Source: a virus (lineage: Duplodnaviria; Caudoviricetes). From it: 64,000 nucleotides of DNA. The stretch lies in IMG/VR virus record IMGVR_UViG_3300027708_000016. The stretch is one strand, 5' to 3'. The notes under the pieces were generated by a model. That model saw only the letters and a program-made list of their open reading frames with translations, searched no databases and had not been told where the DNA came from. Shown one piece after another: positions 1 through 64,000 of this stretch. Position 1 is the stretch's first letter. Each line of letters opens with the position of its first letter. A program made the translations under genes and the position numbers.

Positions 1-450
1 TGTGCTTAAAGAACCAACGTTACTATAAACAGAAAGGTTGTTTGCTGACTGTGTTCCAAAAGTTGAATAAACCGAATTCCAGTTTGTGCTTAAACTATTA
101 ACCTGACTATAGACAGATTTATCATTTGCACTCAATCCGTTAATTGTAGTGTAACCAGAAACGTTATTTGCCGATTGATTACCAAAGTTTGAATAAACAG
201 AATTCCAGTTTGTACTTAAAGAACCAACGTTACTGTAAACAGAAAGGTTATTTGCTGATTGAGTTCCAATTGTAGTGTAACCAGAAAGGTTGTTTGCTGA
301 TTGAGTTCCAAAAGTGCTGTAAACAGAATTCCAGTTTGTGCTTAAATTATTAACCTGACTATAGACAGAAAGATTATTTGCTGATTGATTATAAAAAGCT
401 GAACTTAATCCATTAACATTACTATAAACAGAATTCCAATTTGCACTAGT
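1..450 (-). repeat. Shuffled 21/42-bp coding repeats (heptad blocks NWNSVYS, TFGTQSA, NNLSVYS, NVGSLST)
   Basis: Recurring strings such as acagaattccagtttgtgcttaaa and ttgtttgctgattgagttcc in positions 1-450. Confidence 0.85.
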
Positions 451-903
451 TTTAATTACTAATGTATCAACATTATTGATATTTGATGAATTATTTACAA
501 CAAATGTTGTAACTTGGTTTTGATAGCCTTGAATGCTACTACTTGAATTTACGAAAGTATAAGCAGCTTGCCATAAAGAACTTAAAAGATTAACATCACT
601 GTAAACGGAAACGTTATTTGCCGATTGAGAAACAAAAGTAATATAAATAGAAGATTGTGAAAAATATGAACTATAAACACTGTTCCAATTTGGATAATTA
701 GAAACAACACCAGATATTTGATTAAAAACTGTCTGTGTTGCTAGAGAAACTGGTTTATTTAAGTCGCTAGTATTGTTTACTGCGCTTAATCCCATATCAT
801 TTTTTGTTAAAATTACGGTTCCAGAATAGCCATTTACCGTATTTACATTATTATCGTAAATTACTATTGTATCGTTGTCTACTGTTACATATGGGTCGCT
901 CAT
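1..903 (-). CDS. Repeat-rich virion fibre-like protein (runs off the window start; absent from the ORF track)
   Basis: Manual translation from ATG at 903 gives MSDPYVTVDNDTIVIYDNNVNTVNGYSGTVILTKNDMGLSAVNNTSDLNKPVSLATQT. This matches the phage structural motif 'VNGxTGxVxLTKxDVGLxNVxNTSDxNKPVS'. It is followed by NWNSVYS/QSANNLSVYS repeats, and the frame stays open to position 1. Confidence 0.8.
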   Translation of the reverse strand, partial: MSDPYVTVDNDTIVIYDNNVNTVNGYSGTVILTKNDMGLSAVNNTSDLNKPVSLATQTVFNQISGVVSNYPNWNSVYSSYFSQSSIYITFVSQSANNVSVYSDVNLLSSLWQAAYTFVNSSSSIQGYQNQVTTFVVNNSSNINNVDTLVIKTSANWNSVYSNVNGLSSAFYNQSANNLSVYSQVNNLSTNWNSVYSTFGTQSANNLSGYTTIGTQSANNLSVYSNVGSLSTNWNSVYSNFGNQSANNVSGYTTINGLSANDKSVYSQVNSLSTNWNSVYSTFGTQSANNLSVYSNVGSLST

Positions 904-1241
904 GATTTTGTTATAGTTGGGTTAATTTTCCAAGTTCCTGACCAAAATGTTTTAATTTCACCAGTTTGTAGTGTTACCTTTAAATCCCATACATAATTAC
1001 CTATGGGAGCGTTAATTACCTGCGGTGGAAAATAAAAAAACCCTTGTGTTGGGTTAGATATGATTATACCACCATTAGTAGAAGAGAAAGTTATTACTGC
1101 TGGAGCATCATATTGAGTTCTAACCTGCATTTCAATGTATGCATTAGTTAAGTCTAGTGATGAAGCATTTCTATAGATGGTCAAACTTGGTATTCCTTTC
1201 CAAGTTTCTTTTGTTCTCTGATCGGGTATGGCGTAACTCAT
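900..1241 (-). CDS. Small beta-rich virion protein (BppU-N/Ig-like adaptor type)
   Basis: DLTNAYIEMQVR...GNYVWDLKVTLQTGEIKTFWSGTWKINP pattern; late TAAATA box at 1249-1254. Confidence 0.55.
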   Translation of the reverse strand: MSYAIPDQRTKETWKGIPSLTIYRNASSLDLTNAYIEMQVRTQYDAPAVITFSSTNGGIIISNPTQGFFYFPPQVINAPIGNYVWDLKVTLQTGEIKTFWSGTWKINPTITKS

Positions 1242-1291
1242 TACCCTATATTTATCTTAAAAAAATATCAATTCGGGATTAATATTTATTA

Positions 1292-1837
1292 TCAAGAATA
1301 AGTTTGTTCTTGAAAGATAATATTGTTATTAATTTGGAAATCTTGTAATATTTTTTCTCCTTGTGAAAGATTATCAGGAGAATGTACAAAAATACCTAAA
1401 ATACACTGTTTTTGTATATTAACCGCATCTTTATATGTGCTTAAAAATGGAACATAACTATCTCTTGAAAGAACACCATATCCAGCTTCGTTTTCTACTA
1501 ATACATCAACAAACCCAGATGCATTAAAAATTTCAGGTGCATGAAGTACAATATAATTGTTATTTTCGATAGTGTAATTTGTTACTAATGAGGCATTAAA
1601 ACCTGGATTTAATGCGGATAAATGATTTGCTGAAAACGGATTAAAATAACTAGTAGTATTTGGAAGTATATTTGGGTTTGATCCACTTAAATAAACATTT
1701 CTAACATTAATGAAATTAGCTCCCAGAACATTTATATAAAGATTTGTTTCTGTAGGAGATAATGCAGATTGTAATATAATTGTAGATGGATAGACATCAT
1801 ATAGCCTAGGTCTAGCGTTTATGATAAAATGATCCAT
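1292..1837 (-). CDS. Hypothetical structural protein (IPT/TIG-like beta sandwich)
   Basis: Intact 181-aa ORF co-oriented with the portal; GFVDVLVENEAGYG resembles the end of an IPT domain. Confidence 0.45.
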   Translation of the reverse strand: MDHFIINARPRLYDVYPSTIILQSALSPTETNLYINVLGANFINVRNVYLSGSNPNILPNTTSYFNPFSANHLSALNPGFNASLVTNYTIENNNYIVLHAPEIFNASGFVDVLVENEAGYGVLSRDSYVPFLSTYKDAVNIQKQCILGIFVHSPDNLSQGEKILQDFQINNNIIFQEQTYS

Positions 1838-1843
1838 ACACTA

Positions 1844-3706
1844 TTATGTTGCTGGTGTTTCTATTCCTGCTGCTGGTGTTTCTACCCCTGCTGCTGGTGT
1901 TTCTACCCCTGCTGCTGGTGTTTCTGCTCCTGTTGCTGGCGGTGTTCCGAAATCTGGTATTGCTGATGCGCCACCACCACCACCTATTGCTGGTGGTGCT
2001 CCTGCTTCTGCTCCGAGGCTTCCTGATGCCTCTTCTGCTGCTTCTAGGTGCTCTCTCCAGTTAGGACCTGTCTGACTGATTTGTGCAAGCTCCCAAGTAA
2101 GTGCTGCATCTTTTCTGAGCCATTCCATGTTTTCAGATATTTTGGAATCATTGAGACCAAGATAATGTCTTTGACAGAATGTTTTAGACATTGATTCGTT
2201 CTGAGATAGATTATTAAAATTGTTATATTTCAACTCAAACTCTTGATTTTTTCTCATCGCAAAATAATTGGATGGAGGATTGAAGTGGGTATCAAAATAC
2301 GACTCGTGTAATTTATATTCATTCCACCATCCACGAAGTTTAAGGTGAGTTATGAATGAATCTTTAAATGCCTTTGTAAATTGACCTTGGACACGAACAA
2401 TAAATTTTGCAAAACGCAATTCTTCTCTTAAAATTTCTGCGCCATCTTTATATCCTTCGTCGGGATTCATACGAGTTAATGGTACTTTAAGACTCTTATA
2501 AAGTTTGTTTACAAAGTATGTTAAATCTTCTATCTTTCCTAGGTTTGCTCCACCATTTAATAACTCCACATCACTGCCACTTTCTCCTGCTCTTTTGGCA
2601 AACCAGAAAGAATCCAACATGGACTGTGGATCATAAACATTACCTGCGCCCTTGCCACTCTGGGAGTCATAGGTCTTCTTTGACCAATACGATTGCATAA
2701 GTTGTCTAAGATAAGCTTCTGCTTTTGCTGGTGGCATATTACCAACATCAATTTTAAATTTTAAACGTTCTGGTGCACGAACCATACGATAGATAACAAC
2801 TGCATCTTCAAGGAGTGATACCTGTTTATAAGCACGACGAGCATTTTCTATAAAGGGAATCTTTATGGTCATGTCCTCGTTCCACATTCCAGAATTAACA
2901 TAAGTAATTTGGTTTCCTTGGAATGTTACCAATTGCTGCTGCATTGCATTTGCAGGTGAATTATTCATCTGCTGTGGTTGAGTTGGGTTGTTGCTACCAG
3001 CTTGATTTTGCTGTAAATTAATTGGTTTTGAGAAAATGAAATTTTCAATTACATTATTCTGAACGCTATCATAAACTGGATTGATTAGTTCACCAGGTAT
3101 GTTTAACACACCGATAATACCCAAATCTCTTTTCTTTTCATGGACTACGTTTTCAAAGAAAATTTCTCCTTCAACTAATAATTGTCTGCAATACCCCCAA
3201 CCTTTATGCTCAAGATCAAACACCTGAATGAACTTGTAAAACTCTCTTTCAATTTCACTTCTTTGAGAAGAATCCAACTTTCCAAAAGAAGAAAATGAAA
3301 TTCTTATAAATTTATCTTCATCGTCTTTGTTTAAAAAATCATCACAAATTTCATCTAAGCAATCACCGATTTCTGCATACGATGCCATTCTACGGTATTC
3401 TGCAATTCTTCTTATCTTATCGGTATCTACACTGGCATAAATGTATTTGTGGTAAGCGTGATCCGAACCAAATGAGCCTGGTGTATAATTGTCGTTTTGA
3501 CGAAGATGCGGTCCCGTAATAACAGACTGCTGCATGACTTTATATTCATGTCTCTTTGATAATCTATCGAATAATTCATATCTAGGATTGCCTTCGTCTG
3601 CATCTACTGCGTCCTGTATATATGGTAATCTTGATAAGATAGATTGGATAAAGTTTCTCTGTCCATTATCTGGCTGTCTTTGTGCTGTTGGTAAAATATC
3701 AGGCAT
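1844..3706 (-). CDS. gp20: Portal vertex protein, T4 gp20-like
   Basis: Motifs LEDAVVIYRMVRAPERLKFKIDVGNMPPAKAEAYL, SMLDSFWFAKR and LYKSLKVPLTRM, EILREELRFAKF. Confidence 0.96.
   Translation of the reverse strand: MPDILPTAQRQPDNGQRNFIQSILSRLPYIQDAVDADEGNPRYELFDRLSKRHEYKVMQQSVITGPHLRQNDNYTPGSFGSDHAYHKYIYASVDTDKIRRIAEYRRMASYAEIGDCLDEICDDFLNKDDEDKFIRISFSSFGKLDSSQRSEIEREFYKFIQVFDLEHKGWGYCRQLLVEGEIFFENVVHEKKRDLGIIGVLNIPGELINPVYDSVQNNVIENFIFSKPINLQQNQAGSNNPTQPQQMNNSPANAMQQQLVTFQGNQITYVNSGMWNEDMTIKIPFIENARRAYKQVSLLEDAVVIYRMVRAPERLKFKIDVGNMPPAKAEAYLRQLMQSYWSKKTYDSQSGKGAGNVYDPQSMLDSFWFAKRAGESGSDVELLNGGANLGKIEDLTYFVNKLYKSLKVPLTRMNPDEGYKDGAEILREELRFAKFIVRVQGQFTKAFKDSFITHLKLRGWWNEYKLHESYFDTHFNPPSNYFAMRKNQEFELKYNNFNNLSQNESMSKTFCQRHYLGLNDSKISENMEWLRKDAALTWELAQISQTGPNWREHLEAAEEASGSLGAEAGAPPAIGGGGGASAIPDFGTPPATGAETPAAGVETPAAGVETPAAGIETPAT
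1851..1934. repeat. 4 x 21-bp tandem repeat encoding ETPAAG(V/I) at the portal C-terminus
   Basis: Unit gctggtgtttctacccctgct with small variants. Confidence 0.9.
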
Positions 3707-3712
3707 TTTTAA

Positions 3713-3718
3713 TATTTA
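3713..3718 (-). promoter_or_regulatory. Late promoter TAAATA of portal
   Basis: TAAATA box ends 6 nt before the ATG at 3706; the same box recurs upstream of many late genes. Confidence 0.65.
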
Positions 3719-3744
3719 GTCTTAAAAAGTATTTATCAAGCATA

Positions 3745-3772
3745 TTGACTTAAAAACAACTTATGATAAATT
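3745..3772 (+). promoter_or_regulatory. Sigma70-like promoter TTGACT-N16-TAAATT
   Basis: -10 box ends 6 nt before the ATG at 3779. Confidence 0.65.
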
Positions 3773-3778
3773 CTATAT

Positions 3779-4714
3779 ATGGACAAATACGTAATTTTTC
3801 ACATTGATGGTGGTTGTGGTAAAAATATTGTTGCTACTGCTGTAGTAAAATCAATTAAAGCTGCTTATCCAGATCATAAACTTATAGTTGTAACAGCATG
3901 GCCCGATGTATTTGCACATAATCCAAATATTCATAGAGTTTATAGGTTTGGAAATATTCCTTATTTTTATGAGGATTATATAGATAATAAAGAGTCTGTT
4001 ATTTTAAGATCAGAACCATATCATTCTGGTGACTTACTATATAAAAGAAAATCATTAACTGAAATTTGGTGTGACGTATTTAATATTCCATGTATTGATA
4101 AAAAACCAGAAATTTTCTTAGCCGAAAGAGAATTATTATTTGCAGAAAATCAATTACAAAAGCAAGGACCTATCTTATTGATACAATCATCTGGTGGTGC
4201 AGAGCAACAAGGTCATCCTTATTCTTGGTCAAGAGATTTACCACCCGTTTTTGCTCAAGAAATAGTTAATTCTGTAAAAGATAAATTTAATAAAATTCTC
4301 CATGTACGAAGAGATAATCAGCCCGAATTACAAAATACAATAAAACTTACTGACGGTTTTAGAAATTTATTTTGCTACATTGCTCATTCTGATAAAATAT
4401 TGGGAATTGATTCTTTTGTTCAACATGCTGCTGCTGCATTTAATAAAAAAGCAACAGTTGGATGGATTTCAAATTCCCCCGTTGTGTTTGGTCATGAAAT
4501 ACACGATAACATCTTAGCATCTGGCGCAAAATCATTTAGACATCGAATAGATTCATACTTAGAAGAAGAAGATTGGACGGGTGGAAAATTTCATGAATGT
4601 CCATATGACAATATCAATAATCTTTTTGATAAGGATCAGTTTATTGAATCTCTTTTGGGATCAAAAAATGATTTAGTTTTTGACTTTGCCGATCAACCAA
4701 AAATTGTATTTTAA
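3779..4714 (+). CDS. Glycosyltransferase, GT9 (heptosyltransferase-like)
   Basis: N-terminal GGCGKNIVATAVVKSIKAAYPDHKLIVVT and C-terminal GIDSFVQHAAAAFNKKATVGW match the GT9 pattern. Confidence 0.75.
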   Translation: MDKYVIFHIDGGCGKNIVATAVVKSIKAAYPDHKLIVVTAWPDVFAHNPNIHRVYRFGNIPYFYEDYIDNKESVILRSEPYHSGDLLYKRKSLTEIWCDVFNIPCIDKKPEIFLAERELLFAENQLQKQGPILLIQSSGGAEQQGHPYSWSRDLPPVFAQEIVNSVKDKFNKILHVRRDNQPELQNTIKLTDGFRNLFCYIAHSDKILGIDSFVQHAAAAFNKKATVGWISNSPVVFGHEIHDNILASGAKSFRHRIDSYLEEEDWTGGKFHECPYDNINNLFDKDQFIESLLGSKNDLVFDFADQPKIVF

Positions 4715-5337
4715 TTGATATTTGATTCATATTGTTTATCTTGAATAATAGAATTAAATGGGAATAGTGGCTTTACGATATATCTTCCTTCTAAATTATA
4801 ATTGTAACTCATATGCTGCATGATTTTTGCATAGAAATTATCTATTTCCATTCCTGATGCTTCCGCCATATAAATAATGTCATCAAAAACCTTTTTGGAA
4901 ATTGCATACGAATGTGTTGTTACTATTTGATTTCTGAACATTGATTCGATCAACCCACCAAAATACAAAAAATCCCAATCCTTGTTTAAGGTTTCCTGAT
5001 TATTTAGAAGAACTTCATTAGGATCGTTTAAGAATTTTATATCATCTTCAAATATAAGAATCTTCTTGTATGAATTTGTTTTTGCATCATTTACAATATT
5101 TAAATGAGATGATCTACAACCTAATGCACCAAGAACATACTTTGTGTCTTGCTTGTTAAAATTTCTAAACAAACTAAAACTTGGTGGTAATTGATTATAA
5201 GATGTTGCTGATATCCTTTGAAAATTTTTTATATTAAAGGTTTTAAATTGATTTAAAATATTTTCGTTGCGTTGTTTATCATTATCTAAATTAATGTAAT
5301 AAATTTTATCGAAATATGTATCTATTAAAGATTTCAT
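4711..5337 (-). CDS. Glycosyltransferase, GT25
   Basis: KIYYINLDNDKQR, GALGCRSSH, ILIFEDD. Confidence 0.8.
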   Translation of the reverse strand: MKSLIDTYFDKIYYINLDNDKQRNENILNQFKTFNIKNFQRISATSYNQLPPSFSLFRNFNKQDTKYVLGALGCRSSHLNIVNDAKTNSYKKILIFEDDIKFLNDPNEVLLNNQETLNKDWDFLYFGGLIESMFRNQIVTTHSYAISKKVFDDIIYMAEASGMEIDNFYAKIMQHMSYNYNLEGRYIVKPLFPFNSIIQDKQYESNIN

Positions 5338-5343
5338 ACTTTT

Positions 5344-5406
5344 ATCATAACGTATTATGGATACATGTCAAATAGAACTTGATTTACTTGGTTTACATGT
5401 TAAATT
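5344..5406. promoter_or_regulatory. Divergent sigma70-like promoter pair
   Basis: Minus: TTGACA(5371-5366)-N16-TATGAT, 6 nt to ATG 5337. Plus: TTGATT(5379)-N16-TAAATT, 7 nt to ATG 5414. Confidence 0.65.
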
Positions 5407-5413
5407 TATAATA

Positions 5414-6238
5414 ATGAAAAACATATTTTTTAATTCTTCCATGCCTCGTAGCATGAGTACATTGTTTCAATGTATATTGAATCAAAATCCAGAGATAAAT
5501 GCAACCCAAACCGATCCAGTTTTAGAGTATCTATACGGCGCAAGAATGAATTATACTTCAACGCTTGAAGTTAAAGCAATGAATGATGATTTAGCAAAAA
5601 AGACATGGAGAGGTTTTTGTTGGGGTGGATTAGAAGGATATGCTAATTCTTATACAGACAAACCAAATATTTGTATCAAGACTCGTGGAGGAACAATTCA
5701 TTATCGTTGGTTTGAATCCTTTATGCCATACAAACCCAAAATGATTTGTATGGTAAGAAATTTAAAAAGTATTTTTTCTTCTATGGAAAAAATCTACAGA
5801 AATAGTCAAGAATATCATCAGGCTATACAGAATCATTCGGAAATGAAAGGAACTTCTACTGCCAAGAGAATTGATGCTTGGATTGCTTCGCCACCTGTTG
5901 GATTAGCATTGGAGAGACTTCAACAAACTTTCTTAGAGGGAATCAACAAAGAAGTTTTATATATTAGAGCAGAAGACTTAACCAGTTATCCTGATAGAGA
6001 GATGGATAAAGTTTATCAGTATCTTAATTTAGAAACTTTTAAACACGACTTCGATAATGTTGAACAGACTATTAAGGAAGATGATTCAGTTTATGGTTTA
6101 ACTTCTGATCTTCATACTATTAAACGTAAAGTTCAACCTTTATCTGCTGATTATAATAATATTTTAGGAAAGCAAGTTTGTGATTGGATTGATAACAATT
6201 TTGCTTGGTATCAGCAAGGATTTGGCTATACTAAATAA
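5414..6238 (+). CDS. Sulfotransferase family protein
   Basis: PAPS-loop-like SMPRSMSTL, MVRNLKSIFSS and RAEDLTSYP. Start moved to MKNIFF at 5414 because of the promoter position. Confidence 0.75.
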   Translation: MKNIFFNSSMPRSMSTLFQCILNQNPEINATQTDPVLEYLYGARMNYTSTLEVKAMNDDLAKKTWRGFCWGGLEGYANSYTDKPNICIKTRGGTIHYRWFESFMPYKPKMICMVRNLKSIFSSMEKIYRNSQEYHQAIQNHSEMKGTSTAKRIDAWIASPPVGLALERLQQTFLEGINKEVLYIRAEDLTSYPDREMDKVYQYLNLETFKHDFDNVEQTIKEDDSVYGLTSDLHTIKRKVQPLSADYNNILGKQVCDWIDNNFAWYQQGFGYTK

Positions 6239-6242
6239 TTAT

Positions 6243-7238
6243 ATGTACAATGTAACAGACATAAGGGACATACACATTGAATTAACTAGTAAATGTAATG
6301 CTAGATGTCCAATGTGTTCTCGCACACGTTTAATTCAGTCTGGTAAAGAAGATTTATTACGAGATGAAATAACATTAGAATTATTTAAAAAATGGTTTTC
6401 TGTGGATTTTGTTAAGCAATTAACAGGATTAAGAATGTGTGGTAATTTAGGAGATGCTGTTATGGCAAAGGATACAGTTGAAGTTTTTCAATATTTGAGA
6501 GAAAACAATTCGAATATGAATCTTAAATTGTTTACAAACGGAGGAGCAAGAGATGATAATTGGTGGAAAAAACTTGCAGAAACTAACGTCGAAGTTATTT
6601 TTGCTATTGATGGTTTAGAAGATACAAACAAACTTTATAGAGTTAATACTGTTTGGGAAAAAATTATGCACAATGCAAAAGTTTTTATTGATGCTGGTGG
6701 AACTGCTTCTTGGTATATGCTTGTTTTTAAACACAACGAACATCAAGTAGATGAATGTAGAGCATTAGCTTATAGTATGGGTTTTAAAAAATTTGATCCA
6801 AAACATTCCAATCGTTTTGGATCTGGATCTGGTTTAGCTGTATATGATAGTGATGGTGTTTATACGCATACAATAGAGCCTACAACATATAGTTTAAATA
6901 TAAAGGATAAAGAAAAAAAGATTAATACTGGCAACAATATTGATTGTAAATCTTTAAGGAAAAAAAGTATATATGTAGCAGCAAGTGGAATTATAACTCC
7001 ATGTTGTTGGACTGAATTATCTAAAAAAGCAATGCATGATAAACGTAAAGAATATGAAAACAAAATTGGTTCTTATTACAGTTTACATGATTACACTTTA
7101 GAAGAAATTCTCAACAAAGATTCATTCAATAATATTGCAAAATTATGGACAAACGAACCTTTATCTATTTGCAGTAGTCAGTGTGGTAATTTTAAAAAAT
7201 GTGAATCACAATTTATTGAAAGAGTCTCAAACTCTTAA
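6243..7238 (+). CDS. Radical SAM protein with C-terminal SPASM/twitch-like domain
   Basis: CNARCPMC (CxxxCxxC), FAIDGLEDTNKLYR, C-terminal C...PCCW...CSSQC. Start probably 6243, with TAAATA at 6232-6237. Confidence 0.85.
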   Translation: MYNVTDIRDIHIELTSKCNARCPMCSRTRLIQSGKEDLLRDEITLELFKKWFSVDFVKQLTGLRMCGNLGDAVMAKDTVEVFQYLRENNSNMNLKLFTNGGARDDNWWKKLAETNVEVIFAIDGLEDTNKLYRVNTVWEKIMHNAKVFIDAGGTASWYMLVFKHNEHQVDECRALAYSMGFKKFDPKHSNRFGSGSGLAVYDSDGVYTHTIEPTTYSLNIKDKEKKINTGNNIDCKSLRKKSIYVAASGIITPCCWTELSKKAMHDKRKEYENKIGSYYSLHDYTLEEILNKDSFNNIAKLWTNEPLSICSSQCGNFKKCESQFIERVSNS

Positions 7239-7486
7239 TATATCCACTGAATACTATCTGCACTAAGAGTAAGCAATTCAGTAGCACGAGCAAGTATACT
7301 TTCATTTGTCCAAGCACTTGCTGCTGCATATTCTGTGGAACCATCCCAAACAACAAAAGAAAGAGGTACTTTTTTAATATGTGCAATAATTCTTTGCTTA
7401 GATGGTAAATCTCTTATTGATGTTAAAGCTAATTCGGATTCTTCTATAGTAATAGTATTACTGGGTAAATTGATTGTTAAACTCAT
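7235..7486 (-). CDS. Hypothetical late protein
   Basis: 83-aa ORF preceded by a perfect TATAAATA (7493-7500, minus strand). Confidence 0.65.
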   Translation of the reverse strand: MSLTINLPSNTITIEESELALTSIRDLPSKQRIIAHIKKVPLSFVVWDGSTEYAAASAWTNESILARATELLTLSADSIQWIY

Positions 7487-7517
7487 ATATACTATTTATA
7501 CAATTTTTGTTTAATTG

Positions 7518-8237
7518 TTAAATATTTTTTTCTTTAATTGTTGTTTGAAACCAAAAATCATCTTTCAAGGCAAGTTTTACTTCATTATAATTTAAAAGTT
7601 GTTCTTCTAAAGTATATATATTTTGTTTTAATATGGTGGGAGTTACGTTTTTATACCTTTCTTTAAATTCTGTTATAAATTCATATTCTTTTTGAATATT
7701 AAATTTATTTTCAATTAAATCTTCGTAGTATACTTGTAAAAAACTAATATTATTTTGTTCAAAATATGTACTATATTTTTTGTGTATTGCTTCCCGTTTA
7801 TCCGTTTCGTAATAATATTTTTCAACATCAAAATTAAATTTAATATTGGTACTATTCAGTAATTGTTTGTTTGTTTCTGTAATACAAAAATGCTTTGTTA
7901 TACGTGCTTTTTGTAGAGAGAGATTTTTTAAAAATTTATTTTTTCTTTCCAGAAAAATAACTTTTAGGTTTTTATCTTTTATATACTCCTCTATACTAAA
8001 ATTATATTTCTTTTCGAGAGCTAACGCTTGGGAAAAAGTTAGTTTGAATCCTGTAAATAACTTTTTAGTATGTAAGTTACTAATTATTTTTTGAGGAGTA
8101 TTATCTACTGTAATAATATCATTTAAATTTCTAATTAAAAAAATTTCAGGATGACACCAAACATTGTTTTGTTGGTTTAATAAATTTTTAATTAAATTAC
8201 TTCCACACCTTGTATCACTAAATATTATAAATTTCAT
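7518..8237 (-). CDS. Stf0-like sulfotransferase
   Basis: FIIFSDTRCGSNL, WCHPEIF, KVIFLERKNKF, QVYYEDL. Confidence 0.75.
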   Translation of the reverse strand: MKFIIFSDTRCGSNLIKNLLNQQNNVWCHPEIFLIRNLNDIITVDNTPQKIISNLHTKKLFTGFKLTFSQALALEKKYNFSIEEYIKDKNLKVIFLERKNKFLKNLSLQKARITKHFCITETNKQLLNSTNIKFNFDVEKYYYETDKREAIHKKYSTYFEQNNISFLQVYYEDLIENKFNIQKEYEFITEFKERYKNVTPTILKQNIYTLEEQLLNYNEVKLALKDDFWFQTTIKEKNI

Positions 8238-8240
8238 TTA

Positions 8241-9083
8241 TTATATATTTATTGCTTTTAAAAAAAATATATCTTCTTTTAATAAAGAATAGATTTCATC
8301 AAAATTTTCTATTTGTTCCTGTAAAGAAAAAATATTTATTTTTTTAAACAAAAGCCTATTATCAGGAATTTCTATAAAACTCAATTGTTTGTTGATAAAC
8401 GTAACTATATCTTTAATTTTTTTTGATTTCTGTTTATTAGAAAATTCTTCATATGAAACATTTAATACATTTATATTATTTTCTTTAAAAAGTTGATCAT
8501 ATTTTTTATATAAAAAATCATATAATTTTGATCTTTCTAAATATAGATTAACATCAAATATAATTTTTTGTTTGATTTGTTGTTCGTTTTGTCCTAATGT
8601 AACAATATTTGTTTGTTTTCTTCTTTGATATGAAAACTCTTGCAAAAATTTATTTTGTCTATTTAAATGAATTATTTTTATATTGTTTTCTTTAATGTAC
8701 TCAATTACATTAAAATTCTGCAAACTTTCAATTTGATTGTAAAAAATTTTACATCCTAAATATTTTTTTGTATTATATTTTTTAAGAATATCAATCAAAT
8801 GAATAGGATTTGTTAATCTATTTAAGTTTAATTTATTTTGTACTATTTCAGATGCAATTTTAAAATCCTCAATAGTAATTTTTTTTTGTTTGTACTGTTT
8901 ATTAAAAAAATTAATTTTACTAATATGAGGATTAACAGAAAACTTTTTACTATCTTCACTAGATAATTTTATACCTGTATCTAAAAATATCTCATAGTGA
9001 CATTTAATATCTGTTTGTTTATTCAGATAATCGCAAAGCATTGTTGAACCTGTTCTAGGTGTACCAATAATAATAAAATTCAT
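8241..9083 (-). CDS. Stf0-like sulfotransferase
   Basis: FIIIGTPRTGSTMLCDYL, CHYEIF, IIHLNRQNKF, VSYEEF; paralogous to the next gene. Start at 9083 overlaps the upstream stop (TGATG). Confidence 0.8.
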   Translation of the reverse strand: MNFIIIGTPRTGSTMLCDYLNKQTDIKCHYEIFLDTGIKLSSEDSKKFSVNPHISKINFFNKQYKQKKITIEDFKIASEIVQNKLNLNRLTNPIHLIDILKKYNTKKYLGCKIFYNQIESLQNFNVIEYIKENNIKIIHLNRQNKFLQEFSYQRRKQTNIVTLGQNEQQIKQKIIFDVNLYLERSKLYDFLYKKYDQLFKENNINVLNVSYEEFSNKQKSKKIKDIVTFINKQLSFIEIPDNRLLFKKINIFSLQEQIENFDEIYSLLKEDIFFLKAINI

Positions 9084-10030
9084 CAATATAAACAAGGTGG
9101 TAAAGGTAAATTCTCTTTCCTTTTTATAAAATATTCCATTATATCATTTTTAAGATCTAATGAAACATGATTAGCAAATTTAAAAGGTTTATTTGGTATA
9201 TCAATTAAATCTTTGTTTGAATCAAACATATGTGATGTGAGAATGTTGTGTCTGTTTACATAATCTCTATTATATAATTCTCCATGATACATTGAATAAA
9301 CAGTAACATCTTCTAAAAAAGATATATCAGATGGTTTTATTTCATTTAATACATTATTACAATATTCTAAATAAGATGTTATGTTAACACCTGCTATTTC
9401 CTGTCTAAATTTTAAGTCAAAAAGAGAACCAAATAAAAGTTTATCCCCACTACCAATAATGTTATAATCATATAATTTTATTTTCTTTAATACATCATAT
9501 CTGAATGCCCAAGCAAGACCATATGCTGAACTTTTATTATTAAATGATTTATATATAAGATGATTTCTAACAACCGATATACCAGAATTACAAAAGTTAT
9601 ATGTTAAATCATGATTTAATTTAAAAAAATTTATATTTTCTAATTCTAATAATGGATTAAAAACTAAAGTATCAGAAAAGCACTGAACAACTTTATATTG
9701 TTCTAAGTTCTTACATAAAACATCTACAAAATCTTCTTTACCAAAAATAATATCTGTATCTGCAATTATTACTATGTCAGTATTTTGAGGCAATAAATCA
9801 ATTCCTATATTGAGTAATCTTTCCTTCTGCCACATTATATCTCCATCAGATATTTGAATTAAAGAATCAGCATCCCTATTATTAAGTTCAAAATTTCCAT
9901 TAGGACTAAATTCAACAGTTAATAACTTAACATTATGTTTGCGAATGTTTTTTTGAAAAATATTATAATTTTTATATCTGAAAGCACTACCTGTATAGTT
10001 AAAATAACAACAAACTACAGCTACATTCAT
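9083..10030 (-). CDS. GT-A fold glycosyltransferase-like protein
   Basis: WQKERLLNIGI, IADTDIIF (DxD), AWAFRYDVL, IIGSGD, SMYHG. Upstream promoter TTGATT-N16-TAAAAT at 10037-10064. Confidence 0.6.
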   Translation of the reverse strand: MNVAVVCCYFNYTGSAFRYKNYNIFQKNIRKHNVKLLTVEFSPNGNFELNNRDADSLIQISDGDIMWQKERLLNIGIDLLPQNTDIVIIADTDIIFGKEDFVDVLCKNLEQYKVVQCFSDTLVFNPLLELENINFFKLNHDLTYNFCNSGISVVRNHLIYKSFNNKSSAYGLAWAFRYDVLKKIKLYDYNIIGSGDKLLFGSLFDLKFRQEIAGVNITSYLEYCNNVLNEIKPSDISFLEDVTVYSMYHGELYNRDYVNRHNILTSHMFDSNKDLIDIPNKPFKFANHVSLDLKNDIMEYFIKRKENLPLPPCLY

Positions 10031-10070
10031 TATTATATTTTATAGAAGAATTTTAAAAAATCAAGATTTA

Positions 10071-11753
10071 TTAAGCGGCTCCCAAACCTACTGGATTACC
10101 ACTTGTATCAACTCCTACTTTCCATCTTTTACCTGTGGAGTCTTTTAATACTATTATAGATGGTGTATTTGTTACTTCAAGACTATTAATATATGTATAG
10201 TTAGCTGATAATGCTGTTATATTAGATCCTAAAACAAATGAATTATCCAAACCTAAATTAATACAATTGTTTGAACCCGCTGCAATAAATGAGCAGTTTG
10301 ATCCTATATAGTTGCCTTGACCACCAGCTATAACAGAACTACGAGTAGTTAAACCATAATCATTACCATAAGGATAAGTGACACCATTACCTTTATTATA
10401 CAAAAATGTAATTTCTGCTTCGGATAATGGTCTGTACCATATTCCAAGTTCATCCATTTTAACACCATTTGCAGACGATGCATATGAACCATCTGGCTGC
10501 GCAAGTACACCATATATATTTGTATAATTTGTATTATCTATTTTATGTCCAATATAAACTCCATTTCGATACATACGTACTCTACCATTAACATCTCTAG
10601 TAAGAGTAGCCATAGTCCAAGCGTTTGTTGGGCTGCCTATAATAACATTTAAACGATAATATGCATTTGGAACACCATAATACATACAATTATAATTTAC
10701 ATTAAAGTTTAATGATCCGTAGCCTTGTCCAGAAAATTGTTGAATATTTGAATTGTAAGTAGGAATTGTCCAATAATTAATTGTAAATTCTCCAGAAAGA
10801 TTAACAGTACTGGTTGTAGATAACCATCCAGTAGTGTTACCTATAATACCATTTCCAATACGACCTGTTGTAGATGAAATTGTATTATGTTGTATTAAAT
10901 GATTAGATCCAATTGAATTATTTCTTGTTCCAGTTCCTGATTCATCAAGTTTCCAATAAGAAGTAAGATTCTGGTTTGGTATAGCTACAGTATTAGAAAC
11001 ACCACCCCCAATAAATGAAGAATATCCTGAATTTGTGTTACGTATACCTGAAGCAATATATGATTCAGCTTCGTATATAACATTACCACAACCACTACCA
11101 ATACCAGACCACCAACCAGCATTTAAAATACGATTTCTATCTCCACCCCCAATACTTGCACAATTTTGTGATAATGTATTATTTTCTCCACCATTTATTG
11201 TTGAACTCCTACTATTAATACAAATTTTATTACCATAACCACCAGCTACATTAGAGTATAAACCACCAATATCAATATTATTATTATTACCACCACCTAC
11301 ATTAGAGTATAAACCAGAAACTGTATTACCATAACCACCTGCAATAACAGATCTATTAGCAAATACTTTATTATAGGCACCTCCCCCTATAGCGGCACTA
11401 TCTCCAGTAACACAATTACCAAGACCACCTGCAATACTAGTAAAATTATAATTAGCACAATTACTACAACCACCTACAACATTAGATGCTACTCCTGTAG
11501 CTTGATTGTTACTACCACCACCGACAAATGAATAAACAGCAGAAGCTGTATTATTACCTCTTTTGGGTCGTATAGAGCTTGTAGAATCAATTAATGTATA
11601 AGGCTGAGACGATACAGATTGATAAGCTGTATCCCATTGATTACTATTACCACCAGTTATAGAAGTAGCAGAAACAGAATTAAATACAGCACTGCTTAAA
11701 CCAGTAACAGTATTATTAAATTGAAATGGTTGTGTTTCTATCTGTAAAGACAT
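10071..11753 (-). CDS. Tail fibre/adhesin-like protein with GGxxN beta-repeats and an inserted LamG/concanavalin-like lectin domain
   Basis: Many [IV]xGGxxN repeats; insert LTSYWKLDE...FTINYW...WTMATLT...MDELGIWYRPLSEAEITFLYN. Confidence 0.75.
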   Translation of the reverse strand: MSLQIETQPFQFNNTVTGLSSAVFNSVSATSITGGNSNQWDTAYQSVSSQPYTLIDSTSSIRPKRGNNTASAVYSFVGGGSNNQATGVASNVVGGCSNCANYNFTSIAGGLGNCVTGDSAAIGGGAYNKVFANRSVIAGGYGNTVSGLYSNVGGGNNNNIDIGGLYSNVAGGYGNKICINSRSSTINGGENNTLSQNCASIGGGDRNRILNAGWWSGIGSGCGNVIYEAESYIASGIRNTNSGYSSFIGGGVSNTVAIPNQNLTSYWKLDESGTGTRNNSIGSNHLIQHNTISSTTGRIGNGIIGNTTGWLSTTSTVNLSGEFTINYWTIPTYNSNIQQFSGQGYGSLNFNVNYNCMYYGVPNAYYRLNVIIGSPTNAWTMATLTRDVNGRVRMYRNGVYIGHKIDNTNYTNIYGVLAQPDGSYASSANGVKMDELGIWYRPLSEAEITFLYNKGNGVTYPYGNDYGLTTRSSVIAGGQGNYIGSNCSFIAAGSNNCINLGLDNSFVLGSNITALSANYTYINSLEVTNTPSIIVLKDSTGKRWKVGVDTSGNPVGLGAA

Positions 11754-11755
11754 GA

Positions 11756-12478
11756 TTATGTATTAGAAATTTTTTGATATAATGCAACATCATCTGCATA
11801 ATAATCTTTAAGAATATTTATCTGATCTTGTGTTAATGTTGGTTTATTTGTTATATCAGTTTCATTTATAGTTGGAAGAGGAACTGGTAATCCGATTGTA
11901 GCACCCAAAGTATCCAATCCTTTATTAAAATCATAATAATTTATATTTTCAAAATTACCTATGATTATTGTTTGTGGTCTAAAGTGCCAATTTAAAGTTC
12001 CTTTATCTTGTTTAATTAACCAAGAAATAAAATCTTCAATATTAAGATTACTTGGAACCCCCATGAGTTTTTTTGCATATGCACTAATAAAACGATCAAT
12101 AGGATCTCTTACAATTGCATGTGGTGTTCCTGTTGGAACACTTGATAATGGAATCACGGTATTAATATGTAAACCATCTTGTGCTGACAAATCAGGAAAA
12201 AATGTATTTGCTATTATTGTTGTTAGTGTTGAACTACCTACTCTTCTAATATTAGCAATTGAATGTCCATTAGGTAGATTAAAATATATACTTTGATGAG
12301 AATCTAAATTAGTTAAACCTAAATCGTTTGCTTTATTTATAACTTCAATTTCCGTTTGTGCCAAAAAGAATTGAGGTGAGATTTGATTAAATTCGCCAGA
12401 AAGACTGACTATTAATGGATTTGAATTTTTAGCTCCGTAAAAAATTCCGTAGTATGGATTTGTATATTGTGTTGTCAT
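11756..12478 (-). CDS. Sulfotransferase family 2 protein with N-terminal extension
   Basis: IRRVGSSTL, AIVRDPIDRFISAY, HFRPQT, YYADDVALY. Confidence 0.7.
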   Translation of the reverse strand: MTTQYTNPYYGIFYGAKNSNPLIVSLSGEFNQISPQFFLAQTEIEVINKANDLGLTNLDSHQSIYFNLPNGHSIANIRRVGSSTLTTIIANTFFPDLSAQDGLHINTVIPLSSVPTGTPHAIVRDPIDRFISAYAKKLMGVPSNLNIEDFISWLIKQDKGTLNWHFRPQTIIIGNFENINYYDFNKGLDTLGATIGLPVPLPTINETDITNKPTLTQDQINILKDYYADDVALYQKISNT

Positions 12479-12481
12479 AAA

Positions 12482-15112
12482 TTATAATGTATAGTCCCAA
12501 AGTTGAATTGCTTTATTAGTTCCATTTACATTTATTATTAAAAATGTACCAGATGCAGTTACTGGATTAGTAAATGTAGTAGGTGCAGATGTTATATTTA
12601 ATGCACTAGCATAGATTGTGTTTGTAGCACTAATATTACCAGAAACTGTTAATTTTGCATTTGGTGTTGTTGTTCCAATACCTACATTTCCATTAGCTGA
12701 TATAAATACCGTAGATGTATTACCTATACCTTTGTTATAAAAAGATAAAGATTCATTGCCAACACTTATACGCCCTAATCCACTTGTGTAATCTACAATT
12801 AAACCTGTTGTAAATAAATTTGTATAACCACCATTTGTAAAAAAACCTTTAAAGGCAGTAATAGAACCTCCTGCTCCTATACTATTATTATCGACAAGTC
12901 CTGCACCTAAATTTATATTATTAGCGAATAAAGTATTTGTAGCACTAATATTACCAGAAACTGTTAATTTTGTATTTGGTGTTGTTGTTCCAATACCTAA
13001 ATTACCAGATGAGTTAATTCTCATTCTTTCATTGGTGTTTAACGTACCACCAGTAAAAAATGTTAAATTGCTTGTACTTGCTGCTGCTCCTAATACAAGA
13101 TTGGCACTTGTTGAATAAACATATGAATCTCCTGCATTAACTACATTAAATGTAGGACTATATAAATTACCATTATATTTTGTACTTGCTATACCTAAAT
13201 CCAAATAGTTAATATTATCGTCATTATAGAGAGAAATATCGGTACTTGAACTAACACTTGGTGTTATATTTTGAATCTGATTAAATACTGATCCACTAGC
13301 CGAAGAAATAATAGTAAGAGGTGCAGAGTTTAATGTTGCAATACTAGCAGTTGATCCAAATTGAGCAACGGGAGAAGCCACTATACCTTGAGAAGAAATA
13401 TTATTAACAAATGTATAATTATTTGCACTTACTGAAATATTAGAACCTAAAATAAAATTGTTTGTTCCGCTTAAAGCATTATTTTTTCCATTTAATATAG
13501 TATTATAGTTTCCGCAAATTTTATTATTACATCCATTTATAATTGAACTAAAATTACTACACGTTGAAGAATTACCGTAACAAGATTGAATACAGTTACG
13601 AGATCCATTTAAAATTGTATTGTAACTTGAATATGTATCGGTATTGTATGTATATGAAAGATTTTTATTTGTAATACAATTAGCAGATCCATTTATAATG
13701 GAATTATTTATAAATGCTCCACCAGCTTGATAATAACAAGAATTATTATTATAATAACCAGAACCAGTACCAAGTATACTATTACCATATCCGCTTATAT
13801 TACTATAAGTAATACTACTTGTTGAATATGGTGTTGCAGCACCGCCACTTCCTACAGATGATATAATTGATGTTGCAAGAATTGTATTAAGAGTTCCATT
13901 TATTACTGTATTATAATTTGTGCATCCTAGTGTGCCATTACCTGTATAATTTCTATTACCATTTAAAATAGAATTATAACCTGCACTTATAGTACTATTA
14001 TCACTAAGTGAATTAAGATATGGTAAAATAGATGGTTGACTAATATATCCACCAATAGAACCACAATGTTTATAAAATTGTGTAATATTTGATATGTTAC
14101 TACCTCTACAAGTAAAATTATCTGTAGTTAAATTTTTTGCACATACACTAGCACCCGAAATATTTCCCATACCTACACCACCAGCAGACAAATTGTTTAC
14201 ATATGTAGTACAATCACAAGAGGCTTTAATGCTATTACCCAATATAAAAACATTAGTTTTATTATTTGTATTATTACTATAACCACCTAATACTACCGAA
14301 TAACCTCCAGAAGCTGTATTGTCTTTTCCAGTACCAATAAAATTATAATTATTTGTAACACAATTATTACATCCGCTACCAATAAAAGAATAATCACTTA
14401 CTATACATCCAGAAAAACCACCAACAATTGATGAATAATTTCCTGCAATATTATTACGACAACCAGTTCCTATAAAATTATTTGCTATTTTTATATAACC
14501 ACTATTAGATGCATTTGGAGCACCACTATAATTTGGTGTAAGAATTTGTGGTTGTTGAGAAATACAATTTTTATAACCATTTAAAATTGTGTTTGAACAA
14601 ACTACCGAACAACCAATAATTGGGTTGGTCGTGCAATTACCGTTATCATAATAATCAGATGCAGCAGCACATGCTTTAATAAAATTACAACAACCACCAG
14701 CAATAATATTATTATTTAAAATATTTGGGGGTGTACCATAACTTATTAATGAATAACTTCCGCTATATGTGCAAGTTGCAGATATAGAACTATTGTATGA
14801 ATTTAAAATAGTATTGCAACTATCATTAATAGTATTATTTATACCATTACCTATAAAATTATAAGAACTTAGTGCTCTATTATTAGATCCGCCTAGAACA
14901 GTAGACCAATTTCCAGATGCTATGTTATTACCTATTTTTAATACTATAGATGATGTAGAGGAAATTAAAGTATAAGGCTGAGTAGATAGAGACCTATATG
15001 CAGTATTCCATTGACTACTATTACCACTTATATCATAAAACAAATTACTGGTTGAAACATTACCAGTAACTGTTAGGTCATTTTTAGTCTTAAATGATAC
15101 GTTGATAGCCAT
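12482..15112 (-). CDS. Long Asn/Ser/Cys-rich tail fibre-like protein
   Basis: I[IL]NGxxNxI and GGxxN repeats, ERMRINSSGNLGIGTTTP motifs, late TAAGTA box at 15121-15126. Confidence 0.75.
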   Translation of the reverse strand: MAINVSFKTKNDLTVTGNVSTSNLFYDISGNSSQWNTAYRSLSTQPYTLISSTSSIVLKIGNNIASGNWSTVLGGSNNRALSSYNFIGNGINNTINDSCNTILNSYNSSISATCTYSGSYSLISYGTPPNILNNNIIAGGCCNFIKACAAASDYYDNGNCTTNPIIGCSVVCSNTILNGYKNCISQQPQILTPNYSGAPNASNSGYIKIANNFIGTGCRNNIAGNYSSIVGGFSGCIVSDYSFIGSGCNNCVTNNYNFIGTGKDNTASGGYSVVLGGYSNNTNNKTNVFILGNSIKASCDCTTYVNNLSAGGVGMGNISGASVCAKNLTTDNFTCRGSNISNITQFYKHCGSIGGYISQPSILPYLNSLSDNSTISAGYNSILNGNRNYTGNGTLGCTNYNTVINGTLNTILATSIISSVGSGGAATPYSTSSITYSNISGYGNSILGTGSGYYNNNSCYYQAGGAFINNSIINGSANCITNKNLSYTYNTDTYSSYNTILNGSRNCIQSCYGNSSTCSNFSSIINGCNNKICGNYNTILNGKNNALSGTNNFILGSNISVSANNYTFVNNISSQGIVASPVAQFGSTASIATLNSAPLTIISSASGSVFNQIQNITPSVSSSTDISLYNDDNINYLDLGIASTKYNGNLYSPTFNVVNAGDSYVYSTSANLVLGAAASTSNLTFFTGGTLNTNERMRINSSGNLGIGTTTPNTKLTVSGNISATNTLFANNINLGAGLVDNNSIGAGGSITAFKGFFTNGGYTNLFTTGLIVDYTSGLGRISVGNESLSFYNKGIGNTSTVFISANGNVGIGTTTPNAKLTVSGNISATNTIYASALNITSAPTTFTNPVTASGTFLIINVNGTNKAIQLWDYTL
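12621..12999. repeat. 64-bp direct repeat pair (12621-12684 and 12936-12999), one mismatch
   Basis: Encodes GIGTTTPN[A/T]KLTVSGNISATN twice, in frame. Confidence 0.85.
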
Positions 15113-15163
15113 TTAATATATACTTAATCAAATTGTTAAATATTTCCATTCAGAAATAATAAT

Positions 15164-17155
15164 TTATATTAAAGCTAAACAATGTACACTTATTAAGTAA
15201 GAATATGATGCTACGAATATAAAGTTAATATCTAAAGTGGTAGATACAGCACTAATTGTTATTCCTGATGGGGTATTTTGAATAATACCATATGGATCAA
15301 TAAAGCCATATATTGTATAATTCCAATTTGCTCCATCATAGTGTGCTAATATTTCAGCAATACCTGATTGATTAGTTGGAGAAGCTGAACCAGTATTAAC
15401 AAATTTTACCAAAAACTTTGCTGTGGTGTAACTTGCAACGGGTACGGTTGTTATTGTTGGTGCTGAAGATGTTCCAGTTGCATAATAATTTTTAGCAAGT
15501 GTTTTTGAGCTACCAGATGATCCAGTTGTTATTACACCTTGGAAAGTTGGTGAGTCTCCAGTACCTAGACCTAATGCGGTTGCACCATTTGCTACGCTTG
15601 TTGCAGTTAATACTGCAAATCCTGTTGTTGATACACCGATTGCGCTTACGTTTGCAGTAGAACCTGTGGGATTACCAAGAACACTATTAGCTGCAACTTG
15701 TTGAATCTGGTTATATTGAACTTTATTTGTACCAATTGCAGTTGGAATTGTTATATCCGCACTACCATCAAATGATGTTGATGTAAATGTTATATCACCA
15801 CTAGATGTGATATTTCTTGCTGTTTTAAGTTTTGTTGCTGTATCAGCATTACCTGTAACTGAACCAGAGAGATTTGCAACAAGTGTATCAATTGTTTTTG
15901 TATTTGTTGATACTGAATTTGCACTTGGTTCAGTAACCATGCTACTGAATAAATACCAAGGTTTTATACCATTTACTAAATCTTTACTTCTTAATAAACC
16001 AGCGTGTGCATATGTACCTGAAGTATAATGACCTACAAGACCAATATCTAATGAATCTGTAGGATTATCTTCCCCAAGATAAATTATTGGTGCGTTAACT
16101 ACCAATTCACCTTGAACTATTTGTATTGCAGAACCACCAAAATATAAACTTCCTCCAACACTAAGATTAGATCCAACACTAAGATTAGATCCAATACTAA
16201 CACTATTTGTAAAATTACCAGAAGCTGCTTGGAATGATGCAGCGGTTGAAACAATACCTGTTCCATTTGGACTTAATGTAATATTACCGTTTGATGCTGT
16301 TGAAATTGTTATACCAGCACTACCTGTAATATTACCAACACTTGAAAGATTACCTGTAACATCTTGAGTACCATTAAAATTTTGACCCCATAATGTATGA
16401 GTAGTTGTAAGGGATGCAGCACTACCTGTTGTATTTTGGTTAAGTGTTGGAATATCTGCTGCCACTATTGCACGGAATGATGGTGCTGCGGGTATACCAT
16501 TTGGTGCTGCTAAAAAGTAATTTGCAGTTTTACTACCATAAGGATTTAATGTATCACCATAAGCTGCATTAAGAGAAATTGTTGGTGTTGTACCTCCAGA
16601 TGAAGCAACTGGAGATGTTGCACCAACACTAGTTAATCTATTATTTATTTGCGTTTGAATTGCACTTGTAACACCACTAACATAACCAAGTTCTGTTGAT
16701 GTTGTTGCTGATGCTACTGGAATACCGTTTGTATCTGATACCAGTGCTCTGCTTGCGGTAATGGCAGCAGCTTCAATTATAGCTCCTCCACTTGATTGCA
16801 TTACCCTATTGTTATTCAGGGCGGTTGTACTGTTAGTGCCACCATGACTAATATCAATTGCAGTACCATTCCATGTTCCCGAAGTAATCGTACCAACTGT
16901 TACAATACTTGAACTACCAGCAAGAGGAGAAGCACCAATTGTATTATATGATACCGTTTTTGTTGAAGATCCATCAAAAGTTAAAGGTGAAGATCCACCA
17001 GATCCACCAGAATTAAACGTAATAGCATTGGCAACACTTGCAGCAGCATTACCAGAAAGTAAAAATATATTTGTAAGATTAGTTCCACTAGATAAAATTT
17101 TACCAAATGTGTTTTGGTCATTTCTAATTGTAAAAGCTGAATTTATATTTGACAT
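15164..17155 (-). CDS. Tail fibre-like structural protein
   Basis: Ser/Thr/Gly-rich; motifs GTWNGTAI, PSFRAIVAADIP and GNADTATKLKTARNI; C-terminal 'YTTAKFLV...EIL..YDG' domain; late TAAGTA box at 17167-17172. Confidence 0.75.
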   Translation of the reverse strand: MSNINSAFTIRNDQNTFGKILSSGTNLTNIFLLSGNAAASVANAITFNSGGSGGSSPLTFDGSSTKTVSYNTIGASPLAGSSSIVTVGTITSGTWNGTAIDISHGGTNSTTALNNNRVMQSSGGAIIEAAAITASRALVSDTNGIPVASATTSTELGYVSGVTSAIQTQINNRLTSVGATSPVASSGGTTPTISLNAAYGDTLNPYGSKTANYFLAAPNGIPAAPSFRAIVAADIPTLNQNTTGSAASLTTTHTLWGQNFNGTQDVTGNLSSVGNITGSAGITISTASNGNITLSPNGTGIVSTAASFQAASGNFTNSVSIGSNLSVGSNLSVGGSLYFGGSAIQIVQGELVVNAPIIYLGEDNPTDSLDIGLVGHYTSGTYAHAGLLRSKDLVNGIKPWYLFSSMVTEPSANSVSTNTKTIDTLVANLSGSVTGNADTATKLKTARNITSSGDITFTSTSFDGSADITIPTAIGTNKVQYNQIQQVAANSVLGNPTGSTANVSAIGVSTTGFAVLTATSVANGATALGLGTGDSPTFQGVITTGSSGSSKTLAKNYYATGTSSAPTITTVPVASYTTAKFLVKFVNTGSASPTNQSGIAEILAHYDGANWNYTIYGFIDPYGIIQNTPSGITISAVSTTLDINFIFVASYSYLISVHCLALI

Positions 17156-17192
17156 AATATTTTATATACTTACAATTTATATAATTATTAAA

Positions 17193-18881
17193 TTAAAAAT
17201 GGTTTGTTCTTAGACCTTTTATAAAAAAAGAATCTGTATTATTAATACTATTGGGATAATTTATCCAGAAATAAACATAATTTGAATCTATTGTTGCGTT
17301 ATAATTTACTAAAATATTACCTGTTGTAATTTGACCATATTCTGAAACCACTGCTATATTGTCAATTAACGAAGCAACTAAATTTATTTCTGAATAATAA
17401 ATATCGTTACTATAATTTGCCTCTACTTGAAGCGTATACTTTGCTGTTTTAAAATCAGATAAATGAAATCTATCAACCAATGATTGCGTGTTAGTTCCCG
17501 ATAATGGAATTTGAACGAATATTGGTGTATGGGGATTTAAATTTATTGGTAAAAAATGATTTGGATTTGTTTGATCATTTCCTGCAAATTTATAAACTCT
17601 TCCATTTGTTAAGACTACATCATAACCTTTTTGTAATTGTTGAGTATTATATTGCGTAAATTGTTGTATGGTTTTATATGATGATGGTGCAACTACATCA
17701 GAATATATTAATGGAGCAAGAGATGTCGTATTACTTTCACCTAAAGAAAGTTGACCCGAAGCTGCATCGTATATTAAATTTCCACCACCTGTTTTAATAT
17801 TTGTTAAATGGCTACCGTCTCCATAAAGATAATTTGCTGTAATATTATCAGCATTTAAATTATTAACATATGTTGTGTTATCCTGTGAAGTAACAATATT
17901 TGAACCTATGACGAATGAATTGTTGTTGGTTGCTGTATTATTTTCACCTCCCAATATACCAGCATAGTTACCAGATGCAGTATTGTTTTTACCGCCTAGA
18001 ACATTAGAATATGTACCAGATGCAGTATTATTACCGTTTGTTGGCACTATTGAAAAATCACCAGTACCTGACATGTAAATCTGTTCACTTATGACAGGTA
18101 TTGACGGACTAACTTGACCTACCGTTAACCCTATTCCTTGTGAAAAATCAGAAAAGCTTCTTAATAATGGGGGAGCAGAAGATTGAGTAGAATCTTCTAA
18201 GGTTTTACCATCGGTTGTTAAAAATTTAGAATCAATGGTATAGATTTTTTTGTAAACCTCATCCATGCTTTTAAACATCCAACCTTTAATGGTAAATTGT
18301 GTCGTTGCGGTTATTCTATATGGTTGAGTGGGTCCCAAATTGTCTGGGTACTGCATGTTTATATTACCACTCCAAAGAACTTCACTTCTTATTTCATAAG
18401 GTGTGCTTGATTTGTGATTGCTTGGTAATTTCCAAGATATAATAATATATGGATCGGTATAGGGAACAAAATTCGTAAGAATTTGATCCATGTCAGCTTG
18501 ATACCTTGTTATAATTGTCATGTCAATTGTTATATTGACGGGAACAGGTTGAGGTATATGTTTTAAGAAGTTTCCACTTCCATCTTTAGGATCATAATCA
18601 ATGGTAAACCCATCAATTTTATTAAAAACTCTTGCTTGGTCTCTTGAAATACTTCCAATATTAACGGCAATAACAGGAACGGTTAATCCACCCGCCGCAG
18701 GACTATTTAAATTACTAAAAACCCTTTGTTTTGGTGAATATACGAATAAAACCTTATCACCAGTAACAGGCTCGACTAAAGTTTCATTTTGATCATACCT
18801 TTTGATGATAACATCATTAAAAGCACCGATAAATTGCTCAACAAGCGTCTGGACTTCCCAATTAAAAGTATAATTCTTCAC
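17193..18881 (-). CDS. gp15: Tail terminator/sheath stabiliser (gp15-like) fused to fibre-type repeats and a C-terminal structural domain
   Basis: N-terminal FIGAFNDVIIKR...FVYSPKQR...PVPVNITIDMTIITRYQADMDQILTNFVPY. GTG start with TAAGTA at 18888-18893. Confidence 0.8.
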   Translation of the reverse strand: MKNYTFNWEVQTLVEQFIGAFNDVIIKRYDQNETLVEPVTGDKVLFVYSPKQRVFSNLNSPAAGGLTVPVIAVNIGSISRDQARVFNKIDGFTIDYDPKDGSGNFLKHIPQPVPVNITIDMTIITRYQADMDQILTNFVPYTDPYIIISWKLPSNHKSSTPYEIRSEVLWSGNINMQYPDNLGPTQPYRITATTQFTIKGWMFKSMDEVYKKIYTIDSKFLTTDGKTLEDSTQSSAPPLLRSFSDFSQGIGLTVGQVSPSIPVISEQIYMSGTGDFSIVPTNGNNTASGTYSNVLGGKNNTASGNYAGILGGENNTATNNNSFVIGSNIVTSQDNTTYVNNLNADNITANYLYGDGSHLTNIKTGGGNLIYDAASGQLSLGESNTTSLAPLIYSDVVAPSSYKTIQQFTQYNTQQLQKGYDVVLTNGRVYKFAGNDQTNPNHFLPINLNPHTPIFVQIPLSGTNTQSLVDRFHLSDFKTAKYTLQVEANYSNDIYYSEINLVASLIDNIAVVSEYGQITTGNILVNYNATIDSNYVYFWINYPNSINNTDSFFIKGLRTNHF

Positions 18882-18904
18882 TTACACTACTTAGTGAAAA
18901 AGAT

Positions 18905-19177
18905 TTACTTTATAAGATTGCTTAACTCTAAATTATTAGTAATACTGCTTTTAATTGCTTCAAGATCAAGAGCTTTTTTAACACAGTTACAAAGATAGTA
19001 ATGAAAATTTTGATTATCTCTTCCAATGTGACCTCTACCAAAGCATTTTTTACAAGATGATGATGGTTTTTTCAATAATGGAAGCTGCCCCATGTCTAAT
19101 AATGAGAAATCGGACTCTGGAATGGTGTAAAATGTTCCAGAAAATGCGCTATATATGATTTTAGTTGATTCTTGCAT
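18905..19177 (-). CDS. Small hypothetical protein with Zn-finger-like CxxCxGxG...CxC
   Basis: SCKKCFGRGHIG...YYLCNC. Confidence 0.5.
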   Translation of the reverse strand: MQESTKIIYSAFSGTFYTIPESDFSLLDMGQLPLLKKPSSSCKKCFGRGHIGRDNQNFHYYLCNCVKKALDLEAIKSSITNNLELSNLIK

Positions 19178-19520
19178 CGATTGTTAAAATTTTATCCCAA
19201 AATTTGTTACCAGAAACTTTTGCAGGATAAACCATAAGATTATTTTCAATTTCTGGTGCATGTTTTGCTAATGTTTTAATTCGGTAATCAAAATATATTA
19301 AATTATCTTCTTCGTGTATTTCGGTTTCAAATGGGATGGGTATTTCTATCTTTTCTTTTAATTTCTTTGTAGTATCCATTATAAAAGTAAGATAAAAATT
19401 CTTTTGATAAAAAATAACTAATTTTCCTTGTTTGTGAATTTTTTTATCAATTTCTATTGAAATTTGTTTTTGTAATAAAAATTTACAGGCTTTTTCTAAA
19501 ATTGTTCCAGATATAGTCAT
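19161..19520 (-). CDS. Hypothetical protein
   Basis: Intact 119-aa ORF coupled to its neighbours by overlaps. Confidence 0.6.
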   Translation of the reverse strand: MTISGTILEKACKFLLQKQISIEIDKKIHKQGKLVIFYQKNFYLTFIMDTTKKLKEKIEIPIPFETEIHEEDNLIYFDYRIKTLAKHAPEIENNLMVYPAKVSGNKFWDKILTIDARIN

Positions 19521-19903
19521 TATTTGTCCATGAATCCTTTTTTCTGTGCAGGTGACATTTTTAATATTACATCCACAAAGTATTTTAAAAATTTTGCCAT
19601 TGGTGTTGTTGGTATAATGGATACAATTTCACACCCTTCGCATGAAACGTTTCTCCAATCCTGCATCATGATATCCCAAACTGTTGCCAAGTTCTTTTTT
19701 ATAGCATTATATGGTGGTGGATTTTTTGGTTTTTTAAAATTTAATGTTTCTTTACCAAAAACCGAATTTAAAAGTTTTCTATCCAACGTACAAAGCATTC
19801 TTCTTGATGTTGGTTTTCTGGTTTTGTCTCTTCTAGTAAATTTTAATTCCACCAAATTAGTTTGGCAAATTTTCATTACTGTTAATGGAGATAAACCTGC
19901 CAT
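19520..19903 (-). CDS. WYL_2/DUF2693-like SH3-barrel protein
   Basis: VELKFTRRD...RRMLCTLD...TVWDIMMQDWRNV pattern, typical of this family in T4-like phages. Confidence 0.6.
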   Translation of the reverse strand: MAGLSPLTVMKICQTNLVELKFTRRDKTRKPTSRRMLCTLDRKLLNSVFGKETLNFKKPKNPPPYNAIKKNLATVWDIMMQDWRNVSCEGCEIVSIIPTTPMAKFLKYFVDVILKMSPAQKKGFMDK

Positions 19904-19909
19904 AATTTA

Positions 19910-20326
19910 TTACTTAATCTTTTTGTTAATTTTTTTTAATTGAGGTTGTGGTTTTGCTTCACATACACCAAATATTCTACTTTCGTTTAAAAATACAATG
20001 TGTTTTAAATCATTAAGGTTTGATACTTTGATACCTTTGTCATTTGGGAACACAATAATATCATTAGCCTTAACAGTCTTGCAATCAGGTCCTGCAAGGA
20101 TTACTCTTGCAAGTCTCCATGCAAAATTTACGGTGTTAATTGGAACCCATATACTACCTCTTAAAATTTCCGTACCATCATCGTTAACGTCAATATACTG
20201 ACACATCAATATATCATCTAAAACTTTTGTTAATGTCCAACTATCTAATTCAAAAGCATGACCTAGATAGTTATCTAGCTGTACTTTACCACCGATATTG
20301 TCATTTTGTTCTGGTCTTTCAATCAT
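19910..20326 (-). CDS. groES: GroES-like co-chaperonin (functional analogue of T4 gp31)
   Basis: LDDILMCQY...RLARVILAGPDCKTVKANDIIVFP...VFLNESRIFGV; late TAAATA box at 20333-20338. Confidence 0.75.
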   Translation of the reverse strand: MIERPEQNDNIGGKVQLDNYLGHAFELDSWTLTKVLDDILMCQYIDVNDDGTEILRGSIWVPINTVNFAWRLARVILAGPDCKTVKANDIIVFPNDKGIKVSNLNDLKHIVFLNESRIFGVCEAKPQPQLKKINKKIK

Positions 20327-20331
20327 ATATT

Positions 20332-20697
20332 TTATTTAGGCAATAAATTTAATTCTTCAAGTGTGTTATTATACATTTCTAATTCTTTTCTTGAAATTTC
20401 CATAACCGAACACAAATTATCAAGGTTTGGATCGCTTTCTTCTACCCCTTTATTGCTTTTTTTAATGTATTGTATTTTTTTAGTATGCTTTGGGATTACT
20501 TTATAATAAAACTTCGCTAAAAATTCTTCATCTGATATATTCCACTTGTTCGTAGTCATATTGACAATCTGTGCAATTGGTTTACTCGTCATTGACAGCC
20601 ATCTATTTGTCATATAACTTATATTTTTAGGTATCTCTGGCTTTTTGGAATCAATTTTAAGAATCCAATTTAAAAATGGAAAGAATATGTTTTTCAC
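20332..20697 (-). CDS. Putative clamp-loader small subunit (gp62-like)
   Basis: SYMTNRWLSM...FYYKVIPKHTKKIQYIKK...LCSVMEISRKELEMY resembles gp62 homologues. Confidence 0.5.
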   Translation of the reverse strand: MKNIFFPFLNWILKIDSKKPEIPKNISYMTNRWLSMTSKPIAQIVNMTTNKWNISDEEFLAKFYYKVIPKHTKKIQYIKKSNKGVEESDPNLDNLCSVMEISRKELEMYNNTLEELNLLPK

Positions 20698-21365
20698 TTA
20701 TAGAATCTATCAAATTTAAGTGCACTAACTTGCCATTCATTACTATTCATCGAATCGCCTAGTCCAAAATGCACAACTCTAATAGGAGTAACACCCATCT
20801 TAAGCTTTTTCTGGTTAGCATTCAAGCATAATGTCATGTCGTAATGATGAAAGTCAAAATTTTCATCAAATTTTAATTGTTTTTCTAAAAATTTATCTAT
20901 GTTTACGGCAAGAAATAGTCCATCAAGTATTAATGCACGAGAATCTGACTTTCCAAAAACACTTGTCCAAACAATACCTTGGTGTGAATGACCAACTTCA
21001 CCCACATGATCCTGTTTCTCGCTCATTAAATGCCATGCAGGTGGTTTTGATAGGTCGCATTTCTTTGATCCAGCTAACCCAACAATATCATATTTTTCAA
21101 ATGCTATGTTTAGTTTCTCTTCCCAAAACAAATCTTCAATTAAAACATCGTCATGAACAAAAATTACTCTTTTTCCCTTGTAAGATTCATTTATAAATTT
21201 GTTGTAGATTTTAGATAATCCTTCTTTGTTTTCAAATAATATTGAACATTGATTGGTTAATCCTGCCTTTTCTAAAAAAATTGCAATTTGAGATTTTTCC
21301 CAAAAATCGTTGTGATTATATTGAGTTGCAATTACAAAATGGTAAATACTTGATAGATTTGTCAT
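20694..21365 (-). CDS. GT2-like glycosyltransferase
   Basis: GLSKIYN, IFVHDDV, DIVGLAG, ILDGLFLA, FDENFDFHHYD. Confidence 0.75.
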   Translation of the reverse strand: MTNLSSIYHFVIATQYNHNDFWEKSQIAIFLEKAGLTNQCSILFENKEGLSKIYNKFINESYKGKRVIFVHDDVLIEDLFWEEKLNIAFEKYDIVGLAGSKKCDLSKPPAWHLMSEKQDHVGEVGHSHQGIVWTSVFGKSDSRALILDGLFLAVNIDKFLEKQLKFDENFDFHHYDMTLCLNANQKKLKMGVTPIRVVHFGLGDSMNSNEWQVSALKFDRFYK

Positions 21366-21395
21366 ATTAAAGGATAAATAGTTGTAAATATAATG

Positions 21396-22034
21396 ATGAA
21401 GAACACTAAAAAAGTCAAGAGTAAATTAAAGCCTCGTATGAAGCTTAAGAAAACTAATTTAAAATCAACTGTTCCTGATCAGTGTAGTTGTGAGCAAAAA
21501 GAAGCAAGAAATATTCTTAAAAAGAATATGGCAGGTGATCCAAAATTAAATGAATCATCAAATCTTTTGTTCGCAGAACAATTTTTAATTTCATTATTAA
21601 CAGAAGAAGAGGAACTTCAAGGTGAGTTGCCAGCAGGACCGCCAGCCGAAACTGCACCTGAAGATTTTACACCAGAAAAAAACCAAAAGGATTTTACAGA
21701 TTCATTAGAGCAGGGAACAGATGCCAACGAGTTTGATGTTGAAGGTGTTTCTTCGGATATCACACTTGAAACAATTAAAAAGGTTAAAGATTGGGCTATC
21801 AAATTAAATGATTTTGAAAAGTTTTTAAATAACCCATCACAAGATTCACTTCACCGTATTTTAGCTGATAATGATCGTGCTGGTAGCTTACTTCGTGGTA
21901 TTACCCGTAAGGCTTCTGATTCAATCACTCGTATTGCTGGCGAAATTGCAAAGCTTAAAGAAGTTCTCAATACATTCGTCAACACCGCACCAAAGAAGAT
22001 GCGTGATACTGAGCAGTTAAAGTTAGGTAGTTAA
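21396..22034 (+). CDS. Hypothetical late protein, possibly virion-internal
   Basis: Basic N-terminus, acidic Pro/Glu middle, helical C-terminus. TAAATA at 21385-21390; start 21393 or 21396. Confidence 0.6.
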   Translation: MKNTKKVKSKLKPRMKLKKTNLKSTVPDQCSCEQKEARNILKKNMAGDPKLNESSNLLFAEQFLISLLTEEEELQGELPAGPPAETAPEDFTPEKNQKDFTDSLEQGTDANEFDVEGVSSDITLETIKKVKDWAIKLNDFEKFLNNPSQDSLHRILADNDRAGSLLRGITRKASDSITRIAGEIAKLKEVLNTFVNTAPKKMRDTEQLKLGS

Positions 22035-23000
22035 TTGTAAACAATTATCAAGGATTACTTGGTAATCAATTTCATTTAAATCTTCAAAGATACACCATTC
22101 GTTAAAATCTTTGTAACCTGTTCCTTTCTTCCAAGAAAAGATTGATTCGTTATTCATAAGAATTTCTTTCATCTTTTCCTTTGCTGTATCATCATGATTA
22201 GGATTATCCAATACCCATATTCTTTTGTGAAATGGAAACTCTGCTAATTGATCAGACTGGGTTTTTGTTAAACTAATACCAGCAACACCCACTGCGTTTT
22301 TAACGCACATTGAATCAATAGGTCCTTCAAACAAAAAGATGTAAGGAATGTCTACGTTCACCCTTTCAATTCCAAAAACTGTTTTCTCATATCCAGACTT
22401 GCCTAAATACCTTGGTTCACTTCTATCAAGTGCTCTGGTTTGGTAAAACGTTACCTTTCTGTTTCTATCATAGAAAGGTATACAAAGTCTGTTAGCATGA
22501 GTGCTGTCAGTAAGACTTATAAAAAGATTTGGAGATTTATTTACAAGAGTATCGAGTTTTCTATTTTTAACATATGTTAATGCTTCACTAAAATACTTGT
22601 TGTTTTTATAATACTGTTGCTGAACTTGATCAAATATATTAATTGAATCATAAGGTAGGTCAGGAATTGTTTTTCTTTTATATGTTGTTGTAATATTTTC
22701 CTTTTTAAATACATCCACTGATATATCATCGGAATTAATCTCCAGTTGAATATCTTCATATGACATACCTGTAGTTTTCTTAATCCAATTCAAAGCTGAC
22801 CAAGTTTCATTACAGTTAAAACAATGAAAAGTATTGGTATTAGGATAATACCAGAGTCTTTTTTTTCTACCCAAACTTTTTCCTTCTTTACAGATAGGAC
22901 ATGATGCATTATACTGACCGTTATGCTTTTTAAATTCTGGTTCTATGGAATAACTCATGAATTTATTCATGACATAGGTAGACGGAAGCCTGTGTTTCAT
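22023..23000 (-). CDS. gp61: DNA primase, T4 gp61-like
   Basis: Zn ribbon CPIC...HCFNC, RLCIPFY, FYQTRAL, TOPRIM FEGPIDS and WVLDN, KDFNE. Promoter TTGACT-N16-TATATT at 23007-23034. Confidence 0.92.
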   Translation of the reverse strand: MKHRLPSTYVMNKFMSYSIEPEFKKHNGQYNASCPICKEGKSLGRKKRLWYYPNTNTFHCFNCNETWSALNWIKKTTGMSYEDIQLEINSDDISVDVFKKENITTTYKRKTIPDLPYDSINIFDQVQQQYYKNNKYFSEALTYVKNRKLDTLVNKSPNLFISLTDSTHANRLCIPFYDRNRKVTFYQTRALDRSEPRYLGKSGYEKTVFGIERVNVDIPYIFLFEGPIDSMCVKNAVGVAGISLTKTQSDQLAEFPFHKRIWVLDNPNHDDTAKEKMKEILMNNESIFSWKKGTGYKDFNEWCIFEDLNEIDYQVILDNCLQLTT

Positions 23001-23034
23001 ATTCTCAATATAACAGAGAATATCTTGAAGTCAA

Positions 23035-23487
23035 TTAAATTTCAGTATGCTGAACTTTAGGTGGTGATTCGGCATTGAACCATTCTGCGGTTTCTTTAGA
23101 AGTTGGTTCTTTTGGATTTGTTACCATATCCTCTAAGTTTTGCTCTTCTGGTTGGGATTCTTCTTCTTTGTAAGGTTCAAACGGACACTCATCATGGTTT
23201 TTTAACCAATCATAAAATATAACAGCATATCCATCTGCAATTTCACTTTTTTTAAGTTGTTTAAAGATTAAAGAAATTGCATTTTTAAGAGTTTTAGGTG
23301 TATAAAAATCTTTATCTTTTAATTTTAAAGCAATTGATTTAAAATGCCCCTTGTGTTCATCTTCTGGGTCAAGTTCATTAATTAATTTTTTAACCGAATC
23401 AAGATTAAACTTAAACTTTTTTGTTTCATCTTTTTTTCTTCCTTCCTCTAAAAGATTTTCAACTAAAATATCATAATTCTTTAACAT
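23035..23487 (-). CDS. Hypothetical late protein
   Basis: TAAGTA at 23493-23498; N-terminus ...LVENLLEEG. Confidence 0.6.
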   Translation of the reverse strand: MLKNYDILVENLLEEGRKKDETKKFKFNLDSVKKLINELDPEDEHKGHFKSIALKLKDKDFYTPKTLKNAISLIFKQLKKSEIADGYAVIFYDWLKNHDECPFEPYKEEESQPEEQNLEDMVTNPKEPTSKETAEWFNAESPPKVQHTEI

Positions 23488-23509
23488 ATTACTACTTATA
23501 TGTTATATA

Positions 23510-23845
23510 TTACCTTTTCTTACTTTCAATAATTTTTAAAATTTCAATAACCGCATATCTTCCTATATGTGAATCAGTGCAACCATTAGCTCTTGAGCAG
23601 TCTTTCCATCTTTTTATTAAATCTTCACTACATCTAAAATTTGCTACTGCTGTCTGTTCGCCTTTTCTTTTATTTTCTTGTGGTGGAAGTTGGAAATTTT
23701 TTTCTTCAATTAATTTTAAAATATTTTCTAATCCACGCACTAAAATATCAGATGCAGTTAAATTTTCTAGTGTAGTTGCTGTTTGTTTGAATTTAATTAA
23801 TAAGTCAAGTGGTATTCTAAAAGATGAATTTTTTTTAATAGACAT
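23510..23845 (-). CDS. Tandem ribbon-helix-helix DNA-binding protein
   Basis: Two halves, SSFRIPLDLLIKFKQTA...ASDILVRGLE and ANFRCSEDLIKRWKDCS...DSHIGRYAVI, each with the RHH pattern. Confidence 0.55.
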   Translation of the reverse strand: MSIKKNSSFRIPLDLLIKFKQTATTLENLTASDILVRGLENILKLIEEKNFQLPPQENKRKGEQTAVANFRCSEDLIKRWKDCSRANGCTDSHIGRYAVIEILKIIESKKR

Positions 23846-23853
23846 ATATATAA

Positions 23854-24537
23854 TTACCTAATACCCATGTCTTTTTCGATTCTTTTTAAATCTGCTTCGC
23901 TTGCACCTATAACAGTACTAAGCAAACTGGTCTCCTCACCAAAAAATTTACCATTTGGTTGGATGTAAAGTTCGGTCATTTTAATTCTTTCTTCTCTATT
24001 ACCAAAAATTTCAATTAATGCTGGTGAATCTTCTTTTGGAAAGACTCTGCCATCTGCTCTATTGTATGATTCACTAAATACTTTAAAAATATTGTCAATT
24101 TCTTCTCTAAAGGTTTCATCAATCTCTCTAAATCCATCATTTTCAATTGGTACGGAGGCTACTTTTGTTAGTGGTACAAAGAAAATAATATCAAACATCT
24201 TCAATGTTTCTCTTATCATGACTCTTTGTTCGTCAAGAAGTTTGTCACTAAGCTTTCCATTCAAGTTCAACCATGAAGAATATGCCAAAACATCAAGAAC
24301 GCACCTGTCAGTAATAAAAAAATCATTACCTGCTGAGTTAATAATCTGATCGGTTAAGAAATTTAGAATTTCCTTCTGTGTTTCTTCGGTTGATTCTTTG
24401 CTATGGGGAAGATTTTTTTCCTGTAACATCTCCCTGTAAGATTTATTCGTTGTCGTGTACATTGACCAATTCGTAATGAAATCCTTTACGAATGTGGACT
24501 TACCCATGTTTTGTGAACCTACTACCGCTATTTTCAT
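23854..24537 (-). CDS. P-loop NTPase/kinase (AAA_28, NadR-kinase/dNMP-kinase-like)
   Basis: MKIAVVGSQNMGKSTF, ITDRCVLDVLAY, DGFREIDETFREEID. Confidence 0.75.
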   Translation of the reverse strand: MKIAVVGSQNMGKSTFVKDFITNWSMYTTTNKSYREMLQEKNLPHSKESTEETQKEILNFLTDQIINSAGNDFFITDRCVLDVLAYSSWLNLNGKLSDKLLDEQRVMIRETLKMFDIIFFVPLTKVASVPIENDGFREIDETFREEIDNIFKVFSESYNRADGRVFPKEDSPALIEIFGNREERIKMTELYIQPNGKFFGEETSLLSTVIGASEADLKRIEKDMGIR

Positions 24538-24833
24538 TCTTTTATATCCTTTACAATTTCAGGAAAAAACTTAACAATTTCTTGTGTGTGTTCGTCATGA
24601 AAAACATCTTCATCTTTATTATTTTTAAAAGCAACAATATTTATGTCATCTAAAACAATTTCTGGAAACATTATTCTAATTTTTTTTGCAAGTTCAAACA
24701 TATTTAATGTTTCTTGTTTATAAAAAGAAGCACATACATCAACACTTGATGAAAATAAAAGACTTTCTAAAAGAGTTTTTACTTCATCTTTTGTTAAAGA
24801 TGAAATACTATAAGATTCATTAATATTATTCAT
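24534..24833 (-). CDS. Hypothetical protein
   Basis: Intact ORF with promoter TTGACT-N16-TAAAAT at 24842-24869. Confidence 0.6.
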   Translation of the reverse strand: MNNINESYSISSLTKDEVKTLLESLLFSSSVDVCASFYKQETLNMFELAKKIRIMFPEIVLDDINIVAFKNNKDEDVFHDEHTQEIVKFFPEIVKDIKE

Positions 24834-24876
24834 TACCTACTATTTTAATAGTAATAATGAAAAAGTCAAACTAATA

Positions 24877-25353
24877 TTATTCATCCCCAGCCATTGGGAC
24901 GCTGTCTAGTGTTTGTTTAATGTTTTTAATTTCTTGTTTCGTGTCTGTTGATTTTTTAGGATCTAATTTAGTGGAAAGTGCTGTTAATATACTATCCAAT
25001 TTAGTCATTTGACCTCTGCCTTCCATTGCTTTTAAAATTTCATTTTTATCCTCACCTTTATAATTTTTTAAAATAAAATCATATAATGAATTTAAAAAAT
25101 TCTGAATTACATTTGGTTCATCATTTATCATCTGATTGTCATTTGGTGTGGGTAATGCAGAATCTTCGGTTGAAGATACTTGTTGGGGTGTATTCATATC
25201 TGCGCCAGCTTCATCTTCCACTTCGGGTGCTACTTCGGGTGCAGGGGCATTAGTTGGATCAAGTTCTTCTGAACCTGCGGGTTCTTCGGTTGGCATTCCT
25301 TGAGCCTCAAGAATGTGATTATATTTCCCAATCAGATTTAAAAATTTACTCAT
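24877..25353 (-). CDS. Hypothetical late protein, possibly head-internal
   Basis: TAAATA at 25361-25366; N-terminus MSKFLNLIGKYNHILEAQ followed by a Pro/Glu/Ala-rich linker. Confidence 0.6.
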   Translation of the reverse strand: MSKFLNLIGKYNHILEAQGMPTEEPAGSEELDPTNAPAPEVAPEVEDEAGADMNTPQQVSSTEDSALPTPNDNQMINDEPNVIQNFLNSLYDFILKNYKGEDKNEILKAMEGRGQMTKLDSILTALSTKLDPKKSTDTKQEIKNIKQTLDSVPMAGDE

Positions 25354-25371
25354 ATTAATCTATTTATCTAT

Positions 25372-25983
25372 TTATGCACAACTTTCCACAAGTTTAGCTT
25401 CTGCTTCTCGTCTTTCTAGTAATCCATCCAACCCTTTGCCTTCCCATATACGTTTCATTTTGCGAAGTTCTTTGGCTATACCTTTATAATCTTTCTTGGG
25501 AACTAAAACTCTTATGTTTCTCATTTCTAAACGACTATCTCCTGTTAATGAAGATCCTCTGTTAAAAACTAGAGAGACAATTGCACCATAGGCATCATCA
25601 CAAAGCTCTGAGAGGCTTGGGAAAGCTTTTTCTGCAAGTCTAGAAAACTTTGCCCATGTAATCTTATCAAATATATCTATGGCTTTATCCCAAGGGATTT
25701 CTATACCACTATTTTTATGTTGTTGAGTATATTCTTTACCAGCTTGTCCTGTTTTACCAGAAGCACCTTTTATTATTTCTAATTGATCTTTAGGGAGAAA
25801 AGAAAACATTGTTTCTAATTCGTTTGGGGTATAATAACCACAATCAATTCCAATACCAAGAGTCATTCCACTAGCACCACTGGGCCATTCTGGTTTAGTC
25901 AAATACTTTTCATAGTAGGATTTTCCACCACCTACTTCATATTCTAAAATTAATGCTAGTGCTTTCGATGATGGGTTTTTCAT
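25372..25983 (-). CDS. Lysozyme/muramidase (GH24/pesticin-like endolysin)
   Basis: LILEYEVGG...SGMTLGIGIDCG, GAIVSLVFNRGS, GLLERREAEAKL. Confidence 0.85.
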   Translation of the reverse strand: MKNPSSKALALILEYEVGGGKSYYEKYLTKPEWPSGASGMTLGIGIDCGYYTPNELETMFSFLPKDQLEIIKGASGKTGQAGKEYTQQHKNSGIEIPWDKAIDIFDKITWAKFSRLAEKAFPSLSELCDDAYGAIVSLVFNRGSSLTGDSRLEMRNIRVLVPKKDYKGIAKELRKMKRIWEGKGLDGLLERREAEAKLVESCA

Positions 25984-25984
25984 A

Positions 25985-26104
25985 TTATTTCTTTTTTTTC
26001 TTTCCTTTATTCTTTGGCTTCTTATGATTTTTCTTCATATTAATTGCAATAGCTGCTTGCTGTGCCATATTTGCTGCTTCTAAAAAATATTGTTTAAAGT
26101 TCAT
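25985..26104 (-). CDS. 39-aa basic protein, probable head-internal peptide (absent from the ORF track)
   Basis: MNFKQYFLEAANMAQQAAIAINMKKNHKKPKNKGKKKRK; its ATG overlaps the upstream TGA. Confidence 0.65.
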   Translation of the reverse strand: MNFKQYFLEAANMAQQAAIAINMKKNHKKPKNKGKKKKK

Positions 26105-26553
26105 AATTCGGTTATGTTATAATCTTCTTCCTTTGCGTTATTGGAAAGGATTTCCTCTTTTACATCTTCATGTTTGGTTTCTTTTACTGACTGAGCTTCT
26201 CCAGAGACACTTGCACTAGAAGAACTATTATATCTAAGGTCAACAAGTCCTTGAGCACCAAGATACACAGATATAACAAGCGCAATCTGCTCCATAATCT
26301 TTGTAAAAATTGTTGCATATGTTGTAATAACAATGTCATGATCTTTTGGGATAAAAAATAATATACCAACTGCTATAAAGAACATCGAAACTATAACAAG
26401 CAACGATGTCATGATTATAAAAAACTTTTTGGAAGCCAAATGATTGGTATCTTCCATTTGTTTTTCTAAATAAGCAGGTGTATTGGGTGGTGCTTTTCCG
26501 TTTGTAAGAAAAGCACTAACAGTTTGACCTATATTGACAAGATTTTGCCACAT
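26101..26553 (-). CDS. Membrane protein, candidate holin
   Basis: Two hydrophobic segments (FFIIMTSLLVIVSMFFIAVGILFFI and IALVISVYLGAQGLV) and an acidic C-tail; lies next to the muramidase. Start MWQNL at 26553 with TAAGTA at 26559-26564. Confidence 0.5.
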   Translation of the reverse strand: MWQNLVNIGQTVSAFLTNGKAPPNTPAYLEKQMEDTNHLASKKFFIIMTSLLVIVSMFFIAVGILFFIPKDHDIVITTYATIFTKIMEQIALVISVYLGAQGLVDLRYNSSSSASVSGEAQSVKETKHEDVKEEILSNNAKEEDYNITEL

Positions 26554-26573
26554 ATAGGTACTTATGCTTAAAA

Positions 26574-26741
26574 CTAAAATATAGTACCAAGAATAAAACC
26601 AACCACAAAGCCAACAAGGAAAATTGCCTTTAGGGGATTTGTTTTTGCCCAAAGATATAAATCACCAATAATAAAAATTGTTTTTTGTTTTACTATAACT
26701 GCGTCTTGTTTTATTGTTTCTTCTATTTTTTGCGTGTCCAT
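26574..26741 (-). CDS. Small single-TM membrane protein
   Basis: MDTQKIEE...NPLKAIFLVGFVVGFILGTIF. Confidence 0.5.
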   Translation of the reverse strand: MDTQKIEETIKQDAVIVKQKTIFIIGDLYLWAKTNPLKAIFLVGFVVGFILGTIF

Positions 26742-26742
26742 A

Positions 26743-27324
26743 TTATAAAAAGAATAATCCGTTGGATTTAGCATAGAAATATACACCGATTAATACCAAT
26801 AATCCAATTATGATAATGTTTCTCCATAAAAGCTGAAGATCCTTCTTGATAAGAAGCTTTTCGTCAGCGTTTAACTTATCAAGTATTTTACTTTGATTTG
26901 TTTTTTGTAATGCAAGTTCTTCATCAACAATTTTTTTATCTTTTATAAGATTTGCATTATCTTTTGTAAGTTGATTTTTGGTATCTCTATCTTTTAAAAG
27001 AGTTGAGTAATCTTCAGACCCCACCACTATTACCTTAGAATTTTTAAATTGATCTGGTACTAAAACAACTTGTGTTTTTTCTGCGTTTTTTGAATTTTTA
27101 ACAACTTCACCTGCTTGATAAACAGATTGCACTTGTATCCTATGCTTTGGGATTTTTACCAATCTTGTTGTTTGGTCTGAGTAATAGTAAGCAAGATCAA
27201 TTCTACCCTTGTTTACTGAATCATTGGTAGCATAAACATTACGACTTAATGCTTCTGATTGTTTTTCTGTATAAACGGTGCAAGATACAAGAAATATTGT
27301 CAAAAAAGTTAAAATTTTCTTCAT
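26743..27324 (-). CDS. Lipoprotein with C-terminal TM helix, candidate unimolecular spanin
   Basis: MKKILTFLTIFLVS|C lipobox, coiled-coil-like middle, C-terminal NIIIIGLLVLIGVYFYA; TAAATA at 27330-27335. Confidence 0.65.
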   Translation of the reverse strand: MKKILTFLTIFLVSCTVYTEKQSEALSRNVYATNDSVNKGRIDLAYYYSDQTTRLVKIPKHRIQVQSVYQAGEVVKNSKNAEKTQVVLVPDQFKNSKVIVVGSEDYSTLLKDRDTKNQLTKDNANLIKDKKIVDEELALQKTNQSKILDKLNADEKLLIKKDLQLLWRNIIIIGLLVLIGVYFYAKSNGLFFL

Positions 27325-27332
27325 ACGGATAT

Positions 27333-27587
27333 TTAATGAACAAGTTTAGTTGTCAAGTCTGAACTACTAGAAGTAGAAAGAGAATCAGAATTACACATGG
27401 GTTTATAACCACCGTTCCAAGGACTAGGAAAGGGTATTTCATGTTTAGAAACACAATCATCAATCCCGTGACCCCAATTGTTATAATGACCTAATCCCTT
27501 GAGTTTATTTTGTTCTTCTAATGCATTTGCTATTCTATTAAGAGCAAATACTATATCTTTTAAAGATCCGTCTATATTTGTAATCAT
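27333..27587 (-). CDS. Hypothetical protein
   Basis: Intact 84-aa ORF. Confidence 0.45.
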   Translation of the reverse strand: MITNIDGSLKDIVFALNRIANALEEQNKLKGLGHYNNWGHGIDDCVSKHEIPFPSPWNGGYKPMCNSDSLSTSSSSDLTTKLVH

Positions 27588-27618
27588 ATTTTTATATTAA
27601 ACAATTAACATAAAAAAA

Positions 27619-28389
27619 TTAATTGTCAAACCATTTTTTAATGTTTTTACCTATACATGTTGGTATTTTAAAAAATAAACTTTCTTCGTTAAGTGCATGA
27701 GCTTCTTTTGCGTTGGCAATTGTGATGAAATCAGATAACAGCTTAATATTTCTTTCAAATCCTGCACCCTTTGATTTGTGATAAGCACTTTTACTAAAAT
27801 GTCCATCATTTAAAACAATGGAATCTGGACTTTCTTCCATCCACATCTCAGTTAACATTTTATCATCTGATAAAATATAGGCAGTTTTTACTTTTTTTCT
27901 AAGATTTTTCCAATTTAAAGCATCAAAACCTCTATCTGTTCCTCTTAGATGAACCAAAGGCATTTTTGTTAAAGTTTTTGTTTTATTTTTAATTAATTGT
28001 TTAACTTCATCGGTTAATCTTAATTTATCTGAAATTAAATCGTAATCATATCTCCTATAACCTATACCAGAATAAACAACACATTCTTCATCTCTGTTTT
28101 CTATATTTTCCCATTCTTTTATATTATAAAGCCATTCACCACCCTTTGGATAATTTATTTCAGACCAAATAATAGGATGAACATTTTTCTTTTTTGGTTC
28201 TTTTTCAATTGTTTGGATATTTTTAATTTTAAAATATCTAAAAAAAGAATCATTCCAAATAGAATCTTTCCAATCCACATGCAAAATTCTTTTTTCATTT
28301 TCCGCTAACCACATACAATAAGTTAATCCCTGAAGCCTGTCACCAAATCCTTCCCAACCTTTCATAATAATGTATTTTGCTTTTGGCAT
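27619..28389 (-). CDS. NodZ/O-fucosyltransferase-like glycosyltransferase (GT-B)
   Basis: EGFGDRLQGL, VHLRGTDR, YILSDD, LSDFITIANA. Confidence 0.65.
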   Translation of the reverse strand: MPKAKYIIMKGWEGFGDRLQGLTYCMWLAENEKRILHVDWKDSIWNDSFFRYFKIKNIQTIEKEPKKKNVHPIIWSEINYPKGGEWLYNIKEWENIENRDEECVVYSGIGYRRYDYDLISDKLRLTDEVKQLIKNKTKTLTKMPLVHLRGTDRGFDALNWKNLRKKVKTAYILSDDKMLTEMWMEESPDSIVLNDGHFSKSAYHKSKGAGFERNIKLLSDFITIANAKEAHALNEESLFFKIPTCIGKNIKKWFDN

Positions 28390-28402
28390 AAAAATTTCCA
28401 AG

Positions 28403-28448
28403 AAGTATTATAAGATATTTAAGTATTATAAGATATTTAAGTATTATA
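28403..28448. repeat. Intergenic 18-bp tandem repeat AAGTATTATAAGATATTT x2 plus a partial third copy
   Basis: Copies at 28403-28420 and 28421-28438; partial copy at 28439-28448. Confidence 0.85.
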
Positions 28449-28494
28449 TTTAAGTTAAAAGCACTATAAGGGTTAAAAAGGATGACATCCTATT

Positions 28495-29004
28495 TTACTC
28501 CTGTGAGATATATTTGTCAATAGGTAGTTTTAACTTTTTTTTATGTTTGGTTAAAAATTCTTCATCTTCACCAGATGGAATAATACAAGGATAACCATCA
28601 AAAATACCTTTAATACACTGAAATAAAGGCTTTTCACTCTGTATTTCAACAAAATTTGGTAATTTTGACTTTAAAACTTTTTTTGCAACCTTAATAAACC
28701 TATTTGGGTCATCAAAATACTCATTCCACACGTTTAAATTGATTTTTTCTCTATAAAAGCATAAAATTTTGCAATTTGACTTGTTCAATTTATCATTAAT
28801 GATAATTAACGCATCTGTAATCCACAATTGTATATATTCCTTTATCCTTATATTCTTTTCAGATATTTTACCATTCTTTAATAATTGCCACTCGTAGCAA
28901 TAATCAACATAATCTGCTGCAAGTTCTTCGATGTAATCAAATACGTCAAATATAAGGATATTATCCTTTAAATGGTAAAAAAAATAATCTTTAGAGTACC
29001 TCAT
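28495..29004 (-). CDS. Hypothetical protein
   Basis: Intact 169-aa ORF overlapping the upstream gene. Confidence 0.6.
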   Translation of the reverse strand: MRYSKDYFFYHLKDNILIFDVFDYIEELAADYVDYCYEWQLLKNGKISEKNIRIKEYIQLWITDALIIINDKLNKSNCKILCFYREKINLNVWNEYFDDPNRFIKVAKKVLKSKLPNFVEIQSEKPLFQCIKGIFDGYPCIIPSGEDEEFLTKHKKKLKLPIDKYISQE

Positions 29005-29536
29005 CCTTATTAGATATTATAACATCTAATAGGATTTGTTCAACTATTTCTTGTGGTAAACCAGTGTTTGCATGTTTAACACTTTCGTTAATTTGTGAGA
29101 ACTGGTGTTTTAATCTATCTTTCAACTCAAATGCAAAAATGGTTTGCTCCTTGGTAAGCTTTTCGTAGGTTGGTGTTTGCTGAAGCCTAAGTGCCTCTAG
29201 TAATGGTTCACCAGCATTTGCAACAATACCAGCAAGTCTTTTGTAAAAACGATTAAGAGGAGAGTTTGCAGCGAAATTAGCTACCTTTGAGATATTTTCA
29301 TACAAATAACTTAAAACTAAAGATTTCTCCACTTGTTCTTTAACCGATGCAAGAAATTCAGGACCTCTCACATGAACTTTACCATAAGGATTGAATGGAC
29401 ATCCTGTACCAACTACCTTTGAACCACAAAAAATACATTTATTTGGTGCACCAAAATGAACATGTGTCTTTGTTGGACTGTAAAGACAAGGTCTTCCGTA
29501 ATATTTTGAGTTACAATATATGCAATGAGAGTCCAT
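28991..29536 (-). CDS. Hypothetical protein with duplicated Cys/His metal-binding motif
   Basis: CIYC...C...HVH and CIFC...C...HVR; TAAATA at 29544-29549. Confidence 0.6.
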   Translation of the reverse strand: MDSHCIYCNSKYYGRPCLYSPTKTHVHFGAPNKCIFCGSKVVGTGCPFNPYGKVHVRGPEFLASVKEQVEKSLVLSYLYENISKVANFAANSPLNRFYKRLAGIVANAGEPLLEALRLQQTPTYEKLTKEQTIFAFELKDRLKHQFSQINESVKHANTGLPQEIVEQILLDVIISNKDEVL

Positions 29537-29546
29537 GTTCTATTAT

Positions 29547-29978
29547 TTAGTCTAAAATACCAAATTTTTCTAGTTCTTGTTTGGGTGCTTTACCTATTCT
29601 TAGGTTTAAAATGCCATTATAATAGTCTTTTCTGAATAAAACATCTTTTTCCATTTGTTCTTTTGCTTCAAAATAAGCCAAAGCCCATTTGGAATCGCAA
29701 GTTTTTAATATTTTAAATATAAATTTATCCTTACCATGAATTTTAATATCTTGCATTAAATCATTTGAAGAACTTGTATATGTTTTCCAATCGGATTCTT
29801 TCGAGTCAATCCTGTTTCTGGTTTTTCCTTTTAGAGGTTTTCTTTTAACCCTAGATTTACATTGTTTTTTACCAATATACTTCTTATTACTAACAGTATT
29901 TGTAATTTCATATATAAACCCAAAAGTATCTTCTGTTATTTCAACAGATTCATTTAAAATCCAGTGACCAGTATCCAT
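29547..29978 (-). CDS. GIY-YIG family endonuclease (Seg-like, stand-alone)
   Basis: GFIYEITNTVSNKKYIGKK, YYNGIL. Confidence 0.85.
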   Translation of the reverse strand: MDTGHWILNESVEITEDTFGFIYEITNTVSNKKYIGKKQCKSRVKRKPLKGKTRNRIDSKESDWKTYTSSSNDLMQDIKIHGKDKFIFKILKTCDSKWALAYFEAKEQMEKDVLFRKDYYNGILNLRIGKAPKQELEKFGILD

Positions 29979-30220
29979 TATTTCTTTTTACGTTTAACAC
30001 GCTTGCGTGTTTTTTTACTCTTGGAATTCATCAACGGGGGGAAATTTCTTCTAATAACTCCACCAACAGGTGCTGGTAAACGCACATCATTACCAGCATT
30101 CCAAACATTAACTCCACTAAATTGACTTGAAGTGCCAGAAGAAGCTCCTAATGTTCCACCTGCCGTACTGTTAGAATTTTCTGATATTAATTTATTAAAT
30201 AATTGTTGAAAACGTTTCAT
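29978..30220 (-). CDS. Small basic protein, possibly head-internal
   Basis: MKRFQQLFNKLISE..., Gly/Ser-rich, Lys/Arg-rich tail. Confidence 0.55.
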   Translation of the reverse strand: MKRFQQLFNKLISENSNSTAGGTLGASSGTSSQFSGVNVWNAGNDVRLPAPVGGVIRRNFPPLMNSKSKKTRKRVKRKKK

Positions 30221-30245
30221 AATGTGTTATAGTGTTAATATACTT

Positions 30246-30644
30246 ATGGAGATATTTGATAAATTTCAGGAAGAAATTAAAGAAGATGTTAAAATCGATC
30301 AATTAAATTTGTTAGATAAGCAAATGATGCTTCCTGCAATTAAACATAAATGGGTTGCAAGACTCATGATGCAAAAAAAAACAAAAAATTCTTTAGATAA
30401 AAAGAAAAAAGAATTAAAAGAAGAAGTACTTAAAACATTAACCGAAAAAGGCATCCCAACAGGTATACCTAAAGTAGCACTCGATGCAAAAGTAGAATCT
30501 TCTGATGTTATTCAAAAAATAAATCAAGAAATTCAAGACGCACAAATTTTAATAGAATATTTAGAAAAAGTTGAAGGTGTATTTCGTAGCATGACTTTTG
30601 ATATTAAAAATATCACAGAAATTACCAAGTTAGAAACCACATGA
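30246..30644 (+). CDS. uvsY: Recombination mediator UvsY-like
   Basis: DVKIDQLNL...PAIKHKW...FDIKNITE; lies directly upstream of UvsW. Promoter TTGAAA-N16-TATAGT at 30206-30233. Confidence 0.75.
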   Translation: MEIFDKFQEEIKEDVKIDQLNLLDKQMMLPAIKHKWVARLMMQKKTKNSLDKKKKELKEEVLKTLTEKGIPTGIPKVALDAKVESSDVIQKINQEIQDAQILIEYLEKVEGVFRSMTFDIKNITEITKLETT

Positions 30645-32068
30645 TTGAATTAACCTTAACCCCTAGCGGTAAACAAGCTCAGATTAACACTGATGCGTCT
30701 ACGCTTGCGCTGATAAGGGATAAGTTTTCTATTGCAAATCCCGCACACCGAAGGAACGCACGGTTTGTACCAGCAAGACTATACTGTATTACCCCATCTG
30801 GTAAATTCGAAATAGGAATGTTAAAAGACATATGTTCTTATTTGGAAAGTTGCCAAAAATCCTTTAATATAACTGATATTCTTAAAAAGAAATTTTCTGT
30901 TGGGTTTCAAAATCCAATTATTAAAAAATATTGCATGGTTTACAGGGATCACCAAGATAAATCAATCAACATGGCAATTAAAAAAGGAAGAGGTATCATT
31001 TGTATTCCTACTGCTGGTGGAAAAACTCTTATTATGGCTGGTATAATAGAAAGCATGAGACTTTCTATGTATAAGCCAAATGCAAAAGCTCTTGTTTTGG
31101 TTCCAAATATTCAACTAGTTGAGCAGACTGCAAAGGATTTTGAAGAATATGGCATGGAAAAAGTTACCAAATGGTCAGGTGATAACATCCCAGATCAAAA
31201 TGCAACAACTATTGTTACTGGTACTCAAATACTTTTAAGTAACAAAAGTGATTTATCACTTTTAAATGATATTGATTTACTTTTAGTTGATGAAACTCAT
31301 GGGTTAAGAAAGGGAAACGAGATTAATAAGGTTCTGCAACTTATAAACACTGATTATAAATTTGGGTTTACTGGAACAATGCCCACATCACTTATCGATC
31401 AATGGAATATTATTGGAAAGATAGGACCCATCATCTACGAGGAAAAAACTCAAGACTTACAAGACAAAAATTATGTTTCAGATTTTAAGATATTTATATT
31501 AAATATCATTCATAAAAATATTCCAAGATTTAATCATAATCCAGCTAGACCAAGTGAAGCTTTTGAAAAAGAACTTGAATTTTTGACAAATAACTCAAGA
31601 AGAAACGAAATTATCACAAATCTTGCGTTAAAAGTCAAAAATAATACAATTATAATGGCTGACAGGATTCAACATGGAGAAACTCTTGAGCAATTATTAA
31701 AAAACAAAAGTGAAGAATTTAACAAGATTGTTTATTTCATAAGGGGATCAACCGAAATGGAAGACAGGGAAGCAATAAGAAAACTTATGGACGGTAGAGA
31801 TGACGTAGTTGTTGTTGCAATATCGAAAATCTTCAGTACAGGTATAAATATACCCAATCTTCATAATATTATTTTTGCATCTGCTGGTAAGGCAAAAATA
31901 AAGATCATGCAATCCATTGGTCGTGCGTTAAGATTACATCCAACAAAATCAATGGCTAATATTTTTGATATTTCTGATAATACAAAGTATGGCAAAAGAC
32001 ATTTAACCGAAAGAGAAACTTTATACATTAACGAAAAATACAATTATGACAAAACCGACATACATTAA
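30641..32068 (+). CDS. uvsW: SF2 DNA helicase UvsW
   Basis: PTAGGKT, LVDETH, FGFTGT, STGINIPNLHNIIFAS, QSIGRALR. Confidence 0.93.
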   Translation: MIELTLTPSGKQAQINTDASTLALIRDKFSIANPAHRRNARFVPARLYCITPSGKFEIGMLKDICSYLESCQKSFNITDILKKKFSVGFQNPIIKKYCMVYRDHQDKSINMAIKKGRGIICIPTAGGKTLIMAGIIESMRLSMYKPNAKALVLVPNIQLVEQTAKDFEEYGMEKVTKWSGDNIPDQNATTIVTGTQILLSNKSDLSLLNDIDLLLVDETHGLRKGNEINKVLQLINTDYKFGFTGTMPTSLIDQWNIIGKIGPIIYEEKTQDLQDKNYVSDFKIFILNIIHKNIPRFNHNPARPSEAFEKELEFLTNNSRRNEIITNLALKVKNNTIIMADRIQHGETLEQLLKNKSEEFNKIVYFIRGSTEMEDREAIRKLMDGRDDVVVVAISKIFSTGINIPNLHNIIFASAGKAKIKIMQSIGRALRLHPTKSMANIFDISDNTKYGKRHLTERETLYINEKYNYDKTDIH

Positions 32069-32705
32069 AAGAAAAAAACGAGTAAAAAAAGAAGACACAT
32101 TTGATGATTTAATTTATCATGATATTATTGATGATAGTCATGATTTAAGAGATGATCATGAAGAAGAAATGTTAATAAATGATGAAGATGACATTGATCT
32201 CGTTGAAGATGCTTTAGATGAAAATATTTTGGTTGAGGTAATCAAAGATACTAATGATATTCCAAAGCGAAAAACAAAAGCAGTTACGGATAAAACAAAA
32301 TATTACGTTGACCCGAAAGAATTTGATTCCGAAATAGTCAGCTATTATGATACTGGTAAAATGTCTGATAATTTAGCAAATATGATTAGTAAAATTTCTA
32401 ATAAATTAAGTTATGCCCCAAACTTTATTAATTATACTTATCGAGAAGAAATGGTTGGTGATGGTGTTATCAGAATGATGAAGGCATTGATGGCAAAAAA
32501 GTACAATCGTGAGAAAGGAACAAATCCCTTTTCATATTTTACTAGAATTGCCTTTAATGCATTCAGAAATAGAATCAAAAAAGAAAAGCACATGGCTGAC
32601 ACTCACGAAAAATATCAAAATGAATTAATGATGATGTCTCAAAATTATAACGTTTTGATGAAAAATAATAATATCAGAATTAACAAAGAAAGAGAAAGAC
32701 ATTGA
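32046..32705 (+). CDS. gp55: Late-transcription sigma factor gp55 with acidic N-terminal extension
   Basis: YYVDPKEF, LSYAPNFINYTYREEMVGDG, NPFSYFTRIAFNAFRNRIKKEK. Confidence 0.93.
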   Translation: MTKPTYIKRKKRVKKEDTFDDLIYHDIIDDSHDLRDDHEEEMLINDEDDIDLVEDALDENILVEVIKDTNDIPKRKTKAVTDKTKYYVDPKEFDSEIVSYYDTGKMSDNLANMISKISNKLSYAPNFINYTYREEMVGDGVIRMMKALMAKKYNREKGTNPFSYFTRIAFNAFRNRIKKEKHMADTHEKYQNELMMMSQNYNVLMKNNNIRINKERERH

Positions 32706-32736
32706 AATATTTTAAATTGCTGATAGAATAGTCTTA

Positions 32737-33795
32737 ATGAAAATTTCTAGTAAAAAAATAGGATGTTTTTCTGATATTCACATAGGTTTAGGTCAAGATG
32801 GCAAACAATGGCACGATATTGCTTTGAAATTTGCTAAATGGGCATCCGAAAAATATAAAGAACTTGGTATTGATGAAATTATAATACCAGGCGATATATT
32901 TCACAATAGAAGCGAAATCAATGTAGCTACTTTAGCTACAGCAAAACAATTTTTTGATTATTTTAAAGATTTTACCGTTTATATTTCTAGCGGAAATCAC
33001 GATTGCTTTTACAAAAACAATAGCACGGTTAACTCTATATCAATTTTATCTGGATGGAACAATATTTTAATTATTGATAAAGAATGCGTTGTTCTTAAAA
33101 CACCTTATAAAGATATTGTTATGGTTCCTTGGGGCGTTGAATATGATCAAATACCAAAAACAGACGGTATAATATTTGGTCATTTTGAAATCAGTTCGTT
33201 TTATATGAATTCCTACAAGGTATGCGAACATGGAATGGAATCTAAACAACTTTTTAAAAAGTCTCCTATGATTATTTCTGGTCATTTCCACAAAAAGGAC
33301 GATAGAAAATATGATAAAGGTAGAATTGTTTATTTAGGTAGTCCATATCAACATAATTTTGGAGATACTGGTGATAGCAGAGGAATTTATGTATTAGATT
33401 TAGAGAAAACCGAACTACAATTTATAGAAAATAATATTTCACCTAAACATCTTAAACTTTCAACTAAAGCATTTGTGGAAAACCCCGAATCTATAAAAAG
33501 TGAATTGTTAAAGGAACAATTAAAAAACAATATTGTTAGTTTAATTATTGATACCGAAATTGATCAAGAAAAACTTGCACTTTTAACTTCAAAATTGCAA
33601 ATAATAGAACCATTATCAATTAGAACTGATTTTATTACAGATAATACAGGTATTGAAACGCTCGACAATACAAAGGAAATAGATTCTGGCAACTTAATTA
33701 AAGATATGGAGGATTTTGTAAACAACTTAACCATAGAAAACAAACAAGAGGTCATTGATTATCTGACCGAATCTTATAATTTATTATCTAAATGA
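32737..33795 (+). CDS. gp47: Recombination nuclease gp47 (Mre11/SbcD-like)
   Basis: FSDIHIG, PGDIFHNR, GNHD, FGHFEI, SGHFH, YLGSPYQ. Promoter at 32702-32729. Confidence 0.92.
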   Translation: MKISSKKIGCFSDIHIGLGQDGKQWHDIALKFAKWASEKYKELGIDEIIIPGDIFHNRSEINVATLATAKQFFDYFKDFTVYISSGNHDCFYKNNSTVNSISILSGWNNILIIDKECVVLKTPYKDIVMVPWGVEYDQIPKTDGIIFGHFEISSFYMNSYKVCEHGMESKQLFKKSPMIISGHFHKKDDRKYDKGRIVYLGSPYQHNFGDTGDSRGIYVLDLEKTELQFIENNISPKHLKLSTKAFVENPESIKSELLKEQLKNNIVSLIIDTEIDQEKLALLTSKLQIIEPLSIRTDFITDNTGIETLDNTKEIDSGNLIKDMEDFVNNLTIENKQEVIDYLTESYNLLSK

Positions 33796-34565
33796 ACAAT
33801 TTAATAGGAATAGGCATTCTTGACCTTTATACACAAGAAGATTTACAAAATTGTTGGGATTCCATTCCTGACAAGTATAAAAATCATGATGATTTATTGA
33901 CTCGTGTTTTTGTGGTAAGCAACAATGATAATAAACCAATAACTGATGCCCAGACAAAAAAATACTCAACTGCTGTTCAAATGGCAACAATGAGAAATTA
34001 TCTTGTTTCTCAAATGAGACTAAAGGGATGCAAATATTATTTTCTTTTACACTCTAATGTGATTATTAAAGATCCAGAAATATTTGAAAAAACACTTAAA
34101 TTAGCAGATACTTTCGGTACATGGGTAATCATGGGTCCTTCCACAATAGATCAAACAATTGAAGACGATAATGGGTTAAATTTAAACCTTTCAAAGAATT
34201 TAAATTCTGAATTTATGTTTTTATTTTCAGGAATTGTAAAAAACAATGGTTATTTTGATGAAAAGTTTTTTAATGGAAAAGATATTGATGTATTGGATTA
34301 TGTTTTAAAATTAAGAAATAAAAAAGCATACCCTGCTACAAATTATCATCCAATAATATCAGAAGGTTTAGAAATTAAAAAAACGCAAATTAATAAATTG
34401 GGATTAAAGGATATTCCTGACATAGACAGAAGCGTTCAAATAAGTTATGCAAACTTTTTTAATACGCACAAGTACATCCCAACCGAAACCGATCCCCCAC
34501 ACGTATCAGAAAAAGAACTTTTAGCATCAATGGAGGAAATTCAAAAAAATTATGCAAAACGGTAA
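33792..34565 (+). CDS. Degenerate GT-A fold glycosyltransferase-like protein
   Basis: LIGIGIL...YYFLLHSNVIIKD...NGYFDEKF is co-linear with the adjacent GT2 genes but has no clear DxD. Confidence 0.45.
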   Translation: MNNLIGIGILDLYTQEDLQNCWDSIPDKYKNHDDLLTRVFVVSNNDNKPITDAQTKKYSTAVQMATMRNYLVSQMRLKGCKYYFLLHSNVIIKDPEIFEKTLKLADTFGTWVIMGPSTIDQTIEDDNGLNLNLSKNLNSEFMFLFSGIVKNNGYFDEKFFNGKDIDVLDYVLKLRNKKAYPATNYHPIISEGLEIKKTQINKLGLKDIPDIDRSVQISYANFFNTHKYIPTETDPPHVSEKELLASMEEIQKNYAKR

Positions 34566-35367
34566 AATAGGAGTTGGATTAATAACATGCGATAGACCTA
34601 ATTTCTTTAATAAAAGTTTTTTATCTATTAAAGATATACCAAATATAGATATAGTCGTAGTGGATGATGGCATAACACCAGTTGTTGATGAAACTTTTGA
34701 AGTTGCATCTATTAAAACAATAGGCAAAATAGGTGTTGGTAAAGCAAAAAACAAAGCTTTAAAATATCTATTAGATAATAATTGTGAACATATTTTTTTA
34801 ATGGAAGATGATATTTTTATTAAGAATGGTGAAGTTTTCCAAAAATACATCGACACTGCTCTTAACACGGGCGTTAAACATCTTAATTTTGGATTGCATG
34901 GAAACCACAATCTTGATCTTAATAAAAAACCAATCGTCAGAAAGACCATAAATTATACTGATGGTTGTAAAATAGATTTGTACCCCAATCTTCTTGGTGC
35001 ATTTAGTTATTACCATAGAGATGTTTTAGATAAATGCGGGTTAATGGACGAAGAATACTATAATGCACTTGAACATGTTGATCATACCTATCAAATTATA
35101 AAAGAAGGATACCATCCTCCGTTTAGATGGTTTGCTGATATTCATAATTCCCAAAATTACCTTGAAGATATTGTTGAAGATCACAAAGAAAGTAAAATTA
35201 GATCGGATGAGGATTTTCACAAAAAATTTATAACAGCATTAGATATTTTTATTAAGAAAAACAACTTTTCAGTAATTGGCAATTACGGACCCCAAGAAAA
35301 AAATTACACAATCCAAGAAGTAATACAAAATCTTATAACAATTCACGAAAAATATGCCAGAAAATGA
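34552..35367 (+). CDS. Glycosyltransferase, GT2-like
   Basis: IGVGLITCDR, VVVDDG, IFLMEDDI, GLMDEEY...EHVD. Confidence 0.8.
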   Translation: MQNGKIGVGLITCDRPNFFNKSFLSIKDIPNIDIVVVDDGITPVVDETFEVASIKTIGKIGVGKAKNKALKYLLDNNCEHIFLMEDDIFIKNGEVFQKYIDTALNTGVKHLNFGLHGNHNLDLNKKPIVRKTINYTDGCKIDLYPNLLGAFSYYHRDVLDKCGLMDEEYYNALEHVDHTYQIIKEGYHPPFRWFADIHNSQNYLEDIVEDHKESKIRSDEDFHKKFITALDIFIKKNNFSVIGNYGPQEKNYTIQEVIQNLITIHEKYARK

Positions 35368-36136
35368 AAAAATAGGTGTTGGTATAACCACTTATAATTC
35401 AGAAGGGTATTTTAAGACTCTTTATGATTCTCTTCCTCTTGATAAGATTGACGAATTGGTTGTAGTTAATGGTGGAGATCGTTATGAGGGAAAATATGAA
35501 TGTGATTGGATACAACATAATAAAAACAGGTATCCTTCAGTGTGTAGGAATGATTGTATAACATTTTTGTTAAATAAACAATGTCAACACATTTTTTTAA
35601 TTGAAGATGACATGATTATAAAAAGTCCAAATATTTTTAATGAATATATCAATGCATCAAAGATTACGGGATTAAATTATTTTTGTTTTGCCAGTATATC
35701 AGTGGATGCGGGTGCTGCGCACGAAAGAACACCAAAATTAAAAGTAAATTATGGAAATTTACTAGAAGTTTATTTTTATAATAATACCTGCAACGAATTT
35801 ACCTATCATCATAGAAGTTGTTTTGAAAAAACAGGGTTATATGATGGAAACATGAGAGAATTATTTGATGCAGATATGGTTTATCGTCAAACCTTAAAAC
35901 ATCCAAATATTTCTCCTTTTTGGTGGTTTAGTGACCTCGGTAACAGTGATGATTTAATAAAAAATAATCCAGATGCGCACAGTCGATTACAAACCGATAG
36001 ACCAGACGGCTCAAGAGAACAGACTATTGTTGGAACAATGCAGTATTTTAAAAATAAACATAGTTTAGCAGTTAATGAAATACCAATTAAAACGGAACTT
36101 GAGGTTGTTGATCATTTAAAAAAAATAAAACCATGA
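35354..36136 (+). CDS. Glycosyltransferase, GT2-like
   Basis: IGVGITTYN, VVVNGG, IFLIEDDM, TGLYD; paralogous to the previous gene. Confidence 0.78.
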   Translation: MPENEKIGVGITTYNSEGYFKTLYDSLPLDKIDELVVVNGGDRYEGKYECDWIQHNKNRYPSVCRNDCITFLLNKQCQHIFLIEDDMIIKSPNIFNEYINASKITGLNYFCFASISVDAGAAHERTPKLKVNYGNLLEVYFYNNTCNEFTYHHRSCFEKTGLYDGNMRELFDADMVYRQTLKHPNISPFWWFSDLGNSDDLIKNNPDAHSRLQTDRPDGSREQTIVGTMQYFKNKHSLAVNEIPIKTELEVVDHLKKIKP

Positions 36137-36915
36137 AACTTGCTATAGGAATTAATATATTTGGATGTTATAAAAGACAAGATCATTGTATTGAAGTTTT
36201 AAACAAACTTGTATCCAAATATACAAATGACATAGAATTATATAATATAACATTTGAAAATGAAAAAAATTATTTATTGGGGTTTAAGCACTTACCATTA
36301 TTAAAACGAACCGCCAAAGATGTTGCGTTATATTCAATATCAAATAAACCAATAGCAAAAGATTTTTTTGATATTCTTTCTGAGCAAGATTGTGATTACT
36401 TTCTCTTTGTTAACAGTGACATAATGGTTACTGAAAAATTAATAAAGTTAATTTTAAAAGGCGAATATGAAACGTATTGCGTCTCTAGGCATGATGTTTA
36501 TGAAATAAACGATTTATCAGTTGATAAAATTATGCCTTTTAGAATTGAAATAGCTGGATTTGATGCATGGGCAGTTAAAAAAGATTGGTGGATTAAAAAT
36601 AGAGATTTATTTGACGATTATATTTACGCAGAAGCATTATGGGACGTTTTCTTTTCGGTTCAAATGTACAATAATAGTAATTGCATACTTTGTAATAAAG
36701 ATGTTTACTTGGCTCATGAAAAACATGAATTAAAATGGAATGAATTTTCAGCAGAGCATACACATAATGAAAAATTATGGAAAAGTACACCTTATCACGA
36801 AAGGTGGCATAAATTCATATACGATTATTTAACACAAAGACCAACATGGGGTCATTTTTTATACCCATTACCAGATGAGCTTGAAAAAGAAAAAGAATAT
36901 TTAAAAATTAAATGA
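36133..36915 (+). CDS. GT-A fold glycosyltransferase-like protein
   Basis: FLFVNSDI, GFDAWAV, EALWD, LAHEKH. Confidence 0.55.
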   Translation: MKLAIGINIFGCYKRQDHCIEVLNKLVSKYTNDIELYNITFENEKNYLLGFKHLPLLKRTAKDVALYSISNKPIAKDFFDILSEQDCDYFLFVNSDIMVTEKLIKLILKGEYETYCVSRHDVYEINDLSVDKIMPFRIEIAGFDAWAVKKDWWIKNRDLFDDYIYAEALWDVFFSVQMYNNSNCILCNKDVYLAHEKHELKWNEFSAEHTHNEKLWKSTPYHERWHKFIYDYLTQRPTWGHFLYPLPDELEKEKEYLKIK

Positions 36916-37580
36916 AATATATAAATAAATTTTACGAAAAGATATACATTATTCATTGGAAACCTTTAAAAGAAAGAAAAGAATATTTGTCTAAAAAACT
37001 TGAACAGCTTAATTTTTCACATTTAGTGGAATGGGTCGATCAATATGAAACCGAAGAAAATTTACACGGTATTAAAAATGTTTTTAAACTAAATCTAAGA
37101 CTTCTTGCTGTTAATATGTCACATATCTACTGTTACGAAGAACAAATTAAGCACCAATATAAAAACATTCTAATTTTAGAAGATGATATAGATTTTGGAG
37201 AACTAGACATCTTAACTTATTTGGATCAAGTTGCATTTGAATTTCAACAATTAGATGGAGATATTGCATTTCTAAGCACTTGTTGTGGATTAAAGGTTAA
37301 AAAATTAAAACCACCAACTTTATTATATTATGATAAAAATTACGTAACCCGTTGCATGGGTGCTTATGTTGTAAATCTAAGATGCGCTGAAAAATTAATA
37401 GCAATGTGTACAAATTACCATGCAATAGACAGAGTTTTAAATTATTCTTTGCCTCTTATAAATGTAAGAGTATTATGGTCGGGTTTACCTATTAGACAAG
37501 GCAGTGAAACAGGCAAGTATAAAAGCAGCTTTCCACTAGAAATAAGAGATGCTAACGGTAATTACAAAAATATATCATGA
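36912..37580 (+). CDS. Glycosyltransferase, GT25-like
   Basis: KIYIIHW...ERKEYL, SHIYCY, ILILEDDI, AYVVN, AIDRVL. Confidence 0.75.
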   Translation: MKYINKFYEKIYIIHWKPLKERKEYLSKKLEQLNFSHLVEWVDQYETEENLHGIKNVFKLNLRLLAVNMSHIYCYEEQIKHQYKNILILEDDIDFGELDILTYLDQVAFEFQQLDGDIAFLSTCCGLKVKKLKPPTLLYYDKNYVTRCMGAYVVNLRCAEKLIAMCTNYHAIDRVLNYSLPLINVRVLWSGLPIRQGSETGKYKSSFPLEIRDANGNYKNIS

Positions 37581-38170
37581 AACTAGAATTAATTAAAAAA
37601 TATTTTAACCCGCAAACCATATTAGATATAGGTGCACATCATGGCGAATTTAATCATCATTGTAGAGCTTATTTTCCTAATAGTTACATATTTTCAATTG
37701 AAGGTAATGAATTATGCGAAGAAATTTTAAAAAATAATAATTGTTTATATCTTATAGCACTTTTAGGTAAAGAAAAACAAAAAACCATTTTTTATAAAAC
37801 AAAACTTGATTTACATTGCACAGGTAATTCTCTTTATAAAGAGTTGACAACTCATTATAATGATATTAATTTAATAAAAGAAGAAAAAGAACTTCAAACT
37901 TTAGATGAAATTTTTTCAGCTAATGAAACTTTTGATTTGATTAAAATAGATACACAAGGTTCCGAGTTAGATATTTTAGAAGGAGGCAAAAAAATAGTTC
38001 AAAACGCAAAAGGCATTTTATTGGAAGTTTCCATAAAACCTTATAACGAAGGCGCACCGTTATATAATGATGTAATAAATTATATGAATAGCATAGGATT
38101 TGAAAATAAAGAATTTTTAGATGGTTCAATGGAATCAATTCAAGCAGATATTCTTTTTATAAAAAAATGA
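37577..38170 (+). CDS. FkbM family methyltransferase
   Basis: ILDIGAHHGEF, SIEGN, TLDEIF, LIKIDTQGSELDILEGG. Confidence 0.9.
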   Translation: MKLELIKKYFNPQTILDIGAHHGEFNHHCRAYFPNSYIFSIEGNELCEEILKNNNCLYLIALLGKEKQKTIFYKTKLDLHCTGNSLYKELTTHYNDINLIKEEKELQTLDEIFSANETFDLIKIDTQGSELDILEGGKKIVQNAKGILLEVSIKPYNEGAPLYNDVINYMNSIGFENKEFLDGSMESIQADILFIKK

Positions 38171-38859
38171 AACTTTATACCGTTTTTACAGAGTCACATT
38201 ATGAAATGTTCAAAGACTATTTTATTAAATCTTTTCCCTTTGACACGAATTTAGAATTAGTAATTAAATTCAAACCACAGGTTTGTGCATCATCAGAGTT
38301 CCAAAGTGAAGGGTGGAGAGATACTATGAAATATAAAGTTCAATGTTTCATTGATGCTGCATATGAAACAAAAGATGGCGAATGTTTTATGTTTTCAGAC
38401 CCAGATATACAATTTTTTAAACCATTCCATGATGATGTTGTTAAAGAACTAGGTGATTTTGATGCAGCATTCCAAAATGATTATGGTGGCGGTGTTAATA
38501 CGGGATTTTTTATAATGAGATCCACCCCAAAAACTCGTGCATTTTTAAAAACCGTTCAAGGAAATCTTGAAAAATTTCCAGAAGAACAAGTTTGTTTTAA
38601 TTATATAATCAATAACTTTGACAAATTGCCAAAAGTTGCATATAAATGGAAGATGCTACCAAGAGAATATTGGACTTATGGTGAAAAAGCAATACAGATG
38701 GGTGTTAATGGACAACCTTTTAGCACATGGAGTGGAGAAGGAGATTTTGATATTCCTGAGAACATAATAATTCATCATGCTAATTGGGCAACACCATTCA
38801 AAAACAAAATAAAAATTCTTGATGTCGTAAAGGAAAAATACAATGCTAGAAACATTTAA
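38167..38859 (+). CDS. Nucleotide-diphospho-sugar transferase (GT77-like)
   Basis: FMFSDPDIQFF, VNTGFFIMRS, EQVCFN, IHHANW. Confidence 0.75.
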   Translation: MKLYTVFTESHYEMFKDYFIKSFPFDTNLELVIKFKPQVCASSEFQSEGWRDTMKYKVQCFIDAAYETKDGECFMFSDPDIQFFKPFHDDVVKELGDFDAAFQNDYGGGVNTGFFIMRSTPKTRAFLKTVQGNLEKFPEEQVCFNYIINNFDKLPKVAYKWKMLPREYWTYGEKAIQMGVNGQPFSTWSGEGDFDIPENIIIHHANWATPFKNKIKILDVVKEKYNARNI

Positions 38860-39724
38860 AAAATACTGCATCAGGGCAATATACCCACCTTACCCACCTT
38901 ATCATCAAGGTGATTATTTGGAACAATATTTTTTAAAATTTTATTTAAAAAATATAGAAGAATTTAAAAAGCTAGAAAGACAATTTATTCCAGTTTGTTG
39001 GACTGATCTTTATTTAAAAGCTTTACACATAATAAATGATTTAGCGGTTGATTTGTCAAGATTGGATAAAGGTAAAAAATACTTTACCGTATCTCAACAT
39101 GATGATGCACCAGCAGTGCAGTTATTACCACCAGATACGATTAATTTCTCCGCTGGTGGCAATCAACCCAATACCATACCAATTCCATTAATATGTAGCG
39201 CAATACCAAACCCACCAAACCAAAAAAAAGATATATTTTGTAGTTTTGTTGGTAGCGTAACATCACCATCTACAACCTTTGGCGTATTAGCACATGATAT
39301 AAGAATAAAAATGCTCAAAACATTAAAGGATAACCCCGAATATCTTTTAAAACCAAGAAACTGGTCAGAAGATATTAAAAAAGAAAGACAGGATATGTTT
39401 ATAGATATTACTGCTAGAAGTAAATTTACGCTTTGTCCAAGAGGATATGGTGCAACTAGCTATAGAATGTACGAAGCAATGCAGTTGGGTTCTGTTCCAG
39501 TTTACATATACAACGATTTTCCCTTTATACCTTACGCAGACAAGATTAACTGGAACGAAATAGCAGTTTTGATAAACCAAAATGATATGGATAATTTAGA
39601 TGCTATATTAAAATCAATTTCCGATGATCAATACAATCATATGGTTAATAAAATTAAAGAGATATATCCAAAATACTTTACACTTGAGGCAACATGTAAT
39701 AATGTTTTAGAACATTTAAAATGA
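38843..39724 (+). CDS. Exostosin-family glycosyltransferase (GT47-like)
   Basis: IFCSFVGS, SKFTLCPRGYG, RMYEAMQLGSVPVYI. Confidence 0.82.
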   Translation: MLETFKKYCIRAIYPPYPPYHQGDYLEQYFLKFYLKNIEEFKKLERQFIPVCWTDLYLKALHIINDLAVDLSRLDKGKKYFTVSQHDDAPAVQLLPPDTINFSAGGNQPNTIPIPLICSAIPNPPNQKKDIFCSFVGSVTSPSTTFGVLAHDIRIKMLKTLKDNPEYLLKPRNWSEDIKKERQDMFIDITARSKFTLCPRGYGATSYRMYEAMQLGSVPVYIYNDFPFIPYADKINWNEIAVLINQNDMDNLDAILKSISDDQYNHMVNKIKEIYPKYFTLEATCNNVLEHLK

Positions 39725-40482
39725 AAAAAATATTATTTGTAATTGCAAGATATAATGATAATAGGCAGCAAATATTTGATGAAATTATCTCTCCTAGAAA
39801 CAAAGCTTATTGTGATAAGCACGGATTTAAATATATTGTAATTGGTAATTCCGCACCTTTGTTTTTATATAGGCACAATCCCACATGGTGGAAATTTTCT
39901 ATTGTAAAAGATCTTATTGATCAAGGAAAACTAGAAAATGGTGATATCCTTGCTCATATCGATGCTGATATGTATTTTGTTAATGATTCGGTTTCAATTG
40001 AAACACCAAAATCTTTTTCATATGCAATAGATTCTGGTAATACCCATTGCATGGGTTGGTACAGCATAAAAGTTAATGATTGGTCAAAAAAATTAATCAA
40101 TAATATTCTTTCACAAGAAAGATTTAATAAATTACACAATAATGTCACAATACATGACAGATTTAAAACATATTCTAGTTTTTGGAATGAATTTAGAGAG
40201 CAAGCAAGTTGGTATAGTTTAGCAGGAATTAAAAGACATTCCGATAAACCGTTTTGGGAATATCCCAACAATGGTTTTCATAGTGAAATGAATGAAGATG
40301 TAGTCTATTCAATTGATGAATTAAATGAAAATGTTCAAATATTTGATACGGGATTTAATGTAACCGAATGGCAAGGCGAAAGTGGTTGCCAGTTTAATAT
40401 TAATAAAGTTTCAGTCGATAATGTTGTAATTAGACATTTTGCTGGTGGTCAAGATTGGAATAGTGTTAAAAATTGGTTATAA
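39721..40482 (+). CDS. GMA12/MNN10 (GT34)-like glycosyltransferase
   Basis: KAYCDKHGFKY, PTWWKF, HIDADMYF, VIRHFAG. Confidence 0.65.
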   Translation: MKKILFVIARYNDNRQQIFDEIISPRNKAYCDKHGFKYIVIGNSAPLFLYRHNPTWWKFSIVKDLIDQGKLENGDILAHIDADMYFVNDSVSIETPKSFSYAIDSGNTHCMGWYSIKVNDWSKKLINNILSQERFNKLHNNVTIHDRFKTYSSFWNEFREQASWYSLAGIKRHSDKPFWEYPNNGFHSEMNEDVVYSIDELNENVQIFDTGFNVTEWQGESGCQFNINKVSVDNVVIRHFAGGQDWNSVKNWL

Positions 40483-41175
40483 ACCTTTAGATTTTAAAAA
40501 TGGTACAATATAATTGTTATATGTATTATTTGACATTGGGTAATATTCAAAGCAATGAAATTTAAGCATTGTTACTGATGAATTAAGATTAAATGAAAAA
40601 TTATATTTTTCAGAAATTCTTCTTGACCATTCGATATCTTCAGATTGCCCCCAAGTCAATTCCTCATTAAGAGGAATTTCTTTCATAATTTCTTTTTTAG
40701 CAACCCAATATGAACCATTTATATACATCCACTTAGAACATCTATTTTCAAAATAAGGTAATAAATGCTCATGATTAGGTAAACTGTCTTTTGGTAACTC
40801 TTTTGATGAATGCCACAACCAATCTCTATATCTTTGTCCGTTATTTAATATAACATTACTACATACTTTAAAATCATTACCAAATTTTAAATAACCTTCA
40901 TACCAATTATTATCAAAAACATGATAATCATGCATATAAACAATATTATTATATTTTGCATTTTCTGTTATTATATTTTTTTTTCTAGTAGTCCAATTTT
41001 GTTTTATAGATTCATCAAATTCAATAGTTTTAACAAAATTTTCATCTTTAAAATTAGATTTACCAACAATTATAACTTCAAAATTTGGTATTTTTAATTT
41101 TTTAACCGAATCAATAATTGTAGGAATGTATTGATTTGTATGCTCGGTTGTAGTAATTCCAAAAGTAAAATCCAT
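40477..41175 (-). CDS. GT2-like glycosyltransferase
   Basis: FEVIIVG, KKNIITENAKY, VYMHDY, WGQSEDIEWS. Confidence 0.7.
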   Translation of the reverse strand: MDFTFGITTTEHTNQYIPTIIDSVKKLKIPNFEVIIVGKSNFKDENFVKTIEFDESIKQNWTTRKKNIITENAKYNNIVYMHDYHVFDNNWYEGYLKFGNDFKVCSNVILNNGQRYRDWLWHSSKELPKDSLPNHEHLLPYFENRCSKWMYINGSYWVAKKEIMKEIPLNEELTWGQSEDIEWSRRISEKYNFSFNLNSSVTMLKFHCFEYYPMSNNTYNNYIVPFLKSKGL

Positions 41176-41183
41176 AAATTAAT

Positions 41184-41927
41184 TTATATTAGAATCCAAT
41201 TTTTTAAATCCAAAGGTCTTAAATCATGATCATCTGGTTTAGGATTTGGTAAATAGGGCCATTTATTATCGCTTATTGGAAAATATATTTTATCTGCATT
41301 TGATATATATGCTGCAAACCATGAAAAAGTTGATTTTGATATACAGATTTTTTTTGCATTTTTAAGATAAATAAAATCTGACAAAGAATCTAATGATCTT
41401 ATATTACATCCAAGACTACTAAAGTCTTTTAAATAATCGCTATAAGGCTCATCAGTAACAATAGTGCATCGATTTGGCTTTTCCATTAATATAGCTTTTA
41501 AATACAAATTTTTATCAGTTATACTTCCACCACCAGCAAATACATAATCTGTTAAACGTATATGTATTACTAATTCATCATCTAATGGTTTTTCATATTG
41601 ATTTTCGTTTTCAATTTGCAAATAATTTATTACATTCTGTCTTCCTATTTGTTTGAAACATTCATATTTATGTATCATAAAATCAATACACCAACCATTT
41701 TTTGAATTTTTAACATTTTCAAAGAATTTTTCTCTATTATTATTGTAAATTTCACTTGCTGATTTAATATTATCGTGTACTATACCATCTTTTATTTCAT
41801 AGGTGTTTAAAAACCCTTGTATTTTTTCAGGTATAAACTTCATACCAGTTAATTTATGACAATGCATAGCCGCTACGAAATAATGTAGTCTATTACCCAT
41901 TCTACCATCGGATCTTATTGTTATCAT
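41184..41927 (-). CDS. Alpha-1,2-fucosyltransferase-like (GT11)
   Basis: GRMGNRL, VIHIRLTDY, IVTDEP, SKSTFSWFAAYIS. Confidence 0.8.
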   Translation of the reverse strand: MITIRSDGRMGNRLHYFVAAMHCHKLTGMKFIPEKIQGFLNTYEIKDGIVHDNIKSASEIYNNNREKFFENVKNSKNGWCIDFMIHKYECFKQIGRQNVINYLQIENENQYEKPLDDELVIHIRLTDYVFAGGGSITDKNLYLKAILMEKPNRCTIVTDEPYSDYLKDFSSLGCNIRSLDSLSDFIYLKNAKKICISKSTFSWFAAYISNADKIYFPISDNKWPYLPNPKPDDHDLRPLDLKNWILI

Positions 41928-41972
41928 TTTATTAAATAGTATTAAAATTTATAATGTAACATCAATTATATT

Positions 41973-42671
41973 TTAAACCCATACTCTAAAAGATAATCTT
42001 CTATTTCTAAAATTTAAAAAATCACTTGGTTCAATAAATTCTATATTTCCTGCGATATGATTAAGCATATGTGCATCAAATTGCTCATTGTTTACGGAGT
42101 TTTCGCAAAAATGTTTAATTTGATCATCAGATAAATCTTTTAATTTTAAAAAATTATTATAAGAAGTAATAAAAAAATGGCTACTTGTTTCTGTTCTATT
42201 AAACTGTTTGTCTCCTATATGGAAACATGGTGATACGTTGGCATTTTCATTAAAAAATTTCTCAGCATCTTTAATTCTTACAAAATTATCATGTCTAGAT
42301 CTAATGATATAATCATATTTTTTATTGTTTTCTTTTAGATATTTAGCAATATAAATCAAATTGTATGCAAAAAAAGGAAATCCATCATCACGACATTGAT
42401 GATATTGACTCATATCTTTCTGTTCCAAAAAAATTGGAATATCAACAACATCTTTTATTTGTTCATTTAAAAGGTTGATATCATAATCATAAAGATAATT
42501 TGCGCCTTCGTTTACTTTATGATTGCTATAGGTTCCTTTTTTGGGATACCAAGTTAAAAAAATAACTTCGACATCATGAGTCGGAAAGCAATCCTTTAAT
42601 GCTTGAATATTGGTTTTAATATCATCTAAACACTCTCTAATTGCGCCTACAAAAATCAATCCTAATTTCAT
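41973..42671 (-). CDS. Glycosyltransferase-like protein (WavE-type pattern)
   Basis: LIFVGAIR, VIFLTW, YDYIIRSRHD; late TAAATA box at 42678-42683. Confidence 0.5.
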   Translation of the reverse strand: MKLGLIFVGAIRECLDDIKTNIQALKDCFPTHDVEVIFLTWYPKKGTYSNHKVNEGANYLYDYDINLLNEQIKDVVDIPIFLEQKDMSQYHQCRDDGFPFFAYNLIYIAKYLKENNKKYDYIIRSRHDNFVRIKDAEKFFNENANVSPCFHIGDKQFNRTETSSHFFITSYNNFLKLKDLSDDQIKHFCENSVNNEQFDAHMLNHIAGNIEFIEPSDFLNFRNRRLSFRVWV

Positions 42672-42722
42672 TGATAATATTTATCACATGTTGATTTTTT
42701 TCAAGTATTGATATTTATTGTA

Positions 42723-43472
42723 ATGGAAAGTGATATTAACATATTGATACCAATGGCAGGATTAGGCAGCAGATTTGCACATACCCATCCCAACCAATTA
42801 AAACCACTAATTGATGTTTGTGGGGTGGCAATGATTAAAAGAGTAATTGAAAATTTAAATCAAAGCCAAAACGCAAATTTTATATTTGTGATACCTAATA
42901 TTTTGAAAAATAACAAGGATTTTTTTAATATATTAAATGAATCAAACATAAAATACAAAATATTAGTAACAGAAACCCTTACGGAAGGACCCGCTTGCAC
43001 GGCTTTATTAGCAAAAGATTTTATAAACAACAACACGCCATTAATAATAACTAATTGTGATCAATACATTGCAGATTTCAGTTTAAATGACCTATTAACT
43101 TTTTCAAAAATAAACAATGCACATGGAGTTGTTGGTGTATTCCATTCTAATTCGAATAAAAATAGTTATATTAAACTAGGAAATGATTTAAGAATACAGG
43201 AAATTAGAGAAAAAATTGTCATTAGTAATATTGCAACTAATGGTTTGCATTTTTGGTCTAAAGGTGTTTATTTTGTTGAGTCGGCAGAAAAAATGATTTC
43301 TAAAAATGAAAAATATAATAATGAATATTATATAGCACCTTCTTATAATAATATGATAACAGATAACAAAAATATTTTACCATACTATTATAATTTACAT
43401 TTTCCAATCGGAACGCCCGACGATTTAAACATTTTTGTAAATGAAGTATTTAAAACTATAAAACACAAATGA
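42723..43472 (+). CDS. Sugar-phosphate nucleotidyltransferase (BcbE-like capsule type)
   Basis: ILIPMAGLGSRF, KPLIDV, TEGPACTAL, IITNCDQ, EIREK, NNEYYIAPSYN, IGTPDDL. Confidence 0.88.
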   Translation: MESDINILIPMAGLGSRFAHTHPNQLKPLIDVCGVAMIKRVIENLNQSQNANFIFVIPNILKNNKDFFNILNESNIKYKILVTETLTEGPACTALLAKDFINNNTPLIITNCDQYIADFSLNDLLTFSKINNAHGVVGVFHSNSNKNSYIKLGNDLRIQEIREKIVISNIATNGLHFWSKGVYFVESAEKMISKNEKYNNEYYIAPSYNNMITDNKNILPYYYNLHFPIGTPDDLNIFVNEVFKTIKHK

Positions 43473-44356
43473 AAAAATTAAAAATAAACTTTGTAGACTT
43501 TTGGCCCAACCTATTTAAAGATGATAATTACTTCTATAATCTTTTAAAAACAAAATATGATGTTGAAATAGATGAAGAAAACCCTGATATATTATTTTTT
43601 TCGGTTGATTACAATAACGAAAGAAACAGGGATAGATATAAAAACTGTTTAAAAATCTTTTATACGGGTGAAAACGTTGAACCAAATTGGAATGAATGCG
43701 ATTTAGCTTATACTTTCAGACATTCAAATGATCCAAGGGAATATCGTTTGCCTTTATGGGCATTGCATTTGAATTGGTTTAATAGACCCTATATCGCAGA
43801 AAGAGATCATGCTTATTTACACGATTTAGAGTCATTTTTAGATAAAACCAAAATTAAAAAACTAAACAAAACTGGTTTTTGTTCATTTGTTGCATCACAA
43901 CCCAAAGGAAAAAGAGTTGATTTTGTTCCAAAGCTTTTTAATTACAAACCAGTACATTGCGCAGGACGTTTATATAATAACATAGGTGATGTTTTAGTTT
44001 GTAGAGGTGACCAAATAGAAAAAATAAACTTTTTAAAAAAATTTAAATTTAATATCGCAATGGAAAACACATCTTGTCAAGGTTATTGCACAGAAAAAAT
44101 AATACATTCAATGTTTGGAATGAATATTCCCATATATTGGGGATCAACATCTGTTGAAAGCGATTTTAATCCAGAATCCTTTATTAATTGTCATAATTTT
44201 TCTTCTGATGAAGAAATTATAGAAAAAATTAAAGAATTGGACATGGATGTAGAAAAATATGTTGATATGTTAAAAAAACCTTGGTTTAAAGATGGTAAAA
44301 TTCCAGATTCCGTTCAACCTGATAATGTTATATCTTTAATATCTAATAAAATATAA
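43469..44356 (+). CDS. Alpha-1,3-fucosyltransferase-like (GT10)
   Basis: KIFYTGEN, FCSFVAS, KFKFNIAMENTSCQGYCTEKI, PIYWG. Confidence 0.88.
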   Translation: MKKLKINFVDFWPNLFKDDNYFYNLLKTKYDVEIDEENPDILFFSVDYNNERNRDRYKNCLKIFYTGENVEPNWNECDLAYTFRHSNDPREYRLPLWALHLNWFNRPYIAERDHAYLHDLESFLDKTKIKKLNKTGFCSFVASQPKGKRVDFVPKLFNYKPVHCAGRLYNNIGDVLVCRGDQIEKINFLKKFKFNIAMENTSCQGYCTEKIIHSMFGMNIPIYWGSTSVESDFNPESFINCHNFSSDEEIIEKIKELDMDVEKYVDMLKKPWFKDGKIPDSVQPDNVISLISNKI

Positions 44357-45051
44357 TGAAACCTGATAAAATTTATATAATTCATTATACTAAATTAAAA
44401 GACAGGTATTCAAATTTAATTTCAATTTTAGAAAAATCTAAAATACCTTTTGAATTTATAACACAATATGATAAAGAAGATTTAAAAGAAGATATATTAA
44501 ATAAATTTTATCTACCAAATCCCGAAAAATTTACAAACAAAATTAAACCTTTATGGGATTGTAATATAAATACATTCAGAGTTTTAAGTTCTTCAGAATT
44601 GTCTTGCGCAATTAAACAACTAACTGCTATTAAAAAATTATCTCAAGAGTGTAAAAATTTTGGCATGATCTTAGAAGATGACATTATGTTCGATACGAAT
44701 TTTAATTTACTTTTTAAAAAGTATATCCAAGAAACACCAAACGATTGGGATGCTATTTTTTTAGGTGAAGGTTGCGGTTTTGAATTTCAAAAGTATAAAT
44801 TATCAACAAGTATAAGAAAGAGTGAAAATTCTTATCTAGTCAATAATCCCGCTACAAACTGCGCCGAAGCATATTTATTAAAACCTGATATTGCATCTAA
44901 AATATATGAATCATCATTACCGTTTCAATTAGCTTTTGATTGGGAACTTGCATATCAGTTATATAAATTGAAAGCTAAAACATATTGGTGGTTCCCATCA
45001 ATTGCAAAACAAGGTTCCAGAACAGGACAATATCAATCATCCTTAAGATAA
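44356..45051 (+). CDS. Glycosyltransferase, GT25-like
   Basis: KIYIIHYTKLKDR, SELSCAIKQ, MILEDDI, AEAYLL, AFDWEL. Confidence 0.75.
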   Translation: MKPDKIYIIHYTKLKDRYSNLISILEKSKIPFEFITQYDKEDLKEDILNKFYLPNPEKFTNKIKPLWDCNINTFRVLSSSELSCAIKQLTAIKKLSQECKNFGMILEDDIMFDTNFNLLFKKYIQETPNDWDAIFLGEGCGFEFQKYKLSTSIRKSENSYLVNNPATNCAEAYLLKPDIASKIYESSLPFQLAFDWELAYQLYKLKAKTYWWFPSIAKQGSRTGQYQSSLR

Positions 45052-45052
45052 A

Positions 45053-45778
45053 ATGAGAATAGCAATTTGTTTATCAGGGTTAACTAGATCCATGTGGTAT
45101 TGTTTTCCTGTATTAAAAGAATATATAATAAACGAATTAAATGCAGATGTTTTCTTACATACTTGGGAAATAGATAACGGTGGGCAAACTCCATGCGATG
45201 ATGCAGCAAAATCATGTTCCATCGAAGAAAAAAAAGAATATATTGAAAACAGAATAAAACCAAAAAGATACGTAATAGAAAATTACAACGATTTTTTACA
45301 AAAATACCCAAGCCAAACTCATCCATCAACTGCTCCCATGTATTATTCAATCATGAAGTCTAATGCCCTAAAAAAAGAATATGAATTGGAAAATAATTTT
45401 AAATATGATGTTGTTTTTAGGATAAGAATGGACGTAATGTTTGATACTACGATTGATAAAGAAGAATTAAAAAACGTCATAGAGCAAAAAAAACTATATA
45501 TAGGTTACCATAGTGTAGATAAAATTGAATCTCAACCAAAAATAAGTGATTTTTTTGCTTTTTCAACTTCTGAAAACATGGATTATTATTCGGATGCATT
45601 CAAATTATGGGAAAATAATAGATATTTAAATGGAGAAGATGTATTGAATACACATATATTAAATGCAAATTTAAAATATAAATGGACTAACACGAAAATG
45701 AAATTAACCTACCGTTGGCAAACGTGTAGAGCATATTTCGCCTATGCATATAGACAAAATTTTGCATATCAGGATTGA
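45053..45778 (+). CDS. Glycosyltransferase-like protein (WavE-type pattern)
   Basis: MRIAICLSG, DVFLHTW, MYYSI, KYDVVFRIRMD, SDFFAF. Confidence 0.55.
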   Translation: MRIAICLSGLTRSMWYCFPVLKEYIINELNADVFLHTWEIDNGGQTPCDDAAKSCSIEEKKEYIENRIKPKRYVIENYNDFLQKYPSQTHPSTAPMYYSIMKSNALKKEYELENNFKYDVVFRIRMDVMFDTTIDKEELKNVIEQKKLYIGYHSVDKIESQPKISDFFAFSTSENMDYYSDAFKLWENNRYLNGEDVLNTHILNANLKYKWTNTKMKLTYRWQTCRAYFAYAYRQNFAYQD

Positions 45779-45810
45779 TTTTTTAAAATTTTATTATATA
45801 ATTCTTTTAC

Positions 45811-46773
45811 ATGAAAAAAATTGCTTTTTATTTGCCGCATATTGATATACAAGGAACAGGGGTGTCAGTTTTAGATTATTGTAAATTTAATCAAGAAATT
45901 CTTGGTAATAAATCATTTATGATTCATGATTTAAATCATCCAGCCAATCATGAACTAGCCATTGAAAAATTTAAAAATAATAATATAGAAATAATATCTT
46001 TGAAGGGTAACGAAGATACGAATGAATTGGAAAGAAAATTGGACGAACTCAAAGTTGATGCAGTTTACATTCAAAAAACAGGAAGAAAGGATGACGGCAG
46101 ATTTGCTAAAAATAAACCTTCATTCATACATGTAATAGGAACCCAAAATGATCCTCACGGGACAGTCTATGCTTATGCTAGTGAATGGTTAAATCAGCAT
46201 TGCACAGGGGGAACTTATCCAGTTGTTCCTTATATGGTTCATCTACCTGAACACCATGACAATTTTAGAGATAAACTAAAACTACCCGAAAATGCAATAG
46301 TTTTTGGTAGAACAGGTGGAATATATTCTTGGAACATGCCTTGGGTTAGTCAGACTATAGAAAAAGCACTCTCGTTAAGAGATGATATATACTTTTTATT
46401 CGTACAGACCCCTCAATTTATAAAACACGAAAGAGTTATATATACAAGTCCATTTTCTGACCTTTATATAAAAAGAAAATTCATTAACACATGTGATGCA
46501 ATGATTCACGCAAGAGCAGAAGGCGAATCATTTGGTATGGCTTGTGCAGAATTTTCTTATAGTAATAAACCAGTTATAACATATAGTAATTCACCAGAAA
46601 GAAATCATATTTACGTTTTAAAGGATAAAGGTTTATATTATGATTCTCCTCAAACACTGTTAGATATACTTTTAAAATTTGAAATTCAAGATAAAGATTG
46701 GAATGCCTATCGTGAATTTACGCCAGAATCAGTAATTAACCAATTCAAAAAGGTTTTTATTGATAAAATATGA
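45811..46773 (+). CDS. GT-B glycosyltransferase (GT4-like)
   Basis: GTGVSVLDY, VFGRTGG, DAMIHARAEGESFGMACAEFS. Promoter TTGATT-N16-TATAAT at 45775-45802. Confidence 0.8.
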   Translation: MKKIAFYLPHIDIQGTGVSVLDYCKFNQEILGNKSFMIHDLNHPANHELAIEKFKNNNIEIISLKGNEDTNELERKLDELKVDAVYIQKTGRKDDGRFAKNKPSFIHVIGTQNDPHGTVYAYASEWLNQHCTGGTYPVVPYMVHLPEHHDNFRDKLKLPENAIVFGRTGGIYSWNMPWVSQTIEKALSLRDDIYFLFVQTPQFIKHERVIYTSPFSDLYIKRKFINTCDAMIHARAEGESFGMACAEFSYSNKPVITYSNSPERNHIYVLKDKGLYYDSPQTLLDILLKFEIQDKDWNAYREFTPESVINQFKKVFIDKI

Positions 46774-47090
46774 AAATTCTAAATATAGAAGATTTTATAG
46801 GTGGATGGTTCATTGGAGATTTTGAACCATCGGTTTTAAAAACCAAAGATTTTGAAGTTTGTTTTAAAAAACATGTTAAGGATGAAATTTGGCCCAAACA
46901 TTATCATCGAATAGCAACCGAAATTAATTATTTGATTAAAGGTGAAATGATAATACAGGGTAAACTACTAAAAACGGGTAATATTTTTATCTTAGAACCA
47001 AATGAATGGGCTAATCCAGTATTTTTACAAGATTGTGAACTTATAGTAGTAAAAACACCTTCTATAAAAGGTGATAAATATGAAAATTAA
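46770..47090 (+). CDS. Cupin-fold protein
   Basis: GGWFIGDFEP, cupin metal motif HYHRIATEINYLIKG, FILEPNE. Confidence 0.8.
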   Translation: MKILNIEDFIGGWFIGDFEPSVLKTKDFEVCFKKHVKDEIWPKHYHRIATEINYLIKGEMIIQGKLLKTGNIFILEPNEWANPVFLQDCELIVVKTPSIKGDKYEN

Positions 47091-47118
47091 TTGACTTTTT
47101 TACTATTTATTATATAAT
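47091..47118 (+). promoter_or_regulatory. Sigma70-like promoter TTGACT-N16-TATAAT of the RuBisCO-like gene
   Basis: Near-consensus boxes ending 9 nt before the ATG at 47128. Confidence 0.7.
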
Positions 47119-47127
47119 ATTATTATT

Positions 47128-48342
47128 ATGCTTAAATACGACATTTTTAAACCAGAATACAAATTAGACTCTTCCTTCTTTGCTAATTATTTTATTGTAA
47201 CATACTTAATTGGTTCAAAAACCGATTTAAAAGATGCCGCATGGAATCTAGCTATCGGGCAATCAATTGGAAATCCAAGTAAGCGTTCCGAATTTGAGAG
47301 CCAAGATTTGATTGACAATCATTGTGCTATTATTTTACATGATGAAAAATCCTTAGAGAATCTTAAAGAAGGTATTGTTAAGATTGCTTTTGCTGAAGCA
47401 AATATTAACTTTAAAACGGACGGAGTATCCCAATTGCTAGTCCAAATAATGGGAGGTCAATGTGACATTGATATTTTTGAAAAGTGTGTTATTAAAGATA
47501 TAAAATTAACTCCAAATATGGAGAACTGTTTGCAGGGACCTAAAATTGGTCTAAAAGAAATGAGAGAATATTGTGGTGTATCACAGGAAAAGCCTTTATT
47601 TGGTGGGATTGTGAAACCAAAAGTTGGTCTTTCGCCACAAAAAAATCTTGATTTGGTAAAAAAACTCATTGATGGCGGCTGTAACTTCATAAAAGAAGAT
47701 GAAATTCTTTCAGATCCCGATCATTGTAGAATTGAAGATCGTGTTCCCCCTGTAATGGATTATATTAAAAGCACTAATGCAAAAGTTTATTACGCAGTTT
47801 CAATCCATTCCGATCCTGCACACATTTTAAATCGTGTTAAGCAAGTTTATGAATTGGGTGGAAATGCTGTTCATGTAAATTTCCATTGTGGATTAGGTGT
47901 TTATAAGTCTATTAGAGAACTTGATTTACCAATTCTAGTTCACTTCCAGAAAAGCGGTGATAAAATTTTAAATTGTTATGATCATAAATTTGCAATTGAT
48001 CAAGATGTAATCTTTAAACTTGTTGGGCAAAGTGGCTGTTCGACGCTTCATGCTGGTATGATCGGTGGATACATGGATAATGAAACACAGGCGGTAAAGA
48101 AGACTATTTCCATGTTGAATGATATAAATTGCGTCCCAGCTTTAAGTTGTGGAATGCACCCAGGTTTAATTGATTATATTTTAGATGTGGTTGGACATAG
48201 CAACTGGATGGCAAATGTCGGCGGTGCATTAACATCACATCCAAGTGGTACTTTGGCAGGTACAAAGGCTATGAGACAAGCAATCGATAAGAATTACGGG
48301 GATGAATATCATCAAGCCATTGAAAAATGGGGTAAGAAATGA
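47128..48342 (+). CDS. RuBisCO-like protein (form IV, non-carboxylating)
   Basis: GGIVKPKVGL (K175/K177), FIKEDE (K201/D203/E204), TLHAG, PALSCG, NVGG...HPSG; 404 aa. Confidence 0.92.
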   Translation: MLKYDIFKPEYKLDSSFFANYFIVTYLIGSKTDLKDAAWNLAIGQSIGNPSKRSEFESQDLIDNHCAIILHDEKSLENLKEGIVKIAFAEANINFKTDGVSQLLVQIMGGQCDIDIFEKCVIKDIKLTPNMENCLQGPKIGLKEMREYCGVSQEKPLFGGIVKPKVGLSPQKNLDLVKKLIDGGCNFIKEDEILSDPDHCRIEDRVPPVMDYIKSTNAKVYYAVSIHSDPAHILNRVKQVYELGGNAVHVNFHCGLGVYKSIRELDLPILVHFQKSGDKILNCYDHKFAIDQDVIFKLVGQSGCSTLHAGMIGGYMDNETQAVKKTISMLNDINCVPALSCGMHPGLIDYILDVVGHSNWMANVGGALTSHPSGTLAGTKAMRQAIDKNYGDEYHQAIEKWGKK

Positions 48343-48755
48343 TAGTAATTTCTCATAGAGGGAATACTACTGGCCCAGTTAAACAAACCGAAAATCGACC
48401 CCAAACAATTCAACCTTTATTGGATAAAAATATCCACGTGGAAATTGATGTTTGGTTAATAGGTGACAGTTTTTTCTTGGGTCATGATGACCCTTTATAT
48501 AAAACCGATATAAAATTTTTATTACAAAAAAATCTCTGGTGTCATGCAAAAAACTTAAAATCATTAGAAGAAATGTTAAAACACGATATTAATTGTTTTT
48601 GGCATGAAAACGATAAACACACTTTAACATCTAATGGTTATATTTGGACTTATCTTAATCAAAAAACATGTGATAAATCCATAATAGTTGATTTATCAAA
48701 AAACTGGAAAGAAAAAAATTATAATTGCTATGCCATTTGTGTTGATTACTTGTAA
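48339..48755 (+). CDS. PLC/GDPD-like phosphoesterase
   Basis: ISHRGN, EN, VEIDVW, LGHD, WCHAKN; overlaps the RuBisCO-like stop (ATGA). Confidence 0.72.
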   Translation: MIVISHRGNTTGPVKQTENRPQTIQPLLDKNIHVEIDVWLIGDSFFLGHDDPLYKTDIKFLLQKNLWCHAKNLKSLEEMLKHDINCFWHENDKHTLTSNGYIWTYLNQKTCDKSIIVDLSKNWKEKNYNCYAICVDYL

Positions 48756-48776
48756 AAACAATTTATAATTAGGTAA

Positions 48777-50585
48777 ATGAAAAAAGTTCAATTTAATTCT
48801 GTAAAAATACAAAATTTTCTTTCCGTTGGTAAAGATCCATTAACAATTGATTTTCAAAACGGCATTAATCTCATCACTGGAGAGAATAAAGACAAGGGTG
48901 GCAAGAATGGAATAGGGAAAAGCTCCATTCTTGAAGCCATTTACTGGTGTTTATTTGGTAATACCATTCGTGATATCAAAAACGATAAGATAATTCACAA
49001 TCTTAGCAAGAAAGATTGCAAGGTTTCATTAAACTTTGAGGTTGTTACCGAAAAACACGTAACTCCATACACTATAGAAAGATCTTTAGAACCAAGTAAG
49101 GTTACTATTACTGCACATAATCAACAAAGAGACATTGATATGACTCTTTCTACCATGCCAGAGACCAATTCCTTCATTAAAGAATTACTTGGGGCAACCG
49201 AAGAAGTGTTCCAGAATGCTGTTATCATGTCTGCGAACAATACAGTGCCGTTTATGGCTCAAAAGAAGACCGATAAAAGAAAATTCATCGAAGGAATTCT
49301 TAATCTTAACATCTTTAGTGACATGTTGCTAAAGGCAAGAGGAGATTATAATGATTTTAAAAAACAAAATGACTCGTTGAGTAGTAATTTTATTACGCTT
49401 CAAAGAAATTTAAGCACTTTTGAAGATCAGAAAGCAAATGCAGAAACAAAAAAACAAGAAAAAATAGATGCATTTAATTCTCGCATTAGAGATAATGAAA
49501 AAATCATAGAACAATTAAATAACACAACCCTTCCTAGTTTAAATGAAGTTAATGACGGCATACAAAAGCTAGAAGAAAAACGCACTGCACTAAAAAGTTG
49601 CATTAAAGCTTTTAATATAACAAGGTCAGATCTTATAAAAAAAAGTTCAGATCTTTCCGCTGAGATAAGACAATTAGAAAAAGAAAAACAAAAGATAATC
49701 GACAAAGGTGGAACATGTCCAACATGTAATAGAGACTATTGTGTTGAAGACCTTGAAGCTGTTAAGCAAAGATTAAAAGATATTGCTACCAATATATCAA
49801 ATCTTGCTACCGAATCATTCACCATTAATAGTGAAAAGATTGATTGGGACGATAAGATCGAAGAAGCAGAAGATGGAGTTGAAAAAATCAATGGTAAAAT
49901 CAGAATTTTGGATCAATCAAAGTCAGATATCAAAATTAACAATCAAAAAATAACTAATTGTGAAAGTAATATTAAAGATTGTTTGAAATGGATCGAAGAT
50001 ACTAAGATAGATGATCCATCAATTGATTTAAATGTTCAAAATACCAAAAAAGAAATTGAAAACACTCAAATAGAACTAACAAAAGTTAAAAAAGAAATGG
50101 CGATAGTAGAAGCTGCCAAATTTATTGTCTCCGAGGAGGGTGTTAAAACGTATATTGTTAAGAAAATGCTTACGTTACTTAACAAGAAGCTTAATTACTA
50201 CCTCAAAGAACTTGATACTCCATGTAAATGTGAGTTCAATGATATGTTTGAAGAAACTATTATCAACGAAACTGGTAAAGAATGTTCATATTTCAATTTT
50301 AGTGGGGGAGAAAGAAAAAGAATTGATGTTGCTGTGTTGTTTATGTTTCAAGATCTCTTGAGAAGCCAAACTGGAACCTCATATTCGTTAAACATCTATG
50401 ATGAAATGATTGATTCTGCCCTTGATCAGCAAGGAACTGATAAAATTATTGGTTTACTTAAAGAAAAGGTTACAAAATACGATGAGTCTGTTTACATAGT
50501 CAGTCATAAAGCATCAGATATGGCAAGAATTGATAATGTTTTATTGTTAGAAAAAGAAAATGGTGTTACAAAAATAGTTAGTTGA
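48777..50585 (+). CDS. gp46: Recombination ATPase gp46 (Rad50/SbcC-like)
   Basis: GKNGIGKS, zinc hook CPTC, FSGGERKR, IYDEMIDSALD, VSH. Promoter at 48742-48769. Confidence 0.95.
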   Translation: MKKVQFNSVKIQNFLSVGKDPLTIDFQNGINLITGENKDKGGKNGIGKSSILEAIYWCLFGNTIRDIKNDKIIHNLSKKDCKVSLNFEVVTEKHVTPYTIERSLEPSKVTITAHNQQRDIDMTLSTMPETNSFIKELLGATEEVFQNAVIMSANNTVPFMAQKKTDKRKFIEGILNLNIFSDMLLKARGDYNDFKKQNDSLSSNFITLQRNLSTFEDQKANAETKKQEKIDAFNSRIRDNEKIIEQLNNTTLPSLNEVNDGIQKLEEKRTALKSCIKAFNITRSDLIKKSSDLSAEIRQLEKEKQKIIDKGGTCPTCNRDYCVEDLEAVKQRLKDIATNISNLATESFTINSEKIDWDDKIEEAEDGVEKINGKIRILDQSKSDIKINNQKITNCESNIKDCLKWIEDTKIDDPSIDLNVQNTKKEIENTQIELTKVKKEMAIVEAAKFIVSEEGVKTYIVKKMLTLLNKKLNYYLKELDTPCKCEFNDMFEETIINETGKECSYFNFSGGERKRIDVAVLFMFQDLLRSQTGTSYSLNIYDEMIDSALDQQGTDKIIGLLKEKVTKYDESVYIVSHKASDMARIDNVLLLEKENGVTKIVS

Positions 50586-50614
50586 TAAACTGACACAAAT
50601 TTATAAATTTACAT

Positions 50615-51943
50615 ATGGCATTAAAGTTAAAGCAACAACCTAAACCGCAGATTGCAACACAAGAATTGGCAAATGATAAGATAACATATCAATACAATCC
50701 AGTTTTTACAGGCATTCCAAATGCTCCTCATGGAATGCCGCAAGGGATGCCAGTTTATTCCCATGTGCAAATGAATCCTATCAAGTTTCCGTCACCCGCG
50801 CCGCTTGAAATGCCAGAAAGTAACTTACCGAGAGCATTAAACTATTATGCGGACTATGGTGGTTGTGGTTTTTGGAGAATGATTTGGCCCGAATTCATGT
50901 TGAACCAATACCAAAAGGCTTGTATCTCTGGATTAACCTGTATGGTAATGGATATTAGATTTTATCAGGGATTAAAAGCTGTTAGAATGCAAAGACAAGC
51001 TACCCCAATGCAAAGAGACTTCATCAAGGAGCTTAAAAAAGCAAGTGCTCAGATGAATTTTAAATTAATTTATGAAGTTGATGATATCGTGTTCAAGGAT
51101 GACATTCCAGATTATAACCGATGCAAAGATGCATTCTGTGATCAAAATATTATAGACAGTATTTTGGATATCATGAGTATGATGGATGAAATTACCGTTA
51201 CATGTCCATACATGAAGCAATATTACCAAGAAAAGACGGGTAATAAGAGAATTACAGTTATTCCCAACTATCCACCAAAATTTTGGCTTGATAGATTTTA
51301 TGATAAACAAAAAATTGAAAGACTTTACGATCAAAATAAAAAAAGACCTCGTATTCTGTATTCTGGATCTGGTACTCATGTTGATATTCTTAATAGAACA
51401 GGACTTAAGGATGACTTTAAGCATGTTACTGATGCAATTATCAAGGCTCGTAAGAAATTTAAGTTTGTGTGGAAGGGATGTTTTCCTTTAGCACTCAAAC
51501 CATACATCGATAATGGCGATATGGAGTTTATTGATTGGTCACCTTTGCCAGATTACCCCCAAGGTCTTGTTGATACCAATTGTAATGCTGTTTTTGCACC
51601 ATTGATTGATAATGTGTTCAATAAATCAAAAAGTAATATTAAAATGGTTGAGGCAGGAGGATTAGGACTACCTGGCACATATCAAGACATGATTACCTAT
51701 GAAGATTCAGAGTTAAAATTTAAAACTGGTGATGATTTAATCCAACAGTTAGAGTATATCACTTCCGATTTTGATCGATACATGGATCTTTCTGGTAAAG
51801 CAAGAGCATTTACCGATAAACTTTGGTTAGATGATCATATAAATGAATACGAAGCTCTTTATTCAACTGCATGGGGGTCTCCAGAAAGAAAGAAGCTTGC
51901 TCCTAAACTCATCGAACTCAACCCAGATCAAGATAGTGCTTGA
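50615..51943 (+). CDS. GT-B glycosyltransferase in the replication module
   Basis: DYGGCGFWRM, YEVDD, ITVTCPYM, VIPNY, APLIDNVFNKSKSNIKMVE. Promoter at 50582-50609. Confidence 0.75.
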   Translation: MALKLKQQPKPQIATQELANDKITYQYNPVFTGIPNAPHGMPQGMPVYSHVQMNPIKFPSPAPLEMPESNLPRALNYYADYGGCGFWRMIWPEFMLNQYQKACISGLTCMVMDIRFYQGLKAVRMQRQATPMQRDFIKELKKASAQMNFKLIYEVDDIVFKDDIPDYNRCKDAFCDQNIIDSILDIMSMMDEITVTCPYMKQYYQEKTGNKRITVIPNYPPKFWLDRFYDKQKIERLYDQNKKRPRILYSGSGTHVDILNRTGLKDDFKHVTDAIIKARKKFKFVWKGCFPLALKPYIDNGDMEFIDWSPLPDYPQGLVDTNCNAVFAPLIDNVFNKSKSNIKMVEAGGLGLPGTYQDMITYEDSELKFKTGDDLIQQLEYITSDFDRYMDLSGKARAFTDKLWLDDHINEYEALYSTAWGSPERKKLAPKLIELNPDQDSA

Positions 51944-51974
51944 TTTATGCACCTACATGGTGCATCATTGAATA

Positions 51975-54551
51975 ATGGCTTATAGAAATGTTTATTACGA
52001 CAATAAAAATGAAGTAATACATCTTTTTACTTGGGATAAGGATGGTAAAAGGACAAAAGTGCTATGTTCATATGAACCATATCTTTATATTGAGTCTCAA
52101 AATGGTTGTGATGGCAAATCTATTTTTAATTCTGCACTAAAAAAGGTTAAATTCAATAATCAAAGAGCAAGAAACAAGTTTGTAGAGGAAACCCCGATTG
52201 AAAGACTTTTTCATAATCTTGGAACCGATCAACAGTTCCTTCTTGATAATTTTAAGAACGATGTAGACAAAGAAGATTATGGTAAACAACCATTAAAGAT
52301 CTTTTACATTGATATTGAGACATATTCTGATGGTACTGGATTCTCCAAAGCATCCGATGCTAACGATCCAATCAATTTAATTACAATTTATGATTCTCTC
52401 AGTGAAATATATTACACTTTTGGATGCAATAACTATGCAACACAAGAAGAAAATGTAAAATACATTAAATGTTATTCAGAAAAAGATCTTCTTACACAAT
52501 TTATTAGGTTTTGGAAAAAAGATTATCCTGATATTGTCACTGGGTGGAACATTGATAACTATGATATTCCATATATCATCAATAGAATTACAAAAATTTT
52601 TAATGATGAAGATAAAGCAAAGGAATTGTCACCAGTTGGTAAGTTACAATTCAGGGAAAAGGTTGCAGTTAACAAATTAGGTCAGGCAATTGATCGTTGG
52701 TACATTCATGGTGTTAGTATTTTAGATTACATGGAGGTATATCAGACCTTTTCAATGGGTGATCGTGAGAGTTTCAGCTTGAATTATATTGGTGAATATG
52801 AACTAGACGAAGGAAAGGTTGCAGTTGGTAGTTATTCGCTCTCAAGACTAGCAGATGAAGATTGGATGAAGTTTGTTGACTATAATATTCAAGACGTTCG
52901 CATTTTAATTAAGTTGGAAGAGAAGTTGAAGTATCTAAAGTTGATTCGCAACCTATCATACAGGGGATTTGTTCCCTTTACAAAGGCACTGGCAAAGGTT
53001 TCAGTCATTACGGGTGCGGTTGCACACCAAGCATTAAGAGATGGTTATATAATTCCCACATTTAAAGATGAAAGAATTAAAGTAAAGTTTGCAGGAGGGT
53101 ATGTTTACCAACCCGTGCCAGGTTTATACGATGATCTAGTAACGTATGATGCAAACAGTCTTTATCCCAATACTATTATTACTTTAAATATCTCACCAGA
53201 GACTAAAATTGGTAAAATTACAAATTTTGAAGATGATAAATTTGAAGTAACGTTTTCAAATCATAAAACAATGACGTTTACGGTGGAAAACTTTAAGAAA
53301 TTTGTTTCTGATCAACAACTTTCTATTACCAAAGCAAATATTCTTTATACTCAGAAAGTTAAAGGTGTAGTTCCCAAGCTTATCGACAAGCTTTACAACG
53401 AAAGAATTACAGCAAAGACAAAAATGATGGATGCTGAGAAGAAATTAGCCAAAACAAAAGATCAAAATCAAATAAAAATCTTAGAAGAAGAGGTTAATGA
53501 TAACTATACATTACAGAATGTGTATAAAACTCTTCTAAATTCTATTTATGGTGTATTTTCTAACATTTATTCGCCACTTTTTGACATTGAACATGCCGAA
53601 AGTGTTACTTTAACAGGTCAAAATGTTGTTAAAACGGGTGCAAAGATAGTACATGAGTATGCAGTAAGCAAAGGGTTTGAAGGAGATCTTCATGATATCT
53701 GTGTTTATTCCGATACGGACAGCGTTTATTTTTGTTTTGCTAAATTATTTGCTAAAAATAACATTATTTTAGCAAATAAAGACGGTGAAATAACATCAGA
53801 AGCATCAGAAATGATCAAAGATATTGGAAAACATCTTAATGAAAAGATTAATGAATGGGCAAAACAAGAATTGAAGACGATTGATCCAAGATATTTCTTT
53901 AAAAGGGAAAAAATTTGTGACGTTGCTCTTTTACAAGCAAAAAAATATTATATTCTTCATATTTTAGATAATGAAGGTATTTCAACTAATGAATTTCTAT
54001 ATACTGGAATTGAAGTTGCCACTTCAAAAATCTCAAAGGAGATTAAGGTATTAATTAAATCAATTGTGGAGTCTGCTATTCTATCAAAAGACAGAAAGAA
54101 AGCCAATCAACTATTTCAAAATGGATATGAAGATTTTTGTAGTTTTCCCGTCGATGCGATTGCAATTAGAAAGAGAGTAAACAAATTAAAGGAGTATCAA
54201 GACAAAGTTAAAGATGAACAAGTTGCAAAGGGTACGCAGGGTCACACCAAAGCTGCAATTTACTTTAATATACTACTCAAGAAATTAAATCTTACCAACA
54301 AGTATCATCCAATTCAAACTGGAACTAAATTAAAGGTATTTTATTGCAAGAAGAATAAATTTGGTTATGACGTTTTTGCATTTACCGATGAATTACCAGT
54401 TGAAATTCAAAAATATATTAAACCAGATTACAAAATGATGTTTGAAAAAACTGTCATGCCAGTTGTTACTAAGATTTTTAACATCATTGGGTGGCCCACG
54501 CCTGAGATCGGTTGCGAAGAACATACTGATTTAATTGCATTATTATCATGA
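51975..54551 (+). CDS. gp43: Family B DNA polymerase gp43
   Basis: Exonuclease DIETY, GWNIDNYD and YNIQD; polymerase DANSLYP, KTLLNSIYG and YSDTDS. No intein-sized insert. Confidence 0.97.
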   Translation: MAYRNVYYDNKNEVIHLFTWDKDGKRTKVLCSYEPYLYIESQNGCDGKSIFNSALKKVKFNNQRARNKFVEETPIERLFHNLGTDQQFLLDNFKNDVDKEDYGKQPLKIFYIDIETYSDGTGFSKASDANDPINLITIYDSLSEIYYTFGCNNYATQEENVKYIKCYSEKDLLTQFIRFWKKDYPDIVTGWNIDNYDIPYIINRITKIFNDEDKAKELSPVGKLQFREKVAVNKLGQAIDRWYIHGVSILDYMEVYQTFSMGDRESFSLNYIGEYELDEGKVAVGSYSLSRLADEDWMKFVDYNIQDVRILIKLEEKLKYLKLIRNLSYRGFVPFTKALAKVSVITGAVAHQALRDGYIIPTFKDERIKVKFAGGYVYQPVPGLYDDLVTYDANSLYPNTIITLNISPETKIGKITNFEDDKFEVTFSNHKTMTFTVENFKKFVSDQQLSITKANILYTQKVKGVVPKLIDKLYNERITAKTKMMDAEKKLAKTKDQNQIKILEEEVNDNYTLQNVYKTLLNSIYGVFSNIYSPLFDIEHAESVTLTGQNVVKTGAKIVHEYAVSKGFEGDLHDICVYSDTDSVYFCFAKLFAKNNIILANKDGEITSEASEMIKDIGKHLNEKINEWAKQELKTIDPRYFFKREKICDVALLQAKKYYILHILDNEGISTNEFLYTGIEVATSKISKEIKVLIKSIVESAILSKDRKKANQLFQNGYEDFCSFPVDAIAIRKRVNKLKEYQDKVKDEQVAKGTQGHTKAAIYFNILLKKLNLTNKYHPIQTGTKLKVFYCKKNKFGYDVFAFTDELPVEIQKYIKPDYKMMFEKTVMPVVTKIFNIIGWPTPEIGCEEHTDLIALLS

Positions 54552-54577
54552 AAAAGTTTCCAAATATATCAAAAGCA

Positions 54578-55003
54578 CTAGGATGGGATATCTCTTAAAC
54601 GACCTTTAATAAACTTTTTAAGTGTTTTTGGTTTATCTGGATCATACGGGGGCATTCCTAAATCTTTTCTTAATTTAGCAAACGGATCTTCATTCATTTC
54701 TAAAGTTTTATTTCCATCATCGAAAGTTTGTAAGTGTTTATTTGCAATCTTGGGGTCTAATTCGTTTATAAGTTTATCAAAAAAAGAAATCATTGCTATC
54801 TCGGCATCCTTTTCTGTTATAAAATCATACCCTGATACATATATTTCATCTTTGTCAGAATATTTTATTTTATATTCAACTCTATAGGCAATAAACGATT
54901 TTGATTCATATGTATCACCATCAAAACTAGTTATATTCTTACTGTCAAATGTCGGTGGATTATATAAAATCAAATCTCTATAAGTTTTTTGATATTCTTT
55001 CAT
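54578..55003 (-). CDS. Hypothetical protein (lone opposite-strand insertion)
   Basis: 141-aa ORF filling the gap between gp43 and the next plus-strand gene. Confidence 0.55.
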   Translation of the reverse strand: MKEYQKTYRDLILYNPPTFDSKNITSFDGDTYESKSFIAYRVEYKIKYSDKDEIYVSGYDFITEKDAEIAMISFFDKLINELDPKIANKHLQTFDDGNKTLEMNEDPFAKLRKDLGMPPYDPDKPKTLKKFIKGRLRDIPS

Positions 55004-55058
55004 TATTTTTAATATTTACCCCCTTGCATAATTAATAAGCACTTCTAAATCTTATTAT

Positions 55059-55439
55059 ATGACAACAACAACAGACAAAACAAAACTAACCATAATCCTA
55101 GATTCAGTTGGTCGCACCATTCTTGGTGAGACTGTTGAGGCTACGGATACAACGAAAACCGTAATCAAGAACCCAGTAGTTCTTCACGTAATCCCAGCAG
55201 ACAATCAAGGTAAGATGTCCGTTCAGTTACTACCAATCTTTTTTAGGGAGTTTCTCGCTGATAAGACAGGTGATGTTAACATCACTTATGATAATTCAAG
55301 GATTAGTGTCACCGATATTGATGCTCTTGATTTCCGTCTTCAGGCTCAGTATCTTCAGATGTTTAATCAGAACAATGCTTTTGTTCCTCCAACACCGCAG
55401 CAGGATTCAAGTTCAGTAATTAATCTTTTTGATGAGTAA
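55059..55439 (+). CDS. Hypothetical beta-barrel (Sm/SH3-like) protein
   Basis: Beta-rich sequence with codon bias suggesting high expression; promoter TTGCAT-N16-TAAATC at 55024-55051. Confidence 0.6.
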   Translation: MTTTTDKTKLTIILDSVGRTILGETVEATDTTKTVIKNPVVLHVIPADNQGKMSVQLLPIFFREFLADKTGDVNITYDNSRISVTDIDALDFRLQAQYLQMFNQNNAFVPPTPQQDSSSVINLFDE

Positions 55440-55468
55440 TTCGTAATCTGATCAAAGAAACCAGTAGG

Positions 55469-55503
55469 AAACCCAGAATGTTTTTGACATTCTGGGTTTT
55501 TCT
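55469..55503 (+). terminator. Intrinsic terminator hairpin overlapping the -35 box of the uvsX promoter
   Basis: 13-bp stem aaacccagaatgt / acattctgggttt, 5-nt loop, followed by T residues. TTGACA(55484)-N16-TAATAT(55506). Confidence 0.75.
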
Positions 55504-55518
55504 GTTAATATAGGATAT

Positions 55519-56637
55519 ATGGCTAAAAAGAAAATCGAAGAAATAGATGAAGTTAAAAACGGTAATGTAGAAGATGCATTTAAAGTGCTTTCTGACCTTA
55601 ACCCAGAAGCAGCATTCTTGGATGATGGCAGTCTTTCAAGCGTGAATGAATGGATTGATACAGGATCATACGCTTTAAATGCTATTATATCTGGTTCGCT
55701 TTATGGTGGAGTACCAATGGGAAGACTTACAGGCTTTATTGGACCTGAATCATGTGGTAAAACACTTATGTGTAACAAAGTTATGGCTAATGCACAGAAA
55801 AAAGATATGCATATTGCATATTTTGACACAGAGGGTGCATTGGATGAGAATACAGCAAAGAGACTTGGGTGTGATACATCAAAAATTAAACATGTTCCTA
55901 GTGAAGTGACTGAAAATTGCAGAAATCAAATTGTAAAGTTCCTTGATACGGTTATTGAAAAGGGTTTACACGGTAAAGTACTTCTTGTTATCGATTCTTT
56001 GGGTAATTTAATCACCGCACAAGAGAAAAAGAAGATTGACGAGGGTTCTGACACTCCAGACATGGGAAATCGTGCAAAATCCCTTAAATCAATGATGAGA
56101 GCAATCACACATTCTGCCGCAAAAGCAAATTGTCCTGTGATTTTTACCAATCATATTTATGATGATCCTTCACAACTCCATCCTAGTGCAATTAAGAAGC
56201 AAGCAGGTGGCTCTGGACCCCTTTATATGGCATCTGTAATTGTTCAAATGGCAAAAAAAGCCGAAAGATCGGAAGATAGTAAGAATAAAGATTCAAATGT
56301 AGAAACAACTTTGCTATCAAAGGGTATTAATGGTTTAACATTAAGAGCATTGACCACAAAAAATCGATTTGTTACTCCATTTTTAGAAATTGAGATGTAT
56401 TTGAACTTTAGAACTGGATTAAACAAATATTCTGGTCTTGTTGAAATGGCAGAAGGTTACGGAGTTATTGAAAAAAATGGTCATAGATACGTTTTTAATG
56501 GTGAAAATCTCGGTTTCTTCAAAGAATGGAAAGATGATGAAGCAGTTTGGAATAAAATTCTTCCAAAATTAGAAGAAAAACTTCAAATTGGTCTATCATT
56601 TAAAAATGATTCTGGACAATCTTTAACATTGGAGTAA
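55519..56637 (+). CDS. uvsX: RecA-like recombinase UvsX
   Basis: IDTGSYALN, GPESCGKT, YFDTEGA, VIDSLGNL, GGSGPLYMAS, KNRF. Confidence 0.95.
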   Translation: MAKKKIEEIDEVKNGNVEDAFKVLSDLNPEAAFLDDGSLSSVNEWIDTGSYALNAIISGSLYGGVPMGRLTGFIGPESCGKTLMCNKVMANAQKKDMHIAYFDTEGALDENTAKRLGCDTSKIKHVPSEVTENCRNQIVKFLDTVIEKGLHGKVLLVIDSLGNLITAQEKKKIDEGSDTPDMGNRAKSLKSMMRAITHSAAKANCPVIFTNHIYDDPSQLHPSAIKKQAGGSGPLYMASVIVQMAKKAERSEDSKNKDSNVETTLLSKGINGLTLRALTTKNRFVTPFLEIEMYLNFRTGLNKYSGLVEMAEGYGVIEKNGHRYVFNGENLGFFKEWKDDEAVWNKILPKLEEKLQIGLSFKNDSGQSLTLE

Positions 56638-56646
56638 ATTTATTAT

Positions 56647-56883
56647 ATGATTAATACGACAACAAAAGAAATTATTAGTGGAACAGAAGAAGAACTACTT
56701 GAATACTTCACGAAGAAGTACGACTTAGTTAAAAATGATTCTAATACCGCTCAAACAACCGAAGTAACCGAAACAACTCCTACACAATCTACTTGTTGTG
56801 CAAATAAAGGTGTTCAGGTTGGTAATAAAGTTACTACGGGTATTGGTAATTTGTTCGCAGGGACAACTTGGGGAAACAAATGA
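56647..56883 (+). CDS. Hypothetical protein
   Basis: 78-aa ORF between uvsX and gp41. Confidence 0.5.
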   Translation: MINTTTKEIISGTEEELLEYFTKKYDLVKNDSNTAQTTEVTETTPTQSTCCANKGVQVGNKVTTGIGNLFAGTTWGNK

Positions 56884-56926
56884 TTTATGAGTTGCTTTTG
56901 TGTGAGAAGCAACTTATAATAGTTTA

Positions 56927-58324
56927 ATGGATAAAAAACAGCTTCCTTTAGATTTAGTTGAGTATGAAAAGATAATCATATTCAACTCAATCATGGATCA
57001 ATCGTACTTGGAAACGATTTTTGATCACGCAAAACCTTCTTTTTTTAAGGATAAGGATATCAAAACAATATTTAATATTGTAAATTCTTATTACGAAGAG
57101 CATAATGCAGTACCAAATATAACAGAGATCAAAGCGCATTTGGTTTCCGAAGAAGATAAACAATCATTGAAGAGAGTTTTGTTGTCTTTTGATAAAATTG
57201 ATAAGACATATGATAAAGAAGTTTTGATAAAAAATACAGAAAGGTGGTTAAAACAGAAGGCAATTTTAAATACCTATTTTAATACTTCGGTAGATGTTCA
57301 AAGTGGCGATATCGACAGCGAAAATATTCTTAAAAAGTTTGAAGAAGCCTGTAACATTTCTTTGATAGATAATCTTGGGTTGGATTACTTGGAGAGTATT
57401 GATGAACATGTTGATGAGCTTCTAAAAACAGAAGAAAGAATCTCAACAGGGTGGAAATGGCTCGACAAAAACATTGGAGGTGGCTTTCTTAAAGATGGTA
57501 GAGCACTTTATGTTTTCTACGGATCAACAAACGTTGGTAAATCCATCTTCTTAGGTAATATTGCAACCAATATTCTTAATCAAAACAAAACAGTTGTTCT
57601 TATAACATTGGAAATGCCAGAGCATGTTTATGCAAAAAGAATAAGTGCATCCTTATCAAGGATTCCTTCCAATGATTTGAAACTACAAATTGAACCATTA
57701 AGGAATAAACTTAATCAGTATAAGGTTAAGAACAGTGATAGTAAATTAATCATCAAAGAATTTCCAACCAAAGGCATTACGGTTTTGGGTATTAAAACTT
57801 ATATTGAGAAACTTATTAAAAATGGTGTTAAACCCGATGCAATCATTTTGGATTATTTGAATTTGATTGCACCCAACACTGCCAATAAGAATTCTTATGA
57901 CACTATTAAGGAAATAACCGAATATGTCAGAGCATTAACTTATAAGTTTGAATGTCCAATCATTACAGCAACACAAACCAATCGATCTGGTTACAAAAAC
58001 GAGATGCCAGACTTAGAAACAACCAGTGAATCTATGGGATTAGCTCATACTGCTGATGCACAGTTCCCAATTTGGGTTGATGAAAAGGATTTTGAGCTTG
58101 GTATTATCCATTTGGGTATTGCTAAAAATCGATTTGGTGGAAGAGGTATTCATACACAATTAAAAATTGATTATCCAACTTTATCAATTACCGAACTTGA
58201 TGAAGTAGTGTTTAACTACACATTAAAGGGATCTGCACCCAAGAATTTAAATACAGATTCCAATCCAAGTATAACAGATATATTAAATAGTGCACAAAAT
58301 TATTCAAACGATGATGACATTTAA
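56927..58324 (+). CDS. gp41: Replicative DnaB-like helicase gp41
   Basis: ISTGWKWLD, GSTNVGKS, ITLEMPE, IIKEFPT, ILDYLNL, TATQTNRSG, SESMGL, KNRFG. Confidence 0.95.
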   Translation: MDKKQLPLDLVEYEKIIIFNSIMDQSYLETIFDHAKPSFFKDKDIKTIFNIVNSYYEEHNAVPNITEIKAHLVSEEDKQSLKRVLLSFDKIDKTYDKEVLIKNTERWLKQKAILNTYFNTSVDVQSGDIDSENILKKFEEACNISLIDNLGLDYLESIDEHVDELLKTEERISTGWKWLDKNIGGGFLKDGRALYVFYGSTNVGKSIFLGNIATNILNQNKTVVLITLEMPEHVYAKRISASLSRIPSNDLKLQIEPLRNKLNQYKVKNSDSKLIIKEFPTKGITVLGIKTYIEKLIKNGVKPDAIILDYLNLIAPNTANKNSYDTIKEITEYVRALTYKFECPIITATQTNRSGYKNEMPDLETTSESMGLAHTADAQFPIWVDEKDFELGIIHLGIAKNRFGGRGIHTQLKIDYPTLSITELDEVVFNYTLKGSAPKNLNTDSNPSITDILNSAQNYSNDDDI

Positions 58325-58347
58325 CGGTTTATGTATAAATAAACTTA

Positions 58348-58650
58348 ATGATTATAACATCATCACAACAATTTGATAATTTAAGTAACCCGTATGACGC
58401 ACTAAACATAGAAGAATTTGAAAGTATTACTTTAAAATTTGGATCATTTGTTTGTATATCAAAAGGTAAAAAAATGAACTATTTAAACTTTTTAAAATAT
58501 TTAGTAGACGATAAAAAAACCCAAAAAATATATTTTGCATTATTGGGAGAATATTCTTTACAAAATATTATAAAGGCTTATCTTGGATCTACGCCAAATG
58601 TCTATAAAAAGATATTCAGATCCAAATTAAACCGAAAAAAAGATGCTTAG
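58348..58650 (+). CDS. Hypothetical late protein
   Basis: TATAAATA at 58334-58341, 6 nt before the ATG. Confidence 0.6.
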   Translation: MIITSSQQFDNLSNPYDALNIEEFESITLKFGSFVCISKGKKMNYLNFLKYLVDDKKTQKIYFALLGEYSLQNIIKAYLGSTPNVYKKIFRSKLNRKKDA

Positions 58651-59290
58651 TCTATCAGATAAAGAAAAACAAATTTACAATTGCTATTTAAAATATTCTA
58701 GAAAGGGGCAACCATACACTCCTAGAAAGAATTTTTCCGATATCGATGCCAATACTTTTACGAATTTAAAAAAGATATCTTTAATTCTTTCTAAATTTAA
58801 TCATATAAGGATTGATGATTACTTTAAAGCTCCTTATATTCTTCATCCAGAAGATGCTTATCCTTCTTTAGTTTCTTTTACCACACTTTCTGCTACGAGA
58901 AATTATTCCTTGTTTAAAAAACAACAAGAAGACGAAGATCCAGAAAAGCAATTTGATAGTATCAAGGAAAGCTTTAGGTTCATAACAATGTTTTGTTTGG
59001 AGAATAAAATTCCATTGGAAAAATACTTGAGTCACAAGACAGGTTACATGACATCTTGGTTAAATCATTACAGAGAGCATAGAATCAATCCTTATGGGTT
59101 AATGGAGATGGATGGTATATTTGACAGCTTATCTTCTTTTCAAAAAGATGAGATTGAGTTATTTGCCAAAAACTTAAATGAAAAATTTGTTGCTTATAAA
59201 TCAAGATATATCTCATCAACCCCAACAAGGACTCTAGTGAAAGAGGCAACAAACAAAATTAAGAATTTTATTAAAAATAACTTGCAATAA
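58643..59290 (+). CDS. Hypothetical protein, possibly the gp59-like helicase loader
   Basis: 215 aa, helical, directly upstream of gp32 as gp59 is in T4; the sequence similarity is not convincing by eye. Confidence 0.4.
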   Translation: MLSLSDKEKQIYNCYLKYSRKGQPYTPRKNFSDIDANTFTNLKKISLILSKFNHIRIDDYFKAPYILHPEDAYPSLVSFTTLSATRNYSLFKKQQEDEDPEKQFDSIKESFRFITMFCLENKIPLEKYLSHKTGYMTSWLNHYREHRINPYGLMEMDGIFDSLSSFQKDEIELFAKNLNEKFVAYKSRYISSTPTRTLVKEATNKIKNFIKNNLQ

Positions 59291-59320
59291 ACAAAAACGC
59301 TGCTAAGATAGATTATAGAT

Positions 59321-60172
59321 ATGACAACTAAATACAACTCAAATATATTCGACTCACTCAAGGATGCGCTTTCCACAAAGGACGTATCAGAAAACAGTTT
59401 TAGGGACTTCTTGAAGATGGAGCCAGACAAGACCTACATTGTTCGCTTGCTTCCAAATCTTGCTGATGGTAAGAGGACTCGCTTCCATTATTACCAGCAC
59501 GTATTCCCATCTCTTCTTTCACAGAAGAAGGTTTCCTGCCTCTGCCCTCACACGTATGGTGAGAAATGCCCAATTGATGAGTATCGTAGCAAGGTTTATG
59601 CTGCAAAGAATGATACTCTTATTGATCAGTCTCGTCCCTTAAAAAGGTCTGAGAAGTGGCTTTACAATGCTTTGGTTATCAAAGACCCAAGCAATCCAGA
59701 GAACGAGGGTCAGGTAAAGATCATCAATGCTGGTATCCAGCTTAACAAGATCATCCAGAATGCCATTGATGGTGATGATAAGGATGAGTTTGGTTTCAGA
59801 ATCTTTGATCTCTCTCCAAATGGTTGCAATCTTCGTATCAAGGTTGAGACCAATGATGGTGGGTATCCAACGTATGTTTCTTCAAGGTTTGTTTCACCAA
59901 GTCCTGTTGAGGGTCTTGATGATGCTGATGAGATTTACAATCAGGTTAAGAGTCTTGATACTATCTTTCAACAGAAGTCGTATGAGGAGATCAAGAACCT
60001 CCTTGATTCTCATTTCTTTGGCAAGGAAGTTTCTTCGACTCCAACCCAGATTGGTGACACCGAAGAAGATGATGACAAGACATTTGAGGATGTAAAACCA
60101 GATGTTGAAAAACCAACACCAGTTCTTTCTGAACAGGAGAAGAAGGTTCAGGATATCCTCAAAGATCTCTAA
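59321..60172 (+). CDS. gp32: Single-stranded DNA-binding protein gp32
   Basis: IVRLLP, CPHTYGEKCPIDE, WLYNALVIKDPSNPENEGQVKI, FDLSPNGCNLRIK, acidic tail ending QDILKDL. Confidence 0.93.
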   Translation: MTTKYNSNIFDSLKDALSTKDVSENSFRDFLKMEPDKTYIVRLLPNLADGKRTRFHYYQHVFPSLLSQKKVSCLCPHTYGEKCPIDEYRSKVYAAKNDTLIDQSRPLKRSEKWLYNALVIKDPSNPENEGQVKIINAGIQLNKIIQNAIDGDDKDEFGFRIFDLSPNGCNLRIKVETNDGGYPTYVSSRFVSPSPVEGLDDADEIYNQVKSLDTIFQQKSYEEIKNLLDSHFFGKEVSSTPTQIGDTEEDDDKTFEDVKPDVEKPTPVLSEQEKKVQDILKDL

Positions 60173-60174
60173 GA

Positions 60175-60636
60175 ATGAATCGCCAACAAGAGGAAGCGTT
60201 AGAAGCAGCAAAACTTGCTGCTATGGTTGGGTCTCATCTTAGAACAATGGATCAGATGACCGTAGAAAGTTCAGATGTACCAGCTAATCGTATTGATTTA
60301 AATAAATTTATCAATAATGTTAGACAGCACGATCCAAGAAGAAACAATGCACCTAGACAAAATTTTGGATATAGAAATGTATCTAGTCCATACCCATCCG
60401 AAGATCAAGTTAGAGCAATGATTCCAGATGCACCGTCATTTGTTCCACCTCAACCTTCATTTGAAGACATAGCGGCGCAAATGATTCCGTTACCTTCTGC
60501 TCCATTGCCGCAGAATACACCGATTTCAAACGAATCACTAACAAATATTGAAAAAAATGTAGAAAGGATTGGTAATACTTTGGAAACTCTGTTAGAATTA
60601 GTTAATAAAATAACAATTCAACAAAGTGAGCAATAA
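60175..60636 (+). CDS. Hypothetical Pro-rich protein
   Basis: Intact 153-aa ORF between gp32 and the clamp-like gene. Confidence 0.6.
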   Translation: MNRQQEEALEAAKLAAMVGSHLRTMDQMTVESSDVPANRIDLNKFINNVRQHDPRRNNAPRQNFGYRNVSSPYPSEDQVRAMIPDAPSFVPPQPSFEDIAAQMIPLPSAPLPQNTPISNESLTNIEKNVERIGNTLETLLELVNKITIQQSEQ

Positions 60637-61381
60637 CAATCTTCTTCCAATTCCGAAAACATCTATTGAAAAGCTTTTAAAGCCTATCAATAGGGTTACA
60701 GAAAGCTGCGTACTGCGAACCAGTAGCGATAGTTTGTATTCTCTTTGTACTTCCGCTGATAATAGTGTAATTCTTTATGCTGTTTGTAATCTTCCGATGC
60801 AAATTGAAGATTCAAAACTCAATATTATTAATATCAAGAAGTTCTTAACTGGTCTTGATTGTTTGGGTGATGATGGTGAATTTACCATGATCATTGAGAA
60901 AAATAACATTAAGTGTCAGTCTAAGAACGATGAGACAGCCGAAAATGCTCATTTTAAATATCATTTGGTTGATGATGGTATTATTAAGGAATCAACTGTT
61001 AAAATTGAAAACATAATCAAATTAAACTTTGATACTGTTTTTGATATCGAGTTATCAAAACTCAGACAAATTATGTCAGGATATTCCTTTGTATCAGATG
61101 TTACAAAGATTTATTTTTACACAAAAGATGGTAGAGTCTATGCAGAGATTGATGATAAAACTATGCAGAATGTGGATAATATTTCTTTGATGTTATCATC
61201 AAATTACCAAGGAAAAGACATTGAACCAATCTCCATCAAAATTGAGGTTTTCAAGAGTTTGATTAGTAGCAAGTACCCTGTAAAGGTTAAGATTAATGAT
61301 GAAATGAAAATCTTTGTTTTTACTACAAAAGAAGATGAAAATGTTGAACTAAAATATATTGTTTCTGCACTTGTTAAATAA
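60626..61381 (+). CDS. gp45: Sliding clamp (gp45/PCNA-like)
   Basis: 251 aa with two-domain clamp-like periodicity (NIINIKKFLTGL; FDIELSKLRQIMSG); replication context. Confidence 0.65.
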   Translation: MSNNNLLPIPKTSIEKLLKPINRVTESCVLRTSSDSLYSLCTSADNSVILYAVCNLPMQIEDSKLNIINIKKFLTGLDCLGDDGEFTMIIEKNNIKCQSKNDETAENAHFKYHLVDDGIIKESTVKIENIIKLNFDTVFDIELSKLRQIMSGYSFVSDVTKIYFYTKDGRVYAEIDDKTMQNVDNISLMLSSNYQGKDIEPISIKIEVFKSLISSKYPVKVKINDEMKIFVFTTKEDENVELKYIVSALVK

Positions 61382-61402
61382 AATAAACCTATAAATATAA
61401 TT

Positions 61403-61741
61403 ATGTCAAAGAACAAGCTCACAACATGTAGTTATTTCATAAAACGTTTGCGTGATAGTGGATACGTTACCGATAAGGTATTTACGGATTATGCAGAATC
61501 TGATCCTCGTTCATGGACGGTCATCGTTGACCCAAAAGGTTCATCTGTTATGATTACTTGTTTTAATAATCATAATTATTTGGGTGAGGAGTATTTTGAA
61601 ATGCACGATGGTGGTCAATTTATACCCGAACATTTTAAAATTAAAACCAGTTCAATTGAGGTTTTAATTGAATATCTTGTAAAGTTTGGCATTAATAATA
61701 AAGCACAAGGTTATGGCTCCAAGAAAGAAGAAACCAAATAA
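61403..61741 (+). CDS. Hypothetical late protein
   Basis: TATAAATA at 61390-61397, 5 nt before the ATG. Confidence 0.6.
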   Translation: MSKNKLTTCSYFIKRLRDSGYVTDKVFTDYAESDPRSWTVIVDPKGSSVMITCFNNHNYLGEEYFEMHDGGQFIPEHFKIKTSSIEVLIEYLVKFGINNKAQGYGSKKEETK

Positions 61742-62117
61742 CACTGGTACACCTTCCTTATCTTCGGTTGACTCTATCTTGCACAAAATAGAAACAAATC
61801 CAAAAGATTTATCCGATGAAATAGCAAAGAAAGTTTTTACTGTCGTTTCCAATCTTGAACTTCAAAAAAGTATTGATAAGTTCATGAAAGAAAGTAAACG
61901 AGCAAATCAAATTTCAATGCGAGATCTAAGTATTCTTAAAGGAATAATGAGCGAATACTTGGATGCGTTTTTAGTTTTTGGTTATAATATTGAAGGCGAT
62001 AGAATCATTCTTCAAAATTTTAAAAATGCACGAGACCGAGATGCTATTATGGAATTTTTAAAAACAATTTTTCTTAAACAGCAACATGAGAATTTTTTAG
62101 ATCAAGACGATGAATAA
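61713..62117 (+). CDS. Hypothetical protein
   Basis: Probable start MAPRKKK at 61713, overlapping both neighbours. Confidence 0.55.
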   Translation: MAPRKKKPNNTGTPSLSSVDSILHKIETNPKDLSDEIAKKVFTVVSNLELQKSIDKFMKESKRANQISMRDLSILKGIMSEYLDAFLVFGYNIEGDRIILQNFKNARDRDAIMEFLKTIFLKQQHENFLDQDDE

Positions 62118-63111
62118 TATACCAACAGCAGATCCAATATGTGATGTAACAAAATTAAATCCTGCATTTTTTCCAATGGGGAGTGCAGTTACCGATCCAA
62201 ATTTCAACATACTTCCGTTTTTATGTAACCTTTTGCAACATGCTACTGACGAATCGATAGATCCAGTTTTAATCCCCCCAACACCTTATGATATCAGTCC
62301 TCATATAAATTTTACGGCTCTTACTGCCATAGGTGATCACCGATTTTCAGATGGAGATTTATTACATATAGCATTTGCTAATTTTTTACCAAAGTTAGTA
62401 ACTCAAGTTGAAGTCAAACAGGCAGGGGGTACACAGATAATAAACAATTATATTTGTGATTCAGATGGAAACCCAATAAAGCAATCACAGATTGCTCCTA
62501 TTTTAACCACGGTTGGCAATGGTAACATTAATTTGTTTGGTTATAACATTCCACCAATAGCTGATCCAAATGAATTACTAAAGCCATTTAAAGCAGAAGA
62601 CGTATTAGCAGTAGTTAATAATGCAATCATAAGTGGATCTAACAAGGATGCTGATGCATTTTGCGAATATTTGCAACTTTATTATCCAAAAGCTCAGTGG
62701 AATGCAAAATTGTTTGCATTCCCAAGACCACAATTTTTTTACGTTGAATTAGACTACGCACAAGATTCATCAATAGCAATATATCTTAAGTATCATCCTG
62801 AAATGCAATCATATGTTGCTAAAAAATTAGCAAGTGCTGGTTATATTGCTTCTGATGCAGAAGTAATAATTAAAAACAATACTTTGTTTGCAAATAATGC
62901 ATTAGCTAGAATTTTCTTAGAACCTATCGCAAATTATGTTACTTTGATTAATAATTCCACATTGGCAGTGCAGCATCAAATGAGTGCAGTTGATATATTT
63001 TCTGCAAAACCCAATGAGCAATATGTTAACATGGTTAATAGTTCCATAAGTGGTCTTAGTGGTATAACAACACAGAGTTTAAACACTGTTACAACTTATT
63101 TTAATAGTTAA
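62110..63111 (+). CDS. Hypothetical protein, possibly structural
   Basis: Intact 333-aa Pro/Asn/Ile-rich ORF. Confidence 0.6.
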   Translation: MNNIPTADPICDVTKLNPAFFPMGSAVTDPNFNILPFLCNLLQHATDESIDPVLIPPTPYDISPHINFTALTAIGDHRFSDGDLLHIAFANFLPKLVTQVEVKQAGGTQIINNYICDSDGNPIKQSQIAPILTTVGNGNINLFGYNIPPIADPNELLKPFKAEDVLAVVNNAIISGSNKDADAFCEYLQLYYPKAQWNAKLFAFPRPQFFYVELDYAQDSSIAIYLKYHPEMQSYVAKKLASAGYIASDAEVIIKNNTLFANNALARIFLEPIANYVTLINNSTLAVQHQMSAVDIFSAKPNEQYVNMVNSSISGLSGITTQSLNTVTTYFNS

Positions 63112-64000
63112 CAGACGTATTTTAAACTGGATTCAGCTGGTGGAACCAGATTACCATCTGGTGTAAAAGTTGTTTTAGCATCAACATAATTGCTTTGTTT
63201 AAATTCATCACCTTCAATATTGTAAGCTTGATTTCTGTATTTTGTTGGAGGGAATGAAAACGCACCACCACCACCACAAGAGCTTGGCAAATCCTTTGCA
63301 CTAGGTGTAGATGCCATAGGTGCGGAAGCAGGTGATGGTATATGACTTGGTGCAGGAGTTGCAGAATTTATACCACCAATATTACCATGCCAAGAACCAG
63401 CAGCAGTTGCATAAGCATGAGTATGGAAATCATCATAATGAGAGTGAACGTGTGGTTGCGTCCACACAGGAATACATGCGGGTTGAACCATAGCAAATCC
63501 CGTAATTGTAGCTGCACCAGCACCAACAACCGTAACCTGAGTTCCATAAACTGGTGCGGGTGCGGGAGGACCGTTAATAATATACGCCATTAGTGGATTA
63601 TAAGTCGTACAATCATAAACCATAGCATATCCAGTTGGTATACCTGTATTCGTAACAGGTAAATTCATTTTAGCACCTTGTATTGCAGTTTGAACTGTAT
63701 CAAACAACCAAGATAAAGTTAAAAGAGAGTTTAATGCATCAATTCCATCTTGTATTTTTTCTAAAGTTTTACCAATTGTATTATAAACAGTTGCCTGAAC
63801 ACCATTTGGTATTGGGAAAGTACTGTTATGAATTGCATCCCCTCCGTTATAGTGTGGAGATGAGGCAGGATCTGTAATAAGAGTCATTCCTCTTGTTATT
63901 GTGTTTGGAGTTGAGACATTACCATTACATGTTATTGTCCCAGTAACAACTAAATCACCTGTTACACTCAATTGACCTTTAACCATTGCCTTTTTTGCAT
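63108..64000 (-). CDS. C-terminal part of a baseplate hub/spike-like protein (5'-truncated by the window end)
   Basis: Frame is open to 64000. VKGQLSVTGDLVVTGTITCNGNV resembles a spike beta-helix repeat; His cluster PHVHSHYDDFHTH. Confidence 0.5.
   Translation of the reverse strand, partial: AKKAMVKGQLSVTGDLVVTGTITCNGNVSTPNTITRGMTLITDPASSPHYNGGDAIHNSTFPIPNGVQATVYNTIGKTLEKIQDGIDALNSLLTLSWLFDTVQTAIQGAKMNLPVTNTGIPTGYAMVYDCTTYNPLMAYIINGPPAPAPVYGTQVTVVGAGAATITGFAMVQPACIPVWTQPHVHSHYDDFHTHAYATAAGSWHGNIGGINSATPAPSHIPSPASAPMASTPSAKDLPSSCGGGGAFSFPPTKYRNQAYNIEGDEFKQSNYVDAKTTFTPDGNLVPPAESSLKYVC

Follow-up and report, generated by a model that had tools for sequence, protein, structure and literature searches.

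Do the promoters of this virus lie so close to its genes that its messages begin at the start codon itself? The question is raised by a 64,000-nt window (the whole stretch of DNA analysed here) from an uncultured, divergent T4-like myovirus, AT-rich with ~30% G+C, whose near-complete relatives have genomes of 200-227 kb and originate from lakes and seawater. A preliminary description had proposed that promoters of two classes, sigma70-like and T4 late-like, end directly before start codons throughout the window. Sequence layout, layout statistics, conservation, start codon correctness and the presence of gp55 were established here, and transcription start sites, sigma assignments and translation mode were inferred. 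The promoter-to-start-codon layout, known from DNA alone, was confirmed as real and as common to the relatives. Intergenic gaps in the window leave little room beyond one promoter. Distances (d) run from the last base of the -10 hexamer, or of the late box, to the start codon.

All 15 sigma70-like promoters listed previously were recovered, each with TTGNNN, a spacer of exactly 16 nt and TANNN[T/C]. Thirteen of them end 5-9 nt before the start codon, and two (30206 and 59282) end 11-12 nt before it. Enrichment was assessed with spacer-16 matches at d = 4-12 from the called start, against local upstream DNA shuffled 2000 times. TTGNNN-N16-TANNNT was found 5-11 nt before the start of 15 genes, compared with 0.51 in the shuffles; spacers of 13-15 and 17-21 nt gave 0-5 matches each in the same test. 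A generic sigma70 scan of 44001-64000 returned 111 matches, compared with 99 ± 9 in shuffled sequence. The enrichment of this early class is positional, not numerical. Loose matches were no commoner than in shuffled AT-rich DNA, and weak single sites (55024, 41186 and 33755) may be chance matches. Four promoters of the same build had been overlooked (56892-56920, 29016-29043, 41186-41213 and 33755-33782). Sigma70 promoters ordinarily have a spacer of 17 ± 1 nt, and this geometry was found at 18 sites, with a spacer of 16 nt in 17 of them and of 17 nt in one. An extended -10 element (TGn) was present in 8/18, against a background of 8.8%, and the -10 hexamer most often ended 6-7 nt 5' of the ATG.

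On the minus strand, early promoters were located at 5344..5371 (TTGACA-N16-TATGAT, 6 nt from the ATG of gene 4711-5337), 10037..10064 (TTGATT-N16-TAAAAT, 6 nt, gene 9083-10030), 23007..23034 (TTGACT-N16-(TGT)TATATT, 6 nt, gp61-like primase) and 24842..24869 (TTGACT-N16-TAAAAT, 8 nt, gene 24534-24833). Two early-type promoters on this strand lie slightly further away, at 29016..29043 (TTGAAC-N16-TATAAT, 11 nt, gene 28495-29004, short leader) and 41186..41213 (TTGGAT-N16-TAATAT, 10 nt, gene 40477-41175).

The plus-strand series begins at 3745..3772 (TTGACT-N16-TAAATT), 6 nt before ATG 3779. In the relatives L001, L002 and L010 this promoter keeps its 16-nt spacer and d = 6, whereas the spacer and discriminator bases differ. 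The promoter at 5379..5406 (TTGATT-N16-TAAATT) stands back to back with that at 5344..5371 and ends 7 nt before the corrected start at ATG 5414, where the N-terminus MKNIF is kept in L001, L002, L005 and L033. At 30206..30233 (TTGAAA-N16-(TGT)TATAGT), 12 nt separate the promoter from ATG 30246 (corrected from 30222), leaving a short leader. The gp47 (SbcD-like) gene is preceded by TTGAAA-N16-TAGAAT at 32702..32729, 7 nt from ATG 32737, and an internal early-type promoter within the end of gp47 (33755..33782, TTGATT-N16-TAATTT) lies 9 nt from ATG 33792. Next come 45775..45802 (TTGATT-N16-TATAAT, 8 nt to ATG 45811), with a -35 that overlaps the stop of the preceding gene; 47091..47118 (TTGACT-N16-TATAAT, 11/12 to consensus, 9 nt to ATG 47128); 48742..48769 (TTGATT-N16-TATAAT, 7 nt to ATG 48777 of gp46, SbcC/Rad50-like); and 50582..50609 (TTGATA-N16-TAAATT, 5 nt to ATG 50615), with a -35 that contains the gp46 stop. 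The weak early-type promoter at 55024..55051 (TTGCAT-N16-TAAATC, 7 nt to ATG 55059) has the only non-canonical -10 among the 15 listed and, lacking its final T, is the least convincing site of the set. Three further replication and recombination genes complete the series: UvsX/RecA-like (55484..55511, TTGACA-N16-(TGT)TAATAT, 7 nt to ATG 55519), with the -35 inside a terminator hairpin; gp41 helicase (56892..56920, TTGCTT-N17-TATAAT, 6 nt to ATG 56927); and gp32 (59282..59309, TTGCAA-N16-(TGC)TAAGAT, 11 nt to ATG 59321, short leader).

The late boxes showed the same positioning. All 16 that had been reported were found, as TAAATA or TAAGTA with 5-8 nt between the box and an ATG or GTG start, and the count in the window came to 19 genes. 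The portal gene (gp20) has TAAATA at 3713..3718, 6 nt from its ATG. Other minus-strand TAAATA boxes are found at 1249..1254 (7 nt, gene 900-1241), 7493..7498 (6 nt, gene 7235-7486), 8246..8251 (8 nt, gene 7518-8237), 20333..20338 (6 nt, gene 19910-20326), 25361..25366 (7 nt, gene 24877-25353), 27330..27335 (5 nt, gene 26743-27324), 29544..29549 (7 nt, gene 28991-29536), 42678..42683 (6 nt, gene 41973-42671) and 55013..55018 (9 nt, gene 54578-55003), all before ATG. For the box at 1249..1254, relatives retain ATAA[A/G]TA at 5-12 nt from the equivalent, conserved N-terminus. TAAGTA precedes two fibre-like genes, of 876 aa (15121..15126, 8 nt to ATG) and 663 aa (17167..17172, 11 nt to ATG, short leader), and a gp15-like gene starting with GTG (18888..18893, 6 nt). 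It also occurs, again on the minus strand and before ATG, at 19911..19916 (7 nt, gene 19520-19903), 23493..23498 (5 nt, gene 23035-23487) and 26559..26564 (5 nt to the corrected start 26553 of ORF 26101-26652). On the plus strand, TAAATA stands at 21375..21380 (12 nt to ATG 21393, short leader), 58336..58341 (6 nt to ATG 58348) and 61392..61397 (5 nt to ATG 61403).

The modal box end was 5-7 nt 5' of the ATG. The window holds 144 TAARTA words in all. From the genome-wide rate, 0.53 boxes would be expected to end 5-9 nt before a start; 16/79 genes had one (d = 4-9 test), compared with 2.3 (maximum 8) in shuffled upstream regions and 2/315 at internal in-frame ATGs. Both motif classes were enriched by position over locally shuffled upstream DNA.

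The late boxes resemble those of T4 late units in their TAAATA core, the short A/T box, the absence of a conserved -35, the structural genes downstream and the presence of a gp55 homologue. T4 late boxes (TATAAATA) lie at -13..-6 and are recognised by gp55 together with gp33 and the sliding clamp gp45 (PMC1524935, PMC2988020). Unlike the T4 octamer, the conserved word here is the 6-mer TAA[A/G]TA, which corresponds to the 3' six bases only and accepts G at the fourth; the two 5' positions of TATAAATA showed no conservation at the late boxes. As in T4-type late promoter sets, boxes lie upstream of the portal, the gp15-like and the two fibre-like genes; many other late-boxed genes had no recognisable function. 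A gp55-like late sigma factor gene was found at 32046..32705 on the plus strand, between gp47 and the gene for a UvsW-like helicase, an arrangement shared with cyanophages, and the product of this late sigma gene would be the expected reader of the TAARTA boxes. The protein shares 35-38% identity (E about 1e-22) with the proteins annotated as late sigma factors in HTVC008M and P-SSM4 and has a weak Sigma70_r2 match. Near-complete relatives carry a single sigma-like gene, gp55. No Pfam match to the sliding clamp (gp45) or gp33 was obtained among the ten window proteins scanned.

The called start codons are correct. A start-agnostic test, which used any ATG after a box that opened an ORF of 70 codons or more, gave the same distance peaks. 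The next in-frame ATG typically lies 40-300 codons downstream: in gp47, with a Metallophos domain from residue 7, it is codon 129, and in gp46, with an SMC_N domain from residue 7, it is codon 122. In the portal gene and the genes at 900, 3779 and 5414, N-termini are kept across relatives, whereas the upstream DNA diverges.

Shine-Dalgarno (SD) sites were absent as a class, in line with the preliminary description: GGAG, GAGG or AGGA occurred at -20..-4 of 7/79 genes, compared with 4.6 expected, which is background, and the energy of anti-SD duplexes upstream of starts was weaker than at random positions. A -10 or late box ending ~5-9 nt before the start, without SD, as expected of leaderless genes, was found at 31 genes, 30 starting with ATG and one with GTG. 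Boxes were found at 29/38 unit-first genes and at 8/41 internal genes. Counted from either box, the normal distance to +1 reaches the A of the start codon or stops 1-3 nt short of it, so first cistrons are predicted to be leaderless or near-leaderless. With a fixed +1, late boxes at d = 6-8 would retain leaders of 1-3 nt, and the six sites at d = 10-12 leaders of 4-7 nt. Same-strand arrays with few terminators imply that read-through transcripts also carry boxed cistrons internally; given such transcripts, the leaderless species may not be the main template. Our best reading is that mRNAs without a leader, or with one of 0-3 nt, are produced for about 40% of genes (~31-37/79). The earlier claim that mRNAs start at or near the AUG agrees with these modal distances, which place +1 at the A or no more than 3 nt from it; its extension to most mRNAs was overstated, and most transcription units is the right wording. 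The other genes are internal to operons and could not be leaderless. Among the 48 non-boxed genes, 35 overlap the same-strand gene upstream or begin no more than 9 nt after it, 12 of these with ATGA overlaps. The DNA upstream of non-boxed genes is A-rich, G-poor and weakly structured, without an SD site, and these genes are probably translated by termination-reinitiation coupling or SD-independent internal initiation.

The same arrangement was found in 51 non-redundant relatives (loci) with 680 genes. Late box distances peaked at d = 5/6/7 (44/67/40 genes), and 4% of the genes had SD cores. A de novo search for enriched 6-mers across 345 upstream regions from the clade ranked TAAATA (194 vs 13 expected, z = 50, modal distance 6) and TAAGTA (69 vs 3 expected, z = 37) as the top two words, which bears out the relaxed late consensus TAARTA. 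TATAAT was enriched at a modal distance of 6 and TTGACA at 28, equal to 16 + 6 + 6; no SD-like word was among the enriched 6-mers. Portal identity within the clade falls to 46%, and the distance from box to ATG stays at 5-7 nt. The 16-nt spacer, which had been taken as a signature of the host polymerase, holds in the window (17/18 early promoters) but is no clade rule, because the relatives use 16 and 17 nt equally (17 vs 18 sites). Such a spacer is normal for sigma70 and does not point to a particular host.

If the promoters are real, their leaderless product could still be minor, with most protein made from polycistronic read-through and the tight packing reflecting streamlining without a role for a 5'-AUG. 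Terminator-like sites were not enriched in 44001-64000 (9 vs 8.2 in shuffles), many promoters lie within same-strand arrays, and translation of internal genes evidently proceeds without SD, a route that would be open to unit-first genes too. However, divergent unit-first genes (portal 3706/3779, 5337/5414 and 42671) are not preceded by any same-strand transcript, the spacing between box and ATG is kept across a clade with portal identities down to 46% although packing would tolerate any short distance, and ATG is used at nearly all abutted starts. We regard this explanation as unlikely.

Less likely again, in our view, is that the boxes are non-SD ribosome-binding or Kozak-like translation signals of an SD-blind host, on leadered mRNAs with promoters further upstream. 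The phage does lack SD sites, like Tenacibaculum phage PTm1 (3/56 genes) and unlike T4 (60%), HTVC008M (43%) and P-SSM4 (28%). A Flavobacterium "RBS" consensus TAAAA has been proposed 2-12 nt from the start (PMC2483708), an A-rich motif lies ~7-9 nt from starts in group-B genomes (PMC6028130), and internal genes here have A-rich, G-poor upstream DNA. Yet the group-B motif stands before all genes, whether first or internal (PMC6028130), whereas the boxes here favour unit-first genes (29/38 vs 8/41). TAAGTA, which bears a G, is enriched as much as TAAATA; a translation signal would not need the full -35, fixed spacer and TGn of the early class; TAAATA-N5-ATG also occurs in HTVC008M, which otherwise uses SD; and the box fits the T4 late consensus in a genome that encodes gp55. 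An artefact of TATA-like words ubiquitous in AT-rich DNA, with first-ATG ORF calling pushing starts against them, would match the shuffle-level sigma70-like count and the abundance of TAARTA, but is rejected by the local shuffles, internal-ATG controls and start-agnostic test, by starts fixed through homologue N-termini and domain boundaries, and by T4 and P-SSM4, which lack such a peak in the same analysis, and is very improbable.

T4 and cyanophage P-SSM4 lack this layout. In T4, 17-28 nt separate the late box from the ATG, with GGAG/SD between, and in P-SSM4 19-25 nt; here the interval is 5-8 nt and contains no SD. The AT-rich, T4-like Pelagibacter phage HTVC008M carries TAAATA(G)-N5-ATG in front of 11 genes within 100 kb, a layout of which we found no description in the literature searched. 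There it is restricted to late genes, with the distance fixed at 5 nt, sigma70-like promoters that do not abut starts and SD cores kept by many genes. Thermus phage phiYS40, also a large myovirus, is reported to make leaderless middle and late mRNAs, with changes in host IF2/IF3 (summarised in PMC3594737); most of its non-early transcripts are leaderless, as predicted here from DNA, and its early genes are not reported as such. Its host belongs to Deinococcus-Thermus and makes leaderless mRNAs as a rule, whereas here, in a T4-like phage, early-type and late promoters both abut starts.

Taken alone, this pattern does not give the host, for which it had been proposed as an aid. Absent SD sites look Bacteroidota-like, and the promoter type points away from Bacteroidota. 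Genomes of GeneMarkS-2 group C (Actinobacteria, Deinococcus-Thermus) have their -10 box 6-8 nt away from the start of the gene (PMC6028130, PMC12340547, PMC3160421). The -10 distance is equal here, with ATG starts and operon-first genes without SD, but group C genomes keep SD at internal genes and have a weak -35, whereas here internal genes have no SD and the -35 is strong. Bacteroidota (group B) translate independently of SD, with the anti-SD sequestered by bS21/bS18/bS6 (PMC6847099, PMC7797042); as in Bacteroidota, all genes here are without SD, upstream DNA is A-rich and weakly structured, and ATG is depleted near starts. However, Bacteroidota promoters (TAnnTTTG) yield leadered mRNAs and their motif is absent from the window as a promoter: leaders exceed 10 nt in 87% of F. 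johnsoniae mRNAs, and the leaderless share is 3.7-5.5% in B. thetaiotaomicron and F. psychrophilum (PMC6847099, PMC7366714, PMC9723704). TAHHTTTG (sigma-ABfr -7) words numbered 102 (71 expected), of which only 4 lay no more than 120 nt from a start, none of them consistently positioned, and no TTTG-bearing word was among the enriched clade 6-mers. Several features hint at a Bacteroidota host, yet the promoters are of sigma70 type; the primary sigma of Bacteroidota reportedly makes no use of TTGACA/TATAAT promoters (PMC6847099), so a Bacteroidota host, if true, would require another explanation for the early class.

With both promoter classes abutting starts, we consider it probable that most transcription units begin with a leaderless or near-leaderless cistron. 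Gene function agrees with promoter class. The early/middle class, TTGAC(w)-N16-(TGn)TAnAAT, would be read by the host primary sigma holoenzyme and drive replication, recombination and glycan genes (gp61, gp47, gp46, UvsX, gp41 and gp32); the late class, TAA[A/G]TA, would be read by the phage gp55 homologue and drive portal, gp15, fibre and lysis genes. The suggestion that leaderless messages let the phage escape a shut-off of leadered translation fits poorly with half of the genes being translated from internal positions. For the virus, the layout would mean that unit-first cistrons are initiated at a 5'-terminal AUG.

Both promoter classes of the window end almost at the start codon. The preliminary description had located 15 sigma70-like sites and 16 late boxes, and all were recovered at their positions. 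The sigma70-like (early) sites read TTGNNN, 16 nt, TANNN[T/C], and the distance d from the end of the -10 hexamer to the ATG is 5–9 nt in 13 of them and 11–12 nt in the other two. The late boxes are TAAATA or TAAGTA, at d = 5–8 from ATG or GTG. Loose sigma70 matches in 44001–64000 showed no excess over shuffled DNA (111 vs 99 ± 9), and a generic promoter and terminator scan was rejected as evidence, because its counts equaled those of shuffles; the signal is thus carried by position and spacer, not by number. Positional enrichment over shuffled background was strong: TTGNNN-N16-TANNNT occurred 15 times at d = 4–12 from called starts, vs 0.51, and the same search with spacers of 13–15 and 17–21 nt gave 0–5 occurrences. 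TAARTA at d = 4–9 preceded 16 of the 79 genes, vs 0.53 at the genome-wide rate and 2.3 in shuffled upstream regions, and 2/315 internal in-frame ATGs, used as control.

Correct start codons matter here, because calling ORFs from the first ATG could shift starts towards upstream A/T words. A test independent of gene calls, in which any ATG downstream of a box was scored if it began an ORF of ≥70 codons, reproduced the same distance peaks. N-terminal residues are conserved among relatives, and the DNA just upstream is divergent, for the portal, the 113-aa gene at 900–1241 and the genes starting at 3779 and 5414. The conserved catalytic domain begins at residue 7 in both gp47 (32737–33795) and gp46 (48777–50585), with the next in-frame ATG at codons 129 and 122, respectively. 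Across 31 genes with a box just before the start, the next in-frame ATG was usually 40–300 codons off, or absent. For annotation, the start codon is fixed by a TAARTA or -10 box 5–8 nt upstream of it. By this criterion three starts of the window were corrected: the longest-ORF starts 5357, 30222 and 26652 are probably wrong, and the in-frame ATGs next to the boxes, at 5414, 30246 and 26553, agree with the promoters. Start 5414 is additionally backed by a conserved N-terminus, MKNIF.

The window has a G+C content of ~30% and is gene-dense, with intergenic gaps mostly ≤50 nt. No near-identical phage DNA was found in a search for DNA-level matches, and the best protein identity to cultured phages was only ~30%. 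IMG/VR held 79 related loci (portal identity 46–81%), and complete relatives measure 210–227 kb. T4 core genes were assigned by Pfam. On the minus strand these are the portal gp20 (1844–3706), a gp15-like gene (17193–18881) and a primase (22023–23000). Besides gp47 and gp46, the others are a UvsW-like helicase (30641–32068), the family-B DNA polymerase gp43 (51975–54551), UvsX/RecA (55519–56637), the gp41 helicase (56927–58324) and gp32 (59321–60172). The late sigma factor gp55 is encoded at 32046–32705, in an ORF that shares 23 nt with the helicase gene; its alignment to gp55 proteins of other phages begins only at residue 72, which means either that ~70 aa extend its N-terminus or that its true start lies further downstream. 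Early-type boxes precede gp61, gp47, gp46, UvsX, gp41, gp32 and glycan genes, and late boxes precede the portal, gp15 and fibre genes. A PHROGs search of 20 boxed genes gave almost no matches, and only the T4-core genes therefore tie promoter class to function.

Boxes so close to start codons could instead be translation signals, such as the Bacteroidota-type ribosome-binding motif, which precedes all genes (PMC6028130). In the window, boxes stood before 29/38 genes that come first in a transcription unit (upstream gap >12 nt, or divergent), vs only 8/41 internal genes. Early-class sites also combine a -35 with a fixed spacer and, in 8/18 of them, with an extended -10 TGn (background 8.8%). 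Unbiased 6-mer enrichment in 345 upstream regions of the clade returned TAAATA (z = 50, modal distance 6), TAAGTA (z = 37), TATAAT (modal distance 6) and TTGACA (modal distance 28, equal to 16 + 6 + 6), and neither a Shine-Dalgarno (SD)-like word nor a TTTG word. The lack of a consistent SD motif, remarked on in the preliminary description, was borne out: SD cores preceded 7/79 genes vs 4.6 expected, which is background, and anti-SD duplex energy was weaker upstream of genes than at random positions.

The layout was compared across 51 non-redundant related loci with 680 genes. Late boxes peaked at d = 5, 6 and 7 (44, 67 and 40 sites), and SD cores were present in 4% of the genes. The promoter of gene 3779 keeps spacer 16 and d = 6 in three relatives (L001, L002 and L010), with differing spacer and discriminator bases. 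The exact 16-nt spacer had been proposed as a host signature, for which we found no support: relatives have spacers of 16 and 17 nt about equally (17 vs 18 sites), so it is a trait of the window genome, not of the clade.

The -10 of sigma70 promoters spans -12 to -7, so d = 6 sets +1 on the A of the ATG. The d values of the early class peak at 6–7. T4 late boxes occupy -13 to -6 (PMC1524935), which means that a box at d = 5 also puts +1 on that A; the late boxes at d = 5–8 are predicted to yield leaders of 0–3 nt. Short leaders, of 4–7 nt, would follow at the six sites of the window with d = 10–12. In bacteria rich in leaderless mRNAs, the -10 sits 6–8 nt from gene starts (PMC6028130). Judged from the DNA, leaderless expression is the best-supported reading, and we consider it probable. 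Leaderless expression itself is known; its use in both promoter classes of one T4-like lineage would be new. A literature search returned no description of leaderless genes in T4-like phages, and the nearest published case is Thermus phage phiYS40, as summarised in a review (PMC3594737).

No box abuts the other 48 genes; 35 of these either overlap the same-strand gene upstream or lie no more than 9 nt from it, 12 of them by ATGA overlaps. The sequence upstream of the 48 is A-rich and G-poor, they show less structure over their first 36 nt than internal coding windows do (P = 2e-4), and there is a deficit of ATG close to their starts. We infer that they are likely translated by coupled reinitiation or SD-independent internal initiation.

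Hairpins and repeats were seen near some starts. In the 79-nt gap before UvsX, terminator and promoter are interleaved: a terminator-like hairpin (55468–55500; 15-bp stem then U-run, -23.5 kcal/mol, z = -4.1) contains the -35 TTGACA within its loop and 3' arm. A perfect 15-bp hairpin (56885–56919; -17.3 kcal/mol, z = -6.6) extends across the gp41 promoter, with the -35 in its 5' arm, most of the -10 in its 3' arm and no U-run after it; it resembles the promoter-plus-stem-loop cassettes of T4-like phages. The gp43 gene has a poor -10 only (CATCAT), and the hairpin ATGCACC-TACAT-GGTGCAT at 51947–51965, 9 nt before its ATG, could correspond to the translational operator of T4 gp43, provided that the gene is expressed from transcripts that begin upstream. 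The 93-nt gap at 28402–28494, before the gene at 27619–28401 (TTG start called), holds ~2.5 tandem copies of the 18-nt unit ACTTAAATATCTTATAAT, each with late-box-like and -10-like words; this region does not fold (z = +0.75).

Other phages differ in layout. T4 has TATAAATA 17–28 nt from the ATG with GGAG between (SD core 60%), and P-SSM4 has late-type boxes 19–25 nt from the ATG (SD core 28%). The Tenacibaculum phage PTm1 is leadered (SD core 3/56). In 100 kb of the pelagiphage HTVC008M (SD core 43%), 11 starts are preceded by TAAATA at a distance of exactly 5 nt, but its sigma70-like sites do not abut starts, unlike those of the window. In Rhodothermus phage RM378 (SD core 14/62), TTATTTAAA lies 5–7 nt before many ATGs; examples within 1–50000 are the genes at 3445–4395, 4414–5055, 17847, 20275–21240, 29547, 35631 and 45740. 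This pattern suggests a phage-specific promoter likewise abutting start codons, in a cultured phage. Despite this, the window was not filed as Far-T4, since its portal is farther from that of RM378 (28.6% over 168 aa) than from those of cyanophages.

Several hints on the host point to Bacteroidota, and others against them. The window resembles a Tenacibaculum phage in its low SD frequency, and one related contig was binned in a Chitinophagaceae MAG; this MAG has that single phage contig only, with no phage DNA polymerase and the rest of the phage missing, which makes the link weak. The GT25-like gene at 4711–5337, under an early promoter, encodes a protein that matches genes of three Chitinophagaceae genomes along its whole length at 55–59% identity (DNA identity up to 76% over 185 nt), and this similarity, compared with Chitinophagaceae only, may reflect gene exchange with Bacteroidota. 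No bS21 gene and no tRNAs were found in the window; two of the five near-complete relatives encode bS21 (L087:1450–1674, 74 aa; L088:1453–1650, 65 aa), which matched viral clusters only in the ESM Atlas. Phage bS21 is a known trait of Bacteroidota phages from lakes (PMC9723584); pelagiphages have it too. A search for the T9SS C-terminal domain gave no match, not even in the control genomes, so it does not bear on the host. Spacer-like matches in 401 Chitinophagaceae genomes were not convincing (26–27 nt at 96% identity), as E ~1e-3 per genome is what chance predicts.

Against a Bacteroidota host, the primary sigma of this phylum recognises TAnnTTTG, not E. coli-type promoters (PMC6847099). This -7 element is absent from the window, and gp55 is the only sigma-like gene in 5/5 near-complete relatives, with no second sigma gene. 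In Flavobacterium, the optimal TTTG-to-TA gap is reportedly 19 bp; TTG-N19-TA is the exact geometry of the '16-nt spacer' promoter, a match that we treat as a lead only. Bacteroidota mRNAs are 87–96% leadered (PMC6847099, PMC9723704, PMC7366714), so with such a host the phage would have invented the leaderless layout, not copied it from its host.

A wider reading, tentative and on balance doubtful, is that of an abundant aquatic T4-like clade wholly without ribosome-binding leaders, with a 5'-terminal AUG on the first gene of each unit, stop-start reinitiation downstream and a phage-specific programme. The programme would not be copied from host gene structure: Bacteroidota, the hosts with the most hints, have mRNAs with leaders and another promoter code. 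If true, it could, together with the bS21 of some relatives, give phage messages a privileged route to ribosomes; the escape from translational shut-off suggested earlier was not supported.

T4 is the textbook case of temporal promoter classes and of SD-led, RegA-controlled translation. On present genomic evidence, a large uncultured branch of its family seems to have lost its leaders and SD sites entirely, in early and late genes alike, which changes the picture of T4-like gene expression. HTVC008M and RM378 have related layouts and are cultured, which allows direct mapping of their transcript 5' ends. The layout offers a practical entry point to phage translation in hosts that are SD-blind or streamlined, and with promoters of sigma70 type in conflict with translation signals like those of Bacteroidota, it poses a sharp, answerable question of host identity.

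Follow-up and report, generated by a model that had tools for sequence, protein, structure and literature searches.

Aquatic T4-like phages possess 'LPS' or cell-wall-type gene clusters in hypervariable regions, for example the host-recognition cluster of pelagimyophages (PMC7029224) and the clusters of cyanomyophages S-SCSM2R and P-SSM2 (PMC12801897). Thirteen glycosyltransferases (GTs) per genome have been called possibly the highest number for a marine phage (PMC12801897). S-CAM9 and S-SKS1 also carry 'LPS'-type clusters. Phage 'form IV-like' RuBisCO-like proteins (RLPs) have been described, with no function assigned (Jaffe et al. 2018, bioRxiv 10.1101/386292). RB69, DLP3 and HY126 possess a UDP-D-arabinofuranose pathway encoded by the Afh genes (PMC13326640). 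In cluster F1 mycobacteriophages (Che8 and Rita), a virion glycosylation operon and capsid glycans have been reported (Freeman et al. 2023, as summarized in PMC11256854 and PMC12619734). This operon consists of two to four genes for soluble transferases, and these phages are siphoviruses of Actinobacteria. The capsid of chlorovirus PBCV-1 is glycosylated by soluble virus-encoded transferases, independently of the host ER or a lipid carrier. PBCV-1 possesses an exostosin-type enzyme, branched fucose-containing glycans and sugar methylation.

Here we describe the gp47-gp46 interval of an uncultured, freshwater, T4-like phage, using a 64,000-nt stretch of its DNA (the window). The type of cluster is already known, and this locus is a well-defined new form of it. 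Like the 'LPS' clusters, whose function is putative, it contains many GTs and nucleotide-sugar enzymes in a non-syntenic region between conserved T4 core modules; the sugar enzymes of those clusters are epimerases, transaldolase, phosphoheptose isomerase and a nucleotidyltransferase of the same type as i13 below. However, our locus lies inside the gp47-gp46 pair in the recombination module and not in the tail-fibre region, has a fixed three-paralog anchor with a DXD-less member, and holds about 15 GT-fold genes in one 15-kb run. It resembles the PBCV-1 system by description, although PBCV-1 is a eukaryotic giant virus with scattered genes and the genes here form one cassette.

Gene organization and authenticity of the locus

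The gene order is uvsY-uvsW-gp55-gp47...gp46-(442 aa)-gp43, as in T4. In T4, 444 bp with two small ORFs lie between genes 47 and 46. The conserved flanks are as follows.

32737..33795, + strand: gp47 (left flank), Mre11/SbcD-type nuclease subunit; Pfam Metallophos
48777..50585, + strand: gp46 (right flank), Rad50/SbcC-type; Pfam SMC_N and AAA_23; tblastn match to cyanophage gp46

The identity of gp47 is 49-81% across 35 IMG/VR relatives. Because gp46 shows less than 30% identity to any cultured phage, the lineage is distant. A sequence-only reading of this DNA had counted 19 genes between gp47 and gp46; the separation is real, but we found 20 compact ORFs, the same number as the JGI gene calls. 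They encode 15 GT-fold proteins and an FkbM methyltransferase; the other four form a donor module. Pfam matches above cut-off were obtained for GT25 (twice), FkbM, Nucleotid_trans, Exostosin_GT47/RXYLT1_C, FucT_N plus GT10, NTP_transferase and RuBisCO_large. When all island proteins were scanned, no hydrophobic segment was found in any of them.

The density of sugar genes inside a replication module raised the suspicion of an assembly artefact or of a recently captured host capsule locus. Nothing supporting this idea was found. Independent JGI and Logan assemblies contain identical or 99.97% identical sequence over 12-21 kb, at least 90% of the words are present in six freshwater runs, and every island junction is reproduced, the same junctions occurring in at least five independent assemblies and samples. 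Therefore, the island is not a chimera, and the chimeric host-capsule insert envisaged earlier is excluded by these assemblies and freshwater runs. Furthermore, many relatives carry syntenic islands, composition and codon use are within the core-gene range (GC and GC3 within the phage range), and Atlas neighbours are 81-100% viral. Artefact or recent capture thus has practically no chance of being correct.

Four sigma70-like promoters were located.

32702..32729, + strand: before gp47, reads through i01-i09; TTGAAA-N16-TAGAAT with TG, 10/12
45775..45802, + strand: before i17; TTGATT-N16-TATAAT, 10/12
47091..47118, + strand: before the RLP gene; TTGACT-N16-TATAAT, 11/12, the best site in a 20-kb scan
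48742..48769, + strand: before gp46; TTGATT-N16-TATAAT, 10/12

The promoters of i17 and the RLP gene are 78% identical over 36 nt. These island promoters are of the early/middle type and not of the T4 late type. Of two sites proposed as core-type promoter signatures, 45775-45802 indeed corresponds in type to the promoters of gp47, the RLP gene and gp46, whereas 42678-42683 is weak. The shared promoter type, tight packing and phage-like composition bear out the view that a dense glycan-building locus is integrated into the phage programme.

The anchor next to gp47

Three paralogs follow gp47.

33792..34565, + strand: i01, GT-A-derived paralog of i02 and i03 without DXD; x-S-N in the DXD place
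34552..35367, + strand: i02, GT2-like GT-A transferase, EDD present; phrog_2456/1579, E 7e-27
35354..36136, + strand: i03, GT2-like GT-A transferase, EDD present (motif check); phrog_2456, E 8e-18

All three had been called GT2. This holds for i02 and i03, which match phage GT PHROGs and possess EDD; i01, although paralogous to them, has no DXD. In the i01 family, [H/N]SN replaces EDD in 116 of 116 aligned members, and i01 itself has no Pfam or PHROG match. Judged from these residues, i01 is possibly a non-catalytic or metal-independent partner. The trio is present in all relatives found.

An about 480-aa transferase of the Che8/Rita operon has an N-terminal GT-A domain homologous to both i02 and i03 (30% identity, pairwise E 1e-19, same PHROGs); for i02 and Rita gp101, the 30% identity extends over 248 aa. 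In distant relatives the third paralog, i03, is fused with a GT7N/7C domain; like the Che8/Rita transferase, it has two domains there, with a length of about 490 aa.

Exchangeable transferases and a methyltransferase

The following genes occupy the inner part of the island.

36133..36915, + strand: i04, GT-A fold transferase; AF2 model pLDDT 81.6, Foldseek
36912..37580, + strand: i05, GT25 transferase; Pfam PF01755, E 4e-9
37577..38170, + strand: i06, FkbM-type methyltransferase; Pfam PF05050, E 3e-15; phrog_8156
38167..38859, + strand: i07, Nucleotid_trans (GT77-type) transferase; Pfam PF03407, E 2.5e-10
38843..39724, + strand: i08, exostosin/GT47-type transferase; Pfam PF03016, E 4e-19; RXYLT1_C, E 1e-11
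39721..40482, + strand: i09, widespread aquatic-phage family with an invariant DAD motif; GT34-like by language-model features only
40477..41175, - strand: i10m, GT2-like GT-A transferase; Atlas structural match to GT2 clusters, TM 0.7-0.8
41184..41927, - strand: i11m, GT11-type (fucosyltransferase superfamily); Pfam PF01531, E 2e-4, below cut-off
41973..42671, - strand: i12m, DUF7796-like, GT-A-like fold; Atlas features and structure
43469..44356, + strand: i14, GT10 alpha-1,3-fucosyltransferase-type; FucT_N, E 1e-21; GT10, E 1e-18; E-N-T...Y-C-T-E-K motif
44356..45051, + strand: i15, GT25 transferase; Pfam PF01755, E 1e-11
45053..45778, + strand: i16, DUF7796 protein, probable transferase; Pfam PF25072, 26.2 bits against a cut-off of 27; phrog_13607
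45811..46773, + strand: i17, GT4-like GT-B transferase; Glycos_transf_1, E 2e-4, below cut-off; E-x7-E motif

The two GT25 enzymes, the GT77-, GT47/exostosin- and GT10-like enzymes and FkbM, all named in the sequence-only reading, exceed their Pfam cut-offs. For two further names, Pfam scores stay below cut-off and other features agree: i11m has homologs carrying PF01531 and possesses the N-terminal GRMGN (GRMGNRLH) and HIRLTDY motifs, and i17 has its E-x7-E motif (ESFGMACAE at residue 239). In many relatives i17 is 35-83% identical. The name GT34-like for i09 agrees with language-model features (Atlas features 0.97 to PF05637 clusters); no match was obtained with hhalign or in the PDB, and none of 343 homologs has a Pfam domain. 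We added i04, i10m, i12m and i16 to the GT-fold genes. The minus-strand block nested at 40477-42671 is real and comprises i10m, i11m and i12m. Sibling phage L081 has a 76% identical copy of i10m, and i12m had no match in any relative examined.

GT34- and GT77-like genes had been taken as families of eukaryotic type. Their clusters in the ESM Atlas are large and almost purely viral; therefore, these genes belong to the normal gene pool of phages. The proposal of a fucosylated and methylated product is plausible in view of the FkbM gene and the GT10/GT11 motifs.

The donor-supply slot next to gp46

The donor module has four genes, the first of which is here apart from the other three.

42723..43472, + strand: i13, NDP-sugar pyrophosphorylase; Pfam NTP_transferase; PDB 4evw, E 9e-11; phrog_3980, E 5e-53
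46770..47090, + strand: i18, small metal-binding cupin (HxH...E in the alignment), sugar-phosphate-isomerase-like; phrog_24762
47128..48342, + strand: i19, RLP of the phage 'IV-like' type; Pfam RuBisCO_large, E 2e-34
48339..48755, + strand: i20, half-size GDPD-like phosphoesterase; PDB 7e0v, E 4e-4; phrog_34507

PDB profile matches of i18 are cupin_2 (E 2e-5) and a mannose-6-P isomerase cupin (E 2e-4). i19 matches form III RuBisCO and the YkrW enolase in the PDB; its enolisation residues are kept and its carboxylase residues are changed (motifs KPK, KEDE, HF and SCG). The alignment of i20 shows HRGN..EN..ExD..GHD. Like the RLPs of Jaffe et al., i19 is a divergent RLP in a myovirus-type genome, without carboxylase residues; in contrast to them, it is tied to a nucleotidyltransferase/cupin/GDPD-like module in a glycan locus and alternates with RpiB in a sibling.

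The donor module is horizontally mobile. The RLP module, with co-occurrence of an i13-type gene included, was found in 19 of the 20 viral contigs that carry an RLP and is common to phages whose DNA polymerases are at most 38% identical. Elsewhere it often adjoins GDP-mannose dehydratase, FkbM and DUF7796 genes; i16 travels with it, adjoining the module in 6-7 other phages. In sibling L001, the same slot contains SIS, transaldolase, GHMP kinase, nucleotidyltransferase and epimerase genes (a heptose-type pathway), and in L081 it contains an NTase-RpiB fusion, a cupin and a GDPD-like protein. Thus, the gp46-proximal end is a donor-supply slot. Because L081 keeps the NTase/cupin/GDPD core with RpiB replacing the RLP, the donor is suggested to derive from ribulose-phosphate; in a cyanophage, the same NTase is fused to RibB. 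The module would probably convert a ribulose-phosphate-type metabolite to an unusual NDP-sugar. The Afh pathway similarly diverts ribulose-5-P, which passes an isomerase and a phosphatase before a nucleotidyltransferase yields an NDP-pentose for phage transferases, but uses a SIS isomerase, a kinase fusion and a HAD phosphatase instead of RLP or RpiB, cupin and GDPD-like proteins.

A fixed slot with changing content

The gp47-gp46 slot is filled in all relatives found and measures 6.2-16.7 kb in same-contig relatives. Ten intervals contain 66 gene families, 49 of which are singletons; all annotatable families belong to the GTs, methyltransferases or NDP-sugar enzymes. Identity is 59-75% for shared island genes, as compared with 80-89% for the flanks. 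The interval thus behaves as the hypervariable cassette that had been suspected: the slot is kept and most of the content is swapped. It is not an inserted island, however. Because every relative found fills the slot and shares the three-gene anchor, the locus predates the divergence of the clade, and turnover is confined to its inner and distal parts.

Discussion

Gene content, conservation pattern, mobility, solubility and the lack of lipid-carrier and DNA-base machinery in relatives are directly supported. Our best reading, to which we give a probability of about one half, is stepwise cytoplasmic glycosylation of a phage-specified acceptor, most probably virion proteins. The locus would have three layers: the fixed gp47-side anchor of two DXD-bearing GT2-like enzymes and a conserved DXD-less paralog; quickly exchanged short soluble transferases and methyltransferases (two GT25, GT77-, GT47-, GT10-, GT11- and GT4-type enzymes, GT-A folds and FkbM); and the gp46-side donor supply, here the pyrophosphorylase/cupin/RLP/GDPD-like module. 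Transcribed together with the recombination genes from sigma70-like promoters, the enzymes would act in sequence in the cytoplasm and build a branched, methylated, fucose-type oligosaccharide directly on the acceptor. Candidate acceptors are the capsid or the Ser/Thr-rich fibres, by analogy with mycobacteriophages Che8/Rita and with chloroviruses.

Two other targets can be weighed against the gene content. If the glycan were placed on a modified DNA base, as by T4 a-gt/b-gt or the RB69/DLP3 arabinosyl system, the donor module would be an analogue of the phage UDP-arabinofuranose pathway. The location in a replication/recombination module, where T4 has a-gt (beside 47) and b-gt (beside 42/43), fits this idea, as does the known phage route from ribulose-5-P to an NDP-pentose for DNA (PMC13326640). 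However, no ThyA-family enzyme (PF00303), needed for 5hmC, 5hoC and 5hmU, was found in three near-complete relatives; the absence of such a base hydroxylase, which also separates these phages from the Afh system, makes DNA an unlikely target. Known DNA glycosyltransferases adopt GT-B or dedicated folds, and a phage has one to three of them, as compared with about 13 GT-A-type enzymes here; the methyltransferase and GT10/GT11 fucosyl-type enzymes are without known DNA precedent. We therefore consider DNA hypermodification very improbable. If infected cells instead made a soluble or lipid-linked product, such as a free oligosaccharide, glycolipid or glycosylated small molecule, this would agree with the solubility of all enzymes and with the locus genes identifying no acceptor; yet it has no known phage precedent, and no enzyme that forms a scaffold, such as PKS/NRPS or a lipid synthase, occurs in any relative's interval, so we judge it improbable.

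The main rival is remodelling of the host envelope, in which LOS/LPS core, O-antigen, capsule or a teichoic-acid-like polymer would be extended or capped via host carriers and exporters. GT25 is an LOS galactosyltransferase family, and GT10 and GT11 are families of Lewis-antigen O-chain fucosyltransferases. Bacterial GT25, GT10 and GT11 enzymes are likewise soluble or peripheral, a point against the virion reading, and typically make LOS or O-antigen with lipid carriers at the inner membrane. The fold of i04 also speaks against the virion reading: Foldseek matched TarP, TarS and SpsA at E 4e-8 and a TM of about 0.5, TarP being the best structural neighbour. TarP is a prophage enzyme that acts on host wall teichoic acid. 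The early/middle promoters, common to gp47 and gp46, suit host remodelling at least equally. The mycobacteriophage GT similarity is just 30%, over a generic GT-A domain, and no GDP-fucose pathway gene lies within the 64,000-nt window; both count against the virion reading. Host-envelope remodelling is also the usual reading of similar clusters, the 'LPS genes' of cyanomyophages and pelagimyophages (PMC7029224, PMC12801897).

Nevertheless, the island and the complete relatives lack membrane segments, priming transferase, flippase, polymerase and ligase; in three near-complete relatives, no Bac_transf, Wzx or Wzy_C was found. Fifteen transferases and a private donor pathway far exceed known serotype-conversion systems, and an anchor kept across 45% diverged phages is easier to reconcile with an acceptor encoded by the phage than with host glycans, which vary. 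In addition, the virion module has its own sulfotransferases: carbohydrate-type enzymes are encoded in the window among fibre-like proteins whose Ser+Thr content is 20-28%. In cultured phages, i02 has just one sizeable group of homologs, 558 mycobacteriophage records that include Rita gp101. The Che8/Rita operon differs from ours in having fewer than twenty genes, and capsid or tail acceptors are candidates for our island, which is known from its genes. Indirect evidence favours a virion protein over the host surface, and we hold host remodelling to be a possible but tentative explanation.

The locus is a clade-wide modular glycan-assembly locus in a lineage of freshwater T4-like phages of roughly 200-220 kb. 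If virion proteins are glycosylated, the anchor would initiate the chain on a conserved acceptor, leaving the variable genes to diversify the outer, exposed part. If the host envelope is remodelled instead, the modification would block superinfection or keep progeny off debris.

Location and composition of the island

The window phage is T4-like, with a GC content of about 30%. Its genes run uvsY-uvsW-gp55-gp47, then 20 tightly packed ORFs, then gp46-x442-gp43 (DNA polymerase), x442 being a 442-aa protein. The gene order of T4 is parallel, and T4 genes 47 and 46 are only 444 bp apart with two small ORFs between them. Therefore, the premise of the sequence-only reading, that an island splits two genes that are near neighbors in T4-like phages, was right. 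The bordering genes are as follows.

32737-33795: gp47 (Metallophos)
48777-50585: gp46 (SMC_N/AAA_23)
50615-51943 (+): x442, between gp46 and gp43

The 20 ORFs are named i01 to i20, of which i10m-i12m form a nested minus-strand block (40477-42671). In total, 15 island proteins have a glycosyltransferase (GT) fold, one is a methyltransferase and four make up a donor module; coding sequence fills 32.7-52 kb except for 286 nt. Cultured phages are only distantly related: megablast of the 17.8-kb region gave no nucleotide match among them, and no phage record reaches 30% identity to gp46. A search of IMG/VR for an exact 44-mer was negative. Directly upstream of uvsY, there is a SegE-type GIY-YIG homing endonuclease gene (29547-29978, minus strand; precomputed Pfam annotation of the identical JGI contig). 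Homing endonucleases of this type can stimulate recombination and the exchange of markers in their neighborhood.

The same 12-21 kb occur at 100% or 99.97% identity in two JGI metagenomes and two Logan assemblies from other samples. We judged continuity across the island from these independent assemblies, which reproduce every junction, including those of the nested minus-strand block and of the cupin-RLP-GDPD trio (RLP, RuBisCO-like protein). The identical junctions rule out a chimeric assembly. Furthermore, six freshwater runs contain 90% or more of the words sampled from 39000-48900; no RNA dataset containing the region is listed. The GC and GC3 values of the island are inside the range of the core genes, and the ESM Atlas neighbors of its unnamed genes are 81-100% viral. 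A recent capture from a host was rejected as well.

The slot is conserved and its contents are exchanged

Searches of IMG/VR with gp46 and gp47 gave 51 loci from relatives. The core order from uvsY to gp43 around the island is the same in the relatives. Where both genes are on one contig, the gp47-gp46 interval measures 6.2, 6.7, 7.5, 9.2, 10.95, 11.3 and 16.7 kb. Across ten intervals we counted 66 gene families, 49 of them singletons; thus, the hypervariability for which the sequence-only reading had proposed a comparison with related phages is real. Its term "inserted" has to be given up, because the slot is occupied in the relatives and the trio i01-i02-i03 directly follows gp47 in every one of them, down to 45% gp46 identity. 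On the other side, x442 is 65-82% identical across the clade (mean column identity, 81%), above the conservation of gp46. Therefore, both borders of the island are well conserved. x442 matches phrog_7162 ("glycosyltransferase"), and there are weak matches to glycosyltransferases of Streptomyces phages. Pfam gave no match to x442, its PDB profile search was empty and its fold prediction was unsuccessful (pLDDT 43). Its position is that of genes 45/44/62 in T4.

The functional class of the interval is constant while the content differs: the annotatable genes encode GTs, methyltransferases and NDP-sugar enzymes (GT2, GT7-type, DUF5672, sugar C-/O-methyltransferases, DegT aminotransferase and SDR epimerases). 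Island genes common to the window phage and its two closest relatives are 59-75% identical, as compared with 80-89% for uvsW, gp47, gp46 and gp43; i09, with 85%, is the one exception. Three differences distinguish the window from these relatives. Between i09 and the GT10 gene, they possess an SDR epimerase where the window possesses the minus-strand block and i13 (no SDR dehydratase or epimerase is present within the window). In the window, i16 is added behind the second GT25 gene, and the cupin-RLP-GDPD trio precedes gp46. We found no direct or inverted repeats bracketing the lineage-specific segments; the sole notable repeat is a likeness between the promoters of i17 and the RLP gene (78% identity over 36 nt).

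Placement between order-conserved T4 core genes, and varying content with a constant functional class, are shared with the hypervariable "LPS-type" clusters of aquatic T4-like phages. Thus, GT-rich clusters of this kind are already known. New features are that the island lies between gp47 and gp46, that its conserved anchor includes a paralog lacking the DXD motif, and the GT density: 15 kb hold about 15 GT-fold genes, whereas 13 GTs per genome has been called possibly the record for marine phages (PMC12801897).

Enzymes encoded outside the anchor and donor module

Pfam matches above the cut-off were obtained for i05 and i15 (GT25), i06 (FkbM), i07 (Nucleotid_trans/GT77-type), i08 (Exostosin_GT47 and RXYLT1_C) and, in the donor module, i13 (NTP_transferase) and i19 (RuBisCO_large). 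i14 belongs to GT10: it matches FucT_N (E 1e-21) and GT10 (E 1e-18), and its donor motif E-N-T...Y-C-T-E-K is that of alpha-1,3-fucosyltransferases. i11m scores 21.1 bits against GT11 (PF01531; cut-off, 23.9). Its motifs G-R-M-G-N and H-I-R-L-T-D-Y are variant forms of the GT11 motifs G-x-x-G-N and H-x-R-x-x-D-Y, and five homologs at 52-59% identity carry PF01531; a scan of IMG/VR with i11m gave no match. The GT4 match of i17 is below the Pfam cut-off, and the E-x7-E motif is present. i04 has a predicted GT-A domain (pLDDT 81.6) with TarP, TarS and SpsA as the nearest structures; it gave no sequence match and an empty PDB profile search. i10m structurally matches GT2 clusters (TM 0.7-0.8), and i12m and i16 are DUF7796-like with GT-A-like neighbors.

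39721-40482 (+): i09, family without a Pfam domain, invariant DAD motif

The GT34 likeness of i09 comes solely from language-model feature similarity (0.97) in the Atlas: there is no Pfam match to PF05637/GT34 at E values up to 10, the PDB profile search was empty, and hhalign found no relation to i07. None of its 343 homologs has a Pfam domain, and the top 120 are at least 53% identical. This very large and well-conserved family occurs in freshwater and marine (Tara) data and merits characterization in its own right.

The anchor trio

The three paralogs adjoining gp47 differ at the catalytic motif. i02 and i03 match phage glycosyltransferase PHROGs (E 7e-27 and 8e-18), have a GT-A fold with a profile match to GalT1 (5hea), and keep an EDD motif of the DXD type. 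i01 aligns with them, but EDD is replaced by x-S-N (mostly HSN or NSN) in 116/116 aligned family members, and the D/N-D-G motif is missing; thus, i01 lacks a DXD-type motif. The i01 family seems to be confined to contigs, up to about 220 kb, of the lineage of the window phage. Because the motif is replaced conservedly rather than decayed, it points to a repurposed GT-A domain, which may work without a metal or serve the two active paralogs as a non-catalytic partner.

Promoters

Sigma70-like TTGAyT-N16-TATAAT sites with at least 10/12 matches are present in four intergenic gaps, before gp47, i17, the RLP gene and gp46. From the regional site density, about 0.2 such sites would be expected in 286 nt. 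Thus, these sites support the sequence-only reading, in which genes of the island and of the core have promoter signatures in common; the site at 42678-42683 is weak. The promoters are of the early/middle type and not T4 late promoters; the T4 late-promoter word TATAAATA shows no enrichment in the sequence (13 observed versus 17.6 expected).

At 32702-32736, 45775-45810, 47091-47127 and 48742-48776, the -10 hexamer ends only 6-9 nt upstream of the ATG and there is no clear Shine-Dalgarno sequence. The same close spacing is seen before the ORFs starting at 5337 and 10030 (both minus strand). On the basis of this spacing, the genes behind such promoters may be expressed from leaderless or near-leaderless mRNAs.

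Acceptor of the glycan

We propose, at a probability of about 0.5, that the acceptor is a virion protein. A conserved chain start with a variable outer part would correspond to a phage acceptor that is conserved and a surface that diversifies. i02 is 30% identical over 248 aa (E 1e-19) to the N-domain of gp101 of mycobacteriophage Rita, and 558/591 of the cultured-phage records matching i02 are from Mycobacterium phages, the sole sizeable set. We counted this for a virion acceptor. The window phage therefore has a homologous phage-encoded transferase in common with the virion-glycosylation systems of mycobacteriophages Che8 and Rita. Capsid glycans are reported for the cluster F1 mycobacteriophages, the group of Rita (Freeman et al. 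2023, as cited in PMC11256854 and PMC12619734). In addition, the structural module of the window encodes, among fiber-like proteins with 20-28% Ser+Thr, a radical SAM enzyme and two sulfotransferases of the carbohydrate type, which we also counted for the virion.

Portal gp20 to gp15; 5357-6238 (+), 6180-7238 (+), 8241-9095 (-), 10071-17155 (-): two sulfotransferases (one Stf0-like), radical SAM/SPASM, three fiber-like proteins

The gp20-gp15 stretch, in which the fiber-like proteins are encoded at 10071-11753, 12482-15112 and 15164-17155, is possibly a second, virion-linked glycan/sulfation locus.

Glycosylation of the host envelope would agree with the roles of GT25, GT10 and GT11 in bacteria, the TarP-like fold of i04 and the early-type promoters, and it is the prevailing reading of like clusters in pelagimyophages and cyanomyophages (PMC7029224, PMC12801897); we consider it the main alternative, less likely than a virion acceptor. 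The evidence is against a self-contained polysaccharide pathway, that is, a Wzx/Wzy- or ABC-dependent O-antigen or capsule route. When absences were scored genome-wide in relatives, PF02397 (Bac_transf), PF01943 (Wzx) and PF04932 (Wzy_C) were absent from five related records, three of them at least 92% complete. Moreover, the island proteins are all soluble: 0/20 (i13 taken from its ATG) have a hydrophobic 19-mer scoring at least 1.6, whereas GtrABC-type serotype conversion uses the membrane-embedded GtrA flippase together with GtrB and a type-specific Gtr.

DNA glycosylation was considered and rejected as highly improbable. In the T4 a-gt/b-gt systems and in RB69/DLP3 arabinosylation, a ThyA-family dCMP/dUMP hydroxymethylase/hydroxylase supplies the acceptor hydroxyl, whereas PF00303 is absent from four relatives, three of which are at least 92% complete (195-212 kb, two with terminal repeats). 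The control search for PF00303 was positive in 10/14 genomes. Other products have a slim chance.

Donor module and RuBisCO-like protein

The donor module consists of i13 (NDP-sugar pyrophosphorylase), i18 (a small HxH...E cupin), i19 (the RLP) and i20 (a half-size GDPD-like protein). i19 matches PF00016 (E 2e-34) and, in the PDB, RLP enolases and form III RuBisCO. With residue positions assigned by motif rather than by structural alignment, it keeps KPK, KEDE, the H294- and H327-type residues and SCG; F is at the R295 position (HF at H294-R295) and loop 6 has no Lys. Thus, i19 is an RLP of form IV or "IV-like", with enolization and carbamylation residues and an incomplete carboxylase set. This pattern fits enolization or isomerization, not carboxylation. 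Phage RLPs were known before, with their function left open (bioRxiv 10.1101/386292).

Other pathways occupy this site in relatives. In the closest relative (IMG/VR 3300006108_000013), the gp46-proximal genes encode a GT4, three methyltransferases and the following row.

5631-9969 of the relative: SIS isomerase, transaldolase, GHMP kinase, cytidylyltransferase-like nucleotidyltransferase and epimerase, consecutively before gp46

Thus, where the RLP trio stands in the window, this phage encodes an NDP-heptose-type pathway. In another sibling phage, with gp46 80% identical to that of the window, i10m and i11m are retained and lie on the opposite strand. Ahead of gp46, this sibling encodes a DUF7796 protein, a HAD-like protein, a 225-aa protein, a nucleotidyltransferase (NTase)-RpiB fusion, an i18-type cupin (47% identity) and an i20-type GDPD-like protein (42%), and it has no RLP. 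The NTase-RpiB variant was found on one further viral contig.

RLP relatives are present on 20 viral contigs, and i13-, i18- and i20-type genes lie alongside in 19/20; RpiB is found in none of the 20 RLP loci. GDP-mannose 4,6-dehydratase is encoded in 10/16 loci, and FkbM and DUF7796 genes often adjoin. The phages bearing these RLPs are not close kin: where gp43 was found, it is 26-38% identical, as compared with 63% for the RLP. Therefore, the donor module moves horizontally. The i13-type nucleotidyltransferase of cultured cyanomyophages is located in GT/epimerase clusters. In Synechococcus phage S-SKS1 (5001-6428), the i13-type pyrophosphorylase is fused to a bona fide RibB (DHBP synthase) domain (E 1e-47), and the genes around it encode a fucosyltransferase, phosphoheptose isomerase, transaldolase and epimerase.

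The canonical ligands of RLP, RpiB and RibB are ribulose-5-phosphate or ribulose-bisphosphate. From this common feature, we infer that the module leads from a pentulose phosphate to an NDP-sugar. The route from Ru5P to UDP-arabinofuranose in RB69, DLP3 and HY126 is a published phage precedent (PMC13326640). In the sibling phages, the same core of NTase, cupin and GDPD-like protein would be completed by either RLP or fused RpiB, although the two are not strict one-to-one equivalents, since two extra genes come with the RpiB variant. That three donor pathways alternate at a single site is new and gives a concrete hypothesis for the function of phage RLPs. Tentatively, the RLP would act as a pentulose-phosphate isomerase/enolase supplying an undescribed NDP-sugar, DUF7796-type transferases would place its residue on the virion glycan, and the i01 family without DXD would be the acceptor-recognition partner that begins the chain.

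Implications

Glycan clusters are among the commonest unexplained "auxiliary" genes of abundant aquatic phages and are routinely labeled LPS genes without any test. The present locus has a clean architecture, with a conserved anchor, swappable transferases, a swappable donor pathway and two easily recognized core genes as bounds. Therefore, the system is tractable for comparative work, and it offers specific enzymes to express, namely those of the anchor (i01-i03) and of the RLP module with its four genes. Should the alternation of RLP, RpiB and RibB be borne out, the phage proteins that form a large branch of the RuBisCO superfamily would gain their first testable biochemical role. Should the glycans be placed on the virion, large freshwater phages would bear rapidly diversifying glycan coats, with consequences for host recognition, grazing, aggregation and defense evasion.

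What the first reader, a model, noticed from the sequence alone, without database searches (positions are those of the whole stretch)
42723..48755. Phage module of a non-carboxylating RuBisCO-like enzyme, cupin, phosphoesterase and sugar nucleotidyltransferase: candidate new nucleotide-sugar pathway
Seen: a 404-aa RuBisCO-fold protein keeps K175/K177 (KPK) and the carbamylated-Lys/Mg site (KEDE = K201, D203, E204). By eye alignment it has lost the carboxylation residues: E60 reads AIGQS, N123 reads IMGGQ, H294/R295 reads HFQK, and loop-6 K334 reads GGYM. It is flanked by a cupin (HYH..TE) and a translationally coupled PLC/GDPD-like protein. A BcbE-type NDP-sugar pyrophosphorylase lies in the same plus-strand run with four glycosyltransferases in between. 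Known: form IV RLPs act on sugar-phosphate-like substrates as enolases/tautomerases (methionine salvage) or as decarboxylases/transcarboxylases in catabolism of branched sugars (apiose, hamamelose). Inference: here the RLP works biosynthetically. It would rearrange a host ketose phosphate; phosphate removal or transfer, nucleotidylation and cupin epimerisation would then give an unusual, possibly branched-chain, NDP-sugar for the neighbouring transferases. I know of no characterised RLP in glycan biosynthesis or in a phage glycosylation locus.
Basis: partly seen in the sequence, partly recalled or inferred. Interest (0 to 1): 0.93.

Follow-up and report, generated by a model that had tools for sequence, protein, structure and literature searches.

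The report
Phage RuBisCO-like enzyme in sugar-activation cassette
A freshwater T4-like phage carries a RuBisCO relative that cannot fix CO2, and this gene travels with a sugar-activating enzyme, a small cupin and a miniature phosphodiesterase in surface-glycan gene clusters of phages, SAR11, CPR bacteria and DPANN archaea, which points to an untested glycan-building role for the RuBisCO fold.

Summary
Window 47128-48342 encodes a 404-aa RuBisCO-superfamily protein. It keeps K175, K177, K201, D203, E204 and H327. It has E60G, N123G, H294Q, R295K, H298D and K334Y, and this signature is invariant in 97 relatives.

In a tree the family is one 100/100 clade outside forms I, II and III, the apiose-pathway decarboxylase OiaX and its relatives, and a MtnW-type enolase. 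It matches the "Form IV-like" phage clade of Jaffe et al. 2019, whose function is unknown.

Linkage is strong. Of 81 dereplicated loci with full flanks:
- 76 have the same nucleotidyltransferase within 2.5 kb
- 64 have the 138-aa mini-GDPD
- 53 have the 106-aa cupin
- 46 have all four

New here are the fusions.
- In RLP-less cyanophage cassettes the nucleotidyltransferase is fused to RpiB, RibB or HAD domains. This suggests pentose-phosphate entry.
- The mini-GDPD is fused to glycosyltransferases, methyltransferases, a sulfotransferase and, once, this RLP.

Most likely the cassette makes a nucleotide-activated, pentose-phosphate-derived unit for the neighbouring transferases. Substrate, product and step order are inferred only.

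Earlier follow-ups of this scan found the same cassette on other DNA. No paper in the library searched assigns it a function.

The parts
42723..43472 (+). Sugar-phosphate nucleotidyltransferase (249 aa from the ATG; an upstream TTG at 42708 gives 254 aa). It belongs to the 4evw-like family, the near-constant partner of this RLP clade. Here it lies 3.66 kb upstream of the RLP instead of adjacent to it.
   Evidence: Pfam PF00483 at 2e-9. phrog_3980 at 5e-53. Family profile against PDB 4evw at 2e-35. Homolog within 2.5 kb of the RLP in 76 of 81 loci.
43469..44356 (+). GT10-type fucosyltransferase-like glycosyltransferase.
   Evidence: Pfam FucT_N at 1.3e-21 and Glyco_transf_10 at 9.6e-19.
44356..45051 (+). 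GT25 glycosyltransferase.
   Evidence: Pfam PF01755 at 9.5e-12.
45053..45778 (+). DUF7796-like GT-A fold glycosyltransferase. It is the most frequent transferase neighbour of the cassette and a candidate user of its product.
   Evidence: Weak Pfam DUF7796 hit at 4.7e-6. Cluster present in 40 of 100 loci. AlphaFold pLDDT 86; Foldseek best matches are GT6 enzymes, 4ayl at 2e-8. Relatives are fused to the mini-GDPD.
45811..46773 (+). Probable GT-B glycosyltransferase (weak call).
   Evidence: Pfam Glycos_transf_1 at 1.9e-4, below the cut-off. Found in only 5 of 100 loci.
46770..47090 (+). 106-aa single-domain cupin with a metal-site motif (H35, H44-x-H46, E51).
   Evidence: phrog_24762 at 2e-35. 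Alignment A2 invariants. PDB profile hits to cupins at 7e-6 to 3e-4. Within 2.5 kb of the RLP in 53 of 81 loci.
47091..47118 (+). Sigma-70-like promoter candidate, TTGACT-16 nt-TATAAT, just upstream of the RLP start. Read by eye and not tested.
   Evidence: Sequence read.
47128..48342 (+). Non-carboxylating RuBisCO-like protein, 404 aa, of the 'Form IV-like' clade.
   Evidence: Pfam PF00016 at 1.6e-34. Below every NCBIfam equivalog cut-off. Clade supported 100/100. Active-site map.
48339..48755 (+). 138-aa miniature GDPD-like protein, translationally coupled to the RLP by an ATGA overlap.
   Evidence: Within 2.5 kb of the RLP in 64 of 81 loci. At least 1385 clusters at 50% identity score E<=1e-30.

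Best explanation
The RLP, the cupin, the mini-GDPD and the nucleotidyltransferase are the four parts of a mobile, widely shared cassette. The cassette supplies a nucleotide-activated sugar-like unit to the glycosyltransferases around it.

Proposed mechanism (inferred throughout):

1. A host ketose or pentose phosphate enters, most plausibly at the ribulose-5-phosphate / ribose-5-phosphate level.
2. The RLP uses its retained carbamyl-lysine/Mg2+ site (K201, D203, E204, with K175 and K177) to enolise it. It isomerises or rearranges the substrate without adding CO2, because the carboxylation and cleavage residues are replaced.
3. The metal-binding cupin performs a second isomerisation or epimerisation.
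4. The 4evw-like nucleotidyltransferase joins the phosphate to an NMP.
5. The GT-A (DUF7796-like) transferase and the other transferases of the island place the unit on a glycan.
6. The mini-GDPD performs a phosphodiester step coupled to transfer or tailoring.

In this phage the cassette lies in a ~15 kb glycan island between gp47 and gp46, so it would act during infection.

Shown: gene identities, the active-site signature, clade placement, linkage and the fusions. Inferred: substrate, product, order of steps and the target glycan.
For: - Linkage. NTP-transferase lies within 400 bp of the RLP in 67 of 81 dereplicated loci and within 2.5 kb in 76. Mini-GDPD is present in 64, cupin in 53 and all four in 46. 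RLP identity to the window protein falls as low as 34%.
- Usual layout. The typical order is NTP - cupin - RLP - mini-GDPD with overlapping stops and starts.
- Surroundings. Frequent neighbours are glycan genes: SDR epimerase/dehydratase, a GT-A, FkbM methyltransferases, DegT aminotransferase and UDP-GlcNAc 2-epimerase.
- Active site. Enolisation residues are kept and carboxylation residues lost, identically in 97 members.
- Fusions of the nucleotidyltransferase. It is fused to RpiB in phage Bellamy and in L235, to DHBP synthase in S-SKS1, and to HAD_2 in S-CAM9, B23 and Pelagibacter. Bellamy's NTP-RpiB gene is followed by the same cupin (51% identity) and a DUF7796-like GT.
- Fusions of the mini-GDPD. 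One fusion to an RLP of this family (50% identity), and fusions to GT-A, GT61, WavE, methyltransferases and a sulfotransferase.
- Phage context. gp47, gp46, gp43 and a tail sheath stabiliser are present.
Against: - There are no biochemical data for any member.
- In this window the nucleotidyltransferase is 3.66 kb away, separated by four GT genes.
- 35% of loci lack the cupin and 21% lack the mini-GDPD, so the core may be only RLP + NTP-transferase.
- RpiB and RibB products carry a terminal rather than anomeric phosphate. This fits a CDP-polyol-type donor better than a classical NDP-sugar.
- The RLP's distal phosphate site is altered (R295K, H298D), so a bisphosphate substrate such as RuBP is unlikely and the true substrate is unknown.
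- Linkage shows a shared function, not which function.
- The reference set for the tree lacked IV-Photo and DeepYkr RLPs.
Confidence: 0.6

Rival explanations
1. Same cassette, different type of product. The nucleotidyltransferase activates a terminal phosphate, as TarI or IspD do. This would give a CDP/NDP-linked ketose, polyol or dihydroxybutanone phosphate that is transferred as a phosphodiester-linked head group (teichoic-acid-like) rather than as a glycosyl residue. The mini-GDPD would handle that phosphodiester.
For: - The fusion partners RpiB and RibB make products with terminal phosphates.
- There are weak IspD/MobA-like Pfam hits on this NTase family.
- GDPD enzymes act on polyol phosphodiesters, and the catalytic motifs are kept.
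- An RXYLT1_C/GT47-like transferase lies in the island at 38843-39724. From my own knowledge, RXYLT1 acts on a ribitol-phosphate acceptor.
Against: - The best PDB relatives of the NTase are sugar-1-phosphate nucleotidyltransferases.
- The commonest transferase partner has a Leloir GT-A (GT6-like) fold.
- No LicD, TagF or Stealth-type phosphotransferase appeared among the frequent neighbours that were annotated.
Confidence: 0.25
2. The RLP, cupin and a phosphoesterase form a salvage or detoxification route analogous to methionine salvage (MtnW enolase, MtnX phosphatase, MtnD cupin dioxygenase) or to the Rhodospirillum rubrum RLP + cupin route to DXP. On this view they only happen to lie in glycan islands.
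For: - The enzyme-family trio resembles MtnW/MtnX/MtnD and the R. rubrum RLP plus cupin methylsulfurylase (own knowledge of these pathways).
- MtnW structures are among the best PDB hits, 2oej at 1.5e-24.
- A class II aldolase (the MtnB family) occurs in related cyanophage cassettes.
Against: - The protein scores far below the MtnW equivalog cut-offs: 119.7 against 409 and 98.7 against 513 bits.
- It sits in a separate clade from the MtnW-type reference.
- K177 is kept and position 98 differs, so the signature is unlike MtnW.
- A nucleotidyltransferase, which has no role in salvage, is adjacent in 94% of loci.
- No MtnA, MtnB or MtnK genes are among the frequent neighbours.
- The third protein is GDPD-like, not a HAD phosphatase.
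Confidence: 0.07
3. The protein is a working carboxylase that boosts host carbon fixation (a conventional auxiliary metabolic gene), or it is a decayed, non-catalytic remnant.
For: It has a RuBisCO_large domain, and sources annotate relatives as 'ribulose-bisphosphate carboxylase large chain'.
Against: - K334, H294, E60 and N123 are all replaced.
- It scores below all the RuBisCO equivalog cut-offs.
- Carriers include heterotrophs such as SAR11, CPR bacteria and DPANN archaea.
- Decay is excluded by strong conservation: mean column identity is 67% and about 100 columns are invariant in 23 sequences.
Confidence: 0.02

Closest known systems
'Form IV-like' RuBisCO-related proteins of phages and Beckwithbacteria (Jaffe, Castelle, Dupont & Banfield 2019, Mol Biol Evol, PMC6389311)
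   Same: Both are myovirus-borne, highly divergent from all other RLPs and keep only part of the catalytic residues. Both are found in many environments and also in CPR bacteria (compared).
   Different: That paper left the function open and, in the passages read, does not report the gene neighbourhood. Here the clade is tied to a nucleotidyltransferase/cupin/mini-GDPD cassette in glycan loci and extended to SAR11, DPANN archaea, Verrucomicrobia and Azospirillum. Identity with their sequences could not be checked directly.
MtnW / MtnX / MtnD of the Bacillus methionine salvage pathway (RLP enolase, HAD phosphatase, cupin dioxygenase). The pathway description is from my own knowledge; PDB 2oej and 2zvi were hit.
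   Same: An RLP that only enolises, working beside a cupin and a phosphoesterase. K175, K201, D203 and E204 are retained.
   Different: The clade is separate and the protein scores below the equivalog cut-offs. K177 is kept. The partner is GDPD-like rather than HAD. The cassette is always next to a nucleotidyltransferase and lies in glycan loci, not sulfur-salvage loci.
OiaX and related RLPs of D-apiose catabolism (NCBIfam NF042437; the pathway is from Carter et al. 2018, as cited in PMC6389311)
   Same: An RLP acting on a sugar-acid or sugar phosphate outside carbon fixation. Both belong to the same superfamily.
   Different: The score is 117 bits against a 700-bit cut-off. The clade is separate. 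OiaX keeps H294, R295 and K334, which this family lacks. OiaX sits in a catabolic operon, whereas this family sits in glycan-biosynthesis surroundings.
RLP-less cassettes of cultured cyanophages (Bellamy, S-SM2, S-CAM9, B23, S-PRM1, S-SKS1)
   Same: They carry the same nucleotidyltransferase family (26-42% identity), the same mini-GDPD (32-39%), the same cupin (51-52% in Bellamy and SynMITS9220M01) and a DUF7796-like GT, all in glycan islands of T4-like phages.
   Different: In place of the RLP they carry RpiB, RibB or HAD domains fused to the nucleotidyltransferase, or a class II aldolase. No record in the GenBank phage collection encodes the RLP.
CDP-ribitol and CDP-methylerythritol synthesis (TarI/TarJ, IspD). 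Own knowledge.
   Same: A pentulose-phosphate-derived unit is activated by an NTP-transferase-fold enzyme for use in surface polymers or later steps. The NTase gives weak IspD-like hits.
   Different: The cassette has no reductase or DXR. The NTase is closer to sugar-1-phosphate enzymes. An RLP and a cupin take the place of the reductive step.

Membership tests
RuBisCO large-subunit superfamily (Pfam PF00016) | Significant match to the catalytic TIM-barrel domain above the gathering score | tested here: met
   E 1.6e-34, 120 bits against a 30.1 cut-off, residues 154-390. 99 PDB RuBisCO/RLP chains match at E<=1e-3.
Bona fide RuBisCO (forms I, II, III) | Carboxylation and cleavage residues E60, N123, H294, R295, H298 and K334 all present | tested here: not met
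   They read G, G, Q, K, D and Y, invariant in 97 family members.
Bona fide RuBisCO (forms I, II, III) | Score above the NCBIfam equivalog/subfamily cut-offs (TIGR03326, NF003252, NF010002) | tested here: not met
   141.6 against 497, 137.3 against 438 and 86.7 against 489 bits. Outside these clades in the tree.
DK-MTP-1-P enolase MtnW (methionine salvage) | Score above the NF007095 / TIGR03332 cut-offs and grouping with MtnW-type sequences | tested here: not met
   119.7 against 409 and 98.7 against 513 bits. Separate from the one MtnW-type reference, L173, though that branch is long.
DK-MTP-1-P enolase MtnW (methionine salvage) | Genomic association with mtnA, mtnB, mtnK, mtnX and mtnD | tested here: not met
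   None of these are among the frequent neighbours in 100 loci. The whole genome of the window is not held.
3-oxo-isoapionate-4-phosphate decarboxylase OiaX | Score above the NF042437 cut-off (700 bits) | tested here: not met
   117.1 bits. A separate, fully supported clade.
'Form IV-like' phage RLP clade (Jaffe et al. 2019) | Encoded on myovirus-type phage genomes, with relatives in CPR bacteria | tested here: met
   T4-like core genes lie in the window. 289 IMG/VR contigs carry a relative. Saccharibacteria and other CPR MAGs also carry one.
'Form IV-like' phage RLP clade (Jaffe et al. 2019) | Divergent clade lying outside all other RLP and RuBisCO forms | tested here: met
   Supported 100/100 on a branch of at least 1.17 changes per site, apart from all references used. 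IV-Photo and DeepYkr references were not available.
'Form IV-like' phage RLP clade (Jaffe et al. 2019) | Direct sequence identity with the published clade members | not testable with these tools
   Their sequences are not held. The assignment rests on matching descriptions.
Glycerophosphodiester phosphodiesterase (GDPD) family | Catalytic HRG, E-x-D and HD motifs | tested here: met
   H6, R7, G8, E35, D37, H49 and D50 are invariant in 26 sequences. The profile hits 3i10 at 4e-6 and 7e0v at 1e-4.
Glycerophosphodiester phosphodiesterase (GDPD) family | Full (beta/alpha)8 barrel of about 220-280 aa and a match to the Pfam GDPD model | tested here: not met
   The protein is 138 aa. There is no Pfam hit at E<=0.01. 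Foldseek TM-score normalised to the GDPD targets is only 0.38-0.41. Family members are mostly 140-160 aa.
Cupin superfamily | Metal-binding motif G-x5-H-x-H-x3,4-E-x6-G in a small beta-barrel | tested here: met
   H44, H46, E51 and G58 are invariant. The profile hits cupins 2h0v at 7e-6, 7zvm at 1e-4 and 3d82 at 3e-4. No fold was predicted.
Sugar-phosphate nucleotidyltransferase (Pfam PF00483) | Match above the gathering score and the N-terminal G-x-G-x-R ... K signature | tested here: met
   37.8 bits against a 21.2 cut-off. G18, G20, R22 and K32 are invariant in 31 sequences. 4evw matches at 2e-35. Substrate and nucleotide specificity were not tested.

The most novel reading that the evidence does not exclude
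This RLP clade performs the first anabolic, glycan-directed reaction known for the RuBisCO superfamily. It would convert a central pentose phosphate into an unusual, possibly rearranged, deoxy-keto or branched unit. That unit would be nucleotide-activated and built into cell-surface or virion glycans of some of the most abundant organisms in water (SAR11, their relatives and their phages). Phages would then carry the cassette to rewrite or mimic host surface glycans.
Probability: 0.45. Interest if true: 0.9.

Novelty: new variant of a known kind. Interest (0 to 1): 0.75.

Why it matters
RuBisCO-like proteins are a classic case of an ancient fold recruited to new chemistry. So far the known roles are sulfur salvage and sugar-acid catabolism.

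This clade is very large. The search returned 2581 hits, and relatives lie on 289 IMG/VR viral contigs and in 37 of the species genomes searched, including SAR11, CPR bacteria and DPANN archaea. It has had no function since the GOS survey and the 2019 description.

A fixed partnership with a nucleotidyltransferase in glycan loci turns 'function unknown' into a bench-testable hypothesis with a short list of candidate substrates. At least one carrier is cultured.

If the hypothesis holds, it adds a new route to an activated sugar. It would also add a new determinant of the surface glycans that decide phage-host recognition in the ocean and in lakes.

Tried and rejected
- The whole genome of the window is not held, so no genome-wide search for partner pathways was possible.
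- tblastn of the RLP against 50,697 GenBank phage records found nothing. DNA-level search of the island found only two trivial matches.
- Literature searches combining RLP with IV-GOS, nucleotidyltransferase, cupin, cytidylyltransferase, 'form IV-like' plus phage, polysaccharide, or Pelagibacter found no paper assigning a function. Only Yooseph 2007 and Jaffe 2019 were relevant. I suspect this family is the 'IV-GOS' clade but could not verify it.
- The search for related loci with the mini-GDPD alignment failed because it has no conserved stretch to search with.
- The profile of the DUF7796-like family hit nothing in the PDB by sequence. Only the fold search resolved it.
- The small 'phosphoheptose isomerase' of S-SM2 was tested as a possible cupin and rejected: it shows no similarity and is HAD_PNKP-like.
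- Searching with the HAD-NTP fusion returned only more HAD-NTP fusions, saturating at 8000 hits, so it gave no census of other fusion partners.
- The Protein Atlas only confirmed RuBisCO-family clusters, split between viruses and bacteria.
- I did not fold the RLP. The fold is not in doubt, and coordinates cannot be inspected with these tools.
- A working-carboxylase reading and a decayed-gene reading were both rejected on residues and conservation.

Full report
**What is in the window**

The window is part of a T4-like myophage.
- gp47 lies at 32737-33795 and gp46/SbcC at 48777-50585.
- A family-B DNA polymerase lies at 51975-54551, and tail genes lie further upstream.
- The polymerase is only about 30% identical to that of any cultured phage.
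- The same RLP occurs letter for letter on 11 metagenome contigs; the collection's longest contig for it is 218 kb.
- No whole genome is held for the window.

Between gp47 and gp46 lies a ~15 kb run of glycan genes. These include GT25, FkbM methyltransferase, GT47/RXYLT1-like, GT11-like and GT10 genes. The finding covers the last 6 kb of that run.

**Checking the observation**

*The RLP.* ORF 47128-48342 gives a 404-aa protein with a RuBisCO_large domain, E 1.6e-34.

I fetched reference sequences from genomes and labelled them with NCBIfam models. They comprise form I, form II, form III, OiaX, OiaX-like RLPs and one MtnW-type enolase. I aligned them with 97 family members.

| Position | State in this family |
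|---|---|
| K175, K177, K201, D203, E204 | kept |
| H327, S379, G381, G403 | kept |
| E60, N123 | G, G |
| T65, W66 | N, P |
| H294, R295, H298 | Q, K, D |
| K334 | Y |
| G380, G404 | C, A |

This pattern is essentially invariant in both subclades of the family.

From established RuBisCO enzymology:
- The carbamyl-lysine/Mg2+ enolisation apparatus is intact.
- The residues that position and add CO2, and those that cleave the six-carbon intermediate, are gone.
- The distal phosphate site (R295, H298) is no longer strongly cationic.

Carboxylation can therefore be set aside, and a monophosphate substrate is more likely than RuBP.

*The neighbours.*
- The 106-aa protein is a cupin with an invariant H-x-H...E site.
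- The 138-aa protein is a miniature GDPD-like protein.
  - HRG, E-x-D and HD motifs are invariant, and a profile hits GDPD structures.
  - The AlphaFold model has pLDDT 97, and its best Foldseek matches are GDPDs covering only part of their barrel.
  - Its start overlaps the RLP stop as ATGA.
- The upstream 249-aa protein is a sugar-phosphate nucleotidyltransferase. Its family profile matches PDB 4evw at 2e-35.
- Of the four genes in between, GT10 and GT25 are clear. The 241-aa DUF7796-like protein folds as a GT-A similar to GT6 enzymes. The 320-aa protein is only weakly GT-B-like.

**Is the family known?**

The protein scores far below the curated cut-offs for form III, form I and form II RuBisCO, for MtnW and for OiaX.

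In a maximum-likelihood tree of 74 sequences, the 38 family members form one clade with 100/100 support on a long branch. The clade lies outside all references.
- Caveat: only one MtnW-type sequence was available, and it is itself on a long branch.
- Caveat: no IV-Photo or DeepYkr references were available.

Jaffe et al. 2019 (PMC6389311) described about 80 'Form IV-like' RLPs on Myoviridae-type phage contigs plus Beckwithbacteria. They placed them outside all other RLPs and left the function open. The present protein fits that description. Phage RLPs as such are therefore not new.

The GOS paper (PMC1821046) had already seen unplaced RuBisCO homologues in ocean data.

**Distribution**

| Search | Result |
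|---|---|
| Protein collection | 2581 relatives at E<=1e-3; the top 120 are 54-76% identical |
| IMG/VR | 289 contigs encode a relative, including two giant-virus MAG records |
| One-genome-per-species collection | 37 loci |

The 37 genome loci include a complete Pelagibacter chromosome, several SAR11 single-cell genomes, Saccharibacteria, Verrucomicrobia, Woese-, Pace-, Nano- and Micrarchaeota, and the cultured Azospirillum oleiclasticum RWY-5-1-1.

**The co-occurrence test**

I called ORFs on all loci and searched them with the four window proteins. After dereplication at 95% RLP identity, 81 loci have at least 2.5 kb on both sides.

| Partner | Within 400 bp | Within 2.5 kb |
|---|---|---|
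| NTP-transferase | 67 | 76 |
| Mini-GDPD | 25 | 64 |
| Cupin | 44 | 53 |
| All four | not counted | 46 |

- The usual order is NTP - cupin - RLP - mini-GDPD with overlapping genes.
- The window is unusual only in having four GT genes inserted between the NTP-transferase and the cupin.
- A deeper subclade (DPANN archaea and some SAR11) usually lacks the cupin. In SAR11 it has a second NTP-transferase paralogue on the other side of the RLP.
- In three viral loci the NTP-transferase and cupin are fused.

All-against-all clustering of neighbours in 100 loci gave these frequent companions:
- SDR epimerase/dehydratase in 46 loci
- the DUF7796-like GT-A in 40
- FkbM methyltransferases in 23
- DegT aminotransferase in 13
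- UDP-GlcNAc 2-epimerase in 9

In Azospirillum the four genes are followed by CysD, CysN/CysC and a GT41-like transferase. The setting is consistently glycan synthesis and tailoring.

**New leads on mechanism: fusions and substitutions**

Cultured cyanophages have the nucleotidyltransferase, mini-GDPD and sometimes the cupin, but no RLP. Their annotated regions and Pfam scans show the following.

| Phage or genome | Arrangement |
|---|---|
| S-CAM9, B23, S-PRM1, Pelagibacter | HAD_2 (beta-phosphoglucomutase-like) fused to the NTase. In the phages S-CAM9 and B23 the mini-GDPD follows. |
| Bellamy | NTase fused to an RpiB/LacAB sugar-phosphate isomerase, then the same cupin (51% identity), then a DUF7796-like protein |
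| Bellamy, S-SM2 | A class II aldolase-family gene and a small HAD next to the mini-GDPD |
| S-SKS1 | NTase fused to 3,4-dihydroxy-2-butanone-4-phosphate synthase (RibB) |

Among the 80 best of 473 IMG/VR cupin loci:
- 69 carry the RLP.
- 9 carry HAD_2-NTase + cupin + NTase-HAD + mini-GDPD.
- 1 carries NTase-RpiB.
- 1 carries only an NTase-HAD fusion next to the cupin.
- 5 of the RLP loci also carry a free-standing RibB.

From established knowledge, RpiB and RibB both act on ribulose 5-phosphate through enediol intermediates. Class II aldolase-family enzymes act on ketose phosphates. An RLP does the same kind of chemistry with a carbamate/Mg2+ site.

I infer that the RLP occupies the 'ketose-phosphate isomerase/rearrangement' slot of a modular pathway that begins at the pentose-phosphate level. 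This is an inference from domain fusions, not a demonstration.

The mini-GDPD family is large. At least 1385 clusters at 50% identity score E<=1e-30, and most members are 140-160 aa. Its longer members are fusions:
- to DUF7796-type GT-A, GT61 and WavE-like transferases
- to methyltransferases
- to a sulfotransferase
- in one case, to an RLP of this family (50% identity over the N-domain)

The mini-GDPD is therefore tied both to the RLP and to the transfer and tailoring enzymes. This suggests a phosphodiester step coupled to transfer rather than plain precursor dephosphorylation. What that step is remains open.

**Best reading and rivals**

*Best reading (confidence about 0.6).* A mobile cassette makes a nucleotide-activated, pentose-phosphate-derived unit for glycan decoration, and the RLP acts as a non-carboxylating enolising isomerase.

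*Main alternative (about 0.25).* This is a variant of the same idea. The nucleotide is attached to a terminal phosphate, as in CDP-ribitol or CDP-methylerythritol, and the unit is transferred as a phosphodiester.
- For: the RpiB and RibB fusions and the GDPD-like partner fit this.
- Against: the GT6-like GT-A partner and the NTase's closest structural relatives fit a classical NDP-sugar.

*Salvage route (about 0.07).* A route analogous to MtnW/MtnX/MtnD, or to the Rhodospirillum rubrum RLP plus cupin, is unlikely given the tree, the cut-offs and the constant nucleotidyltransferase.

*Carboxylase or decayed gene (about 0.02).* Both are excluded by the residues and by the very strong conservation.

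**Novelty and standing**

Earlier follow-ups in this scan found the same cassette on other genomes and reached the same general reading.

- the invariant active-site map across 97 members
- the quantified linkage
- the GT-A identity of the commonest partner
- the RpiB, RibB, HAD and class II aldolase substitutions in cultured cyanophages
- the mini-GDPD fusion spectrum

I found no paper in the searched library that assigns a function or reports the neighbourhood. The gene itself is a new member of a published clade. The pathway context is a new variant of what RLPs are known to do. The claim is directly testable in vitro and in a cultured Azospirillum.

Noticed in passing
window 33792-48755: About 15 kb of glycan genes splits the normally adjacent gp47 (32737-33795) and gp46 (48777-50585). 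The run includes GT25 x2, FkbM methyltransferase, Nucleotid_trans, GT47/RXYLT1_C-like, GT11-like and GT10 genes. Three of its genes, at 40477-42671, lie on the minus strand.
   Followed up: partly
window 50615-51943: A 442-aa protein between gp46 and the DNA polymerase has no Pfam hit but matches phrog_7162 'glycosyltransferase' at 9.5e-20. It lies outside the island, inside the replication gene run.
   Followed up: no
window 47091-47118: A TTGACT-16 nt-TATAAT motif lies 10 nt upstream of the RLP start codon. The RLP and mini-GDPD may therefore have their own early-type promoter within the plus-strand run.
   Followed up: no
L189:7001-8428 (Synechococcus phage S-SKS1, HQ633071.1): A 475-aa protein annotated as DHBP synthase is in fact a fusion. 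The 4evw-like nucleotidyltransferase forms the N-terminal part and RibB forms residues 259-447. It sits in a glycan island, not a riboflavin context.
   Followed up: partly
L188:4489-5646 (Synechococcus phage Bellamy gp206) and L235:4383-5561: The nucleotidyltransferase is fused to a LacAB/RpiB sugar-phosphate isomerase. In Bellamy it is annotated 'phosphatase' and is followed by the cassette cupin and a DUF7796-like GT.
   Followed up: partly
P0297, P0336, P0308, P0300, P0253, P0351, P0329, P0301, P0269 (metagenome proteins): The mini-GDPD domain occurs fused to GT-A (DUF7796), GT61 and WavE-like transferases, to methyltransferases, to a sulfotransferase and to an RLP N-domain.
   Followed up: partly
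L118:3891-11480 (Azospirillum oleiclasticum RWY-5-1-1): A cultured bacterium carries mini-GDPD - RLP - cupin - NTase followed by CysD, CysN/CysC (PAPS synthesis) and a TPR-GT41-like transferase, all on one strand. The same genome also has a form I RuBisCO and an OiaX-like RLP.
   Followed up: partly
L099, L100, L101, L108, L112 (SAR11 single-cell genomes): In the deeper RLP subclade, two paralogous nucleotidyltransferases flank the RLP (mini-GDPD - NTase - RLP - NTase), in four of the five followed by a DUF7796-like gene on the opposite strand. There is no cupin.
   Followed up: no
L089:2722-4089 and relatives P0124-P0243: HAD_2-nucleotidyltransferase fusions of about 456 aa are extremely abundant in marine data. 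The search saturated at 8000 hits with E<=1e-10.
   Followed up: no
L203:6321-8454: An RLP-less cassette variant has a second nucleotidyltransferase fused to a PNKP-like HAD phosphatase between the cupin and the mini-GDPD. A sulfotransferase follows.
   Followed up: no
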